A DNA stretch of 64,000 nt from Scenedesmus sp. PABB004 (lineage: Eukaryota), in assembly GCA_014905635.1 (NCBI GenBank), contig JABVCE010000005.1, positions 248,001-312,000 on the forward strand, given 5' to 3'. Below, one piece after another: positions 1 through 64,000 of this stretch. Under the pieces are notes generated by a model. It saw only the letters and a list, made by a program, of their open reading frames with translations. It made no database searches and was not told where the DNA came from. A program made the translations under genes and the position numbers. Position 1 is the first letter of the stretch; each line of letters begins with the position of its first letter.

Positions 1-3000
1 CGGCTGCGTCCAGCAGCAGCAGCGACAGCAGGCCCTTGGTCTGCAGCTCGTCCTCGCCGCTGCCCGGCAGCAGGCGGCGCTCCATGTTGAGCTGCGTGTG
101 GCAGAGCGCGAGCGCAACGCGCACGTGCAGCCTGCGGCCCTCGCCGCCGCCGCCGGCGCTGGGGGCCGCACTGGCGCGCCGCGCCGTGGTGAGCGCGCCG
201 CTGCTCCAGGCGCCGCCGCGCACCGCGGCTGCGAGGCCGCCCGCCAGCTGCAGCAGCATGCTGACCGAGTGGGGGCCCAGCGTGAGCTTGACGTGCGCCA
301 GCGCCAGCGTGAGCGCGTCCCAGGGCTGCTCCGCGCCCGGCGCGCGCGCCGCCGGCTGCTGCACATAGCTCAGCGCGAGCTGCGGCTGCTGCTGCAGCTC
401 GGCCAGGTGCTGGCCGCCGCTGGCGCTGCCAAACGGCGTCGGTGCTGCCGCGGGGCCCCAGCCCCTCGCGCCGCCCGGCGACGACCCGGCGGAGCTCGCG
501 GTGCTGCGGCGCCGCGCGGGCAGCGCCCAGCTGCCGCCGGCGCTGCCCGCCTCGGGCGACGCCGAGTCGGCGCACGCGCCGAGGCAGGTGAGCATGAACC
601 GATCCAGGAAGTCAACGGCGCACGCCTCCCAGCCGGCTTCGCCGCCAGCCGTGCTGCCGGCGGCGCTGCCGCCCGTCTCGCGGCCCTGCTGCTGCCGCTG
701 GCGGGCGCCGCCGGCGCGGGCCGCCTCGCGCAGCGGCGGCAGCGCCAGGAGCGGGCCCTGGCCCGCTTTGCTCATGGCGCTGAGGCCGCTGGCGCCCCGC
801 GCGCCGCCGCGCTCGGCGGGGGCGGCGCCGCCCAGCGACGGGGGGCCCTGCTTGCGCTGCCGCGCGCGCAGGTGCTGCGCCGCGGAGGCCAGCAGGCTCC
901 TGGTGCCGGAGCGCAGGCTGCGGATGGCCCCAAAGACTTGCATCCCGCCCACGCCCGGCCCGCCTGGCTGCGGCTCCGACAGCAGCTCCGCCGGCGCCAC
1001 GGCGGCGCTGCCGGCCGCGCGCCGCAGCGGCGAGCCCGGCGCGTCGCCGGCGTCACGCCCGCTGCAGCTGCTGCTGCTGCTCGCGGCGGCGTGAAGCGGC
1101 GCGTCGGCCGACGCCAGCCTGTCCGCGAGCAGGGGCTTGCTGAAGCTCCCCTGCCGCCAATTGCAGGGGCTGCCCGGCTGCGGCAGCAGCTCGCCGGTCA
1201 GCGCGCCGGGCGGCTCCGCCACGCCCGCCGGCCGCGCCGCGCCGGCCGCGCTCATGGCGCTCGCGCGGCGGCTGCCAAACCAGCCGGCGTGCGCGCGCGG
1301 CGGCGCCTGGCCCGCCGCCGCGGCGGCCGCCGCCTCGGCGGCCGGGTCTGCCTCGGCCAGGGCGAAGCGATAGAGCATCTGGTACGCCTCGAACGCCGCC
1401 GCCGCGTCGCCCGGGCCCGGCGCGGCGCGGCGCGCCGCGCCGCCGGCGCCCTGCTGCTGCTGCTGAAAGAGCAGGAACATCGCGTAGTCGAGCGCCCGCG
1501 CGACGCCGCGCAGCTCGAGCACGCGCTGCCAGCGGCGGCGGCGCAGCAGGCGGCGCGTCGCGGGGCCGGGCGGCAGGCAGCGCGGCGGCGCCGCCGGCGG
1601 CGGCGCGCCGGGGCCGCCGCCGCCGGGCCGCCCGCGGCCGCGCGCTCGATGCCCAGCGCCTGCCAGCGGCTGAGCGTGGCGGCCTCGTACGCCGCGGTGA
1701 GGCGGGGCGTAAAGGGCGCCAGCACAAAGGCGTTGTGGTTGGCTCCCAGGCAGGGCAGCCCCGCGCGCTCGCCGCCCGCCGACGCCGCGTCGGCGCCGGG
1801 GGCCGACGCGCGGCGCCCGGCGCCGCCGCGCGGCGGCGCCGCCGCGCCGCGCCCCGCCGCCGCCCCAGGCGGCACCGCGTAGCCGGGCGGCAGGAAGACG
1901 CCCGTGGCCGACGGCAGCGTGGCGGGGTTGCGGCAGAGGTCCAGGAGCTGCAGGTCCACCAGCAGCAGCGACGAGACGTGCGCGCGCGCGGCGAGGCCGC
2001 CGTCCGCGCTCGTGCTCGTGCCGGCGCGCAGGCCGCTCACCACGAGGCTGGCGACCGGCGCGATGCGGCGCGCCCACTGCTGCACGAGGCCGGCCTCGGG
2101 CGCGGCGGCGCGGCCGTCGGGGCGCGCAAACGCCGACGGCCTGACCCGGAAGCCGTGCCCCGCGCCGGGCGCGGCGCCTTGAGCCGCTGCGGCGTCGACG
2201 AAGCACAGCACCTCGGCGTACGGCAGCGCCACCAGGACGCTCATCGACGCCCGCGCGGCGGCCGCCGCGCCCGCCTGGCGCGCCGGCAGCGGCGCGGCCG
2301 CGCCCGGGACGGCCGCGTCCGGCGCGAGCGCGCCCGCGGCCTCCACCAGCGCGGTCGCGACCTTGGACGCGGCGGCGGTGCCGCTGCCCGCCTCCTGCGC
2401 GCTGTCCAGCGCCATGCGCGCCGCGGCGCCCGCCGCGCTCTGCCCCGCGGCCGCGAGCCCCTCCGCGGCCGACCCCGGCGGCGGCTCGGCGCCCGCGTGC
2501 AGGCGGCGCCACAGGATGAGGCTTTCCGCCGCCAGCTGGTCCGCCGCCGCCGCGACGAGGCGGACCTGCCACGGCGACAGCCACAGCAGCAGCGCCGCCG
2601 CGGAGGCGCCGGCGGCGGTGTGCTCGCGGCCCGACACGGCCGGCTCGGTGGGGATGTGGGTACTGAGCCGCGCCCACACGCGCTGCAGGCGCAGCAGCGG
2701 CACGGCCGGCTGCGTGGCGGCCAGCGGCGAGCCGGGTGCGCCCCCCGCCGGCGCGAGGCCGGCGGCGAGGCTGCGCCTCGCCGCGCCGCCGCCGGCCGGC
2801 ACCGCCGCCGCGACCGCGGGCAGCAGGCGGTCGGCGTCGTCCGGGTGCAGCCAGACCGCCGCATAGGGGCCGAGCTGCTGCGCCGCGCCGGGGGCGGCCG
2901 CCGACTGGTGGAAGGAGACGTCCAGGTCGGCGCTGGCGTCGCCCTGCTGCAGCAGGCTGCTGTAGCAGCTGCTGTTGTAGCTGCACGGGCGGCAGGGCAG

Positions 3001-4783
3001 GCGGGCGGCGGCGCGCAGAGGCGGGTGAGCGGCTGCGGCACCGGCGCGCGCAGCGCGTGCGGGCGCGGCGCAGCGCGGCCGGCTGGCGGCGCTGGCCGCT
3101 CACCCCACGCTGGCGTGCAGCGTGCGCAGCCGCGCGACGAGCTGCACCGCGCTGGCGGACGGGCGCTGCGCCGCGCCCCCGCCAGCGCCCGTGCCGGCGC
3201 CGTCGACGCGCGCCACGTGCTTCAGCGGCGCCACCACCGCCAGCTGCGGGCAGGCCAGCTCCAGGACGGGGAGCAGCGCGCCGAGGCTGAACGAGAGCGG
3301 CACACGGTGGTGCCGGAAGCTGTCCAGGACCATCTGCGGCGGCGGCGGCGGCGGCGGCGGCGGCGTCCGATCGGCCTGCCGCGCTCGCCGGCGCGCGTGC
3401 GTGTGTGTGCACCACACCGCCGCGCGCGCGCCAGCCGCCGGTGCGCACCTGCCGCAGCGGCACCGGCGCCGCGTCGCCGCCCTCGGGCTGCGTGGCCTCG
3501 TCAAAGCGCCAGACTGCCCGCCAAAAGTCGAGCGCCGACAGCGCGAGCTGCGGCTGCAGCTGCAGCAGCACGGGCCCGAGCTGGGCCTGGCGGCGGCGGC
3601 GGGGGCCAGTGGGCGGGGGCCAGTGGGCGGGGGCGGGAGCGCAGCGCTCGCGCTGCGCGCTGGCCGGCCGCCAGGCGCGCAGGGTGGACAGCCCCCTCCC
3701 TCCCCTGGCGCGGGGCTCAGCCGGCGCCGCACCTCCACGGAGCTGATGTAGGTCGAGATGAGCGAGTCGCCGTAGATGCGGCCGAGGCGCTCCGGCCGCG
3801 CCGCCGCGCTGCCGTGCTGCTGCCCGCCGCAGCCGCCGCCGCCGCCGCCCTCCAGCGGCGCGCCCTCGAGCTCGTCCAGCTGCGGCAGCTGCAGCACGGG
3901 CACGAGCGCGCCGCCGCCGCCGCTGCTGCGCGCGCTGTTCAGCAGGATCTGCAGCTGCTGCACCACGAGGGACGCCGCGCCGACCGCCGTGGCGGACAGG
4001 GCGAGGCCCTTGAGCTCCGCCAGCAGGCGCGGCGACTGCGGCGCCTCGTCGGTGCTCAGCCGCACCGCCACGGCGGGGCAGCGCAGCGACACGGCGAGGC
4101 CTGCGGTCGCGCGTGGCGGCGCGTCAGCCCCCCGCACCACGGCCGCCGCGCGGCCCGCCGCACAGCCGCCGCCGCCGCGGACGCGGCCGCCACCTGGCTC
4201 GCCGTGGGCGTGCTCCGCGCCGCGCCCCGGAATGAGGTCGACGAAGCCCCCCAGCCCGTCCAGCGCCTCGAGCCACTGCTGCCGCAGCGCCGGCGCCGAC
4301 GCGAGCGCGGACGAGTGGCGCAGCGCCACAAAGATGCGGTGCGTGGCGATCTCGCACACCGTCATGCCCGCCTCGGCGCCGCGCAGCGCTTCCGCGGCCG
4401 CAGCGGCTGCGGCCGGCGCGGGCGGCGCGGCGCAGCCGGTCGGCGCGCGCGCGGCGCCTGCCGCCCCCGGCCGCCCCCTGTCGGCGCCAGCCGCAGCTCC
4501 CCCAACACCGCACGCGCCACCCACCTGGCATGCGCGCCGCCGCGCCCCCGCCGCGGTGCTCAAAGCCCGGCAGCGCCGAGTGCAGGGCGCGGTACGCGGC
4601 CAGGTAGCGCCGCCGCGCGGCGAGCGCCTGCCGCATGCTGCCGGGCGGCCGGCGCCGCCGGCACTCGGACAGCACAGCCGCGGCCGCGTGGCGCCACCAC
4701 GCGGCTGGTGCCTCGGCCACGGGCGCCCGCGGGCGCACCGACCACACGGGCGCGAGCCGCTGGTACGTCTGGTGCCTGCGGCA

Positions 4784-4841
<58 letters not shown>

Positions 4842-6492
4842 GGCGTCTTGAGGCGCCCCCGGCCGCCAGCCCACGCGGCGCCCGCGCGCCGGCCCGCGCG
4901 CGCGGCCACCTGGACAGCACCCTGCACACGATGGCCGCCGCGACGGGCGGCAGCGCCACCGAGATGCTCTTCATTTCGATGTGCGCAAACAGGGCCTCGC
5001 ACCGCGCGCTGCCGTGCGCGCCGCCGCCGCCGGCCGCGCCGCCCGCGGGCCGGTAGCGCAGGCGCAGCGCGGCCTGGCCCGGCGCCGCGCCGGGCGGCGG
5101 CGGTGCCGTCCCCGCTCCGGCGGCGCGCGCGTGCCGAGCAAAGCCGACGTCCACCTCGCACTGCCACTGCTTGAGCAGGACGTGCACCTGCTGCCAGCCC
5201 TCCGATATGAGCGCCGCCGCGAGGTCGGCTGACATGCAGCCGCCGCAGCCGCCGCCGCCGCCGCCGCCGCTGCCGCCGGCAGCACCGTCGCTGGCTGCGA
5301 CTGCAGCTGGCGCCGGCGCCGAGGACATGACGGCCACGCTCACGCCCGTGACCACCAGCTGCGATGCGAGCAGCTGCCTCGCCGGCGCCGGGGGCTCGCC
5401 CGCGCGCGCCGCCGCCGCAGCTGGCCCTGCGGCGCCGGACGGCGCGCTGTCGCCGCCCGGCGCCAGCACCAGCGAGCGCACGCTCAGCGCCACGCCGTCG
5501 CGCTGCTGCGGCCGCCCGCGCTGCGCCGGGGCCGCGTGGCCGGGGCCCAGCTGGCCCTGCACCACAAACTGGCAGCAGCAGTCCTCCAGCTGCACCTCCA
5601 ACAGCCCCAGCGCCGCCTTGAGCGCCCAGCGCCGCAGCCAGCCCCAGCGGCCGCCGCCAGCGGCCGCCGCGCCGCCGCCCGCCCACAGCAGCTGCTCCAG
5701 CACCGCAAGCTGCGCCGCCGCGGCGAGCTCCGGCGGCGGCACGGGCTCCTGCGCGTGCCGGAGGCACGGGGGGCAGCTCAGTTTGCCCGCTGGTGCGGCG
5801 GCGGCGCCGCTCGGCAGTGCGCGCCGCTCGCCGCGCCAGCCGCCCTGCCTGCCGCCGCACGCGCGCGCGCGCACCTCTGGCATCTGCCTCTGCAGCAGCT
5901 CCAGGCGCAGCCCGCGCGCGTGCAGCCGCACGCGCTGCCAGCGCGGCCAGGCGAGCCGCGCCTCGGCGACCGCCACCCGCCGCACCACGCACGGCCCGCC
6001 GCGCAGCGCCAGGCTGTCGCCGTCCGCCACAAAGTTGCGCAGGCGATAGCCTGCCGGGCGGCGCGGCGGCGGCAGGGGGCGGCTGGGTGGCCGCACCAGC
6101 GGCGGGCGCAGCGCGCAGCGGCGGCGGCCGTTTCGCAGCCGCCACGCCCCGCGCGGCCGAGCCCGCCGGTGCCCCCTTCCCCGTGAGCCCTGCCCCACGG
6201 TGCCCGGTCCAGGGCCCCGCGGGGCCGGCACCACGCGCCGCGCGCCGCGATGCGCCCGCGCCGGGCCGCGCGCACGCAGCAGTACGCTGCGCGCACCCTC
6301 GACGTCGCCGCCGCCCGCGTCCCGTTCCAGCGCCGCGCCGCCCAGCGACGCGCGCGCCAGGACGCGCCGGGCGATCGAGAGCGCGAGGGCGGCTGCCGCG
6401 CGCGGCAGGAGCAGCAGGGCGAGCACGACGGCGATGGCCAGGCCCGCGCCGACCAGCGGGCTGGCCGCAGCCGCTCCCGCCGCTTCCAGCAT
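1..6492 (-). CDS. VPS13-like bridge-type lipid transfer protein, multi-exon, 3' end runs off the window
   Basis: ATG at 6492. Degenerate Chorein-N-like exons read YRLRNFVADGDSLALRGGPCVVRRVAVAEARLAWPRW...ALKAALGLLEVQLEDCCCQF...GVALSVRSLVL. These are followed by the VPS13-type segment RPRAPVAEAPAAWWRHAAAAV...RRRYLAAYRALH. The frame is open to base 1, apart from one apparent 1-bp deletion at 1610-1613. Confidence 0.65.
4785..4840. repeat. (CGG)n microsatellite in a VPS13-like intron
   Basis: Uninterrupted CGG run just inside an intron acceptor region. Confidence 0.9.
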
Positions 6493-6863
6493 CGGGGCAG
6501 CCGTCCGTGGGCCCTCACGCCCGGTCTGGCTGCGAGGCGCGCATGCTGACAAGCGCCCAGAGCCCCCGCGTGCGCTGGGAGGTCCTGCGGGGCGGCCGTG
6601 GGGCCGGGGGAGCAGTTTCTGGGTGCCGAGCAGGCGGCGGGGCCGGGAGGCGCCGCCGGCGGCACGGCGTCGGGCGGCGGCGGTGCAGCGCCGCGGCCTG
6701 GCCCGCTGCGCCCTGCCGCTGGGCCCCTGTTGCGCCGCCGCCCCTGCAGTCGCCGCCGCCACCACCCCCGCCGCCGCCCTCCTCACCGCCGCGCCGCCTG
6801 CGGCCCGCGCGCGCGGCGCCGGCCGCTGCCGTGCGCAGCAGCAACCGCGCCAACCGCCGCGCG

Positions 6864-7638
6864 ATGCCGGCGCCGCCGGCGCTGGACCAGCTGCCCGCGT
6901 CCTGGCTGGCAGCGCTGTGCGCGTGTGCGCCGCCGCACGACCGGCTCGCGCTCCGATGCTGCTGCCGCTCGCTGCTGGCGGCCGCGGACGGCGCAGGCCT
7001 GCGCCTGTCGCTCGCGGACGGCCTGGGCTCGCCCCGCGCGTGCGCTGCGCTGGCGCTGTCAGGCGCGCAGCTGGCGCAGCTCGACCTCACGGGCGTCGCA
7101 GACGTTGCGCCGCCGGCGGCGGCGCTCGCGCTGCCGCGCCTGGCGTGCCTGTGCTGCTCGCTGGCGCAGCAGCCGCTGCTGGCGGCGGTCGCGGCGGGCA
7201 GCCCGCACCTGACGGCGCTGCGCGCCTGCGGCGCCACGCTCGCCGACGCGCCGCGCTGGGCGGCCGTGGGCAGCGAGCTGCCGGGTGAGGCCCTCACGCC
7301 GCGGCGGCGGCGGGTGCGCCTGCGCCGGCGCGGCCACGTGGCTGCGCCAGCGCTGGCGGCCAAGCCCACGCGCCGCGCGCGCTCCGCGCCGCGGCGCAGG
7401 CCTCGTGGCATCGCTGCGCCGCCTCGAGCTGGACCGTGCGGCCCACCTGCTGCTCACGCACGAGCCCTGCCTCTGGGCCGCTGTCGGCGCTCTCACGGGG
7501 CTGCGGGAGCTGTGCCTCGCCCACGAGCGCCCGCGTGGGCACGCGCCCCGCTGCGCGCTCGGGCGGCAGGCGTGGGCGGCGGCGGTCGCGCCGCTCGCGG
7601 AGCTGACGCGCCTCGAGATGGGCGCGCGCGGCGCGGCC

Positions 7639-7673
<35 letters not shown>

Positions 7674-9090
7674 AGGCCCCGCCGCGCCGCCGCCTCCGCC
7701 GCTGCCCCCGCTCGCGGCGCTGTCGGCGTGCGGCTTTGACGACGAGCTCGCCGCTGAGCCGAGCTGGGCGCTGGCATGGGTGGCCGACTTTGGCGCGACG
7801 CTCACATCGCTCACGCTCACGGCCTGCTCGGGGAATGAGGTCGACTGGGAGGCGCTCGGCACGCTGACAGCGCTGGCCGAGCTGTCGCTGAGCGTGTTCC
7901 CTGACGAGTGCGTCGAGAGCAGCGCGCTCGCCCCCCTCGCGGCCTGCACGGGCCTCACCAGCCTCCGCCTCCTCGGCGGCGCGCTGGTGGTCGAGCCGGG
8001 CCACGCGCCGCCAGGCGGCGCGGCCGCCGCGCCGCCGCCGCGCCGTCCGCCAGGCGGCGCCGGCGGCGCGCAGGGCCAGCGCGGTGCCGCGCGACTGCCG
8101 CAGCTCGTCGGCCTGCGAAAGGTCGTTGCGGGGCTGCTCTGCAAGGCGCCGGTCGCGGAGCTCGCGCCCAACCTCACGGCGCTGCGCGACGTGCGCACGG
8201 ATGCGCCGCGCGGCCGACCTCGGGCCGCCACCCCGACCGCGTGGCGCCGCCCGCGCCCCGCTGACCGCAGCGCCGCCGCCCGCCCGTCCGCCGCCCGCCC
8301 GCCCGGCCCCCCGCCTGCCCGCCCGCCCGCCCGCCGGCGCAGCTGGACTATGACCTCGCCGCGCTGGAGCTGGGCCAGGGCTTTGTGGACGAGCGCCCGC
8401 CGCCCGGCCGCGAGCCGCTCGCGGGCCTGGCGCGCCTGTCGCTGCTGGGCGCCAACATCCACGCGCTCGTGCGCCACGCGGCGACGCCCGCGCTGCACGG
8501 CGCCCCGCTGGCCGAGCTCCACCTTGACATGGTCGGCACGCTCGACGGCGCGCTGGCCGGCGGACGCGCCCTGCCGCGCCTGCCGCACCTCACCAAGCTC
8601 GTCATGTCGCTGCGGCAGCAGGTGGCCGCCGCCGCGCGGCGCTGCGCGGGGAGAGGCCGGGGCGCCGCCGGGCGGGGCTGCCCGCGCGGCGGGCGACTTC
8701 CGAAGCTGCCCCGCCTGCCCGCTCGCCCGCCCCCAGGCGTGCGGCGCCAATCTGGCGCAGACCTACGACACGCGCGAGGACGGCGCGCTGTGGCGCGACC
8801 AGGGCGCGCTGCGCGTGCTGCGTCTGCGCGGCTCGCGCCTGCTGGGGGGCTTCCTGGCCCACGACGACCTGCTCGCCGAGCTCCCGGCCGCGCTGCCACG
8901 GCTGGCGAGGCTGGAGCTGGCGCGCATGGCCGACCTCACCGCTGAGGACCTGGGCAAGCTCGCGGCGGCCGGTGCGGCGCGGCGCATCACGGTGCAGGGC
9001 TGCCGCGGCGTGAGCGCGCGGGACTGCGCGCGCGTGGAGGCCGCTGCCGGCGGCGGCGCTGCGCACGTGGCGGTGGAGTTCCTGGGCTGA
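6864..9090 (+). CDS. F-box-like / leucine-rich-repeat protein, multi-exon
   Basis: The N-terminus MPAPPALDQLPASWLAALCACAPPHDRLALRCCCRSL is F-box-like. LxxLxL motifs recur (LRRLELD, LTGLRELCL, LTRLEMG, LTSLTL, LARLELA). TGA at 9088-9090. Confidence 0.7.
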
Positions 9091-9226
9091 GCGCGCCGCG
9101 GGACGCCGTGGCAACAGCGCCCGTCACATGGCCAGTGCGGCAGCTCAGCCCACCGCCGGCTGCGCAGCTGCAACTCCAAGCAGCCAAGACCTCGCCGCTC
9201 GCGCGCCACCAACTCTCTTGCACATG

Positions 9227-12037
9227 CTAGCGCCGCCGCGCGCCCTTGCTCGAGCCTGGTGCCTCCGCCGCCGCTGCGGCAGCCGCCTTGAGCCGCTTGC
9301 ACACCGGCCGGTGCGCCGGCCACGCTGCTGTCTGGCAGTCCATGCTGCAGAAGCGCACGGCCTTGCAGCCCGCACAGCGCGAGCTCTTGCCGCGCACCAG
9401 CTCGAGCTCGCTCAGCCCCGCCTGGCTGCCGCACGCCGCGTGGTTGCAGCAGCACGCGAGCGGCACCGCCGCGCACACCGCGGCCGCAAACACCTGCGCC
9501 TGCGCCGCCAGCGCGGCGCCGGGCGCGGCGCCGCCGGCGTCCAGCGCGCCCGCCAGCGCGGCCTGCAGCTTCTGCTGCTTCGCCAGCAGCCGCTCGTGCG
9601 CGGCGCCCGCGCACGCCTCGAGCTGCACCAGGCGCAGCCGCTCGCCCAGCAACTGCACGACCTCCTGCTGCTGCACCAGCGCGTCCAGAACGTCGCCTGC
9701 CGGCGGCGGCCCAGCGCTGGCCGCCGCCAGGTGCCTGTCCAGCAGGCCTGCCATGGCCGCCAGGCAGCGCGCCGCGAGCACGAGCCACAGGCCGGGGCCC
9801 TGCTCGGCCGGGCCGGCGGCAGGCGCGCGGCCCGCCGCGCCGCGCCGCGCCGCAGCTTTTGTGGCAGCCGCCGCGACGGCCCTGCCCTGCTGAGCAGCCC
9901 CAGCAAGGCCACCGTGGCGCGCAAGCCGTGAGATGATCTCCGCCGCGGCAAAAGCCTTCACGCCCGCCAGCATCGCGCAGAACAGCTGGCCCTGCAGCTG
10001 GCCACCCCCGCCTGGCGGTGGAGCAGCCTCGCTGCAGCTGCCGCCTGCCCTGCCGCGGCGACCGCTGGCCCCGCTGCGGCTGCCGCCGCCGTCGGCCGCC
10101 GCAAACAGCGCAGGCAGGTCTGAAGCCTGGACGATCTGCGCTGCCCACATGAGAGCAGCAGATGTGTTGCCTCGCTCCTCTGGGGCCTGGCGGCCCAGGG
10201 AGCGCACGACCGCCTCCAGCGCCTGCGCGACGGCGCCCGGCGCCTGGCTGAAGCAGTCCGCCACAGTCGCGCCGAGCCCTGCGCGGCGGCGGCCAGGCAC
10301 GCGAGCGTGAGCCGTCAGGCTGCGCCTGCCCTGTGACAACCACCTGCCGTGCCTACCACTCACCGATGCGAGCCTCCAGGGGGATCAGCACCTCGCAGGC
10401 GTGCTGGACAGCCTGGGCCTTGAGCTGGACACTGATGCTGTCGCTGTCAGGCGCCGCCAGCAGTGCCGGCAGGACGCGCAGCACCAGCTCGGTGGCCAGC
10501 GCGCACGCGCCCACCGCTGCAGCGCTGGCTGGCGGCTCCGCCCCGCCATGGCTCTGGGGCCGCCCCACCAGCAGCTCCGCGCACGCCACCAGGGCGTCCA
10601 CAGCATTCTTCGTGAGTCTGGGATGCCCCTCACGCAGAAAGATCTGAGCCAGCTCCGCCACCACCAGGCTCACCCTGCTGACGCCCGCGACGGTCGACTC
10701 GCGCAGCGCCGCGCCGCCGTCGCCGCCGCTGGCAGCGGCGGCCTTGGCGAGCGCGGGTGTGAAGCGCAGCGGCTGCTGCAGGACGAGCCGGAAGATGTAG
10801 ATGACTGTGCTGGCCGCGCACGGCTCCGCCTTGAGTATGCCCCCATTACTGCTGCTGGGCGTGAACCAGCTGCCGTCGCCCATGCCCAGGGCGGCCAGCA
10901 GCGCCAGGTGGTGGCCGGGCACCACCGCCAGCGGCTCGGCCGCACCGTCGTGGTGCGCGTGCAGCTGGCAGGCCGCCAGCGCCAGGCTGGCCGCCAGCAG
11001 CTGCTGCACCGCCGGCAACGCCAGCGTGCGCTCGGCCGCGGGCTTGCTGAGAGCTGGCAGGCAGTCATTGACCCATCGAACCGCGAGCTCAGAGGCGCTC
11101 TGCAGCAGGCCCCTGCGCCGCTCCACCAGCCCACTGCCAAAGAATGCACGCAAGTCGGTCAGAGCGGGTCCCCCAGGAACGCCGAGACCCCGAGCGCGGC
11201 GCGGCGGCGCCGCCCACGCCGGCGCCGAGCGCAGAACGGCGCACGCCAGCTGCGCCGCGGGCTCCAGCACCGCAAGCGCCTGCGCCGCGGCCGCTGTCGT
11301 CGCCGGCGAGAAGGGGCTGGGGGCGGCCTCGATCTGTCCGCTGCAGGCGGCGAGCACGGCGTTGGCGGACGTGATGAGCACGTCTGCCAGCTTGAGGTGG
11401 AAGCCCCCGTCCATGCGCGGCCCCTCCGCCTGCCAGTCGCGCTCCTCTGCCTCAAACACGGCCACGTGAGCGGCGCAGCTCGCCTCCAGCACGGGCAGCA
11501 GGCCTGCAGGCGGGCAGGCGGGCGGAGCGCGCGTCAGCTGCCAGCCCTATGGGGCGGGCAGGCGCTGGCCAAGTGGCGCGTGCGGCCGGGCAGGGAACGC
11601 CTTGGCGCGGCAGCCGCCGGCGCCCGCGACTCACCCGCGTCCACCAGCTCCGAGAACGCGGTGCGCTGGGGGGCCTGGCCGCCGCGCCAGCGCTCGACGC
11701 TGGCCTCCAGGAACCAAGTGGCACGGCACAGGTTCAGGCAGGCTGCCTCCAGCTGCTCGGCCGTGGATGCGGCGGGGCGCGCCTCCACCAGCGCCAGGCC
11801 GTGCACGATCGCGCGGGCCGCCCACCACACCAGGCGGCGGTCGTGGAACAGTGGCAGCAGCTCGGCGTCGGGCGTGCCGTCTATGCTGTCAACCCACGCG
11901 GCACGCTCCAAGCCCTCCAGGTCTGCCAGCTCGCTCAAGCTGCGCGCCAGGCAGCAGCGCTGCACCGCCTCCAGCAGCCCCGCGGGCACGCCGCCGTTGG
12001 CCGCCGCACGCACCGGCGGCATGGCGACGCTGCTCAT
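9227..12037 (-). CDS. MYND-type zinc finger protein of the green-algal expanded family, 3 exons
   Basis: The C-terminus reads CCNHAACGSQAGLSELELVRGKSSRCAGCKAVRFCSMDCQTAAWPAHRPVC. Introns are GT-AG. The start codon at 12037 is tentative. Confidence 0.8.
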
Positions 12038-12666
12038 ACTGCTGCCGCCCAGCAGACTCGGCGCTGCGGGCGGCGGCGGCGCGGCGCGGCGTGGCGGGCT
12101 TGGCGCGTGGGCGGCGAGCAGCGTGCGCAGCGCGCGGCAGCTGCCAGCCGGCTGCGCCGCGAGGCGCGACCAGGACTGCCCCCAACGCCGCGGCACGCGA
12201 GCACACGCACCACCAGGCGGCCGCCAGCGGTCTCGCGCGTTGGCGGGCAGCAGCGTGGCCGCGGCGCCGGCGCGGCGTGCTGCACCGCCGGCGCAGCGTG
12301 CTGTCGGCGGGCGGTGCGGAGCGGCCGGACGCGCCCTGGCGCTGCCCCGGGGGGCGCGGGAGGCTGCGTGCGGCGCGGCGCGCTCTGGTCGCGCGGCCGC
12401 TGCTGCGTCGCGGAGCGGGCGCCGGCCGCCACGCGGCGGCGTGGCGTGCTCAGTGACTGTGGGGCCCGGCAACCGCAGGGCTGGCGCTGCTCGCCGCGCT
12501 GAACCGCCCTCAAACCGCGCGCCGTTGCACCGCGCGCCGACGCCGCGCGGGCGGCCGCGAGCGGCGCGCACACGCGCAGAGGCTCGCGCGCGGGCGCGGC
12601 GGCACGTCGCTCACTCACAGCACGCGCCCCTCGCACGCCGGCGCGCTCGAGCCGCCAGCCAGCGGC

Positions 12667-15600
12667 TCAGCAGTCGTCGTCGCCGGGCTCGTCGTCCGCG
12701 TGCGCCGACGCGACCACGGCCTGCTGGCGGTACATCTCCGCCACCTGCTGCGCCGTCGTCGCGTCCTCGGGCGACTTGTCATCCCGCACGCGCACGAGGC
12801 GCGGAAAGCTGCGCGTGCGCGGAGGCGGGCGCGCCGTGCTGGGCCGGGCACGCTGGGCGGGGGGAGCGGCGGCGGCGGCGGCGGCCGAGGCCGGGGCGCG
12901 CGCACCGGATGCTGATGCCCTTGCCCGGCTCCACCAGGCCCAGGGCCGCCTGGTGCAGCGGCGAGATGGACAGGTCTGCTGCCTTGACCTCCCACACCGC
13001 CGCCGGCGCAAACCACACGTCCGGCGCGCCGCTCTCGCCAAACTGCGCGGGCGCGCGCGGCGCGTCGTGGCGTGGAGCGCCGCAGGGCGCCGCGCACGGC
13101 GCGCGCATCCCGCTGGCCGCGCCGCGCCGCGCCGGCTGCGCTGCCGCCGCGCCTGGTAGTAGGGGCGCGGCGCGGGTATGATCGACGGGCGCAGCGCCTC
13201 GGCGAGCGCGGTGAGCTGCTCCTCGCTGAAGCCGGTGCCGAGCTTGCTGATGGTCTGGTAGGTCTCACGCTCCTCGTCGTACACCGCCAGCAGGTAGGCG
13301 CCAAACACGCCTGCGTGCCAAGGGTTGCGGGCGCCGCGCACGGGGGCCGCTCGGGTCGGCTTGTGCGCGGCGCGGCCCCGCGCGGCGCAGCACCGCGCGC
13401 GCGCGCCCGGGCGGCGCTGCGCGCGCGCAGGGGAGGCGACGAGCGCGCAGCAGCGCGCAGCACGACACGCACCCGCGCGCTTGCCGCGGCCGTAGAAGGC
13501 GCCGATGGGCACGACGTCAAACGTGTCGCCCACGCCCGCGAGGTAGTCCTTCTTGAGCTTGAGCCAGTGCGCGCTGCGCTTGGACGGCTCATACGCGTCG
13601 GCGAGCGTCTTGACGATCAGCCCCTCCGTCGCGGCGTCGACCGCCTCGTTCAGGAAGGCCTGCCGGCGGCGGCGGCGGGCGGGCGGCGGGGCGGCGGCGG
13701 AGGGCGGGAGGGAGGCGCGGCAGGGCGGCGGGACGGGCTGAGCGGGCGAGAGGCGGGCGAGGATCGGCGCGGCGGCGCGGCTGCGGGCGCGGGCGGGCGC
13801 GGGCGCCGGCAGCGGACCTCGAGCTCCTCCACGTCGGTGCTGGTCTTGGCCGTCGCGAGCGTGAGCTGGCCCGGCACCTCGACGAGCCCCGCCGACAGCG
13901 CGTCGCGCCGCGCGGTGAGGGGCTCGTGCAGCAGGCTGGACCCGTTGAGGTAGAGGCAGTCAAAGGCGTAGACGCACACCTGGCGGGGTTTAGGGTTTGA
14001 GGGTGCAGCGCCGGCGGCGAGTGAGGCGCGGCGTCGGAGCGGCGCGTGGCGCGCGGCGGGTGGGGCGCGGCGCGCGGCCGCCGGTCGAAGCGGCGGCAGC
14101 GGGTGCGCTGCGCACCTGGACCTTGACGTCGGCGAGCGCGACCTCCTTGCGCGCGCGCGTGGACAGCACCTGCCGGCGCGGGCGCGGACGCGAGCGCGGC
14201 CGCGGCGCGTGAGAAAGCACACACGCACGCACACACACACACACACACGCACACACACACGCACACACAGAGTCCCGCAAGCACACACAGGCGGGGCTCA
14301 GCAGCCCCTCCTCGCCTGGAAGGGCAGTATCTTCTGCTTCTCCGGGTCCCACGCCACCGCCTCGCCGTCGATGACGATCGACTCGGTGCCCGGCGCCAGC
14401 CAGCCGGGCAGCCTGGCCGCGGGCAGCGCGCGCACGGACGCGTGGGCGGCGCGCGCGCCGGGCGGCAGTGCTCGCGCGGCGCCGCGCGCGGCGGCCCGCT
14501 TGAAAAGCCCGCGTCAACCCTAAACCCTCAGCCCTAACCCCTGCTCACCGCGCGAGGATGTCTGGGTAGCGCCGCGTCATGTCCTCGCTGTTGCGGCTGT
14601 AGATGTGCACCCGCGCGCCGCCGTCGAGCACGTGGATCTGTGGCGCGACACGCAGCGCCGGCGGCGGCGGCGGCGGAGTCGGCGGCGCGTGGGTGCGCAC
14701 GCGCGCAGGCGCGGGTGCGGCTGCGACCGAGGGCCGCGCCGCCCCCGCGCCGAGCGCCGCGCCGCGTCCGAGCGCCGCGCCGCCTCTGACCGCCCCTGGT
14801 CGCCCGTGCCGCCGCACCTGCACGCGCTCGCCGTCATACTTGTACTCGCACGTGAACTCGGTGCCGCTGAACTTTTCGAGCACCTCGCCCACGCCCGTGG
14901 TCGGCTTGGCGAGCATCGGGTGCACCGGCACGCCCGGCGTGAACGCGACGCGCGCCGGCAGCTCCGACAGCGGGTGGTCCAGCAGCGCGGGCACGAGCTG
15001 CGGCGCGTGACGCGGCGGCGGCGGCGGTGGCGGGAGCGGGCGGCCTGAGCCGCGCGGCGCGGCAGCCCGGCGGGGGCGGCAGCGGCAGCAGGGACAGCGG
15101 CAGCGAGCAGAGCAGCAGGCACACAGCGACAGCGGGCGGAGCGGCAGCAGGCACACGGCGACAGCGGGCGGAGCAGCAGGCACACGGCGACAGCGAGCGG
15201 AGCAGCAGGCACACAGCAGCAGGCACAGCGGCAGACGGCACACAGCAGCAGCGGGCTGAGCAGCAGCGCGGCGCGCGCACCACGTCGTACGAGGGGCACT
15301 CGCTGTAGGCCGCCTTGACCGCCTGCGCCGCGGCCTCGAGCCGCTCCGCGAGCAGCCCGTCCCTGCGCGCCGCCGGCGGGCGGCGCGGGCGGGCGCCGTC
15401 AGCGGCCGCCGCAGGCATGAGCCGCCGCGCGCAGCGCACGCGCAGCACGCGCGCACTTGTCCGAGGCGCCCTCCTTGTGCAGCAGCACCGAGTGCGCGAT
15501 CGCGACCAGCACGCTCTGCTCCGCCAGCCCGATGCGCAGCTTGGCCTGCCGGCGGCGGCGGGCGCGGGTGCGACAGCACAGCGGCGTGGGCCGGCCGCGC

Positions 15601-17623
15601 CGCCGCAGGCTGCGCGCGTGGCACCCCGCGCCGCGCCCTCGCGCGCCGCTGCGGCGGCGGGGCTCGCCTGCAGGCTGCGGATGATGTAGCCCGGCTCGAC
15701 GCCCTTGCTCGCGACCAGGAGCTTGCTGATCAGCCCCACCTTGCGCGCCTGGCTCGCCTGCCCCGACTCCCTGCGGCGCGCGCGCACGGAGCGCGCCGCC
15801 GCGTCCGCACGCACCGCACGTCCGCACGCGCCCGCCGGCGCACGCGTTCCGCGCGCCCGCCCGCCCGCGTGCTCGCGCTCGCGACCGCGCTCGCCGCGCG
15901 CTCGCTCACTTGGCGATGTCGCGGAAGGCTTTGAGCACCGACCCGATCGTGAGCGGCGGCTGCGGGAACATCGTGCGCTGCGCGCCGCGCGCCGCCGCCG
16001 CGACGCTGCCGAGGTCGCCGCTCTCCTCGTAGTCCTTCTTGATGCCGCCCTCCTTCTTGCCCGTCGCACCCGCGAGCGCCTGCGGGGCAGCCGTTTGGCG
16101 GCGAGGCCGGCGCACGGCTCGCGCGAGCGGGCGCCGCGCCGCGCCGCCGGTGTCTGCCCGCGTGTCGCGCGTGCTGCTGTTGCGCGGCCGTGCCTTGATC
16201 AGCAGCGCATCGCCGACGCCGAGCTCCACGCCCGTGTGCGCCGGCGCGACGCGGTTGGTGCACAGGTAGATCGCAGGCAGCAGGTCGCCCGGCGTGCTGG
16301 CCAGGATCGCGCGGAACGCGCCCGTGAGCAGGCCCGTGCACTCGAGGCGCTTCGACGTGCTCGCGATCGCCTGAGTGCGGGCGCGGCGGCGCGTGCGGCG
16401 GCGGGCGCGGCGTCGGGCGCGCGCGCGCGAGGGCGCCGCGGGCGCAGGCGCCGCCGCGGGGTGAGGCGGCGGAGACCTCGGTCGGCCACGCCCGGGGCCT
16501 AGGCCCGGACAGCGCACCTCGAACGTGTCAGTCAGGAAGGCGTACGGCACGGGCTTGCCGGCCGGCCACGTGATGCTGCCCGCGACGTCGACCGCCAGCG
16601 CCGCCTGCGCCGCCGCGAGCGCGCCCGTGCCGACGCCCTCCATCGCGCTGCCCTTGGTGCTCTTCTTGCCGGCCGGCTTGGCCCGCGCCTTGGCCTTGGC
16701 CTTGGAGGGGCTCGCCGCCGCGGCCGCGGCTGCGGCCGCGGCCGCCTCGCCCGCGCCGCCGTCGCTGTCGGCGTCGCTGTCGGCGTCGCCGTCGCTGCCC
16801 GCGTCGGCACCGTCGCCGTCGCTCGCCTTGCTGCCGCTCGCCTTGCTGCCGCGCTTCCGCCGCTTGGCGGGCGAGGCGGCGGCCGCGGCCTCGCCGCCCC
16901 CTTCCTGCGCCTGCTTCTGCGGCTCCTGCTGCGGCTGCGCCTGCTGCTGCTGCGCCTGCTCCGGCTCGGCGCCGCGCTGCGCGCCGGCGGCAGCGGGCTG
17001 CTTGGCTGGCGACTTGGCCGCCGGCTGCTTGCCCTTGCCCTTGCCGTTGCCCCCGGCCTTGGCGCGCGCGCCGCCAAACATCGACTTGAACGCTGCCGAC
17101 GCCTCCTGGCTGCTCAGCTTGGCCGGCGACTTGGCCGCCGCCGCCGCGCCGCCGCCCGCCCCGTCGGCCGCCGCGCCCTCCGCGGGCGCCGCGTCCTCCA
17201 GCACCTCATCCTCCAGCTCCTGCGCGCAGCGAGGCGCGGCGGCGCTCGGGTGCGCGCCGCCCGGCGCGCGCCGGCCGCGCACGCAGCAGCAGCGCACGCC
17301 GCGCCTGCTGCTCGTCCTCCGCCGGCGGCGCCGCCGCAGCGCCGTCGGCGTCGCAGGCCCGTTTGAGGCGCTTCAGCCGCCCGCCGTCGCCATCACCCTT
17401 CTGCGGCGCGGCGGCGGCGGCGGCGGGCCGCAGCACAGCGCGTCGGCGCCGCTGCTCGCGTCCCCGCGCCGCCGCCGCGGGCGCGGGAGACGGCGCGCCG
17501 CACCGCCCGCTTGGCGGGACCCTCATCAAGGTTCTCTTTGGCCGCCGGCGCGGCCTTGGCGGGCTTGGGCGCGGCGGGGGCAGGCTTGGCGCCGAAGAAG
17601 GAGCCGATGTCGCGCTGCTTCAT
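12667..17623 (-). CDS. LIG1: DNA ligase I, many exons
   Basis: N-terminal PIP box [10 protein letters not shown]. Also [23 protein letters not shown], active site [18 protein letters not shown]-like [53 protein letters not shown] and [11 protein letters not shown]. Confidence 0.97.
13985..14004. repeat. Short degenerate telomere-like (TTTAGGG) tract in a LIG1 intron
   Basis: GGGGTTTAGGGTTTGAGGGT on the + strand. Confidence 0.6.
14218..14290. repeat. (CA)n microsatellite in a LIG1 intron
   Basis: Interrupted CA/CGCA run. Confidence 0.9.
14516..14541. repeat. Short degenerate telomere-like (CCCTAAA) tract in a LIG1 intron
   Basis: AACCCTAAACCCTCAGCCCTAACCCC on the + strand. Confidence 0.65.
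15078..15268. repeat. Degenerate minisatellite with a unit of about 27-30 bp in a LIG1 intron
   Basis: Repeated units resembling GAGCAGCAGGCACACGGCGACAGCGGGCG. Confidence 0.85.
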
Positions 17624-17725
17624 GGCGCGAGCATGGGACGGCGTGCCGGGATCGCACGGCGCGCCTGTGGGTGGCGCGGCGGGCTGCGCTGCCGTCGGGA
17701 CGACGCGCGGGCGGCAGCAGCAGGT

Positions 17726-17733
17726 TTTTCAAA
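17726..17733 (-). promoter_or_regulatory. Possible CHR (TTTGAA) cell-cycle element upstream of LIG1
   Basis: TTTGAAAAA on the gene strand about 105 bp upstream of the ATG. The AT-rich motif stands out in a very GC-rich spacer. Motif match only. Confidence 0.25.
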
Positions 17734-18075
17734 GCCGTTCGGGCTCAGCCCGCCCGCGCCGCGCCGCGCTGGGCCGCCCCGCCGCGCTCTGGCCGCGCAT
17801 TTGCGCGCCGGGAGCACTTGCGCAAGCAGCAGCAGCGCTGCAGCAGCGCACGGCGGCGGCGCGACCGTCGGCGCGGCGGCAGCAGCGGTGCGACCGCCGC
17901 CGGGGCGGGAGCGGCAGCGGCGGCGGTCGCAGGGGCAGCGGGAGCGGCAGCTGGCGCAGCAGCAGGAAGGTCAGGAGCAGCAGCCCCTCCGCTGCTGCTC
18001 CGCGGCGGAGCGGCAGCAGCAGCAGGCGGCGGCAGCGCGGGCAGCTCTGCGCGCCGGCGCTCGTGGCGCGGTCCA

Positions 18076-19631
18076 ATGGAGCTCGACGACGACCCCGGCG
18101 GCGGGTGGCTGCGCCTCTGCGCCGACGACTGGAGCGCGGTCGTGTCGGTCGCTTCGCTGCGCCGCCACCAGGACTCGCTCCTCGCGGGCCTCGCCGACGC
18201 CGCGCTGGCCGCGGGGCGCGACGCGCTTCGCCTTGACGCGAGCGCCGACGTGGCGCGCGAGGTGGTCGCCGTGCTGCGCCTGCGCGACAGCTACCGGCCG
18301 CCGGCGGACGCGCGGCTGGCCGCCGCGCTGCGGCACACGCTCGACTTCCTGGGCGTCCCCGCGCCGCCGGCGCTGCCGGCGGGGGCTTGGGCGGCGGCGG
18401 CGGCGAGTACGTGTTTGTGCCGTCGTACCAGTGCGCGTCGACGCTGGAGGGCGGCCGCGACCCCGGGATGCTGCTGTTCAGCGCGGCGGCGGGCTGGGCG
18501 GTGCTGCACGGCCCGCACGACCCGCGGCCGCCGCCGACCAACGCCGACGTGCGGCGCCGCGCCGCGCCGCGGCCGCGGCCACGGCCGCCAGGCCGGCTGA
18601 CGCCCGCCCCGCCGCGGCCGCCGCCGCCGCCGCGGGCGCCAGACCGTCTACGTCGCCGCGCCCCTGCCGGCTCGCGACACGGGGGCGGGCGAGGATTTCA
18701 TGTTGGTCGCGGGGACGGGCAGCGGGAGCTGCGTCATCGGCGCCGACAGCCGCGCCGCGCGCATCATCACCGCCTGCGAGTCGTGGGGCCCGTGCGTGGG
18801 CATCGGGGGCCGCGCGTACGTGCTGGGGTGCATCGGCAGCAGCGGGACGCAGTGCTACGACCCAGCGGCCGACGTCTGGTGCGGGGGCGCGGCCCGGCGC
18901 CCGATGTGCCGCGCGCGACGCGCAAGCCCGGGCGGCGCCGCGGGGCTCCCCCGTGTCGCTTCCCTCACACGCGTCGCTCCCTCACGCGTTGCTGGCTCCC
19001 TCACGCGCCGCTCCCCCGCGCGCCCCTCGCGCGCAGGTTTGCGGTCGCGCCGCCGCCGTCCCAGATATACGACTTCGCGGCGGCCGCGCCGACCGGCGGC
19101 CGCACCATCGTCGCCGCCGGGGGCGTGGCGGGGTACTCAAACGGCGTCCCCGGCGGCGCGCACCGGTCAGACGTCCTGGCCCTCGACACGCGCGCGCGCG
19201 CCTGGTCGGCCGCGCCGGCGGGCGCGTCGCTGCCGCGCCCGAGCCGCGGGCTCGCCGCTGCCGCGCTCGACGACCACCGGGTGCTCTTTGCCGGCGGGTC
19301 GGCCGGCCGCGAGGCTCACGTGCTGGACCTCCGGACGTGGCGCTGCGCGCCGGCCGGCGCGCTGCGGTCGCCGCGCGTCAACGCCGCCGCAGTGGCCGTC
19401 GGCGGGCGCGTGCTGCTGCTGGGCGGCTGCTGCGGAGAAACCAACGACATGCTGGACTCGGTCGAGGCGTTCGACGCGGCGGTGGGCGCCTGGGCGGATG
19501 CGGGCACGCTGCCGCTGGCGCTGAGCTCTGCCGCGCCGGTCGTGGCGCAGTTGCGCGGCGACGTGCCCCGCGCGCTGCGCCTGGACTCGGCGCTGGGCTG
19601 GCGCAGGCCACCCGATCTGCACGGGCACTAG
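18076..19631 (+). CDS. BTB/POZ-like plus Kelch-repeat protein, multi-exon
   Basis: The N-terminus is KCTD-like BTB (VSVASLRRHQDSLLAGL...LRLD...VVAVLRL...LRHTLDFLGV). Kelch repeats follow (IGGRAYVLG..CYDPAAD, IVAAGG, VLFAGG, VGGRVLLLGG..VEAFDAAVGAW). There is an apparent frameshift at the G-run 18381-18385. Confidence 0.8.
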
Positions 19632-19736
19632 GGGGCGCGAGCGAGCGTGCGAGCATGCGGGTTGGGGATGCGCGCAGGATGTGGCTTGCAGAGAGGGAGA
19701 GAGAGACAGTGCGCGAGAGAGAGCGAGAGCGTTGAA

Positions 19737-19741
19737 TTACA
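19737..19741 (-). terminator. TGTAA polyadenylation signal of the glutamyl endopeptidase gene
   Basis: TTACA on the + strand about 75 bp past the stop codon. TGTAA is the established chlorophycean poly(A) signal. Confidence 0.6.
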
Positions 19742-19814
19742 GGGACCCCCCCCCTCCCGCAGCCGCCGCCGCCGCCGCATGCGCGGCCAGCACGCCCACC
19801 CAGCCCGGCGCTGC

Positions 19815-21425
19815 TCACTCCGACAGGCTGCTGACGCTGCCCTCGTCGCCGCTGCCGAGGGGGACGTCCGGGTCGGTCCGCCCCCAGCCCGCGTGCGCCT
19901 CGAGCCACTGGTCCTGCTCGTACAGCATGTGCAGCACGCTCTCGCGCGCGCGATAGCCGTGACCCTGCCGAGAGCGGCGCGCGGCACACGCGGTGAGCGG
20001 CGCGCGGCGCACGCGCGGCGGCGGAGGCGCGCTCGGCAGCCGAGCGGCGCGGAGGCGGCCACGGCGCACGCGCGCGCGCGTGCGCGCCGGCGGGGGCGGC
20101 GGCAGCCCCCCTCGGCGCCCCCGGCGCCGCGCGCACCTCGTGCGGCAGCAGCACGAGCCGCGCCGGCGCGCCGTGGCCCTTGAGCGCCGCGAAGAAGCGC
20201 TCCGACTGCAGCGGGAAGGTGCCCGTGTTATTGTCCTCCTGCGCGCGCGGCGGGCGGGGGCGCAGCGCGGCGCGCGCGCGCGCGTGTGCGGCGGCGGCGC
20301 GAGCACGGCGGCGGGCCTGGCGCCGCGCGCGCGCAGGAGGGCACAGGAGGAGCACGGCGCGCGGCGCCGCCGCACCTCGCCGTGGATGAGCAGCAGGGGC
20401 TTTTTGATCTTGTCAGCCATCCTGCGCGGCGGGCCCGGGGGGGGGGCCAGCGCGCAGGCGCGTCAGCGGCGGGCAGCGCGGAGGCAGAGCGGAGTCAGGT
20501 CTGGCAGCGGCAGCACAGCCGCCGTCGCACGCGCGCCGCAGCTGTCGGCGCCGCGCCGCCGCTGCGTGGCCGCCGCCCCATGTGATCAGCGCTCACATGA
20601 AGGGTGACATCTTGGCATAGGTCTCGGGCGCCTGCCACAGCGTGCGCTCCTGGCGTGGCGGCGTGTGTGCGTGTCGGCGCGGGTGACGGCGGGGGCGGCG
20701 GGCGTGCGGCGCGTTTGTGCGAGAGCGCGTTTGTGCCACAGCGTGCGCGGGCGCGCGTGGGCGTGCGCGGGCGCGCGCAGCGCGCTGGCGCACCTCGGAC
20801 TGGAAGCCAAACGGCGTGAGCGTGCGGTTGTACGCGCCGGACCGCGCGATGCCGGCGGCAAAGAGGTCCGGGCAGTGCGCAAGGAGGTTGGCCGCCATGA
20901 AGGCACTGGGGCATGTTTGAGGGCGGAGGGCGAAGGAATGTGAGGCTGGGTGGGCATGTGAGCCTGGGTGGGCTGGGCGGCGCGGCGCGCTACGCGCGTC
21001 CCGGCGGCGTGCGCGCAGCCGCGCGGCCGCGTTGCCGCACCCGTACGAGTGGCCGCCGATCGAGACACGCGCCGGGTCGGTCACGCCGCGGCGCACAAGC
21101 TCCTGCGCGCGGCCGCGGCGGCGGCAAGAAGCGTCACGCAGCTGCGCAGGCCGGCCCCGAGCCGTCTCACGCCGTCCCGCGCCGCGCCGCGTCGCGCGCC
21201 TTGACCGCCGCCTCTGCGCTCGCGGAGAGCTGCTGCACGTAGGTGTCGTTCGGCTCCTCGCTGCCCTCCGCGACGATGGGGAAGCCGGGGCCGTCCAACA
21301 CGGCGTAATTGCGCGTCAGCCAGAGCGTGGGGCTCATGCTGCCAATGCCGCTGAACTGGTACGGCGACCGCCGCATCTGGCCCGCCGCCTCCTGCGCGGT
21401 GGGGCGCGCGGCGCGGCGCGGGCGT

Positions 21426-21501
<76 letters not shown>

Positions 21502-21504
21502 CGC

Positions 21505-21559
<55 letters not shown>

Positions 21560-24500
21560 GCCGGGACGGACGGGCGAGCAGGGCCGGCGGGGCAGGGCGG
21601 GGCAGTCCCGGGCGGCCGGCGGCCGGCGGGCGGCGCGCACCTTGGACTTGTACTCGCGCGGGTAGGCCCACAGAATCGTCGGCAGCGGGCCGTCGCGCGC
21701 GGCGTCGTAGCCGGGCGGCAGGTAGAGCGTGGCGGTGAGGTCCACGCCGTCGGGGCGGGCGTAGCGCAGGACCTCCTTCTGCATGTCACGCAGCTGCGCG
21801 GCGACACGCGGGCAGGCGTGGGGACGGCGCGGCGGCGAGCGTCCACCGCGGGCCCGCTCGGGCCCCGCAGACGCGGCGCAACAAAACGCGGCGCAGGGGC
21901 GGCGCGGTGCAGGCGCGCCTGGGGGTAGGGGTGAGGGAAGTCGGTGATGCGCCGCTCGCTGCGCGTCCACGCCGGCGCGTCGCCGTCGCCGCCGCCGGCA
22001 GCGGCCGCGGCGAAGGAGAGCAGGTACGTCTGCGGCGGCTCACTCACACTCTCGCGGCTCAACAGCACCTGCAGCCCGTCCAGCGTGATGGGCGCGTCCT
22101 GCGCTCGCGGCAGGAGGGCGGCGCGGCGGCGCGGCGGCGGCGTCGGGGGCGGCGCGCGGGCCGGCCGGGCTGGCGCCGCGGTGGTCGCGCGGTCGGCGCC
22201 GCTCACGTGGTCTGCGTCACTCATGATGGTGCCCACGCTCTCCAGGTGCGGCGGCGCGCTCTGCCAGAGGCGCGTCGTCTGCCGGCTGTCCAGGTCGAGC
22301 AGGTCCAGGAAGGGCCGGTTGCCCTCGGGGCTCGCGCCCGTGCCGGAGAGCAGCAGCCTGCGGGCGCCGTCAACCTTGGCGAGGACGTACGTCCCCGCCG
22401 CCGTGCGGCGCGTGAGCGGCGCGCCAGGGTCGGAGTACACGTCCTCGAAGGACCTGCGTGGGAGAGAGAGGGCGAGTGTGAGTGAGAGTGAGAGTGCGAG
22501 CGAGAGCGGATGCGTGTGTGATTATGTGTGAGGCGGCAGAGGCGGCGCGGGCGAAGCCCCCCGCGCGCGGCGCCGCACCGGTCAAACAGCACGGCCTTGG
22601 GCTCGCCGCGGCGGTCAGGCGCAAACGTCCACACCACGCTCCGCCGCGTCTTCCACCAGCTCTCGTACAGCAGCGCGAGGTCGCCGTCGCACCACGACAC
22701 GCCGCCGCAGCGCAGGTCGGTGGCCGCGAGGACCTCGGGCGCCGGCGGCGCCGCGCCGGCGGCGGCGGCCGCCGCCGCCGCGGCCGCGTCGAGCGTGTAC
22801 ACGACGTCCCGCGGCGAGACAGAGACGCTGGGGTCGCCGCCGTCCTGGGCGAGGGGGGGGGGGGGGCAGCGGCGTCAGCGGCGTCAGCGGCGTCGGCGGG
22901 GCTGTGCAGCGGCGGCGCGGCGCACCTGCGCCTCAATCCAGCTGAGCTCGGCGGGCTTGTCGTCGCGCCAGCTCACTGCGCGCGGGCCTGGGGCGGGGCA
23001 GGCGGCGGGCGGCCGCCGCGTGGCCGCGCGCACCGGCGCGGTGCGACGCGCGGCGGCGAGCCCCGGCGCGGTGCGGGCGCCAAGGCGGCGCCGCGCACCC
23101 GTGCGGCAGCTGTTGAAATCGATCGGAATGTTGGTCGCGAGCGGCAGCGACGCCAGCTCGCGCACGAGCGCGCCGGCGCGGTCCCACAGCTGCAGCGTGA
23201 CCGGGAACCGCCCCGCAGGGAGCTCGTAGCTGAAAGGCCGGCTGAGCCAGCAAGCAAGCAGGAACTGGCCGTCAGGGCTGGGCGCGACCCTGCGCGACGG
23301 CGGCGTCAGCCGTGAGCGGCGCGCCAGCGCTGGCGGCGGCGGCGGCGGCGGCGCTCACTCGGTGTACATGCGCGGCGGCGCGAGGCGCGTGCCCTCGCTG
23401 CCCGCCTGCGTGACGTCGAGCAGCAGCAGCTCGCTGGTGCCGTAGTACTCAAACAGCTCGCCGTCGTGGTCGTCGCGCAGCAGGTCAGTGTAGGTGCGGC
23501 TCTGGCTGCGCACGCCCGCGCTGTTGTCCTGGATGCGCGGCCCGCCGGGCACGGGCGGCCGCGACGGCGGCGGGCCCTGCACGCGCGCGCGCGGGGCGGC
23601 AGCGGCGCCGCGCGTTGGTGGCGCCGCGCCGCGCCGTGCCGCCGCGCCGCGCCCCGGTGCCGCGCCGCGCCGCGCCGCGCCGCACGTGGTCCTGCGGCAC
23701 CACGGCGGCCACGATGTGCGTGTCGTCGACCCAGGCGTAGCTGTCAAACACCGTGTTGAGCCGCCGCCCGCCCAGCAGCGGCCGCGCCGCGCCGGTCGCG
23801 ACGTCGGCGAGCCAGAGCTGCAGCGGGCCCCGCGGCGGGTCGCCGGGCCCGCCGGGCGAGCGCGTGGTGAAGGAGACGAAGCGGCCGTCGGGCGACCAGG
23901 ACACCAGGTTGAGCCACGCGCCCTCCGGATAGCCGGTGATGCTCCGCGTCGCAGACGGCGGCGCCGGGACGAGCGTGTCGGCGGGCACGATGCAGAGCCC
24001 CGTGTAGTAGCTCATGCGCGAGCGGCTGAACTGCTCCGCGTCGATGCGCACGCCTGCGGCGGCGATGCGGCGCCGGCGACGGGTCGGCGCGAGGCGCACG
24101 CGACGCGCGGCGGGCCGCAGCGGCGGCGGGGGGCCGGGAGCGCACCCGCGAGCTTGAGCTCGGGGCGGCTGATCTCGAAAATGGGCGGCAGCGACGGCGG
24201 CCGTGACAGCTGCAGAATCTGCGCGCGCCGCGGCGGCAGCGGCGGCGGCGACATGCGGCGTGGGCCCGTGCCGCGCTGCCCGTCGCGCGGGGTGGGTCGG
24301 CCCGCGCTGGCGGCGGCCGTCGGCGGCCGCTGGCGGCGGCGCACCAGGGAGCGGTCGGGCGAGAAGGTCAAGCCGGGCTGCGGCGGCGCGTCGACAATGT
24401 CCAGGATCTCCTTTGGCGGCTCGCGGTAGCCGCCGCGCGCCGCCTTGCCGCCCGCGCCGTCGCCGCCCCGCCGGCAGCGGCGGCAGCGGGCGCCGCGCTG

Positions 24501-24851
24501 CTGAGGCCGGCTGCGCGCGGGGGCGCGGCGCGGGCGGCGTGGGACGCTGGGCGCCGCGGCGGCGGGTGAGCGCCGCGGCGGCCGCGCGCGCACAACCCGC
24601 GGCCGCCACGCACCGAGCTGCACCGAGCTGCCGCCGCTCGCCGCCGCCGCCAGGCTCAGCAGCTGCCGCCGCGTCAGCGCTGATGCGTGCGGTGCCACGG
24701 CCCGAGCTGCGCCGCGGCCCAGGGAGGGCGCCGCGAGGCCGCGCGCGAGTGGCCGCGCCAGCGCCCCCGCTGCCAGCGCGCGTGGCGGCGACGGGCCCGC
24801 CGCGGCGCCCAGGCCCGGGCGCCCCGCATGCGCACGGAGCTGCTGCTGCAT
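19815..24851 (-). CDS. S9-family peptidase, plastid glutamyl endopeptidase (cGEP/S9D-like), many exons
   Basis: [19 protein letters not shown], nucleophile motif [55 protein letters not shown] and [13 protein letters not shown]. The N-terminus resembles a transit peptide. Confidence 0.93.
21427..21556. repeat. (GT)n microsatellite of about 130 bp, intronic
   Basis: Two long GT runs separated by a short GC-alternating spacer. Confidence 0.97.
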
Positions 24852-25186
24852 CGTGGAGGCGGTCAGCCGGCAGGCGGCACGCAGGTGCGCGGCGACAGCA
24901 GCAGCGGCAGCGGCGCCGGGCATAAAGCGGGGAGCGCGCCCGCTTGCTCTCTGCTGGCGCGTGATGAGCGCGAGCTGCAGGGTGTGCAGGCAGGCAGGGC
25001 GGGCCCAGCATGCGGTTCGCCAACCGGGCGCCGCCGCGCTGCGCCGCGCCGCCGGAGAACCGCGCCCCGCCCAGAGGACTGCCCGCACAGCCCGCGCGGG
25101 TATCAGATCGCCCCATTCCCGGACACCGGAGTCAGTGCCGCCCAGCTCTCGCGCCCAGGGCGCCTGGCGCGACGCGCGCGTTTGAT

Positions 25187-25194
25187 TTTGCCGC
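25187..25194 (+). promoter_or_regulatory. Possible E2F/DP site upstream of the primase gene
   Basis: TTTGCCGC fits the TTTSSCGC consensus and lies about 160 bp upstream of the ATG of a replication gene. Motif match only. Confidence 0.3.
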
Positions 25195-25350
25195 GTTCCG
25201 ATCCCCGCACGCCCAGCCCCCGGCAGCCCCCGCCACAGCCGCGAGCAGCTTCAACACCGCTCCAGCTGCGGCGCGGCCGCACACGGCGGCTCGGAGGCCC
25301 CGGGCGAGCGCTGCATCAGCCGCGCGGGCCCCGCCCGGCGCAGGGGCGCG

Positions 25351-27137
25351 ATGGCGGACGCCCAGGAGCAGCAGGGTGCGCGGCCAGGATGCGCGGGCTC
25401 GACTGGACCCGGCGCAGCAGCGGGCAGGCCCGCCGCCTCACCGCGCCGCGACGCCGCTGCCGCGCGCCGCTGCTGCGGCGCCGCGCCAGACGCCAAGCGC
25501 GCCAAGACGGAGCCCGGCGAGCCGCCCGCCGACCAGGGCGTGCCGGAGCCCATGGCGCTGGACGCCGCGCCGCAGCGCGACGCGCCGCCCCACGCGCCGG
25601 CGGCGGCCGGCGGCGAGCCGTCCATGCGGGCGCTCATGGCGCAGTACTACCGTGAGCGGCGGCGCCTCGCCGGGGGCGCCGGGGGCGGTGGGCGGGCGCC
25701 GCGTTGTGGCGCGCAGCAGCGGGAGCGGCCGGGCGCCGAGGCGCCGCGCCCCCTGCCCCTGCGCCGCGCAGGGCGGCTCTTCCCGGTGCAGCACATGTTC
25801 CGCTGGCTCTGCTACGGCAACGGTGCGCGCCGCCACCGCGCCGCCCGCGCGCCACCCGCGCAGCCGCCGCCGCGGCGCTCGCGCGCACGCGCCGCGCTGC
25901 CTCGCCGGCGTGCAGACGGCAGCCACGGCGCGGCGGACGCGAGCTTTGCGGGTCGGCGTGAGATCTGCTACACGCTCGAGGGCGACATCTTCTGCCGCTA
26001 CCAGAGCTTCAAGGCGCGCAGGGGCTTGCAGGGCTGCCCGCGCGGGAGGCTTTATCGCGCAGCTCTCGAAGAGCTTCAAGGGCGCGGGGGCGCACCCGCG
26101 GCCACCGCCGGGCCGCGGCGGCGAGACCGCGCGCACGCCCCGCGCGCGCGCGCCCGCGCCCGCGCCGCAGAGCTGGTCTGACCTCGCGGCCGAGCTCGCG
26201 CGCAAGGTGCCGACCAAGATTGACATCGGCCCCGTCTACACCCACGACCCGCGGCAGCGCGCCAAGTACGCCAAGGGTGAGTGAAGCGCCCCGCTCGCGC
26301 GCGCCGCCCGCGCCGGGTGCCGTCGGCCGCGCACGCGCGCGCCCGGCGGCCCCTCCAGCGGCCTCGCGCGCGCGCCGCGCCCGCGACTGCGACCGCGACC
26401 GACCCGCGCCCGCCGTGACCGCGGCATGCCGCTGTTCGCGCAGACTTCAAGCCCGTGCAGCGCGAGCTGGTCATCGACATCGACCTCACCGACTACGACG
26501 GCCTGCGCACGTGCGGCAGCGGCGGCCACATCTGCGCCCGCTGCTGGCCCTTCATTGCGGTCGCCATGCAGGCGCGGCGGCGCGGCGGCGCGCGCGGCGG
26601 CGCGCGGCGTGCGCGGCGCAGTGGCGTTGAGGCGCGAGGGCGTGCCAGGCCCGGCCGCCCAGGCGCCCGCGCCGCCGCCGCTGGCCGCCGGGGGGGCGCG
26701 TGCCAGGTGCTGGACGTGGCGCTGCGGGCCGACTTTGGCTTCCGGCACATCCTCTGGGTCTACTCTGGCCGCCGCGGCGTGCACGCCTGGGTCTCCGACG
26801 AGGGGTGCGCGCGCCGCGCGCCGCGCCGCGCGGCGCCAAGCTGGAGGGGGCCAGGCCGGCACGCGCGCCGCCCGCGCCCCCGCGCCCGGCGCCTCCGCTC
26901 GCCCCTGCGCCCCGCGCCGCGCCGCGCACGCCGCACGCGGCCGTCGCCGCCGCCGCGGCGCAGCGCGCGGCGGCTCGCGGACGACGTGCGCGGCGCGGTG
27001 GTCACCTACCTGTCGGTCATCCGCGGCACCGAGGCCGGCCTGGCCAAGCTTGGCTACGGCCTGGTCAAGCACCCCGCGCTCGAGCGCGCGGAGGGCATGC
27101 TGCGCCGCGCGTGGCGCGAGGTGCGCGGCGCCGCAGC

Positions 27138-27168
<31 letters not shown>

Positions 27169-28424
27169 CGCGACGCCTGCGAGCCACGCCCCACCGGCCC
27201 CGCCGCCGCCGCCGCGGTCGCCGCGCAGCACCTGCTGCCCGCGCAGGAGCTGCTGGAGACGCCCGAGGCGTGGGGCCCGCTGCTGCGGTACATCCCGGAC
27301 GAAGACCTCACGCGCGACCTCGCCGCGCGCTGGGCCGCGGGCGGGCAGGTGCGCGCACCGGCCCGGCAGGGGCGCCGGCGGCGCCGGGCGGGCGGAGGGC
27401 GTGCGCGGCCGCGGCGGGCGGGCGGCGCGCCGAGTGGCGCGCGCGCGTGCCGCCGCGCCGCAGGGCCTCATGCCCGACGGCAAGCCCAGCCGGCGGCGCA
27501 GCGCCGCCGCGGGGGCGGCCAAGGAGGAGGACGGCGCCGGCGACGCGTGCTGCCTGAGCGTGCGGCGCTGGAACGAGCTCGAGCGCGCGGTCAAGGACAA
27601 GGTGCGCGCGCATCACGCGCGCCCCGGCCCCCGCGCTGCGCCCCCGCCACGCGCACACCCAGCGGCGCAGGCGCGGCCCCACGCGCGCCGCCCGCCCCTG
27701 CCGCGCCGCGCCGCCCGCCGCGCGCCGCGCCGCGGCGCCCGCCAGGCGCGCTCGCTGGGCGGCGTGCGCGGCCGCGCGCTGGAGAAGGGCCTGGGGGACA
27801 TTCTCTTTGCCTACTCATACCCCCGGCTGGACGTGGAGGTGACCAAGAAGATGAACCACCTGCTCAAGGCGCGGCGGGGCGCGGGGTTGAGGCGCGGCGC
27901 GGCGCGGCGCGGGGTCCAGGGCGGCCGCGCTGCTGCACGGCGCGGCGCGCTGGGAACGCGGCGCGGCGCCGCGCCGACCGCGCGCGCCGCCGCGGGCGCA
28001 GGCGCCGTTCTGCGTGCACCCCAAGACGGGCAAGGTCTGCGTGCCGATCGACCCCGCCGCGGCGTGGGAGTTTGACCCCGACGCCGTGCCCACGGTGCGG
28101 GAGCTCGTCGCGGCGCTCGACACGGCCGGCCCCGCGGCGCAGCAGGTGCGGCGGCGCGGCAGCGGGCGCCGCCGCGCGCGCGGGGGCGTTGCGCCGCGCT
28201 GCCGCACGCGCGCCGCCGACGCCTGCGCGGCGGCGCTCGCGCGCGCGCAGGCGCCCGGCGCGGGCGAGGGCTGGCGCGGCACGGCGCTGGAGCCGTACGT
28301 GGAGGCCTTTGCGTCGCGCTTCCTGTCGCCCCTCGCGGCCGCCAACCGCGCCGCCCTGAACGACAAGGCCAAGGCCGCCGCCGCGGAGGGCCGCGCCGCG
28401 CGCGCGGACGTCGTCTCGTGGTGA
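25351..28424 (+). CDS. PRIM1: DNA primase small (catalytic) subunit, many exons
   Basis: YYRRLFP, REICYTLEGDIFCRYQSF, KIDIGPVY, RELVIDIDLTDYD, WVYSGRRGVHAWVSD and [34 protein letters not shown]. Confidence 0.97.
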
Positions 28425-28681
28425 GGCCGGTGGGCGTCAGGGCGTCCGTGGCGTGGGGCGGGCGCGGCAACCGGCACACGAGCGCGGGCGGGCGCGGCGG
28501 CAGTGCAGAAGCGCCGCGGTTGAGCTGCGCCGCGCTGCAGCGCGGTGACGAGCCCCTGTGTCGCGAGCCCGTCGTGCCCGTCGTGTCCGCCGTCTCGTCC
28601 AGCCCCTCGCGCTTCGCACGCGCCGCAGTCGATAACCGCGACCGAACAGCGCGAGCGACGCGCGCCAGCGCCTGCGACGCG

Positions 28682-29393
28682 ATGGGAGGTGAGGCCCCGT
28701 TGTTGATCGACCGCTGGCTGCTGGCCGCGGACGCGCAGGGGCCGCGGCGGGGCGCCCGAAAGCTGCATCGCCAGCGATGCAGCAGCAGCAACGTGTGTTC
28801 GAGGCCACGCGCCCCCAAGCCCACCATCCTCCCACCACCCGCCGCCGCCGCTCGCAGGCCTGTTCAGCCGCTGCTGCGGGGGCGGCGCCCGCGCGGCGCG
28901 CGAGCCGCTGCTCGGCGACGGCGGCGCGTCCGCCGCCGCCGCCGCGCCGCAGCCGGGCGCGGCCTACACGCCGCCCGCGCCCGTGGAGGCGGTGAAGGAG
29001 GTCGCCGCCGCCCCGAAGGCGGCGCCCGCGCCGCCCGCGCCGGAGCCGGTCGCGGCCGCCGCGCCCGCGGTCGAGGCGCCGCGCGCGCCGTCGCCGCCCG
29101 CGCCCGCGGCCCCCGCGGCCCCCGCGGCGCCCGAGCCCGCAGCGGCGGTCGCGGCCGTGGCGCCGCCGGAGCCCGCGCCCGCGCCGGCAGCGGTCGCCGC
29201 ACCCGCAGCGCCAGCGCCCGCGCCGGCCGCGCCCGCGGCAGCCGCGCCCGCGGCGGCAGCACCCGCGGCGGGCGCCGCCCAGGGCCAGCAGGGCGGCGGC
29301 CGCGGCGGCAACCGCGGCGGCGGCGGCGGCGGCGGCAACCGGGGCGGCGGCCGCGGCGGCGGCAAGCGCGGCAAGGGCGGCGGCCGCAAGTGA
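28682..29393 (+). CDS. Small (about 180 aa) Pro/Ala-rich protein with an N-terminal myristoylation/palmitoylation motif and a C-terminal RGG tail
   Basis: A 7-nt first exon (ATGGGAG, 28682-28688) and a GT-AG intron (28689-28857) join in frame to give MGGLFSRCCGGGARAAREPLL...GGRGGNRGG...KRGKGGGRK*. Confidence 0.7.
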
Positions 29394-29631
29394 GCGCGCG
29401 CAGCGCGTTTTGGCGGGCGAGTTTTGAGCTCTCTGGCGCCCCGCGCCGACCTAGACGCACTGTCGAAGAAGGCCCTCTGCCGCGCTTTACGAAGAAGACC
29501 CTCCGCCGCGTTTGACCCCGCTCTCTGCGCGGCGCGCGCTGCAGTGCAGCTGCTGCATGACGTTCTGTTGCGGCCCGGGCCTGAGACCCTCCTCGCGGAC
29601 CCCGAACGACGCGCCGGCGTCGTAACTGCAT

Positions 29632-29636
29632 TGTAA
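29632..29636 (+). terminator. TGTAA polyadenylation signal of the small acylated-protein gene
   Basis: TGTAA about 240 bp after the stop codon and just before the convergent ATG7 stop. Confidence 0.6.
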
Positions 29637-29648
29637 ACGAATACGCAC

Positions 29649-32547
29649 TCACAGCTCGGTCCAGCCCTCCTCCTCTCCGCCGCCGCCGCCGCCGGGCTGC
29701 GCGTCGTCGTCGCCGTCGCCGGAGTCGCTGCCGAGCGCGAGCGCGGCCGCGGCGGCGTGCAGCTCGGCGAGGCCCGTCAGCTCCTCCAGCAGCGCCGGGC
29801 GCTCCAGCACGCCGCGCACGAAGGCCCAGCCCTGCTCCCGGAAGGCCGCCACGACGGCGGGCGAGCACGCGGTGCACTGGCTGAACGCGCTGCCCACCAT
29901 GCAGGCCTGGCTGAAGCCGGTGAGCTGCCCCCGCACCATGTGCGGCACGGGGCCCAGCGCGCCGCCGCCGGCGTCGGCGCCGCCCGCGACGCCGTCGGCG
30001 CCCGGCGCGGGCGCGGCGCCGCGCAGCGGGTGCTGCAGCGCCGCGGCCATGAGCTCCACCGCCAGCGCACCCGCCACCGGCGCGAGCCCCGGCCGCGCGA
30101 CGGTGCACTGCTGGTCCAGCGTGCGGTCGCGCGTCGAGTTGAGCGGCGCGACGACGTCACTGCAAAAGTAGCAGCCCAGGCGCGGCAGGCGCGCGGCGGC
30201 GCCGCCGCTGCTGCTGGCGCCGCAGCCGGCGCCGCTGCTGCTGCCGCCGCCGCCGCCTGCGCCGGCGGGGTCGAGGCCGTGGCGCATGACGAGGAAACCG
30301 TCAAAGCCCAGCGCCGCGGTGATGGCGAGCCGCCCCGCCGCGGCCGCGAGCAGCGTGGGCAGCCAGCGCGACTCGCGCGTGTCAGTCAGCAGGAAGACCA
30401 CGTCCGCGCCGGCCACCAGCGCAGACAGCTGCTCAAACGCCTGCGCGGCGCGGCGCGGGCGGGCGGCGGCGGCGGCGCGGGGCTCGGCGCGGGCGCGTGC
30501 GAGAGCGGGGGCGGCGGGCGCGCCCCGCGCGCTGCGCCGCGCCGCGCCGCGCCGCGCCTCTCGCGTCTGCGCCTCCTGCGCCTCGCCCGCCGGCGCGTGG
30601 CCGGGCATGGGGATGTTGAGGCACACGCCGGCGGCGGCGGCCGAGGGGAAGATGCCCAGCAGCGCCGCGGCGGCGGCCTCGGCCTTGGGCCGCCCGCCGG
30701 CGAGGCAGTCGTCGTGCGTGAAGAGGCTCTGCCGCACCGGGTTGGAGTAGGAGACGCGGCCGCCGTCGACGAGCGTGATGCGCCGCACGCCCCACGCCTG
30801 CAGCGTGCGCGCGACGGCGCAGCCGAGCGTGCCCGCGCCGAGCAGCAGGCAGCGCGTGCTCGCGAGGCCGGCGACGTCGAGCGCGGGCGCGGCGCGCCAG
30901 CGCATGAGGCGGAGGTTCAGGTCCACCGCCTGCTCCGCGAGCTGCACGGGGCTCAGCAGCGGGCTCACGTCCACGACCCGCGGCAGCAGCCGCCCGTTGG
31001 CGTCCGCCTCCCAGCCCACCGCCTGCGGCGCCGCGCCGCCGGGCTGCAGCCAGGCCGCGGGCAGCTCGGGCAGCAGCACCTGCGGAGTGGAGTGGAGCGG
31101 GGCGGCGCAGCGCGGCGCGGTGTGGGCGGCGGCCGCCGGCAGCCCGCGCGCGCGCCACTGGGCCGGGCACCGCCCCGCCCCGCCGCGCCGCGCGCGCACC
31201 TGCAGCACGAAGCTGCGCTCGGCCGAGGCACGGCCCGCCGCGCTGTCGCGCAGGCAGAGCACGCGCAGGCGGCGCGCGCGCCAGCGCGCCGCCGCGAGCA
31301 GCAGCGCGTTGCGCAGCGGCCAGCCCGGCGTGAGCGGGAGGTGGCAGGGGTCAAACATCACCAGCAGCGTCTCCTCGCCGCTGCCGCCCTCCGCCTCCGC
31401 GCCGCCACCGCCGCCGCCGCCGAGCTGCTGCCACGCGGCCAGGCCGGCGGTCGCGACCACGCGCTGCGTCCCGGCGCACACGCGCATCAGGCAGAACAGC
31501 GCGGGCGCGGCCTCCGGGGCGCCGCCGCCGCCGCCGGCGCCGGCCCGCCAGGCGTCCGCCGCGGCGCACAGCGCCTGCTGCAGCTGCGGCGCGGGAAACG
31601 CCGCCGCGAGCGGCTCCGCGCGCTCCTGCTGGAACGGCGCCGGCGGCTTGAGCGCGGGGAACGCAAACCTGGGGGGAGGCGGGCAGGGCGGGCGACCGCG
31701 CGGCGGCGCGTCGGCACAGGGACGCGGCCGCGCGCCGCGCGCGCTGGCGCACGCCGCGCCGCGCCGCGGACGCGCCAGTAGTGAAACTCAAAGCGCTTGA
31801 GGTCGCCAAACGCGAGCAGCAGGAAGGCAGACAGGCGCCCCGGCTCCGCCTCGGCGGCGCCGCTGAGCACGTCGGCCCACACGCGCGCGCCGGCGGCCGC
31901 CAGCGCGGCGGGCTTGTCCGCGCGGCGCAGCCCCTCGAGCGTGTTGCTCAGCTGCAGCTGCCCCGGCACCGCGTGGCCCTGCGCGCGGTGTGGCGCGCGG
32001 CAGCGCGTCGTGGGCGCGCGGCAGCGCGTCGCGGGCGCGCGGCCGGGCGCGGCGGGCGCGGGCGCGGGCCGCAGCGCCCCCTGCGCTGCGCGCGCACCTG
32101 CTGGCCGGCGCCGGCTGCGCCCGCGAACGAGCTGGCGGCCACCTGCAGCAGGCTGCCCACGGCCTCATGGCGCGAGGCGGTGAGGTAGCCTGCGGCGGCG
32201 TGGGCGGCGCGTTCAAAGCTGGCAGCGACGGCGCCGGACGCCGCCGCTGCCAGCGCCCCTGCGCGCGCGGCGCTGCTCGGCTGCCTCCACCGCCGCTTCC
32301 CGCTGCGTCCCAGCTGCCCCGCCGTCCGCTCCGGCCGGGCCAGCCACCTGTGAGCTCCACGGGCGCCTCGGCGAGCTTGTACTCGTCGAGCTTTTTGCTG
32401 GCCAGCTCCGACCAGAACGACACGTCCACGCAGCTCTGCGGCGCGGGCGCCGCGCTCGAGACCCGCCGCAGCACGCGGGGCCGCGCTGCGCGGGCACGCC
32501 CGGACCTGGAGCGGGCAGAACTTGAGCACCGACAGCGGCGCCGCCAT
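29649..32547 (-). CDS. ATG7: Ubiquitin-like modifier-activating (E1-like) enzyme ATG7, multi-exon
   Basis: LKFCPLQSCVDVSFWSELASKKLDEYKL, PGWPLRNAL, VGWE, AVDLNLRLMRWR, LLGAGTLGC, VSYSNPVRQSL, FLLTDTRESRWLPT, LGCYFCSDVVAP and the catalytic RTLDQQCTVARPG. Confidence 0.97.
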
Positions 32548-32886
32548 CCCGCCCGCGCGGCGCTGCCAAGGAGCGGGCAGAGCGGGGGGCGTGGTCCAGC
32601 ACGCAGCAGCGAAGCTGCGGGACTGAGGAGCAGCGCGGGTGTGCATGCGGCAGCAGCGCGGCGCTGAACGGGTGAGCGCGCGCCGCCGGGCGCCGCGGCG
32701 GGGCTTCACCGCGCGCCAGAACCTCGGCACGCGTCGGTTCTTGGTTACGCAACTGCCGCGCACTGAGGCACTCCGTGGGCATTCCTTAGGAAGTGAAAAG
32801 AAGAATCTACCACCGCAGAATCGTGCGCTTGAACGCCTCGAGCACTTAGCTGCCGCCGCTGCCTGCCGCCGCCGCCCTGCCGCCCC

Positions 32887-35346
32887 TCACTGAGCTGCCG
32901 CCCCCGCCGCCTCGCCGCCCCCGCCGTCCTCGGCCCCGCCGGCCTCCGGCGGGGCAGCCTGACCTGCCACCCCCGCCTCCCCCGCCGCCGCCTCCCCGTC
33001 CGCCCCGGCGGGCGCCCCCGCGCCCGCGCCCGCGCCCGCGCCCGCCCCGGCGGGCGCGCCCGCGGCCGCCGCGTCGGCCGCCGCGTCGGCCGCCGCGGCC
33101 GCGGCGGCCTGCTCCGGGTGCGCCGCCGCCCAGCGCGCGCGGCCCTCGTCCGCGAGGCGCAGCACCGCGGCAAAGCCCTCCTCCACGCCGCCGAGCTCGA
33201 GCAGCGCGATCGCGCTCATGCGCTTGCGGAAGCCATACACCTCGCCGAGGCGCTTGCGCGAGAGCGCAAACACGACCGGCACGCCGCCGCGCCGCGCGGC
33301 GGCGATGATCTCGTCCACGCTCTCCGTGAGGCCGCCCTCCGCCTCGACCGCCTCGATGTTGGGCGCGAGCAGCACGCCGCGCGCGCGCCCGGCGCGCACC
33401 GCCTTGCGCACCTCGCGCAGCCCCGCGACGTACCAGCGCCGCATGCCCGCCTGGCGGCGGCGCCGGCGGCGGCGGCGGCGGCGGCGCGGGTCGGCGCGCG
33501 CGGCGCGCAGCTGCCGGCAGCCAGGCCGCCGCGCCGCCGCAGGGCCGCCGCGCCGCACCTTGACCGGGTTCTTGGCGACCGCCCGGTCCTGGAAGCCTTT
33601 GACCGTCGCGAGCAGCGTGCTGACCGCGGTGTTGAGCGCGGGCGAGATCTCCTGCTTGCAGTACGGCGCGACCGCGGCGTTGGGCCCCACGTACGTCACG
33701 CCCGCGCGCGGGCTGGACCCGCCGGGGCTCAGCCCGCGCGGGCTCGACCCGCCGAGCGAGGAGGGGCTGCCGCCGCGCGCGGGGCTGCGCCCGCGCGGCG
33801 AGCCGCCGCCGAGCGCCAGGGGCGGTGGGAAGCCGAGCCCCGGCGGGCCGCCGCCGGGCAGCGCCAGCGGCGCGGGGTAGCCCGGCGGGCCGCCGCCCGA
33901 CGGGCTCGCCCGGCCGCCAAAGTCGGGGCCGGGCATGCTGCCCGGGCCGACGCTGCCCGTGCGCCCCAGCTGGCCCGCGGGCGCGGCGCCAGGGGGCCCG
34001 GCGGCGCCCGGCGCCGCGCCGCCGCTGCCGCCGAGCGCGCACGCGGCGGCGTGCGCCACGCGCGTGATGTGGCGCCGGCTCTGCAGGTGCTGCTGCAGCG
34101 TCTGCGCGGAGTTGCAGGCCAGGCGGCACAGCTCGCAGGCGAACTCGGGCGCGCCCGGCCCGTGCGCGTGCGCGTGCTGCGGCTGGTGCTGCTGCTGGCC
34201 GAGCGCCGAGGGCCTGGGCGGGTGCCCTGGCGGCGGCGGCGGCTGCCTGAACGTGCCGCCGCCGCCGCCGCCGCCGCCGGCGCTGCCAGCGCGCGCGAGG
34301 AAGCCGCCGCTGGCACCTGAGCCCAGGCCGTGACCGTCATAGCCGGCGCCCGCCGCCAGGCCGTTGGGGCTGCCAGGCGCGAGGCCGAGGCTGCCGACGC
34401 CGGGCCCCGCGCCCGCAAAGCCGCCCACCGCGCCGGGCTGTCCCAGCAGCTGGCGCATGAGACCGTCCAGCGCGGCTGCGTCCACCCCGAGCCCGGCCGC
34501 CAGCAGCTGCTGCTGCGCCGCAGCGCCCGCGGCGTCCGTGCTGGGGAGCATGCCGCAGGCGAGCAGCATGTCGTTGTAGGCCAGCGCGAGCTGCTGCTGC
34601 TGCTGCTGGTGCGTCGCCGCCGCCGCCGCCGTGGCGTGGTCGTGGTGGAACGAGGCCATGGCCGCCGCCGCGGCCGCGGCCGCGGCGCCGGGGTCGGCGT
34701 GCGCCGCCGCCGCCGCGCCGATCTGCAGCGCCACCGCCTGCGCCTGCGCCTCGCCTGCGGCGGCCGCCTGCTGCTGCTGCAGCGCGTCGAGCTGCTGCTG
34801 CAGCGGGCTGCCGCCGGAGAGGGCGGCCTGCGGCAGCAGCGCGTCAAAGCCCTGGCCGCCGCCGAGCTGGTCCATCGCGCCGTAGGTCGGCGAGCCACCC
34901 ATCGCGGGGCTGCCGCCAAACACGGGGCTGCCGCCCAGCAGGGGGCTGCCGCCATAGAGCGAGCCGCCGCCGCCGTAGCTGTGAGCGGTGCTGGTGGGGC
35001 TGAGGCCCTGCAGCAGCGCCACCGCGGCGGCCGCGGACGCGAGCGAGGAGCCGCTGTCCATCGACGCAAACGCGCCCGCGCCCTGCAGTTGCGCCAGCTG
35101 CTCCGGCGTGAGCGGCAGGCCGTTGCTGCCCAGGCTGAGCTGCTGCAGCTGCCTCGCGAGCAGCTGCTGCTGCGCCTGCTGCTGGGCCAGGCTGGCGCTG
35201 CCGAGTCCGCCCGGGAACATCGTGGACATCAGCTGCTCGTTGGAGCTGGCAAGGCCGACTGGGCTGCCGCCGGTGAGCGGGCTGCTGCCGTCCAGCCCGC
35301 TGCTGGTGCGGCTGCTGCCCGGCCACCCGGCGCTGCCGCTGCCGCC

Positions 35347-35386
<40 letters not shown>

Positions 35387-35714
35387 CCGCCAACGCTGCC
35401 GGCGCTCAGGCGCGCCAGCGAGCTGCTGCGGCTGGCGCCCGCAAAGCAGCTCACGCCCAGGCCGGGCTGCTGGAACTGCTGCTGCTGGAACTGCTGGTGC
35501 TGCTGGTGCTGGTGCTGGTGCTGCAGCATGGGCGTGGAGCTCGCGGGCGTGTCGAGCCGCATCCAGCCGCTGGACCCCAGCCCGCCATTGGCGGGGGCGT
35601 CGCTGCTGCGGGCGCGCAGGTCTGCGCCGAGCCGCACCTCCGGGCCGCCAGTCGCCGCTGCCGACATGCTGTGCGTACCGCGCAGGTGGCGCAGCTGCTC
35701 CGACTGCGCCTCCC

Positions 35715-35797
<83 letters not shown>

Positions 35798-35828
35798 GCC
35801 TGCAACTGCTGCTGCTGCTGTGCCTGCA

Positions 35829-35868
<40 letters not shown>

Positions 35869-37693
35869 ACGCTGCGCCTGCTGCAGCTGCTGCAGCTGCT
35901 GCGGCTGCTGCTGCTGGTGCTGCTGCCAGTGATGGCTGGGAGGAGGAGGAGGCTGCCGCCACTCCCTGCTTTGCTGCTGGCTGCTGCCCGCCGGCATCGC
36001 CGCAGCGCCGCGCTGCTGCAAATGCAGCGATGGCGGCAGCCGCAGCGGCGGCTGTGACGCCAGCGCTGCCGGCAGCGACGCCGCACGCGCCTGCAGGCCC
36101 GGTGGGGCCGGCTGCAGCGGCTGCGGCACCTCTGGCGGCGGCTGCACGCTGCTGGCCAGAAAGGTGGTCGCGTCGTCACCTGCACGCACCGGCGGGGCAA
36201 CGGCATGAGCGCGCCAACCTTGCACAGGCCTGGCCTGCGCGCGCGCCGCGGTGCTCCCTCGAACAAGCTCACCGTCGCTGTCAGAGTCGCAGCCGCTCGA
36301 GCTCTCCGAGTCCACGTCGGCCTGCGACTGCTGCGGCTGCTGCGGCAGCGCCTGCGGCGGTGGCGCCTGCTGCGCCTGCGACGGCTGCTGCAGCTGCGGC
36401 TGCACCGTCTCCGGCGGTGCCACCTCCGCCTTGGCCGGCGCAGGCTGCGGCTGCGGCTGCTGCTGCTGCTGCTGCTGCTTCCTAGCAGCCCTGAAAGCGC
36501 GCGCCACCTGCTGGCTGGGCGTGGCGCCGGTCCACTGCGACAGCACGTTGACAAACCCACGCAGCCCTGCGGTTGCGCCGTGCCGCGTCGGCGAGCGGGT
36601 CGGAGCGCAGCACGCGGCACGAGGGTGGCGGCGGCAGCGCGCGGACGGCGCGGCGCCCCCACCTGTGTCGCCGTTGTCGTCGCCGTCGTCGTCGCTGCTG
36701 CTGCCGCCGCCGCCGTCCGTCCAGTCGCTGTCGTCGTCCGAGCCCGCGCCCGCCAGCCAGCTGGGCAGCGCCACGGCCACCGCAGCTGCCGCCCCGCCTG
36801 CTGCCGCATCGACGCCGGCATCGGCGACGCCCGTGCCGGCGCCGCCGGCGTTGGCGCCACCCGCGCTCGCTGCGGGCGCGGCGCCAAGGGACGCCGCCAC
36901 CGCCCCGGCAGGCTCCTCCTCTGCCGCCGCCTCGTCCGCCGCCGCCTCCTCTGCCGCAGCCTCCTCTGCCGCTGCCGGCGCCGCCACGCTGTATGCCTCA
37001 TCCCAGGCCGCCTGCGCGGCGGCCTGCTCGCCGCGCCGCTTGGCCAGCGCGGCGGCCGCGCTCTCGCGCGCCTCGTCCGCGCGCTGCACCGCGAGCTGCA
37101 GCGCCGCCACGCTCACGCCGGCGGCGGTCAGCGGCGCGGGCGCCGCGCCGGCGGCCGCGGGCGCGTGCTCCCCACCGACCGCCGCCGCCAGGGCCGCCTG
37201 CAGGCGCTCCGCGGCCTCGAGGCGCTGCCGCAGCTGCTCCAGCTGCGCGCCGGCCGCCGCCGCCGCCGCGCCCGCCGCGTCGGCGGCGTGCCGCGCCACG
37301 GCGAGGCGCTTGTCCGCGCGCTCGCGCAGAATGAGGCGCTTGAGCGTGCTCAGCTTCTTGCGCCCACCCCGGCGCAGCCCCGCCGCGCCGTTGCGCACGC
37401 GCAAGCCCTGCTCCGCCGCCGCCGCGAGGATGGCCTGCACGCGCTGCCTGCTCAGGCGCGGCGCCTGCTGCGCCGGCGCCGCGCGGCGCGCGCGGCCGGC
37501 GGCTGCGTCGGGCCCGCGCGGCACGCTCGTGAGGCTGACCCTCACGGCCGCGCCGGCCCCGCCCCTCGCGGCGCCGCTGCTGCGCTCGAGCAGGCGCCCC
37601 AGGTCGAGCGCGGCGCCGGCGCTGGGGCGCGGCTTGCCGCCCGCCCGCGCCCGCGGGGGCGGGGGCTGCGCCGCCGGCTTGGCCGCCGGCTCG

Positions 37694-37725
<32 letters not shown>

Positions 37726-38850
37726 GCCGCCGCCGCCGCCGGGCGGCGCGCCGAGCGCGGGAAAGTGCTCCGCGCCGAGGTGCGGCGCGTTGCCGCCGCA
37801 CCCGGGCGCGGCGCGCTGCGCGTGCTGGGCCTGGCGCAGCTCGAGCAGCTTTGCCTCCTCGCCGTTGACCCCAAGGTGCCGCGCGCCCAGGTGCTGCGCG
37901 AGGAAGCCGTAGGCAGAGAACGCCTTGCCGCACGCGAGGCAGCGCACGCGGCCGGTCACGGGGTCGGCGGGGCTGCGGTGCGCCTGCGCCATGAGCCGCG
38001 CCGCGGCCGCGGCCGCCGGCGCCGCCGCCTCGCGGCCGCCGCCGGGGGCCCGGCGTCGGCGGCGGCGGCGGCACTGACACCGGCGCCGGGGCGCGACGGC
38101 GCGCGCACGGCGGCGCGGCTGGCGCCGCTCGCCGCCGGCGCCGCGACCGAGAGCCGCCGACCGGCCGGCACGAGGGTCACGCGCCCGCCGGTCCGCGCCG
38201 CCGTGCGGCCGCGCCGCTGCACCTGCTGCCAGCCGGCATCGCCGCCGCCGCCCGCCGCCGCAGGCGCCTGCTGCTGCTGCAGCGCCTCGCCGTCCGGCAT
38301 GCTGGCGCGCACGGCGCGGATGTTCTGCTGCTCCCCGTTCATCAGCGCGGCCGGCTGCGCTGCGGCCGCGGCGGCGGCCTTGAGCTGCCAGGGCCCGGCC
38401 TGCCTGCCGGGGCCATGGGCGTCGCACTGCAGCGCCAGCCTGTCTGCGGGCGCGCGGGTTGCGCGCCTGCGGCAGCGCAGGCGGCGGCGGCGGGCGGCGG
38501 CGGCGTGCAGCGGTCGAGCCCAGGCGGCGGGAGGCGGCCAGCCGTGATCCTGGCGCTCTCCGCGCTGCAGGGCCGCCCTGCGCGCTGCCTGGGGCCTGGG
38601 CGCCGGCCAGATGATGGCCCCCGCAGCTGCTGCCGCGCCCCGCGCCGCTCGCGCGCCACGCGGCCCGCCGCCCGCCGAGCGGTCGCACCTTGCACCCACC
38701 CAGCTGACGCGCGCTGCTTGGCGCCGCCGGCACGCCACCGGCACGCCACCGGGGAAGAGCCCCCGGCTGCTGCTGCTGCAGCTGCTGCTGCTGCTGCTGC
38801 TGGCTACCTGCCGCTGCTCGCCTCCCAGGGCGCGCTGCGTTCGCCTTCAT
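32887..38850 (-). CDS. SBP2: SECIS-binding protein 2 (SBP2)-like, with two zinc fingers and polyQ
   Basis: Lys-rich motif KKLSTLKRLILRER and L7Ae domain YCKQEIS...FQDRAVAKNPVK..RRWYVAGLREVRK...LLAPNIE...GGL...PVVFALSRKRLG. The 5' end is uncertain: ATG 38850 if the G-run at 38044-38048 lacks one base, otherwise ATG 37992. Confidence 0.88.
35716..35868. repeat. (CTG/CAG)n coding repeat giving polyglutamine in SBP2
   Basis: 27 perfect CTG units at 35716-35796, followed by interrupted runs. Confidence 0.95.
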
Positions 38851-39961
38851 TGAGGGCGGCGGCGCGCCGATCCATGCGCGCGCGAAGCGAATGCTTGATG
38901 CCGCGCATAATATTCGCGAGGCGTGTTGCTGCTTCAACAAGCGCGAGGGGCCTCCGCGCTCTCTGGATGGGCGCGCCGGGAGAGGGACGTCGCCGCCGCG
39001 CGCCGCTGCCGCGCCCGCCGGCCGCCGCCGACCCCCGCTGCGCGCTGCCCGCTGGGCGGCCCGCAGCCTCAGCACGCCGCCGCTGGCCCCTATGCTGGGT
39101 ATTACACACGCCGCGCCCGGCGCCCTCCCCTGCCCGCGGTAGCCCCTGCTGCGCCACGGCGCCCGCGGTCAACCCCTGCTGTGCGCTGCGCGCGCACTTG
39201 AGCGACGCCCACCCCCCTGGTGCCCGCCCCGCCTCCCCTCACGTGTGATGAGCGTGCGCCCGCCGCCGCGCGCGCGTGCAACATCCTGCACAGCCTGCCC
39301 GGCGCCCCAGCGCCGCCTGCCGCCGCCTCCTGCGCGTGCCGCCGCGTGCCGACAATCTACATCTAATGTGCAGCAGCCACAAGCCATCTAACACAGCCTA
39401 TGCACGCCGAGGATGAATGAAATTGAGTATGCCGGTGCCGCGTGCGTGCGTGCGTGGTTGGGGCGATCAAATCGGTGCCCGGAAGCGCGGCGGCGTTCGG
39501 CTGGGCACCGCGCACGGTGCCTCGCGCGCTCGCGCGTGATCACAACCGCCGCGGCCGCGGCCGCCCGCGCCGCGGGCGGCCGCGCCGACAAAAACTGCCG
39601 CCTTCGAGGGCGGCCGTGCGCAGCCCGACGGGCGCGCGCCAACGAAAGAGTCTGTGCTCGCTGTGCGCCGGCGGCGGCACAGCAATGCGCGGGGGGCCGC
39701 CCTGCCCCCCAACCCCCCCTCGCGCATGAAAAGGGCACCCGCGATCAAATGGCCCCGCGCCGCCGCGGCGATCAACGCCCGCAGGCAGCCCGGGGCGCGC
39801 GCGCCCACCGCCGCTCCGGCCCACCGGCCGGTGGGCCGGCAACTCTGCGCAGCAACAAGAGCTCCACAGACGAGTCCCAGACACAGCGCCAACAAACCCC
39901 CGCGCGCGGCGGCCGCGGCTGGCCGCCTGCCGCGCCGAGCTGAGGCGCGCCCGAGCGCGCC

Positions 39962-41149
39962 TCACAGCCCCAGCAGGCGGGAGAGGTACTCATCCAGGCC
40001 CTCCTCCACCGCGCCGCCGCCGCCGCCGCCGAGCGCCAGCTCAGCGCCGCCGCCAGCACGCGCCAGCGGCGCGCCCCAGCCGCCGCCGAGGGCGTGCAGC
40101 GCCTGCGCCGGCGGGGCCGCCGCCGGCGCGCCGCCCGCCGCCAGCCCGGCCAGGCTCTCGCGCGAGAGGCGGCTCGGCTGCGCCGCGGCCTTGGGCGGCG
40201 GCGCGCCGGCCGCCGCGGCGAGCTCCATCGCGCGGTGCAGCTCCCACTGCTTGCGCCGGTAGCGCTGGCGGTGGCTGAGCCCGGTCGTGCGCTGCGGCGG
40301 CCGCGCGCCGGCGGGGCTCTGCGCCAGCTGGCCCGCGCCGCCCGTGGCGTTGGAGGCCGTGGAGCACGGCGAGCCCACCAGCTGCCCGCCGGGCGGGCTG
40401 CCGCCGGCAGAGGCGGCGGCCGCGCCGCCGCCGCCGCCGCCCGGCGCCTCGTCGCGCGCGGCGGCCGGGCCCGCCGCCGGGGCGGCCCCCGCGGCGGAGC
40501 GCCGGCCCCGCGCGCGGCCGCGCCCGTGCTCGTCCTCTGGCCCCTCCTCCGCGCTGCCGCCGGCCGCCGCGGCGTCGGGCAGCGAGGCGGCGGTCGACGC
40601 GGAGGAGCAGGAGCCGTCCGGCAGCTCGGCCACGAGCGCAGCCGCCAGGCCACGCGGCTGCTGCGCGCCGGCCGCCGCGGCCGCGGCCGCCTCTGCTCTC
40701 TTGGCCTTGCTCCGCCCGCGGTTGGGGCCGCGCCGCGTCTTGCGGTGCGGCGCCGCCGCCGGTGCCGGCGCAGGCGCCGCGATCGCGAACAGCTCCGGCG
40801 CCGGCTGTCCGGCCAGCATCATCAGGGAGTATGCGTGCTGCGCGTGCTGCGCGCCCTGCAGGTGCAGGTGCTGCAGCGCGGCCGCGGCGTGCGCGGCCGC
40901 GAGCGCCTGCGCATGCTGCGCCGCCCAGTCGTAGCCCGCCGCCGCCGCCAGGCCCAGGTCGGTCAATGGGGCCGGCGGCGGCTCCATTGGCAGCAGTCCG
41001 GGCGGCGGCGGGGCGCCCAGCGCCTCGGCGAGCGCCGCGGCGTAGAGCGCGTCCGCGCCCAGCCTGGCGGCGCCGCTCGAAGGCGGCGCGTGCAGTAGTG
41101 CTGCGGCCGCGGGCGCGCCGAGCGGGCCCGGCTGCAGCCAGGGGTGCAT
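39962..41149 (-). CDS. Hypothetical single-exon low-complexity protein (395 aa) with two basic motifs
   Basis: ATG-to-TGA ORF with Ala/Gly/Leu/Gln composition typical of true frames here. Motifs HRKTRRGPNRGRSKAKR and LSHRQRYRRKQWELHR. Confidence 0.65.
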   Translation of the reverse strand: MHPWLQPGPLGAPAAAALLHAPPSSGAARLGADALYAAALAEALGAPPPPGLLPMEPPPAPLTDLGLAAAAGYDWAAQHAQALAAAHAAAALQHLHLQGAQHAQHAYSLMMLAGQPAPELFAIAAPAPAPAAAPHRKTRRGPNRGRSKAKRAEAAAAAAAGAQQPRGLAAALVAELPDGSCSSASTAASLPDAAAAGGSAEEGPEDEHGRGRARGRRSAAGAAPAAGPAAARDEAPGGGGGGAAAASAGGSPPGGQLVGSPCSTASNATGGAGQLAQSPAGARPPQRTTGLSHRQRYRRKQWELHRAMELAAAAGAPPPKAAAQPSRLSRESLAGLAAGGAPAAAPPAQALHALGGGWGAPLARAGGGAELALGGGGGGAVEEGLDEYLSRLLGL

Positions 41150-41741
41150 GGTGAGTCAATCAGGCGCCGCTGCAGGGCTGGCAGCGCCGCCCGGGCAGGC
41201 GCCGCGCCGCCGGCGCCGCGGCCGCGCGAGCGGTCGGAGCGCCCCCCGCGCAGGGCGCCCGTCGCATGAGCCCGCCGCCGCGCCGGGGTGCGCCCGATGT
41301 TGCTTGCAACGACGCACACACGGGCAGAACGCCGGGGGCTCGGGGCCCGCGGGAGGTGGTTGGCCGGGGCGGTTTCCGACGCCCCTAATCAGGCCAGGCG
41401 CGCCCTGCGAGTCGGCGGAGGGTGGAGATGACGTCCCTGAGCGCCGCATCCGCTGGCCCCTCGCCAGGCGCGCGAGCGCGGCGCCAGCGCTCGCGGCAGT
41501 CCGGCCGCCGCACCGCGTCTGCGAGGGCCGCGCCATGCCTCCTCCAGCGCCGGAAGCGCGGGGATGTCTCACACACGGATGAATGGTGGGTCGGAGGGCG
41601 ACCGCGCGGTGCCATGCGGCAGCAGGCAGGTGAAGGTCAACAGCCGGGTTGACCAGGCCCAACCCAACCAATCGCTGTCGCCGCCGGCGGGGCAGGGACA
41701 GCCCCAGGCGACCACGACTGCTCCGTCCCGCCAGCGGCACC

Positions 41742-42032
41742 ATGGCGGCGCCGCCGCCCGACCCGCGCGGCGTGGCAGCCTTGCTGGCCGCGCACGCCCG
41801 CTGCGCGGCGCTGCACCCGCGCCTGGCCGCTGCGCTCGCGCAGCTGTGCCAGGCCAACGCGGGCGGCTTCGCGCTGGGCGACCTGCCTGCCGCGGCAGAG
41901 CTGCTGGAGGCGCTGCTCTGCATCGCCGGTGGCGCCGACGGCGCCGCGTCGCGCGCGTTCCGCGAGCCCGCGTGCGCCCTGCTCAGGTGCGGCGGCGCGC
42001 GCGGCGCGCGTGCGGGGTGCGAGCGCGGCTGA

Positions 42033-42086
<54 letters not shown>

Positions 42087-45000
42087 AGGGCGCTGGCGCG
42101 GCCGTACGTCAAGCGCCGCGCCGCGGATGAGCTGGCGCTGCGCGGCGCGCTGTCGCGCCTGCTGGCAGCCGTGCTCGCCGCGCTCGCGCCGGGCGTGCCG
42201 GCGCCGCTGCCGCAGGCGGCTGCCGACGTGGGTGCCGCGCGACGCGGGCGGCCACGGCGCGCGGGGGCTCCGCGCCCCACACGGGCGCCGCGCCGCGCCG
42301 GGCCCACCCCGCGCCGCCCGCCGCAGCTGCTGGCAGACTTTTCGTCTGCCTACAACAACCGCCCCGGCGTCCAGGCCGTGCAGCAGGGCGCCGCGACGGG
42401 CGACCTGGCCTCGGCGGCGCGCGTCTACCACACCCACCAGAGGTGAGCTCGCGCGCCGCGCCGCACGCGGGCGACGCCCTCGCGCACTCAGTGAGCTCGC
42501 GCCGCGCCGCCCCTGCCGCAGTGTTCTGGGCGAGAGTGGGGCCGCACAGGCGATGTGCGCGGCGCTGCGCGCGGCCCTGGAGCAGTATGGCAGCGGCGGC
42601 GGCGGCAGTGCCGTCTGCACGGGCGGCGCGAGCGGCGGCGATGCTGGCGCGTCCCTGGCGGGCGCGCTGCTGGCGGCGCTCCTGAACTTTTCGTTCTCGC
42701 CGGAGCTGGCGCGCCAGCTGCTGCGCGCTGGGCTGCTGCCGCTGCTGGCGCAGGTGCTGCAGCGCCAGCTGCGCGCCAAGGGCGGGCACGAGAGCAAGGC
42801 CGCGGCGCAGGCGGTGGAGGCGCTGTGGAACCTGCTCCAGCTGGCGCCTGTTGACGCGCAGGCTGCGCTGTGCACGCCTGGCGCTGGCCCGGGGCAGGAC
42901 CCAGGCGCCTGCGAGCCGGAGTGGGAGCCGGCGGAGCCGGGGGCGCAGCCGGCACCTGCGGAGCCGCCGCCCTGGACGCCGCCCGCGGTCGCCGGCGGCG
43001 CCGAGGTGTGGGTGCCGCAGTCGGGCGGCGACAGCGCCGCCAGCAGCCGCCCGCCATCGCGGCCGCAGCCCGAGCTGGCAGGCGGCTGCGCCGGCCGCGC
43101 GTGCGCGGCGGAGGCGAGCCAGGGCGGCACCGCAACCGCCGCGGAGCTGGTAGAGGTGCTGGTGACTGTCTTCCGACGGCACCTGCACAACACCAGCAGC
43201 AAGCTGGTGCGCCGCCGACTCGTGCACGCGCTGCCGCCGCGTGCTGCACGCACTGCACGCGCTGCGGCCGCGCGGCCCGCGCCTGACGCTGTGCCGTGTG
43301 GCACCCACCTCTCACGGCGGCGCAGGCCAAGGAGAAGCGCAACGACGCGCTCGCCGTGCTGCAGCTGCTCACCGCGCTGCCGGCCGGCGCCGCCGCGCTG
43401 GCGCGCGATGGCGGCGCGCTGCAGCTGCTGGTCGCGGCCGCGACCACGCCCGAGCTGCAGCCGGCCAGCGCGCTGGTGCCGGCGGGCGCGTTGACCAAGG
43501 AGGCCGGCGACCACGAGCTGAAGCTGCTGCTCTGGGGCGCGCTGGGCGGCGCGGCGGCCGCACACCCCGCGGCCGCGGCGGCCGTCGTGCCGGGGCTGCT
43601 GCGCGCGCTGCTGCTGGTGGCCGACGAGTCGGCGGGGCGCGGCTGCTTTGCGGTCGGCCGCTGGAGCCCGGAGCAGCTGCTCACACTGCGCCGCGCGGCG
43701 TGGCAGGCGCTGCTGCAGGTGCGGCTCAGGCGCGCGGGCGCCGCGCGGCCGGCGCGGGGCGTCCGTCGGCACCGACCGATGCACGCCCCGCGCGCGCGCG
43801 CGTGCCGCCGCCGCCGCCGCCACTGTTGCCGGCGCCGCCACAGTCCGCCCCGGCATGCAAGCAGGAGTTCCTGAGCTGCGGCGGCATGGCGGCGATTGTC
43901 CGCCACCTGGACGGCTGCGCCGGCGGCACCTGCTCCGCCGCCGCCGCCGCAGCGTGGGCGCCGCGCGCCGGCAGCCCCAGCGGCCGCGCCGGCGCCCTCG
44001 CCTCGCTGCCCGGCGGCGGCGTGGCGGCGGCAGCGGTGCAGGGCTGCTTTGCCACGGGCGCGGGCGGCAGCTCCGCCAGCCGCAGCGTCGAGCTCGCGCT
44101 GCGCCTCGCGACGCGCCTCGTCGCCGGCGACGCCGCGCTGGCGGCGGCCTGTGCCGACGCCGGCGCCGTGCCGGTGCTGCTGGAGCTGCTGCGCTTGCCG
44201 ATGTGCGCCGACGCGGCTGCCGCCAAGGCGGGCACGCTGCTCTTGCTGGCAGAGCTGTGCGCCGCGGGCGGGCGCGGCTGTTGGACAAGGCTGCGCGACG
44301 CCGATGGCGTGGGGCTGCTCCTGCACGCGTGCGCAGAGTGAGCGCGCGGCGCACTCGGGCCGCCTGTGGTGCCGGCGCGCCACCTCCGGGAGCAGCTGTT
44401 CCCAGCTGCAGTGCTGCCGCCCGCCAGGCGCCCTGACACCGCCGCGCGCCCGGCAGGCTGCTGGAGGCCGACACCGCCGCGCCGAGCCTGGCGGGCCTGG
44501 CGGCGTTGGACTGCCTCTGGCGCGGCGTCGTGCCGAGCGCGCGCAGCCGTGCGCAGCTGCTCGCCCTGGGCGGCATGGACACGCTGCTCGGCCTGCTGGC
44601 GCGCTGCAGCACGCACAGCAGGCGCGTGCGCCGCGCGCTGCGGGCCGCGGCGCGGCAGCACGCGCGCCTCGCAGCTGCGCGGCCGGGGCTGGCCGGCGCG
44701 CAGAGGTCCCCCGGCGCCCGACCGTCGTCCCGCGCGCCCGGCGCAGGCCCGTGGTGCTGTCGGTGCTGGCAGACCTGCTCTCGGACGCGCGGGCGCGCCC
44801 CTTCTTCGCAGACTGGAGCTGTCCCGGGCCGCTGCCGCCGCCCGCCGGCGCGCCGTGCGCCCCAAGCTGCTCGCCGAGCCTGCCCGGCCCGGGCGGGGCC
44901 TCCGCGCGGCCGGGCGCACAGCCCGTCACGGCGACGCAGCTGCTGCTGGCCGTGTGGCGCGAGCAGGACGCGGCGCGCGGGCTGTCGGGCGCCGACGGTC

Positions 45001-45977
45001 TGATCGCCAACCCGCGCCGCCCGCTGGCGGGCGCGCGCGGCGCGGCGGCGCCCGGCGCGCGGCCGGGCGCCGCGCTGTGCCCCGCCGGCCACGGCGGCGA
45101 GCGGCGGCAGCTGCTGGAGCGCGTCGCGCGCGCGAGCGAGCCGGACGCAATGATGGAGAAGGCACGCGGCGCGCCGCTGCGCGCGGGGACGGCCGCCGCA
45201 GCGGGCCCGGAAGGGGGATGAGCTGCCGGCTGGTGCGCGCGCAGGTGCACGCCTGCCTCGCGCAGCTTGGCTTTGCTCCCGCGGCCGGCCTGCCGCCTGC
45301 CGACGCTGCAGCGCTGGAGCTGGTGCGAGCGTACGTGCCGCTGCGGCAGGGCGAGGTGTGGCAGGTGCGCGCGCGGCAGCCGCCGTGCCCGGGCCCCGGC
45401 GGCGAGACGCGGGCGCGTGCCGCGCCCGACCCACGCCGCCCGCCCCGGGGCGCGCAGGACATTGCGGCCGAGTTTGAGGCGACGGGCCTCACGCCGACGG
45501 AGGAGGACAGCGCGCGGCTGACGTCGGGCGTCGAGCGCGCGCGGGTCGTGGCGGCCGAGGTGCGGCTGGCGCAGGAGCGCCTGCTCTCCGCCGCGGCGGC
45601 GGAGCAGCGCGCGGCGGAGCACGCAGGCTACGCGGCGATGCTCGCTCAGGCGGCGACCGACGCCAAGGCCAAGGTGCGGTGCCGGCCGTGCGCGGGCGCC
45701 GCCGCGGCGGCGGCCGCGGGCGCGCGCTGACGCGCGCCGCGCCGCGCCCGCGCCGTGCTGCCAGACCTGGGAGCGGGACGGCGCCAAGCTCACGATGCGC
45801 GAGCGCCTCGCCGCCAAGGCGCGCAAGGAGGACATGCTGCACCGCAGCCTCGGCGACAGCCTCGCGAGCGCAGGCGCCAGCGGCGGCGGCGGCTGCGACG
45901 CCTGCTTTGCCATCCCGGCTGGCGCCGTCGCTGCGGAGGCTGGCGCGGGCGGCGGCGTCGACGCGGGCGCGCCGTGA
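41742..45977 (+). CDS. CFAP69: Cilia- and flagella-associated protein 69 (ARM-repeat), multi-exon
   Basis: Ordered motifs recalled from the family: KEKRNDALAVLQLL, DHELKLLLW, WSPEQLLTL, LDCLWRGVV...GMDTLLGLL, VLSVLADL, LLLAVWREQD, KVHACLAQLGF and YVPLRQGEVWQDIAAEF..GLTPTEED. Confidence 0.8.
42033..42085. repeat. (GCC)n microsatellite in the first CFAP69 intron
   Basis: Uninterrupted GCC run between the CTGAC branch-like motif and the CAG acceptor. Confidence 0.9.
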
Positions 45978-46040
45978 CGGGCGGGCGCGTTGCAGTGCTG
46001 CCGGCGCGTGCGTGGCCCAGCCGGTCAACCGCGGCACGCG

Positions 46041-47168
46041 TCACGCGATGCCGGCCGCGTCCCAGCAGAACTTGTGGCCGTCCTGCATCGCGTCCAGCTC
46101 GTCCATGTCGGCCGGGGACAGCGCCCACCCGGTCAGCGCGGCCGGGCTCGCCTGCTCGATGCGGTCCGGGCGCACAGACTTTGGGATGACCGCGCAGCCC
46201 TGCTGCAGGCCCCAGCGCAGCAGCACCTGGCGCGCGCGCAGCACGGCACAGCGCAGCGGTCAGGCCGGCGCGCGCCGCGCGCGGCGCGTGCAGCCGTCGC
46301 CGCGCAGGCGCACAGCCGCGCACCTGCGCCTCGGTCCTGCCCGCGCGCGCCGCGACGCGGCGCACGACTGGGTCTGCCAGCAGCTGCCCGGCGCCGAGGC
46401 TCGCGTAGGCCGTCACTGCGATGCCCGCCGCTGCGCACGCGCGGCGCAGGGCGGCCTCGGGGCGGCGGGGGTGGACCTCAAACTGGTTCACGTGCGGCGC
46501 CACCGCCGCGCTGCGCAGCAGCTCTGCCAGGTGGCGCTCGGTGTAGTTGCTCACGCCGATCGCCCGCACGCACCCCTGCGCGTGCAGCGCCTCCAACGCG
46601 CGCCACGTCTGCGCGCGCAGCTCCGCGTTGGCCGGCGACGCGGCGTCCACGCGCGCCGCGCCGGGCCTGCGCGGTGCGGTTGGCGGCGGCGCCCGCGTCA
46701 GGGGCCGCGCGCGGGGCGGCTGCACGGCCCGCGGCTGCGCGGGCGCGCCGCCGGCACCAGTGTATGAGCAGCAGGTCTAGGTAGCTCGTCTGCAGGCGCT
46801 CCAGGATGGCCGCCGCCGCCGCGGCTGCCGCGGCACCGTGCTCCGCGGGACCAAGCTTGCTGGTCAGAAACACTTCCTCCCGCGGCAGCCGCGCCGCGGC
46901 GAGCGCGGCGGCAACGTCGGTCTCGTTCTGCGCGCGCACCAGGCTGTTGTCAGGGCAGCCCCTGCTGGCACCCCCATAGGCCGAGGCCGCGCCGCACCCT
47001 GTAAACGCTCGCAGTATCAATCAGCCGGACGCCGGCGCGCAGCGCGGCGGCCACGGCGGACTGGCACTCGGCTCCGCGCGCGCGGAACGTGCCCAGACCT
47101 ACTGCAGGCATAATCACCCCGTTGTGAAGCAGTAAGTTGGAGCCGTTGTGCAGCGTGATGGCGGCCAT
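46041..47168 (-). CDS. Aldo-keto reductase, multi-exon
   Basis: LHNGVIMPAVGLGTF, IDTASVY, REEVFLTSKL, YLDLLLIHW, AIGVSNY, VNQFEVHP, VLLRWGLQQG and VIPKS. Confidence 0.95.
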
Positions 47169-47446
47169 GGTCGCGCCGCCGCAGGCCGCTCCTGGCGGCC
47201 GCTGATGGCGGCCGCTGCTGCCAGGCGCTGCTGCCAGGCGCTGCAGCTGAAGGCTGCGCCGCCGCGCCCCCGGTAAGTTGGCGTCCCTGGCCACACGCCC
47301 GGACCTCGACCTGGGGCAGCGCGGCGCCTGGCGCGAACGGAGGGGCTGGCGGGGCAGCGTGGTCGGCCGCGCGTTGCTCGGAGCGGTGCGTGAGCTTCTG
47401 GGGAGTTTCAGCCGCCAGCACGGGCCTCGCGGCATCATGGCCCAGC

Positions 47447-50400
47447 TCACGCCACGCTGAAGCGCAGCCGGTCGACCGCCCAGGTCACGGTCAGGTGAAA
47501 CTCAGGGCCCGGGCCCGCCGACCGGGCGGGCGGCGGCGCCACAAACTCCAGGCTCTGCTGCCAGTGCCCGTACTTGGTCGCCCCGGGCGCGGTGCTCAGC
47601 CAGCCGCCGTCGCCGCAGTCGGCCTCGAACCAGCTGACCACGCACAGCTCGGCGGCGGCGGCGCCGTCGCCGGGCGGCGGCGGCTGCGGCTCAGCGCCGG
47701 CGCCGCCGGCCTGCTCCGGCGCCGCGGCGCGCCAGTCCGGCGCGCCCGACTGCGCCATCCACGCCCGCAGCGGCAGCGGCGCGGGCAGCGCCGCCAGCTG
47801 CACCGTCGCCTGGCCGTTGAGCTGCAGGGACTGCGCCGCCTCAAAGTCAAAGCTCACGACCGGCGCCGGCGCGGTGAGCAGCAGCAGCTGCCCGTGCAGG
47901 TCGTCCAGCTGCAGCTCCAGCTTGCGCGGCTGGAGCAGCGCCAGCGACGATAGGTCCCACGGCTCCGCGCGCGCGGGCAGCCGGAGGCGCCGCTGCGCCG
48001 CGGGGCAGGCCGCGACCGCCGCGACGACGCGCAGCGCGCGCGGCAGGAAGGCCGCGCCCGGCGCCGCGAGCTGCGCGTGCACCTGGCGCAGCGCCGGCAG
48101 CACCTGCTCGCCCAGCGGGTCCGTGCCGAAGATCTCATGCACCACCAGCGCCGCGCGCGCCGGCAGGTCGCCGGCGGCGCCGCCGAGCGTGAGCTGGCCG
48201 CTGAGCTTCTCGTGCACCGCGACCTGCGCCCCCAGGCCGTGCGCGGACACCAGCTGCCGCGCCACGCCCGCGAGCGCCGGCTCCCGCTCGCAGGCTGCGG
48301 CGAGGGCGGGCGGCAGAGCGGCGGGCGCACGGCGGCGGCGCGGGCGAGCGTCGGCGCTGTGCTGCGCGGCGCGGCGCGGCGCAGCGGCGCCGGGGCGGCG
48401 GCCCGGGCGCGGCGCGGCCGCGAGCGCACCAGCGATGTGCAGCGCCGCTGGCGCGCCCGCCGCGGCGGCGGCGGTGGCCGCCATCAGGGAGAGCAGCCCC
48501 GTGCCGCAGCCGACGTCGAGCACGACGCACGACCCCCGCTCGTCCTGCTCCTGCTCCCCCTGCTGCTGCTGCTGCTGCTGCTCCGCCTGCTGCTGCTGCT
48601 GCTGCTCCCCCTGCTGCTGCTGCCCCGCCTGCGGCTGCTTGCTCTGCCGCCGCGTCAGCAGCGCGCGCACCGCGCCGGCGATGCCGGCGTCGTACGCGCG
48701 CGTGCGGGCGGCGTCGTTGAGCATGGACAGATGATACGGCAGGATGCTACGGCCCGCCTCGCGCTGCGCCTCCTGCAGCGTCGACGCGTCGTCCCCCGGG
48801 CCGCCGCCCGGCGCCGCCGCCGCCGCGGCGTCCTCGCGCCACACCGACAGCGACAGCGCGTCGGGCTCCGCGACCGCGCGCAGCGCGAGGCACTGCCCCG
48901 CGGCCACGGCGGCGCCCTGCGCCAGCTCCCCGGGCGCGGCGTCCGGCGGCAGCGGCAGGTACTGAACGTGCTGCCACACGTGCGGCTGCAGCACGTCCGG
49001 CACGTCGTCGCCGTCGCCGCCGCTGTCGCCAGCGCTGCTGCTGCAGCTGCTGCTGCAGCTGCTGCGGCCGCGCAGCGCCGCCGGCGCGAACGACACGACG
49101 CAGCCGGGCCCCAGCTCAAACTCGAGCCACCACACCACGGCGTCGAGCCGGCCAGCCGCCGCCACGACGACGGGCGCGCCTGCGTGCGCGCCGCGCCCCG
49201 CCAGCAGCGCCGCGGTGAGGCGCTCCTGCGGTGCCTCGCCCGCCGGCGTGGGCGGCCCCGGCCGCTCCTGCGCCGCGAGCGCGCCGCGCAGCAGCGCCAC
49301 GGGCTCCAGCTCCAGCAGCGCCACCGGCTCCGCGAGCGCGCGCGGCGCGAAGCGCGACACCTGCGCGGGGCGCGCGCTGCGCCGCAGCGCCGCGTTGGCG
49401 GGTCCGTAGGCGTAGCCGCCGCGCGTGGCCGCGGCGAGGGCAGGCAGGTCCACCTCGTTCAGGGCCACCAGGTCGGCGCACTCCACGGGCGCCGCCCACA
49501 CGCGCACGCGCGCGGGGCTCAGCCGGCAGCCGCCGGCGCCGCCGCGCCCCGCCGCGAGCGCGGCTGCGAGGCCGCGCGCCGCGGCGACGCAGCCGCCCGC
49601 GGCGGCGGCCCACGACGGCTGCACGCAGCCGGCCAGCAGCGCCGCGAGCACGGGCGGCGGCGGCGGGGGCGGGGGCGGCGCCGCCGCGTCGCCCGCCACG
49701 CCGTCGCCCGCCGCGTCGCCCGCCGCGGCCGCCGCCGCGGCCACGCGGGCCGCCGCCGCGGCGGCCTGCGCCGCCTGGCCCGCCATCGCGTCGGCGAGCT
49801 CCGCCCAGGTGGCGAGGCCGATGATGTCATCCACGCCGTTGTCCAGGAACAGCTGGCTCGCGAGGTGCGCGCTCAGCGCGCCGCCCTCGGCGGGCAGGAA
49901 GCTCAACCCCAGGCGCGGCAGGCCGCCCGGCCCGAGCCCGACGCCCGCGCCCGCCGCGGCCGCCGCGAGCGCGGCCTGGACGTCCGAGCCCGCCGCCGCG
50001 AGCTGCAGCGCCTGCACGCCCAGGCCGCCGACCGCGACGAGCTGCACGTGCGGCACCGCCGCGTCGCCCGCAGCGAGTGCCGCCGCGTGCAACGCGGCGA
50101 CGACGAGCGCGCGCGCCGCGCGGCGCCAGGCGGCCGCCAGGCGGCCGTCCGCCGCCGCCGCCGGCCAGCCGGGCGGCAGCAGCTGGCCGGCGAGGAGCCA
50201 GGCGTTGTCGGTGGCGGCCGCCGCGAGGTTGGCCGCGCCCGGCTCGAGCGGCCCCGGCGCCGCCGCGAGGAGCTGGGCCGTGCGGAGGTAGCAGCGGCAC
50301 GCCGCGCCGGCGTCGCGCCCGGCGAGCGCGGTGGCGAGCAGCCACCACACCTCGGGCACGAGCGGCGCGCGGCGCGAGGCGCCCATCAGGAGCGTGATCG

Positions 50401-50699
50401 CGCGCTCCAGCTGCGGGCAGCGGCGCGGGGCGGCAGTGAGCGAGCGGCGGCGGCGGCAGCGGCGGCAGCAGCGGCGGCGGCAGCGGCGGCGGCACCGCGG
50501 CCCCGCACGGGGCCGCGGCGGCGTGTGCTGGCGTGGTCGGTCGGCCGCTGGCAGCTTCAACGCATCGGCGCAAGGAGCAGGGCGCTTGCTGCTTGCTGCA
50601 GCGCGGGGGCAGCTCGTTTGCCGAGTCACTCGCCTGGCCCTTCTCCGTCGCCGCGCGCGCGAGCTCCAGCAGCTTAGAGAGCCCTGGATCCTCCGCCAT
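47447..50699 (-). CDS. PRMT7/PRMT9-like protein arginine methyltransferase with a TPR-like N-terminus and two methyltransferase modules
   Basis: YHLSMLNDAARTRAY, VLDVGCGTGLLSLMA, double-E loop VHEIFGTDPLGE and GHWQQ. A degenerate copy of the module lies upstream. Confidence 0.85.
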
Positions 50700-50962
50700 C
50701 GCCGCTCGCGCTGGCAGCGCGCGCGCTCTGCAGCCCCAATCGCCGCCGGCGCAATCGCCGCCGCGATCGCCGCGGTCGCGCGCTGCCGCCCTCGCTCAAA
50801 GAATTTGGGTCCCCCACCTCTCAGGTCACGCGCCCTGCCCGCCCCGATGACGACAAGCGTCGCGCGCCGTTGCGGCGCCGCGGCGTGCAGCCGCAAAGCC
50901 CCGACCTGCGGCCGAGCCGACGGCCGACGCCGGCCGGCGCGCCCGCCGAGCTGACGGCGGCG

Positions 50963-52369
50963 TCAGCTGCCGGCGTCCTCGTCCGCGGCGGCGCCAAAGG
51001 CGATGAGCAGGTTTTCAAACATGATCTGCAGGTGCGGGCGGGCAGCGCGCGGTCAGTTGACCACGCGGCCGAGGGCGGCGCGCGAGTGACCCCCCCCCCC
51101 CCCGCGCGCACCAGGCCCACGCTCTGGCCGATGCCCAGGCGCAGCGCCTTGGGGACGAAGCCGCGGTACAGCGCGCGCGGGCCCTCCTCGCGCGCGATGG
51201 TCACGAGGCTGGGCAGCACGCGCGTGAAGCGGCGCTGCCCCGGCAGCTCGCTCTGGAAGCTGCGGCGGGGGCGCGGCGGCGTCGGCGGCGGCGTTGGCGG
51301 CTGTCGGCCGCGGCCGCGGCCAGGGCGCAGCGCCGCGCGCGGCGGCGCGGCGCCGCACCGGCTTTTCACCACATCGAACGGCGCGTTGCACGTCGTAGCG
51401 GCGATGCCGACGGCGGTGCCGACGCCGAGCTGGCGCAGCGCGTCGGCGCCGCGGTTCTCGAGGCGCGGCAGGTGGTGGTGCTCGATCTGGTGCATCGAAC
51501 CGTAGTAGATGCAGTTCCAGATGCAGTTGCGCAGCAGCGTCGGCGCGAGCCCGATGAACAGCGCGGCCGGGCCCTCGGCGCGCAGCAGCTCGCGCAGACA
51601 GTGCGCGCTGTTGCGGTAGCGCCCCAGGTGCTCCTTGGCCATGAGCCGGACCTTGACCACCTGCGCGGCCGGCGCGCGGCGGCGGCGCGGTGGCGGTGGT
51701 GCGGGGCGCGGCGCGGCCGGCGGCCGGCGCACAGCGTGCACGCGCGCGCGCGGCGGACCTGGAACGGCGCAAACGCGACGCCCTCGGTCACGCCCGAGAG
51801 CGCGCCGGACAGGTAGGCGTAGCCGGGCGTGAGGTGGCCGTCGTGCCACGACCGAAACGTGCGGCGGCTGAGCTCGAGCGTGCTCAGCGCCGCCGTGGCG
51901 CGGGGGATGAGCCCGAGGATCTCCGGCGCGCCGCCGCGGTAGAGCTGCGCCACCCCGCCCTCAGCCACGATGTCTGCGCCGGCGACGCGGCGGCGGCGGC
52001 GCGCGCCGTGGGCTGGCTGGCCCCGGCAGCCAGCCGCGGCGGGCTGCGCTGCTAGGTCGGGCCCGCGCGGCTCACCCTTGATTGTGGGTATGATGCGCAG
52101 GTGCTCGCCGGCGTGGATCTGGAACCGCGTCTGCGGCGGCGGCGGGCGGCGGCACGAGCGTCGCGGGCCGCGCTCGCGCTGGGCGTCGCGGAGCCGCGGC
52201 GGTGGCGCGCCGCGCAGGCGGCAACCTTGAGCATCTCCAGCGGCTGTATGGTGATCCCCTCGGCGACGCCGCTGATGCTGCCGGCCAGGAACACGTAGCC
52301 GGCGCCGCCGGTGCGAGCGCTGCCGCCGCCGCCAGCAGCGCCCCCGCCGCCGCCGCCGCCGCCGGCCAT
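50963..52369 (-). CDS. Mitochondrial carrier family protein (2-oxodicarboxylate carrier-like), multi-exon
   Basis: Three carrier signature repeats (QPLEMLKTRFQ, APFQVVKVRLM, APFDVVKSRFQ), plus EGG..LYRG and EEGPRALYRGFVPKALRLG. The subfamily assignment is tentative. Confidence 0.9.
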
Positions 52370-52770
52370 CGCGGCCGTTCGGGCCCCCGGAGAGCTAGCG
52401 ACGGGAGTGCTGTCGTCGCCTGCGGGGCCTGCTGCTGGCGCGGGCGCCCGCGCCGCCCGCCGCGCCTCACACAGCGCCGGCGGCGCTGCTGCGGCGCTGG
52501 AGCGAGCCCTAGAGCCACGCGTGCGCGTCCGGCGAGCGCGCGGGCGAGTGTGGCGGGTTGATGGTCGTGCGGGGGCGAGCTGCCGCGACCTAGGGCTCGA
52601 GCGAGCGGCGGCAACAGCGGCGCGCGGCGGGCTGCGCTCGGCCACGGCGGGGGAGTCGAGCGTGCGGCGGCGCCGGCTGCGGCTCCAACCACGGGCACTT
52701 TCCTTCAAGCACGGCAGGCAACAAGCCAGCGAACCGACGCCGAAATAAAAGACAAAAACCTGCGCCCTCG

Positions 52771-53897
52771 TCACGCCTCGCCCGCGCTCTCGCCCTCGGG
52801 GTTGAAGGAAAGCGCCAATCCGTTCATGCAATATCTGAGCCCCGTCGGCGGCGGCCCTGCGGCAAGCAGGCGAGAACGACGCAGGCGGCGGCGCCGCAGC
52901 CGGTCTGGCGGCGTGCCGGCGCGGCTGCAGCGGCGGCCGGCCCGCGCCCGCGCCGCCCGCGCGTCCGTCCGCCCGCCTGCTCACCGTCGTCAAAGACGTG
53001 GCCCAGGTGCCCGCCGCACGCGCGGCAGCTGACCTCGGTGCGCGGCATGAAGGGGATGGAGAGGTCCGACGACTCCACGACCGCGCCTGCGCGGCGGCGG
53101 CGGCGGCGCCCGCCGCGCCGGCTCGGCGGCCGCCACGAGCGTGCGCGGGCGTGCGCGGGCGTGCGCGGGCGTGCGCGGCGCACCGTCGAGGGGGGCGTAG
53201 AAGGATGGCCAGCCCGTGCCGCTGTCATACTTGGTGGCGCTCGGGAAGAGGCGCGCGCCGCAGCCCGCGCACACAAACGTGCCGCGCCGCTTCTCCTTGT
53301 TCAGGGGGCTGCGCCGGCGCGGCGGCGGCGCCAGCGTCGGGTGCGGCGCGGCCCGCGGCCGCGGCTGCGCCAGCGCCGCGCCCCGCCTCCCGCGCGCGCG
53401 CGGGCGCGGGCGGGCGGCCCACCTCGTGCGCGGCAGCTCGGTGCCCGCCTGGCGGAGGACCTTGTACTGCCCCGGCGACAGCAGCGCGCGCCACTCCTCG
53501 TCCGTGCGCACGACGCTCGCGCCGACGCGCACGTCGCCCTCCGCGCGCGCGGCGCCGCCCGCGGCGGCGGCGGCGGCCGCCCCCGCGCCGATCAGGCCGA
53601 CCAGCGCGCGGCGCGAGAGCGCCTGCTGCCTGCGGCGGCGGCGCAACCGGCGTCGGCGCGCGGGGAGTGGGTGGGTGATGGCAGCAGCCGCGCGCACGCG
53701 GCCACCACAGCGCCAGCGCTCGCTGCTGCTGCTGCTGCCGCGCCGCACCCCGCGCCGCCGCTGGCCGGCTCATCCGCGGCGCGGACGGTGACGGCGCGCC
53801 GGGCAGGGGCCACCGGACGCGCCCGACTGCAGCCGCGCGCGAGGCCGGCGCAGGCCGCGGCGCGAGTGGACGGCGGCGCGGCGAGCATGGCGCGCAT
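52771..53897 (-). CDS. msrB: Methionine-R-sulfoxide reductase B, plastid-targeted, Zn-binding 1-Cys type
   Basis: TDEEWRALLSPGQYKVLRQAGTE, CAGC, KYDSGTGWPSF, RTEVSCRACGGHLGHVFDDG and PTGLRYCMNG. Confidence 0.96.
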
Positions 53898-54412
53898 GTG
53901 GCGCAGACGGGGGGCCACGCGCGCTGGGCTGGGTGTTCAAGCCGCTGTGCACGGGCGTGTGGGCGGTGCAGCTGGGCGACGCGGACGGGCAGCAAGCGGC
54001 GGCGGCGGTGCACGGACGTGACGGCGCGGCCCGGCGCGGCTGAGAGCTGGGCGCAGCTGGCCTCCCGTAGCTCGATGTGGAGCAGGGGGCGCGATCGCGG
54101 CCAGGCGCGGCGGTTGGAAAACACTCACCGGCGGCGGAGCCGGCGAGCTGACCGCGGCCAGCGGTCACCCGCGGCGTTGGATTGCCGCCATCACGGCTGC
54201 CGGGCGGCGCATCGTGACCAGCAGGCACCGAATCACGCCAGAAAATGTGAGGCAACGCCGCTGAGGAGCTGAGTGGAGCTGCCGGAGCTGCGAGCGCGGC
54301 GCAGCGCGCGCGGCGCGGCCACATGTCCGCGCTACAAAAGCCGCACCATCAGTCCTACACCCCCACCGTCCCCGCACGCCTTCCTTAGCCCGCCATCAGG
54401 TACATTGCCGCC

Positions 54413-55331
54413 ATGGCCGCCCGCCTAGTGATCGCGCTGGCGCTCGCCGCGCTGGTGGCCAGCCCCGCCGCGGCGGCCGGCCGCGCCCTGGCGGGCAGCC
54501 CCGGCGCCCCGGCGCCTATGGCCAAGCCCGCCGCCAAGCCCGCCGCCACCTACGCGACCCTCGCCGAGTCCGTGCGCGCGGCATCCGCCGGCGCGCCTTC
54601 GCTGAGCATCCTGCTCAAGGCCGTCAGCGCCGCCGGCGCCGCCGGTGTGCTCACGGACGGTGCGAGCGCGCGCCCCGGCCGGGGGCCTGCCCGCGCTGGC
54701 GCCGGCGCTGGCGCCCGCGGCACCTGGCACGGCGCGGCGCGCGCGCGCTCACCCGCCCACGTGCACCCACCCGCGCGTTTTTTGCAGATGCGACGGTGAC
54801 CATCCTCGCGCCCACCGACGCGGCGTTCACGTCGCGCCTCAAGTCCGCGCTCGGCATCACGCCCGCGCAGCTGCTGGAGCCGGCCAACAAGGCCACGCTG
54901 CTCAACGTGCTGAGCTACCACCTCATCCCCGGCGCAGCGCTGCCGTCGAGCGCTCTCAAGAACGGCGAGAAGCTGCCCACTGCGCTCAAGGGCGCCGAGC
55001 TGACCGTGGCGGTGAAGCGCATCGGCGGCAAGGACGTGGTCGGCTTCCAGGGCGCGGCCAACTGGGCGCGCGTGGAGGTCGCGGACATCAAGGCCGGCAA
55101 GTCGTTCATCCACGTCATTGACGGTGAGCACCACGCGCTGGCTTGCTGATCCGAGGTCGGCCAGCCAGCAGCCCGCTGGCCTCGCCGCGAGCGCTCACGC
55201 GCCGCTGCCGCCGCCGCCGCAACGCAGACGTGCTGCTGCCCCCCGGCGTGGGCAAGGCCGGAAACGAGAAGGCCAAGGCCAAGGGCATGGGCCAGGGCAT
55301 GATGGCGCAGCCGGGCAAGCAGAAGAACTGA
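54413..55331 (+). CDS. Secreted fasciclin (FAS1) domain protein, 3 exons
   Basis: Signal peptide MAARLVIALALAALVASPAAA; H1 motif TILAPTDAAF; VLSYHLIPG; H2 motif IHVIDDVLLP across a splice junction. Confidence 0.9.
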
Positions 55332-55435
55332 CCGGCCGCAGAGCGCGCGGCTTGACCAGCCCAGCCGCTGAGCTTGAGAGCCGCGGGAGAGGGAGAGAGT
55401 CTGTGTGCGGAAGCCGCAGTAGTTAAAAAGAAAGG

Positions 55436-55440
55436 TTACA
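55436..55440 (-). terminator. TGTAA polyadenylation signal of purU
   Basis: TTACA on the + strand about 220 bp past the purU stop codon. Confidence 0.5.
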
Positions 55441-55660
55441 GCGCCACTGCCACTCTGCCTGCCTGCGCACGTGTCAGGCTCGCAGCAGGCCCCCTCCCCC
55501 ACTACCTCGGCTGACCCTGAGCTCCAGGGCGGTTTGCAGCCGCCCAAAGAATGTGCGCGACAGCCAGCCCGCCCCCGCGCGTGTCACCGCGTCCCCCGCA
55601 GCCGCGGCGCCGCTGCTGCCGCCTGCCTGCCGCCGCCGCTGCGGCGCCGCCTCGCGCGTG

Positions 55661-57256
55661 TCAGTCCTGGAACACCACGGTGCGCCCCGTGGGCGTGACC
55701 AGCACGCGGTCGTTCACGTGCCAGCGCACCGCGCGCGCGAGCACGAGCCGCTCCAGGTCGCGCCCCTTGCGCACCATGTCCTGCGGCCGGCGGCGCGCGC
55801 GGCGCGCGCGTGAGCCGCTCGCCGCCGGCTGCCCACGCGCCGCGCCGGCCGCCCGCCTGCCCGCCGCGCTGGCCGCGCCGCGCCGCTGCCGCCGCCGCCG
55901 CCGCGCCGCGCGCCGCGCCGCGCGCCGCGCCTGCACGCTGTCGCGGTGGGTGATGCGCGTGATGTCCTGCTCGATGATCGGCCCCGCGTCGAGCTCGCTC
56001 GTCGCGTAGTGCGCGGTCGCGCCGATGATCTTGACGCCGCGCTCGTGCGCGCGGTGGTAGGGCTTGGCGCCCTCAAACGCGGGCAGGAAGGAGTGGTGGA
56101 TGTTGATCGTGCGCCGCCAGTTGGCCTCGCAGAACTCGGGCGAGAAGATCTGCATGTACCTGCGCGCAGGTGAGCCCGGGGACGCGGGCGGGTGAGCGCG
56201 CGGGCCCGCGTGAGCTAGGGCGGGCCGGCGCGCGGCGCCCGCGCCGCCGCGCGGCGCCGCCCGCGCGCGCCGCGCGCCTGGCCAGCACGATGAGGTCCAC
56301 GTCCGCCTCGTCCAGCACCTGCGCGCCGCGTGCGGGCGGCACGAGTTGCCTGAGCACTGCCCGGGCGCTGCCCCAGCCCGCGCGGCGCCGATGGCCCCGC
56401 CGCGCGCTGCCGCGCCGCGCACCCGCTGGATCGCCGCCTCCTGCGTGCGCTTCGCGGCCGCGCGGTCGGGGCCGGCCGGGACGCCGAGGTGCTCAAAGTC
56501 GACGCCAAACATGCCCGCGACGTGGGAGAGGTCCGGGTGGTTGCTGATGACGACCGGGACGTCGGCGTGCAGCTCGCCGCTGCGCGTGCGGATGAGCAGG
56601 TCGAAGAGGCAGTGGTCCATCTTGGACACGAGCACCGCGACGCGCTTGCGCTTGGGGCGGTACGACACCTGCGCTCGGCGGCGGGCGCGGCGGCGGCGGC
56701 GGCGGCGGCGGCGGCGTGAGCCCGGCCCGGCTGCGCTGTTGCCGCCGCGCTGCTCCCGCCGGCGCCGCTGCTGCTGCCCGCCGCCGCCGCGGCGGCGGCG
56801 CGCCTTCCAGTCCATCTCGTAGCGGCGCGCGAGGTCTGCGACGGCGGTCTCGAGCACTCCGAGGTTGCCGCGGCCCACGCTGATGTCGGCGTAGTCAAAG
56901 TGTATGCGCTGGAAGAAGCGGCTCGGGCTCAGCGTCTCGTCGCTGAACTGGTCCGACTGCAGGATGTTGCAGTTGAAGCCGAAGAGCAGCTGCGCGAGCG
57001 CCGCAACGACGCCCTTGGCGTCGGGGCACTGCACGAGCAGCACGCCCGTGCTGTCGCCCGCGGCGCCGCCCTCCTCCGCGCTCGACGTCGCGCCGCTGCC
57101 CGGCGCCGGTGCCTTCTGCGGCGCCGCCACGCGGCGCACGACCAGGCGCCGACCCCGGCAGGGCGGCTGCGGCGCCGCGAGCGGCCTGCTGCCGGCTGCT
57201 GCCGCATGCCGCCCGCCAAGGCCCAGCGCCGCGCCGGGCCGGCCCGCGATCGCCAT
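55661..57256 (-). CDS. purU: Formyltetrahydrofolate deformylase, organelle-targeted, multi-exon
   Basis: ACT domain CPDAKGVVA; VAVLVSKMDHCLFDLL; VISNH; LIVLARYMQI; INIHHSFLPAFEGAKPYHRAHERGVKIIGATAHY; LDAGPIIEQD; GRDLERLVLARAV. Confidence 0.97.
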   Translation of the reverse strand: MAIAGRPGAALGLGGRHAAAAGSRPLAAPQPPCRGRRLVVRRVAAPQKAPAPGSGATSSAEEGGAAGDSTGVLLVQCPDAKGVVAALAQLLFGFNCNILQSDQFSDETLSPSRFFQRIHFDYADISVGRGNLGVLETAVADLARRYEMDWKARRRRGGGGQQQRRRREQRGGNSAAGPGSRRRRRRRRRRARRRAQVSYRPKRKRVAVLVSKMDHCLFDLLIRTRSGELHADVPVVISNHPDLSHVAGMFGVDFEHLGVPAGPDRAAAKRTQEAAIQRVRGAAARGGAIGAARAGAAPGQCSGNSCRPHAARRCWTRRTWTSSCWPGARRARAAPRGGAGAARRPALAHAGPRAHPPASPGSPARRYMQIFSPEFCEANWRRTINIHHSFLPAFEGAKPYHRAHERGVKIIGATAHYATSELDAGPIIEQDITRITHRDSVQARRAARRAARRRRRQRRGAASAAGRRAAGAARGQPAASGSRARRARRRPQDMVRKGRDLERLVLARAVRWHVNDRVLVTPTGRTVVFQD

Positions 57257-57721
57257 GACCGACGAGCCGAGTCCAAGAGCTACTGCGGAGAGCGGTCCTG
57301 CGGCCGCCCGCAGGCCCGGCGCGCGAGCGAAGGCCGGCTGCTGCTGTCGGGGAGGCGGCCGGGGCGCGCGGAATCGCAAAGCGTGGCTGGGAGCGATCGC
57401 AGGAAGTGCCGGGTGTGGGAGAAAGGCCGGCAGGTCCTGCTGCGGCGGCGGCGCGCTTCAGCGTGACGGCGCCCGGAACGACGCCCGGCCGCCGCAGAGG
57501 CGCCGCCCGGCCGCCCGGTCGCGCAGTCGCCCCCCACGACGTCGGCGCCCCCTCCGCCAGCCCCGCGCGGGATCGCGCGCCCGCGGCACGCGCGAGTCGC
57601 CGCCCCGCGCGCCCCGCACGCAGCGGCGCCCCGTGCGGCGGTGCCCCTCCGCCCGCGCAGCGCGTGACCGCGTGCCCGCGGCACGCGCGAGTCGCCGCGC
57701 GCGCCGCACGCAGCGGCGCAG

Positions 57722-58367
57722 ATGGCGGATTACAAGGCGCCGCCCGAGCTCCTGGCGCCCACGCCGCGCGTCGCAATCGCGGGGCGGCGCCTCACGCCGT
57801 CCGCCGCCGGCGAGCTCCTCGAGCCTGACGTAGTGCGCCTCGCAGATTTCGCCACGCCCGCCGCCTCGCCGGCGCACCGCCCGCCCGACCTCGACGCCGA
57901 GGCCGCGCTCGCGGCGCCGCCGGGCGGCGGCGGCGAGCCGCGCCACGCCGGCGCCGGCGGCGGGCGCGGGGCCGCGCCCCGCGCGCACTCCGCGCCGCGC
58001 GTGCAGGCGCCGCTGGCGCTGCCCGTCGTCGAGACCGGCGCGGCGCACCTGGGCGCGACCATCCAGGAGACGGCGTCGGTGCCTGGCGACGTCTACGCCG
58101 CGCACGCCGCGGCGGCGGCCGCCGCCGCGGCCGCCGGCGGGCTCGTCCGGGCGCGCGGGCTGGCCGTGCGCACGGCAGCCAACGTGGCCGAGGCGGCGGT
58201 CGACCCCGCCGCGGTGACCGACTTTGACTCGGCGTGCCTCAACGTCGCCGCCGGCAGCGCGCAGGAGCAGCTCGAGGCCCTGGCCAGCCCCCGCGCGGCG
58301 GGCGGGGGCGGCGGCGGCGCGCCGTGCGCCGAGGAGGGCGCCCTGGAGGGCGGCGGCGGCGACGGCG

Positions 58368-58404
<37 letters not shown>

Positions 58405-61137
58405 GCCGCGGGCCGGCCTGATGCGGCCGGGCGGCGGCGGCGCGGGCGGTGCCGCCGGCGAGCCGCCGGGGCACGTGCTGCCGGAGGACAGGCAGGAGGT
58501 TGCGGAGCGCCTGGCGCGCCTGCGCGCCGCGGGGGAGCTCGCGGGCCCCGAGGGCGGCGGCGGCGGCGAGCCCCGCGCGGCGCCCGGCTCGACGGCGGCG
58601 GCGCCGCCGCCGTCCGACGCCGCCTCGGCCCGCGGCGGTGGCGCGCCCGCGGCCGGCTGCGCCGTCGTCGGCACGGGCCCGGGCGGCGGCGACCGCGGCA
58701 CGCCCGCGCCGGCCGCGGCCGGCGGCGCCAGCGGCCCCGCGGACGGCGCGCTCGCAGCGCACGACGCGGCGGCCCGCGCCGCCGCGGTCGCCGGCGCGCT
58801 CGTCCACGTGGGGCGCGGCGTCGCGTCGGCCGCCGACCTGGCGGGCGTGGCGACCGACCCCGCCGGCGCGGACGACGGCGGCCCAACGGCGCCGCGCGCG
58901 TTCAGCTTCCGCCGCCACGGCGGCCAGCAGCAGGCGGCGAGCGGCGAGCACGGGCCGGCCTTTTTCGCCGCGGCAGCGCCGCCGCGCGCAGAGGCCGGCG
59001 GGGCGGAGGCCGGCGGCGGGGGCGAGCCGGGCGACGTCGCCGCGTGGGCCGCGCTCGCGGGCGCCGCCGTGCCGCCCGAGGCGGTGCGCGGCGCAGCGGC
59101 GCCCGGCGGCGACGCGGCGGCGCTCGTGGCCGCCACGGTGGCGACCGAGGAGCGGCGCTTCCGGCGCCCCAGCACGCCCGGCACGCCGGGCAGCCGCGGC
59201 AGCGGTGGGGGCCCGCCGCCGCCGCCGAGCCCGCGGGCTCGTCGCCGCGCCTCGGGAGCGGCAGCCCGCCGAGCGCCGCTGAGACTCGTGCGATCTACGA
59301 CCTTGTGCAGGCGGCGGTGCAGGAGCAGGAGCGCGCCGCGGCGGCGGGAGCCGCGGCGCCAGCGCCGCCAGCGCCGCCGCGCTTCGAGCTGCTGCCTGAC
59401 GCGGTCGCGCCGCCCGCGCCGGCGGCCGGCGCGGCCGCCGGCGCCGGCGGCGCGGCGCCGCAGCACCACCCGCTGTCGCCGCAGCACCTGCTGCTCTGCG
59501 GCATTGCGGCGGCCATGGGCGAGGAGGGCGCCGCCGCGCTGCGCGGCCAGTCCAGCGGCGACGAGTCGGGCGAGGAGGAGAGCTGCATCGCTGCGGCCGG
59601 CGGCGTGCCGACGCCGCTCTTCGGGGCGCACCCGCTGCCCGTTGACTCCCCGGGCGCCGCGCCGGCGCCGCCCGGCACCGGCCTGGCGCTGCCGGGCGTG
59701 CCGCTGCCGCGCGGCGCCGCAGGGCTGGGCCAGCCCGCCGGCGGCGCCGTGGTGGACCCGGGTGCTGTGGCCGCCCTCGAGGCGCTGCCCCACCTGGAGC
59801 GCCTGGCGTCGGACGGCGCCTGCGGCGGCCGCGGCGGCGAGCAGCGCCCGCCGCGCGGCGGGGGGGCCCCCGGGCCAGACCCCGGCGGTGGCGGCGGGAG
59901 CCCCGCGGCGCGCGGCGGCCTCGCGGCGCCGGGCGGGGTCGGGGTCATCATGCCAATCCTGGCCCCGCCCGGCGTCGAGACGGCGGAGGCGCTGGCGGGC
60001 CTCAGCAGCGGCAGCGACGCCAGCCTCGACCTGCTGGCCGCGCGCGGCGCGGCGCCGCCGCAGGCGCAGCCGCCTGGCAGCCCGACCGGCAGCGGCGAGC
60101 AGCTGCACGCGCCGGGCCTGGCAGCATCGCGGCAGTTTGACCCGCTGGTCGTGCAGCTCGCCTCGCAGCCGACGCCCAGCCTGGTGCCGCCGCAGCCGCC
60201 GGCGGGCGCCGCGGCGCCCGCCTGGTTTGGCGGCGAGCGCGGCGCGGCGCGCCCGCCGCCGGGCGAGGCCGCCGCGGCGGCGGCGGCGCCGGGCCTGGCC
60301 GCCGCGGCCGCGACAGCGCAGCACGCGGCGCACGAGGCGGCGGCGGCGGTGGCGGCGGCGGCGGCGCAGCCCGGCGAGGAGCTGCAGGAGGCGGTCGCCG
60401 CGGCGGAGCTCGCGGTGGCCGCGGGAGCGGAGATGCTGGCGGTGCTGGCGCAGGCGGGCGGCGGCGTGCCGCTGGCCGCCGGCTCAGAGGCGCTGCTGCG
60501 AGACAACCTCGCGGCCGCCGCGGCAGCGCTCGAGTCGGTCAACCCGCCCGGCGGGCTGCGCCGCCAGCGCACCGACAGCATCAGCCTCGGCGCCGGCGTG
60601 TCGGCGGCGCCCGGCGAGCTCGACGAGCTGCTGGCGGCCGCGAGCGGCGGCAGCGGCGGCAGCGGCGCGGCCGGCGGCGAGCCCGGCGGCACGGTCGCGC
60701 ACGAGCCCGAGCCGGCGCCGCTGCAGGGCGGCGCGTCGCCGCACGACGCCGGGCCCGCGCCCGCCGACCAGCCACCCGACGTCGCTGCGGGCGCTGCCAC
60801 GGGCGCCGCCGGCATCCACCGCGCCGCGACCGGCTCTGGCCACTTCCTCGGCGCGCTGCGCAGCGGCAGCGTCGGCGAGCCCGGTCGCGGCGGCGGCATG
60901 CATCGCGCGGACACCGATTCGGGCTACTTCCTGCCAGCGCCGCGGGGCGACCGCGCGCGCGAGCCCGCAGGCGCGGCCGCCGCGCCGCCAGCGGGCGACG
61001 ACGGCGACGCGTCGCCGCTGGCGCCGCCCGGGGGCCGCGCGGGCAGCAAGGCCGCCGGCAGCAGCCGCGGCAGCGAGAGCAACGGCAGCGCGACCACTGC
61101 CACCGACGACCTGCTGCTGCGGCGCGACATCGACTGA
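57722..61137 (+). CDS. Hypothetical Gly/Ala/Pro-rich, probably disordered protein (about 1140 aa)
   Basis: Two overlapping ORFs with protein-like composition join if the G-run at 59207-59211 lacks one base. No recognisable domain. Confidence 0.6.
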
Positions 61138-61393
61138 GTAGAGGGTTCCGGGCCTCGGGCGTGCCGTCGCGTGTGTGTGCTTGAGCGCAGCGCATGCAGG
61201 TGTGTTTCGCGTGCGTTGCCAGGGACCTCTGCCTTGCCTGGCCGACTGATCGCCGTGCGAGTGGCTGGCTGTTCGTGTGTCGTTGACCGCGCGCGATCCC
61301 GCCGTTGCAAGACAGGGGTGCGGCCCCGCCGCGGCGGGCCCGGGGGACGGTGCAAGTTGCTCGCCGAACCGGCTGCCGCTGCCCCCGCCGCAC

Positions 61394-61428
61394 TCAGGCC
61401 AGCTCAGGCCAGCTCAGGCCAGCTCAGG
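61394..61428. repeat. 10-bp tandem repeat (CTCAGGCCAG), about 3.5 copies, at the SNF2 gene stop
   Basis: CTCAGGCCAGCTCAGGCCAGCTCAGGCCAGCTCAG. Confidence 0.9.
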
Positions 61429-63051
61429 TGAGGTCGACGGCGTCCGCCGCGGCCTCGGCCGCCGCGAGCGCGGCCTTGACCGCGCGATACTCCTCGTACA
61501 TGCCCGCCCAGCGCGCGCGCCGCGCGGCCCCAAACTCGCCGCCCGCCGCGCGCGCGGCCTCCTCCGCGTGCAGCGCCTTTTTGAGCACGTGCCGCCGCGT
61601 GCGCAGCTCGTCCAGGCTCGGCGTGCGGCCGTCCAGCGTTGCGACGCCGAGCGCCGCGAGCGCCGAGCACGCGCCAGAGCCGCCGCCGCCGCCGCCCTGG
61701 CCCTGGCCGCTGCCGCGCGGCTGCGCGCGCTGCGGCTGCGGCTGCTGTGGCTGCTGCGGCTGCTGCTGCAGCCCGCCGTGCTGCCGCGGCGCCGACGCTG
61801 GCAGCGGCGGCGGGGGCCACGTTGCCCGCGGCTGCTGCTGCTGCTTATCGGCCGACTCGGCGCCGCCGTTGGTGATGTCGATCAGCGCCGCCGGCTGCCG
61901 CGCGCCGCCCGCCCCGGCCGCGGGCGCTGGTGGGGCTGCTCCTCCTCCGCCGCCGCCGGTGCGCGCGGCTTCGTGCCCCGGCGCCAGCCGCGCCAGCTCC
62001 GCCCGCGCCTTGTCCAGCGCGTGCTGCAGCTCCTGCTGCCGCGCTCGCAACTGCGGGCGCGGGCGTGGGCGCGGCACGGGGGCGCGCGTGCGTGCGCGGG
62101 GCGGGGCGCGCCGCGGCCGGCCGCGCGCACGCGCGCTCGCGGCGCCCCGCGTCGCGCGCACCTTGCTGCCGCCGTCGGGCAGGCGCGGCCCGAGCTGGTC
62201 GAGGTCTGTCGACACGCGCAGCAGCTGCGCCTCGCACAGCTTGACGCGGCTCACGAGCTGCTCCACCTGCGCCGCCTGCTGCTGCTGCTGCGCCTGCGCC
62301 TGCTGCTGCTCCGCCGCGCCGCCGCGCACGGTGATGTTGAGCGACGACAGCAGGCTGCTGAGCGCGCCCGCCGAGGGTGGCGGCGGCGCCGCGGCGCCGG
62401 CGGCGACGGGCACCGAGCCGCGCGCGCGCGCGCCGCCGCCGCGGGCGCCCGGCGGCGGCGCCGCGCCGGGCGGCGGCGCGCGCGGCACGCGCGTGAGGTC
62501 GAGCTCGGCTGCCTCGGGGTCGCCGTGGCTGAACAGCAGCCCGTGCTCGCTCGTGCCGGCGCAGAGCGGCAGGCCCTCCAGCCACGCGACGTGCGCGACG
62601 AGGTCGGGGTCGGGCGGCGCCCGCCGGCGCGGCGCGCGGGCGCGCCGTGCGTCTGGCGCAGCAGCTGCTGCGTCTCGCTCGCCGCCAGCGCGGCGGGGTC
62701 CCACTTGAAGAGCTCGTGCAGCTCCTGGTGCGTGAAGTACCTGCGCGGCAGCCGTGGGGTCATCGCGTGCGGCGCGGGCGGGGTCGCGTGCGGCGCGGGC
62801 GGGGGCGCGCGCGCGCGCGTGCAGCCGCCGCGCGCGCGCCCCGCCGCCGCCGCCGCGGTCCCCGGGCGCCGTGGGGACCCGCCACCCGCCGCCGCACCGC
62901 AGCTGCACGCCCTCCTCGGTGCCCGCGCGCGAGAGGCCGGCCTTGAAGACCTGCTTGCGGTAGATCTTCTCCTCCACCGTGCCGCACGTGACGAGGCGGT
63001 ACACCACAACGTCGCGCGCCTGTACCGCCGCACCACCGGGTGTGAGTGAGT

Positions 63052-63082
<31 letters not shown>

Positions 63083-64000
63083 CGGCAGCGGGCGGGGGCA
63101 GGCAGCGGGCGGGGCGGAGGCGGGATGAGCCGCGTCGGGGAGGGGCGCGGGGTGCAGGGCGCGGGGCGCAGCGCAGCGCCCTGGCGGCGGGCGCGGGACC
63201 CGCGGCGGCGGCGGCGCCGCGCCTGTCCGATGCGGTACGCGCGGTCGACGCTCTGGTTGTCGCTCGCGGGGTTCCAGCTCGGGTCCACGATCACCACACG
63301 GTCGGCCGCAGTCAGCGTCAGGCCCAGGCCCCCACCTGCGCGCGCGAGCGTCGGGGCCGGGGTGGCGGCGCGCGCCTGGTGCGCCTGGTGCGCCTGGCCG
63401 CCGCCCACAGCACCAGCAGCCCCAGCAGCCCCCCCAGGGCCGCGCCTGCGTGGTGAGCAGGAAGACGGGCAGCTCCCGCCCCGCCGCCTGGAAGCGCGCG
63501 ACCTCGGCCTGCCGCGCCTCGGCCGACGCGAGCCCGCCGTCGATGCGGCAGAAGGCCCACCCAGCGGACGCCACGATCGACTGCGGCGGGCGCGCGCCGG
63601 TCAGCCAGCAGGGAGACGGCAAGCGCCAGCGGGCGAAGGCGCGTCACTCGTGCCGAGCGCGGTGCCTCCTGCCTCCTGCCTGCTGCCTCCTGCCTCCTCC
63701 CTCCCGCCTCCCGCCTCGCTTCCCGCCGCCCGCCTCCCGCACTCCCGCCGCTGCGGGCGCCGCCACACCACCGCCGCCGCACCTGCAGAATGTCCAGCAT
63801 GACGCGGCTCTGGCTGAACACGAGCGTGCGGTGCCCGCCCGCCACGAGCACCTCCAGCAGCTGCCCCACAAACAGCGCCTTGCACGACGCGGCGCCGCCG
63901 CGCGCGCCCTGCAGCAGGCGCGACTCGAGGCCCTCCGCCGCCGCCCAGGACACAAACTCGTCGCTGAAGCCGCCCGCGTCGAGCTCCTCCGCGAGCGTCG
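61424..64000 (-). CDS. SNF2-family ATPase, CHR24/ERCC6L(PICH)-like, 3' part only
   Basis: [92 protein letters not shown] and [12 protein letters not shown]. Confidence 0.92.
63663..63740. repeat. Degenerate 7-bp repeat (TGCCTCC/CGCCTCC), intronic
   Basis: Repeated GCCTCCT/GCCTCCC units. Confidence 0.75.

Follow-up and report, generated by a model that had tools for sequence, protein, structure and literature searches.

Frequent GC-AG introns with exonic AG in front of the donor in a very GC-rich window of the Scenedesmus sp. PABB004 genome

Introduction

The 64-kb stretch of Scenedesmus sp. PABB004 DNA analysed here, referred to below as the window, raises the question of whether introns that start with GC instead of GT are unusually frequent in this alga and, if they are, what permits them. 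A sequence-only reading of the window had listed 18 GC donors, all preceded by exonic AG, and had put their frequency at 16 or more in roughly a hundred introns. In animals and plants, canonical U2-type GC-AG introns make up about 1% of all introns, and GC-AG introns of other eukaryotes display a stronger consensus at the flanking exon positions.

The composition of the DNA complicates the identification of such sites. The window has a G+C content of ~80%, varying from 77 to 82% across 4-kb bins, and that of the whole genome is 78.5% (table of PMC12571836), among the highest values listed for nuclear genomes. GC dinucleotides are 6.5 times commoner than GT in the window, 859 of the 28232 (3.0%) are preceded by AG, and the strings AGGCG and AGGCGCG occur 437 and 84 times on the two strands. 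Because AGGCG is frequent at a G+C content of ~80%, an ag/GC motif (the slash marks the exon end) is by itself weak proof of a donor. Every claimed site was therefore subjected to a spliced-alignment test.

Methods

Spliced alignments were assembled from ungapped tblastn exon pieces, since gapped tblastn read through in-frame introns, and all frame-consistent pairs of a GT or GC donor with an AG acceptor were then scored against the homolog. The standard for confirmation was colinearity with orthologs or with the sequences of solved structures. Several of the orthologs used sit on contigs of ~1.3-3.5 kb, which are probably assembled transcripts. As candidates were picked by alignment score and their context was ignored, the AG context provides an independent check.

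The verified set comprises 44 introns of five genes (PRIM1, LIG1, purU, cGEP and SNF2) in the single 64-kb window. Excluded before this count were PRIM1 28146..28250, with scores of 17-34 vs self-scores of 153-161, a LIG1 intron at ~15468-15352 (GC 49 vs GT 43 with homolog P0042), SNF2 63445, and pseudo-introns of 30-51 nt at splits between exon pieces in variable regions (examples are 22005..21955, 56960..56928, 23776..23741, 22763..22734 and 13606..13574).

Results

Frequency of GC-AG introns

Judged by protein colinearity, frequent GC-AG introns are confirmed as a real feature of the PABB004 window. They account for 13 of the 44 homology-verified introns (30%), or 14 of 49 once five provisional junctions from Pfam/PDB coordinates are included, and the acceptor is AG in 44/44. 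The GC-AG share is uneven among the genes, ranging from 2/16 in cGEP through 3/10 in PRIM1 and 4/13 in LIG1 up to 3/4 in purU; the only verified SNF2 intron is also of this type (1/1). The high share proposed from the letters thus stood, and the figure attached to it was an underestimate in the genes amenable to checking. The ag/GC(G/A) letters were found at 18/18 listed positions. By homolog colinearity, 13 of these donors were confirmed, two are probable and three were not upheld (Table 1).

Table 1. GC donors and GC-AG introns of the window, with the outcome of spliced alignment.
Gene	Feature	Interval	Strand	Remarks	Outcome
PRIM1	GC-AG intron	26014..26170	+	157 nt; no GT inside	confirmed
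PRIM1	GC-AG intron	26572..26706	+	135 nt	confirmed
PRIM1	GC-AG intron	27869..28001	+	133 nt	confirmed
LIG1	GC-AG intron	16080..16193	-	donor 16193, GCACGG	confirmed
LIG1	GC-AG intron	15546..15667	-	donor 15667, GCGAGC	confirmed
LIG1	GC-AG intron	14170..14315	-	donor 14315	confirmed
LIG1	GC-AG intron	13043..13152	-	donor 13152	confirmed
cGEP (peptidase S9)	GC-AG intron	21794..21918	-	donor 21918; 10/10 homologs	confirmed
cGEP (peptidase S9)	GC-AG intron	21103..21199	-	donor 21199; 12/12 homologs	confirmed
purU	GC-AG intron	56669..56803	-	donor 56803; no GT inside; 12/12 homologs	confirmed
purU	GC-AG intron	56160..56277	-	donor 56277; 7/7 homologs keeping 15-residue exon	confirmed
purU	GC-AG intron	55781..55930	-	donor 55930; 12/12 homologs	confirmed
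SNF2/ERCC6-like	GC-AG intron	63020..63222	-	donor 63222	confirmed
SNF2	claimed GC donor	63337..63445	-	join to next exon one base out of frame	not upheld
ATG7	in-frame GC-AG intron	30441..30557	-	donor alternatives 30572, 30581	probable
ATG7	GC-AG intron	31669..31775	-	donor tg/GCGCGT, without A at -2; absent from the earlier list	probable
CFAP69-like	GC-AG intron	45162..45241	+	80 nt	probable
CFAP69-like	claimed GC donor	44622..44746	+	ambiguous, with a consensus GT rival at 44626, 4 nt downstream	not upheld
'PRMT'	claimed GC donor	50600..50633	-	interval is only a 34-base stretch up to donor 50633	not upheld

Evidence for individual junctions

All three PRIM1 GC junctions are backed by both of the orthologs considered; there is no GT alternative at 26014, and GT scored 80 vs 108 for GC at 26572 and 105 vs 130 at 27869. 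For LIG1, GC was top-scoring in 5/5 homologs evaluating the junction of 16193..16080 and in 2/2 at 15667..15546, where the remaining chains skipped a small exon and the join reproduces the residues of homolog P0007 on either side of it. GC was again preferred in 4/5 homologs at 13152..13043, P0042 marginally favouring a GT pair (81 vs 77), and in 6/6 at 14315..14170, where no homolog yielded a GT candidate. A CA/TG microsatellite occupies 14218-14269 within the latter intron.

The exon ends of SNF2 63222..63020 align, free of indels, to residues 953/954 of chain 7oo3_b (human ERCC6); searching the PDB with only exon A of SNF2 returned no match. Deposited protein models P0001 and P0275 match the window at 100%, and all five PRIM1 and cGEP GC-AG junctions are already used in them. 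A metagenome scan for intron-bearing cGEP relatives retained 80 loci, of which seven were inspected for composition and two for exon structure. These two (L079 and L016) contain no introns, each lying in one frame, and the extent of most other matches (~2.3-2.8 kb for ~820 residues) suggests that they likewise have none.

At SNF2 63445 the donor side fits, and every GT-AG or GC-AG join to the next exon either breaks the frame or brings in additional residues. Five consecutive G follow the acceptor of this intron; the assembly may have an indel at 63336, and a sixth G would bring back a canonical GC-AG intron. The gene called 'PRMT' (donor 50633) received no support from Pfam and has a GT 4 nt downstream of its donor. 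The CFAP69-like intron at 45162 is probable, there being no GT ahead of the in-frame stop that follows the donor. In ATG7, an in-frame intron shows up as 46 residues inserted relative to yeast Atg7; the stretch from 30600 to the acceptor (30441) is free of GT, and three ag/GC donor candidates (30581, 30572 and 30557) are equally good.

Donor context and intron properties

Exonic AG occupies positions -2/-1 in 13/13 GC donors vs 12/31 GT donors (Fisher p = 1.2e-4, 44 verified introns). Expressed by context, GC is the donor at 13/25 of the AG-preceded sites vs 0/19 of the others, the latter becoming 1/20 with the probable ATG7 donor 31775. The strict AG that had been asserted in front of GC donors is therefore borne out by the verified set, with one probable exception: 31775 is preceded by TG, so that the rule is not absolute.

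The GC donors otherwise mirror the GT donors, as had been noticed from the letters. G is found at +3 in 12/13 GC and 30/31 GT donors, +4 is C or A in both classes (C 11/13 and A 2/13 for GC; C 24/31 and A 7/31 for GT), and +5 is invariably G (13/13 and 31/31). Position +6 differs, with C in 6/13 and G in 7/13 GC donors vs C in 24/31 GT donors. On the coding strands of four genes, 11/17 occurrences of AG/GCG(C/A)G and 30/77 of GTG(C/A)G are real donors.

Median intron length is 133 nt for the GC class and 136 nt for the GT class, and the G+C content of the verified introns is mostly 80-94% (range 70-94%). Lengths are multiples of three in 4/13 GC introns vs 16/31 GT introns, which shows no such enrichment in the GC class. 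As the other 9/13 GC introns are not of 3n length, their retention would break the conserved downstream frame. Two of the 13 do not contain any GT, namely PRIM1 26014-26170, as the sequence-only reading had correctly stated, and purU 56803..56669. Frame-consistent GT alternatives, where present, cost an indel of 2-26 residues and are without G at +5 in all but one case, which would give an intron of 36 nt.

Discussion

The PABB004 sites are probably ordinary GC-AG introns of the major (U2-type) spliceosome, in which GC pressure would have changed T at +2 into C at donors whose exonic AG sustains sufficient pairing with U1. They start with GC and end with AG, are GT-like from +3 to +5, and have a stronger exonic AG than the GT introns. 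Like the canonical U2-type GC-AG introns, they have the same termini and a donor that otherwise follows the GT consensus; unlike those of animals and plants, they are ~20-30 times more frequent. U12-type introns likewise have non-GT donors, and this class is ruled out for the present set as the donors read GC(G/A)(C/A)G in 13/13 cases, most often GCG(C/A)G, instead of an ATATCC- or GTATCC-type motif (PMC3033335).

In the proposed mechanism, a very strong GC-biased substitution pressure would act on the 78.5% GC genome and would repeatedly have turned the +2 T of GTGCG donors into C, the direction presumably being from GT to GC. C at +2 would survive only together with A at -2 and G at -1, which may compensate for the lost +2 U-A pair with the 5' end of U1. 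About half of the AG-preceded donors are now GC and hardly any others, and a change in U1 or U6 would not be needed. These donor-context counts fit the earlier suggestion of a +2 T eroded by GC pressure at sites with a compensating exonic AG. It is conceivable, and in our judgement not far short of an even call, that GC donors constitute a rule-bound second donor class in which the +2 base is near-neutral once A at -2 and G at -1 pair with U1.

The sequence-only reading had offered relaxed or altered U1/U6 recognition as its other explanation. It appears improbable that the U1 5' end or the U6 ACAGAGA box has changed so as to admit C at +2, with GC recognised as well as GT. The share of GC-AG introns, ~20-30 times the 1.3% mean of 61 species given in PMC3033335, and the class difference at +6 would be in keeping with such a change. 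However, full acceptance of C at +2 would make exonic AG needless, and yet AG precedes every verified GC donor; GT donors are still the majority and have the same consensus; and according to PMC3033335 the putative U1 5' ends of Aureococcus and Micromonas pusilla are consensus at similar or higher GC-AG shares. An Rfam scan of the 64-kb window gave 0 matches and no snRNA gene.

Marginally less probable again is a regulatory role, in which GC donors would be maintained as purposely weak sites so that intron retention tunes expression, and would not be neutral consequences of GC pressure. The Emiliania huxleyi study (PMC4028052) does suggest that GC donors go together with frequent intron retention, and stops are rare in the GC-rich introns of the window. 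Against this, the window offers no sign of regulation, the GC introns reside in housekeeping genes beside equally long GT introns, and they show no excess of 3n lengths.

Least credible of all is an artefact, whether misplaced junctions with a nearby GT in use, in-frame low-complexity insertions, or assembly errors giving C at +2: the excess of GC over GT dinucleotides that places a chance GC near any position, the 4/13 lengths divisible by three, the possible indel at 63336 and the three of 18 claimed sites that were not upheld lend it something, but it is opposed by the frame shift that retention would cause for 9/13 GC introns, the two introns without any GT, GT alternatives that need indels in conserved blocks and, with the one exception, lack the invariant +5 G, the five junctions used by deposited CDS models, and the expectation that random T-to-C errors would be AG-preceded in ~39% of cases, which gives 13/13 a chance of ~5e-6.

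The abundance of GC-AG introns in PABB004, with U2-type recognition under GC pressure as the favoured explanation, repeats what earlier work had established for other GC-rich algae. GC-AG shares were reported by Iwata and Gotoh (2011, PMC3033335), tied to G+C content, of 39.6% for Aureococcus, 22.2% for Micromonas pusilla and 7.7% for Chlorella sp. PABB004 resembles A. anophagefferens, M. pusilla CCMP1545 and Chlorella sp. in combining high G+C with a high GC-AG share (8-40% there), in retaining the AG acceptor and in having GC-AG introns that match GT-AG introns in length. It differs in being a chlorophycean (Sphaeropleales) with 78.5% G+C, compared with 65.9-69.5% for those algae, and its share derives from 44 hand-verified introns of one window whereas theirs derive from genome-wide annotation. 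Exonic AG as a strict rule for GC donors is seen in PABB004, and the parts of PMC3033335 drawn on here do not state it for their algae. Pelagophytes have GC-AG shares of 14-17% (bioRxiv 10.1101/2024.10.30.620910). GC is the main non-GT donor in Emiliania huxleyi as well (Feldmesser et al. 2014, PMC4028052), where it was attributed to genome GC content and causes gene finders to mispredict. In that alga GC-AG predominates, at 56% of the 241 junctions mapped, with nine GC junctions verified by RT-PCR, whereas the PABB004 minority of 30% was derived by protein colinearity.

No new splicing mechanism is revealed by these introns. Gene finders restricted to GT donors will get roughly one intron in three wrong in the PABB004 genome; in-frame introns are already seen to be retained in the deposited models, and no more than 7,092 genes are listed for the genome. 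AG/GCG(C/A)G is a clean rule that is usable in annotation. A chlorophycean at the G+C extreme thus joins the short list of lineages with high GC-AG shares. If GC donors do form such a second class genome-wide, PABB004 would represent a natural saturation experiment in how 5' splice sites are recognised, and the selection coefficient on U at +2 vs GC-biased conversion would be readable by comparison with its 57%-GC relatives.

Gene content and base composition

The window has a G+C content of 77-82% throughout and contains no N. Stop codons are scarce and all six frames are largely open; one open frame of 2,093 codons (32890-39168, minus strand) encodes, near the C-terminal end, an L7Ae domain together with a zf-met zinc finger. 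All 525 stop-to-stop ORFs with 60 residues or more were scanned against Pfam, which identified the genes listed in the table; the gene that the sequence-only reading had named PRMT received no Pfam support among these ORFs. Two proteins deposited under the name Scenedesmus sp. PABB004, P0001 (Prim1) and P0275 (cGEP), match the window with 100% identity over all exons. The PABB004 genome is tabulated at 39.8 Mb, 78.5% GC and 7,092 genes (PMC12571836).

Genes of the window and verified GC-AG introns (donor positions in window coordinates)
Gene	Strand	Verified introns	GC-AG introns	GC donors	Basis of junctions	Domain match
LIG1	-	13	4	16193, 15667, 14315, 13152	homolog colinearity	Pfam
cGEP (peptidase S9)	-	16	2	21918, 21199	homolog colinearity	Pfam
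PRIM1	+	10	3	26014, 26572, 27869	homolog colinearity	Pfam
purU	-	4	3	56803, 56277, 55930	homolog colinearity	Pfam
SNF2 helicase	-	1	1	63222 (63222..63020)	flanking exons align to human ERCC6, one ending at residue 953 and the next starting at 954	Pfam
ATG7	-					Pfam
Aldo-keto reductase	-					Pfam
Mitochondrial carrier	-					Pfam
MsrB (SelR)	-					Pfam
Kelch protein	+					Pfam
Fasciclin protein	+					Pfam
CFAP69	+					weak Pfam match

Assignment of GC-AG junctions

The motif agGC(G/A) (exonic bases in lower case) is present at all 18 positions where GC donors had been claimed. The motif is frequent in the window by chance, with 437 copies of AGGCG and 84 of AGGCGCG on both strands, and GC dinucleotides number 28,232 versus 4,353 GT. 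Junction calls were based on protein colinearity with homologs, which were used for PRIM1, LIG1, purU and cGEP. Exon pieces were obtained by ungapped tblastn and chained by script; in every gap, each AG acceptor was paired with every GT or GC donor that kept the frame, the pairs were scored against the homolog, and candidate junctions were selected on alignment score alone. Five extra provisional junctions were placed via Pfam or PDB coordinates.

The 44 homology-verified introns in five genes comprise 31 GT-AG and 13 GC-AG introns (30%), and the GC-AG share differs by gene, from 2/16 to 3/4. With the provisional junctions included, of which the four in MsrB and the aldo-keto reductase have GT and the one in ATG7 has GC, the share is 14 of 49. 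The initial observation of unusually frequent GC donors is right, and stronger than first put; with 44 introns in five genes, its estimate of about a hundred introns is plausible.

Several properties indicate that these junctions are real. Nine of the 13 GC-AG introns have lengths that are not multiples of three, and their removal is therefore needed to preserve the conserved frame; two of the 13 hold no GT at all. Choosing a frame-consistent GT donor instead would introduce indels of between 2 and 26 residues within conserved blocks. With one exception, which would yield an intron of only 36 nt, these alternative donors have no G at +5, a base present in all 31 verified GT donors. In the deposited CDS models, PRIM1 and cGEP are already spliced at their five GC-AG junctions. 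Two LIG1 junctions were scored less uniformly. Of the five homologs at 13152, P0042 alone scores a GT pair slightly higher than the GC pair (81 vs 77). The junction at 15667 was scored by only two homologs, the small exon being skipped in the others, and its join reproduces the residues that the homolog P0007 has on both sides of the junction. A CA/TG microsatellite of 26 dinucleotide copies (14218-14269) lies inside a LIG1 GC-AG intron and is the source of 25 GT there.

Thirteen of the 18 claimed donors were thus upheld by ortholog or structure colinearity, and two more are probable. At ATG7 30557 the stretch between conserved blocks holds no GT and corresponds to 46 residues inserted relative to yeast Atg7; it offers three possible agGC donors. 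At CFAP69 45162 no GT precedes the in-frame stop. The remaining three were not upheld. Possible GT donors lie 4 bases downstream of both CFAP69 44622, where the rival fits the consensus, and 50633, in the supposed PRMT gene. SNF2 63445 has no canonical in-frame join to the next exon unless at least five residues are added. Just past the acceptor, at 63331-63340 (minus strand), is a five-G run, and the frame of the conserved exon is offset by one base from that of the upstream exon; a product without indels requires one more G in this run. A homopolymer indel in the assembly may be responsible, in which case the join would be a clean GC-AG one. A further, previously missed intron, ATG7 31775..31669 (minus strand), is probably GC-AG, as placed between residues 151 and 152 of chain 3vx8_D, the N-terminal domain of Arabidopsis ATG7. 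Its donor, tgGCGCGT, lacks A at -2 and is the sole exception seen to the AG rule.

Donor anatomy and proposed mechanism

The two donor classes are alike at +3 to +5. GT donors have G at +3 in 30/31, C (24) or A (7) at +4, G at +5 in 31/31 and C at +6 in 24/31; the corresponding GC donors have G at +3 in 12/13, C (11) or A (2) at +4, G at +5 in 13/13, and C (6) or G (7) at +6. GC introns have a median length of 133 nt and GT introns one of 136 nt, and all 44 acceptors are AG, mostly CAG. The classes differ on the exonic side: AG occupies -2/-1 in 13/13 GC donors vs 12/31 GT donors (Fisher p = 1.2e-4), and only 3.0% of GC dinucleotides window-wide follow AG. All 13 GC donors carry A or C at -3. 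Along the coding strands of four genes, verified donors account for 11 of 17 agGCG(C/A)G sites and 30 of 77 GTG(C/A)G sites. Lengths divisible by three occur in 16/31 GT-AG introns (about a third expected) vs 4/13 GC-AG introns; stop-free introns of such length may be tolerated if retained.

Presumably, the donor pairs with a canonical U1 5' end, reported as an 11-nucleotide consensus (PMC3033335), and the observed pattern is as expected from such pairing. Loss of the +2 U-A pair would be tolerated solely where -2 A and -1 G supply two pairs. GC accounts for 13/25 of AG-preceded donors and 0/19 of the others (1/20 with ATG7 31775), which favors GC pressure eroding the +2 T, where exonic AG compensates, over altered or relaxed U1/U6 recognition, the other explanation initially offered. 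The simplest cause would be GC-biased substitution at a site weakly constrained in the AG context, because the genome is so GC-rich and introns are mostly 80-94% G+C (range 70-94%). How U1 acts and which way the base changed are both inferred. Random T-to-C assembly errors are an unlikely source, as such errors would be blind to whether a donor follows AG.

Gene models and comparison with other genomes

The P0001 and P0275 models translate in-frame GT-AG introns (25652-25771 and 27121-27228; 24219-24344 and 22988-23098, minus strand), and the residues read through are absent in orthologs. P0001 has 862 aa vs 481-501 in orthologs, its model extending through downstream exons as far as 29390. 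A LIG1 homolog from another GC-rich organism, P0016, matches out-of-frame translations of 12720-13550 (minus strand) over its C-terminal third, which suggests that its gene model may be frameshifted.

Across 61 species the GC-AG share averages 1.3% according to Iwata and Gotoh (PMC3033335), with values of 39.6% for Aureococcus, 22.2% for Micromonas pusilla and 7.7% for Chlorella sp.; the same source ties high shares to G+C and reports unchanged U1 5' ends. In Emiliania huxleyi, GC-AG introns make up 56% of 241 mapped junctions, with RT-PCR checks (Feldmesser et al., PMC4028052), and a preprint gives 14-17% for pelagophytes (10.1101/2024.10.30.620910). No description of GC-AG introns in PABB004 was found in the literature searched (full text, GC-AG with Scenedesmus; PABB004); junctions of this type are nonetheless encoded in the deposited annotation. 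The GC-AG introns of PABB004 are a further case of a known phenomenon, now in a chlorophycean at the G+C extreme, and the main practical value of the finding lies in the annotation of the PABB004 genome.
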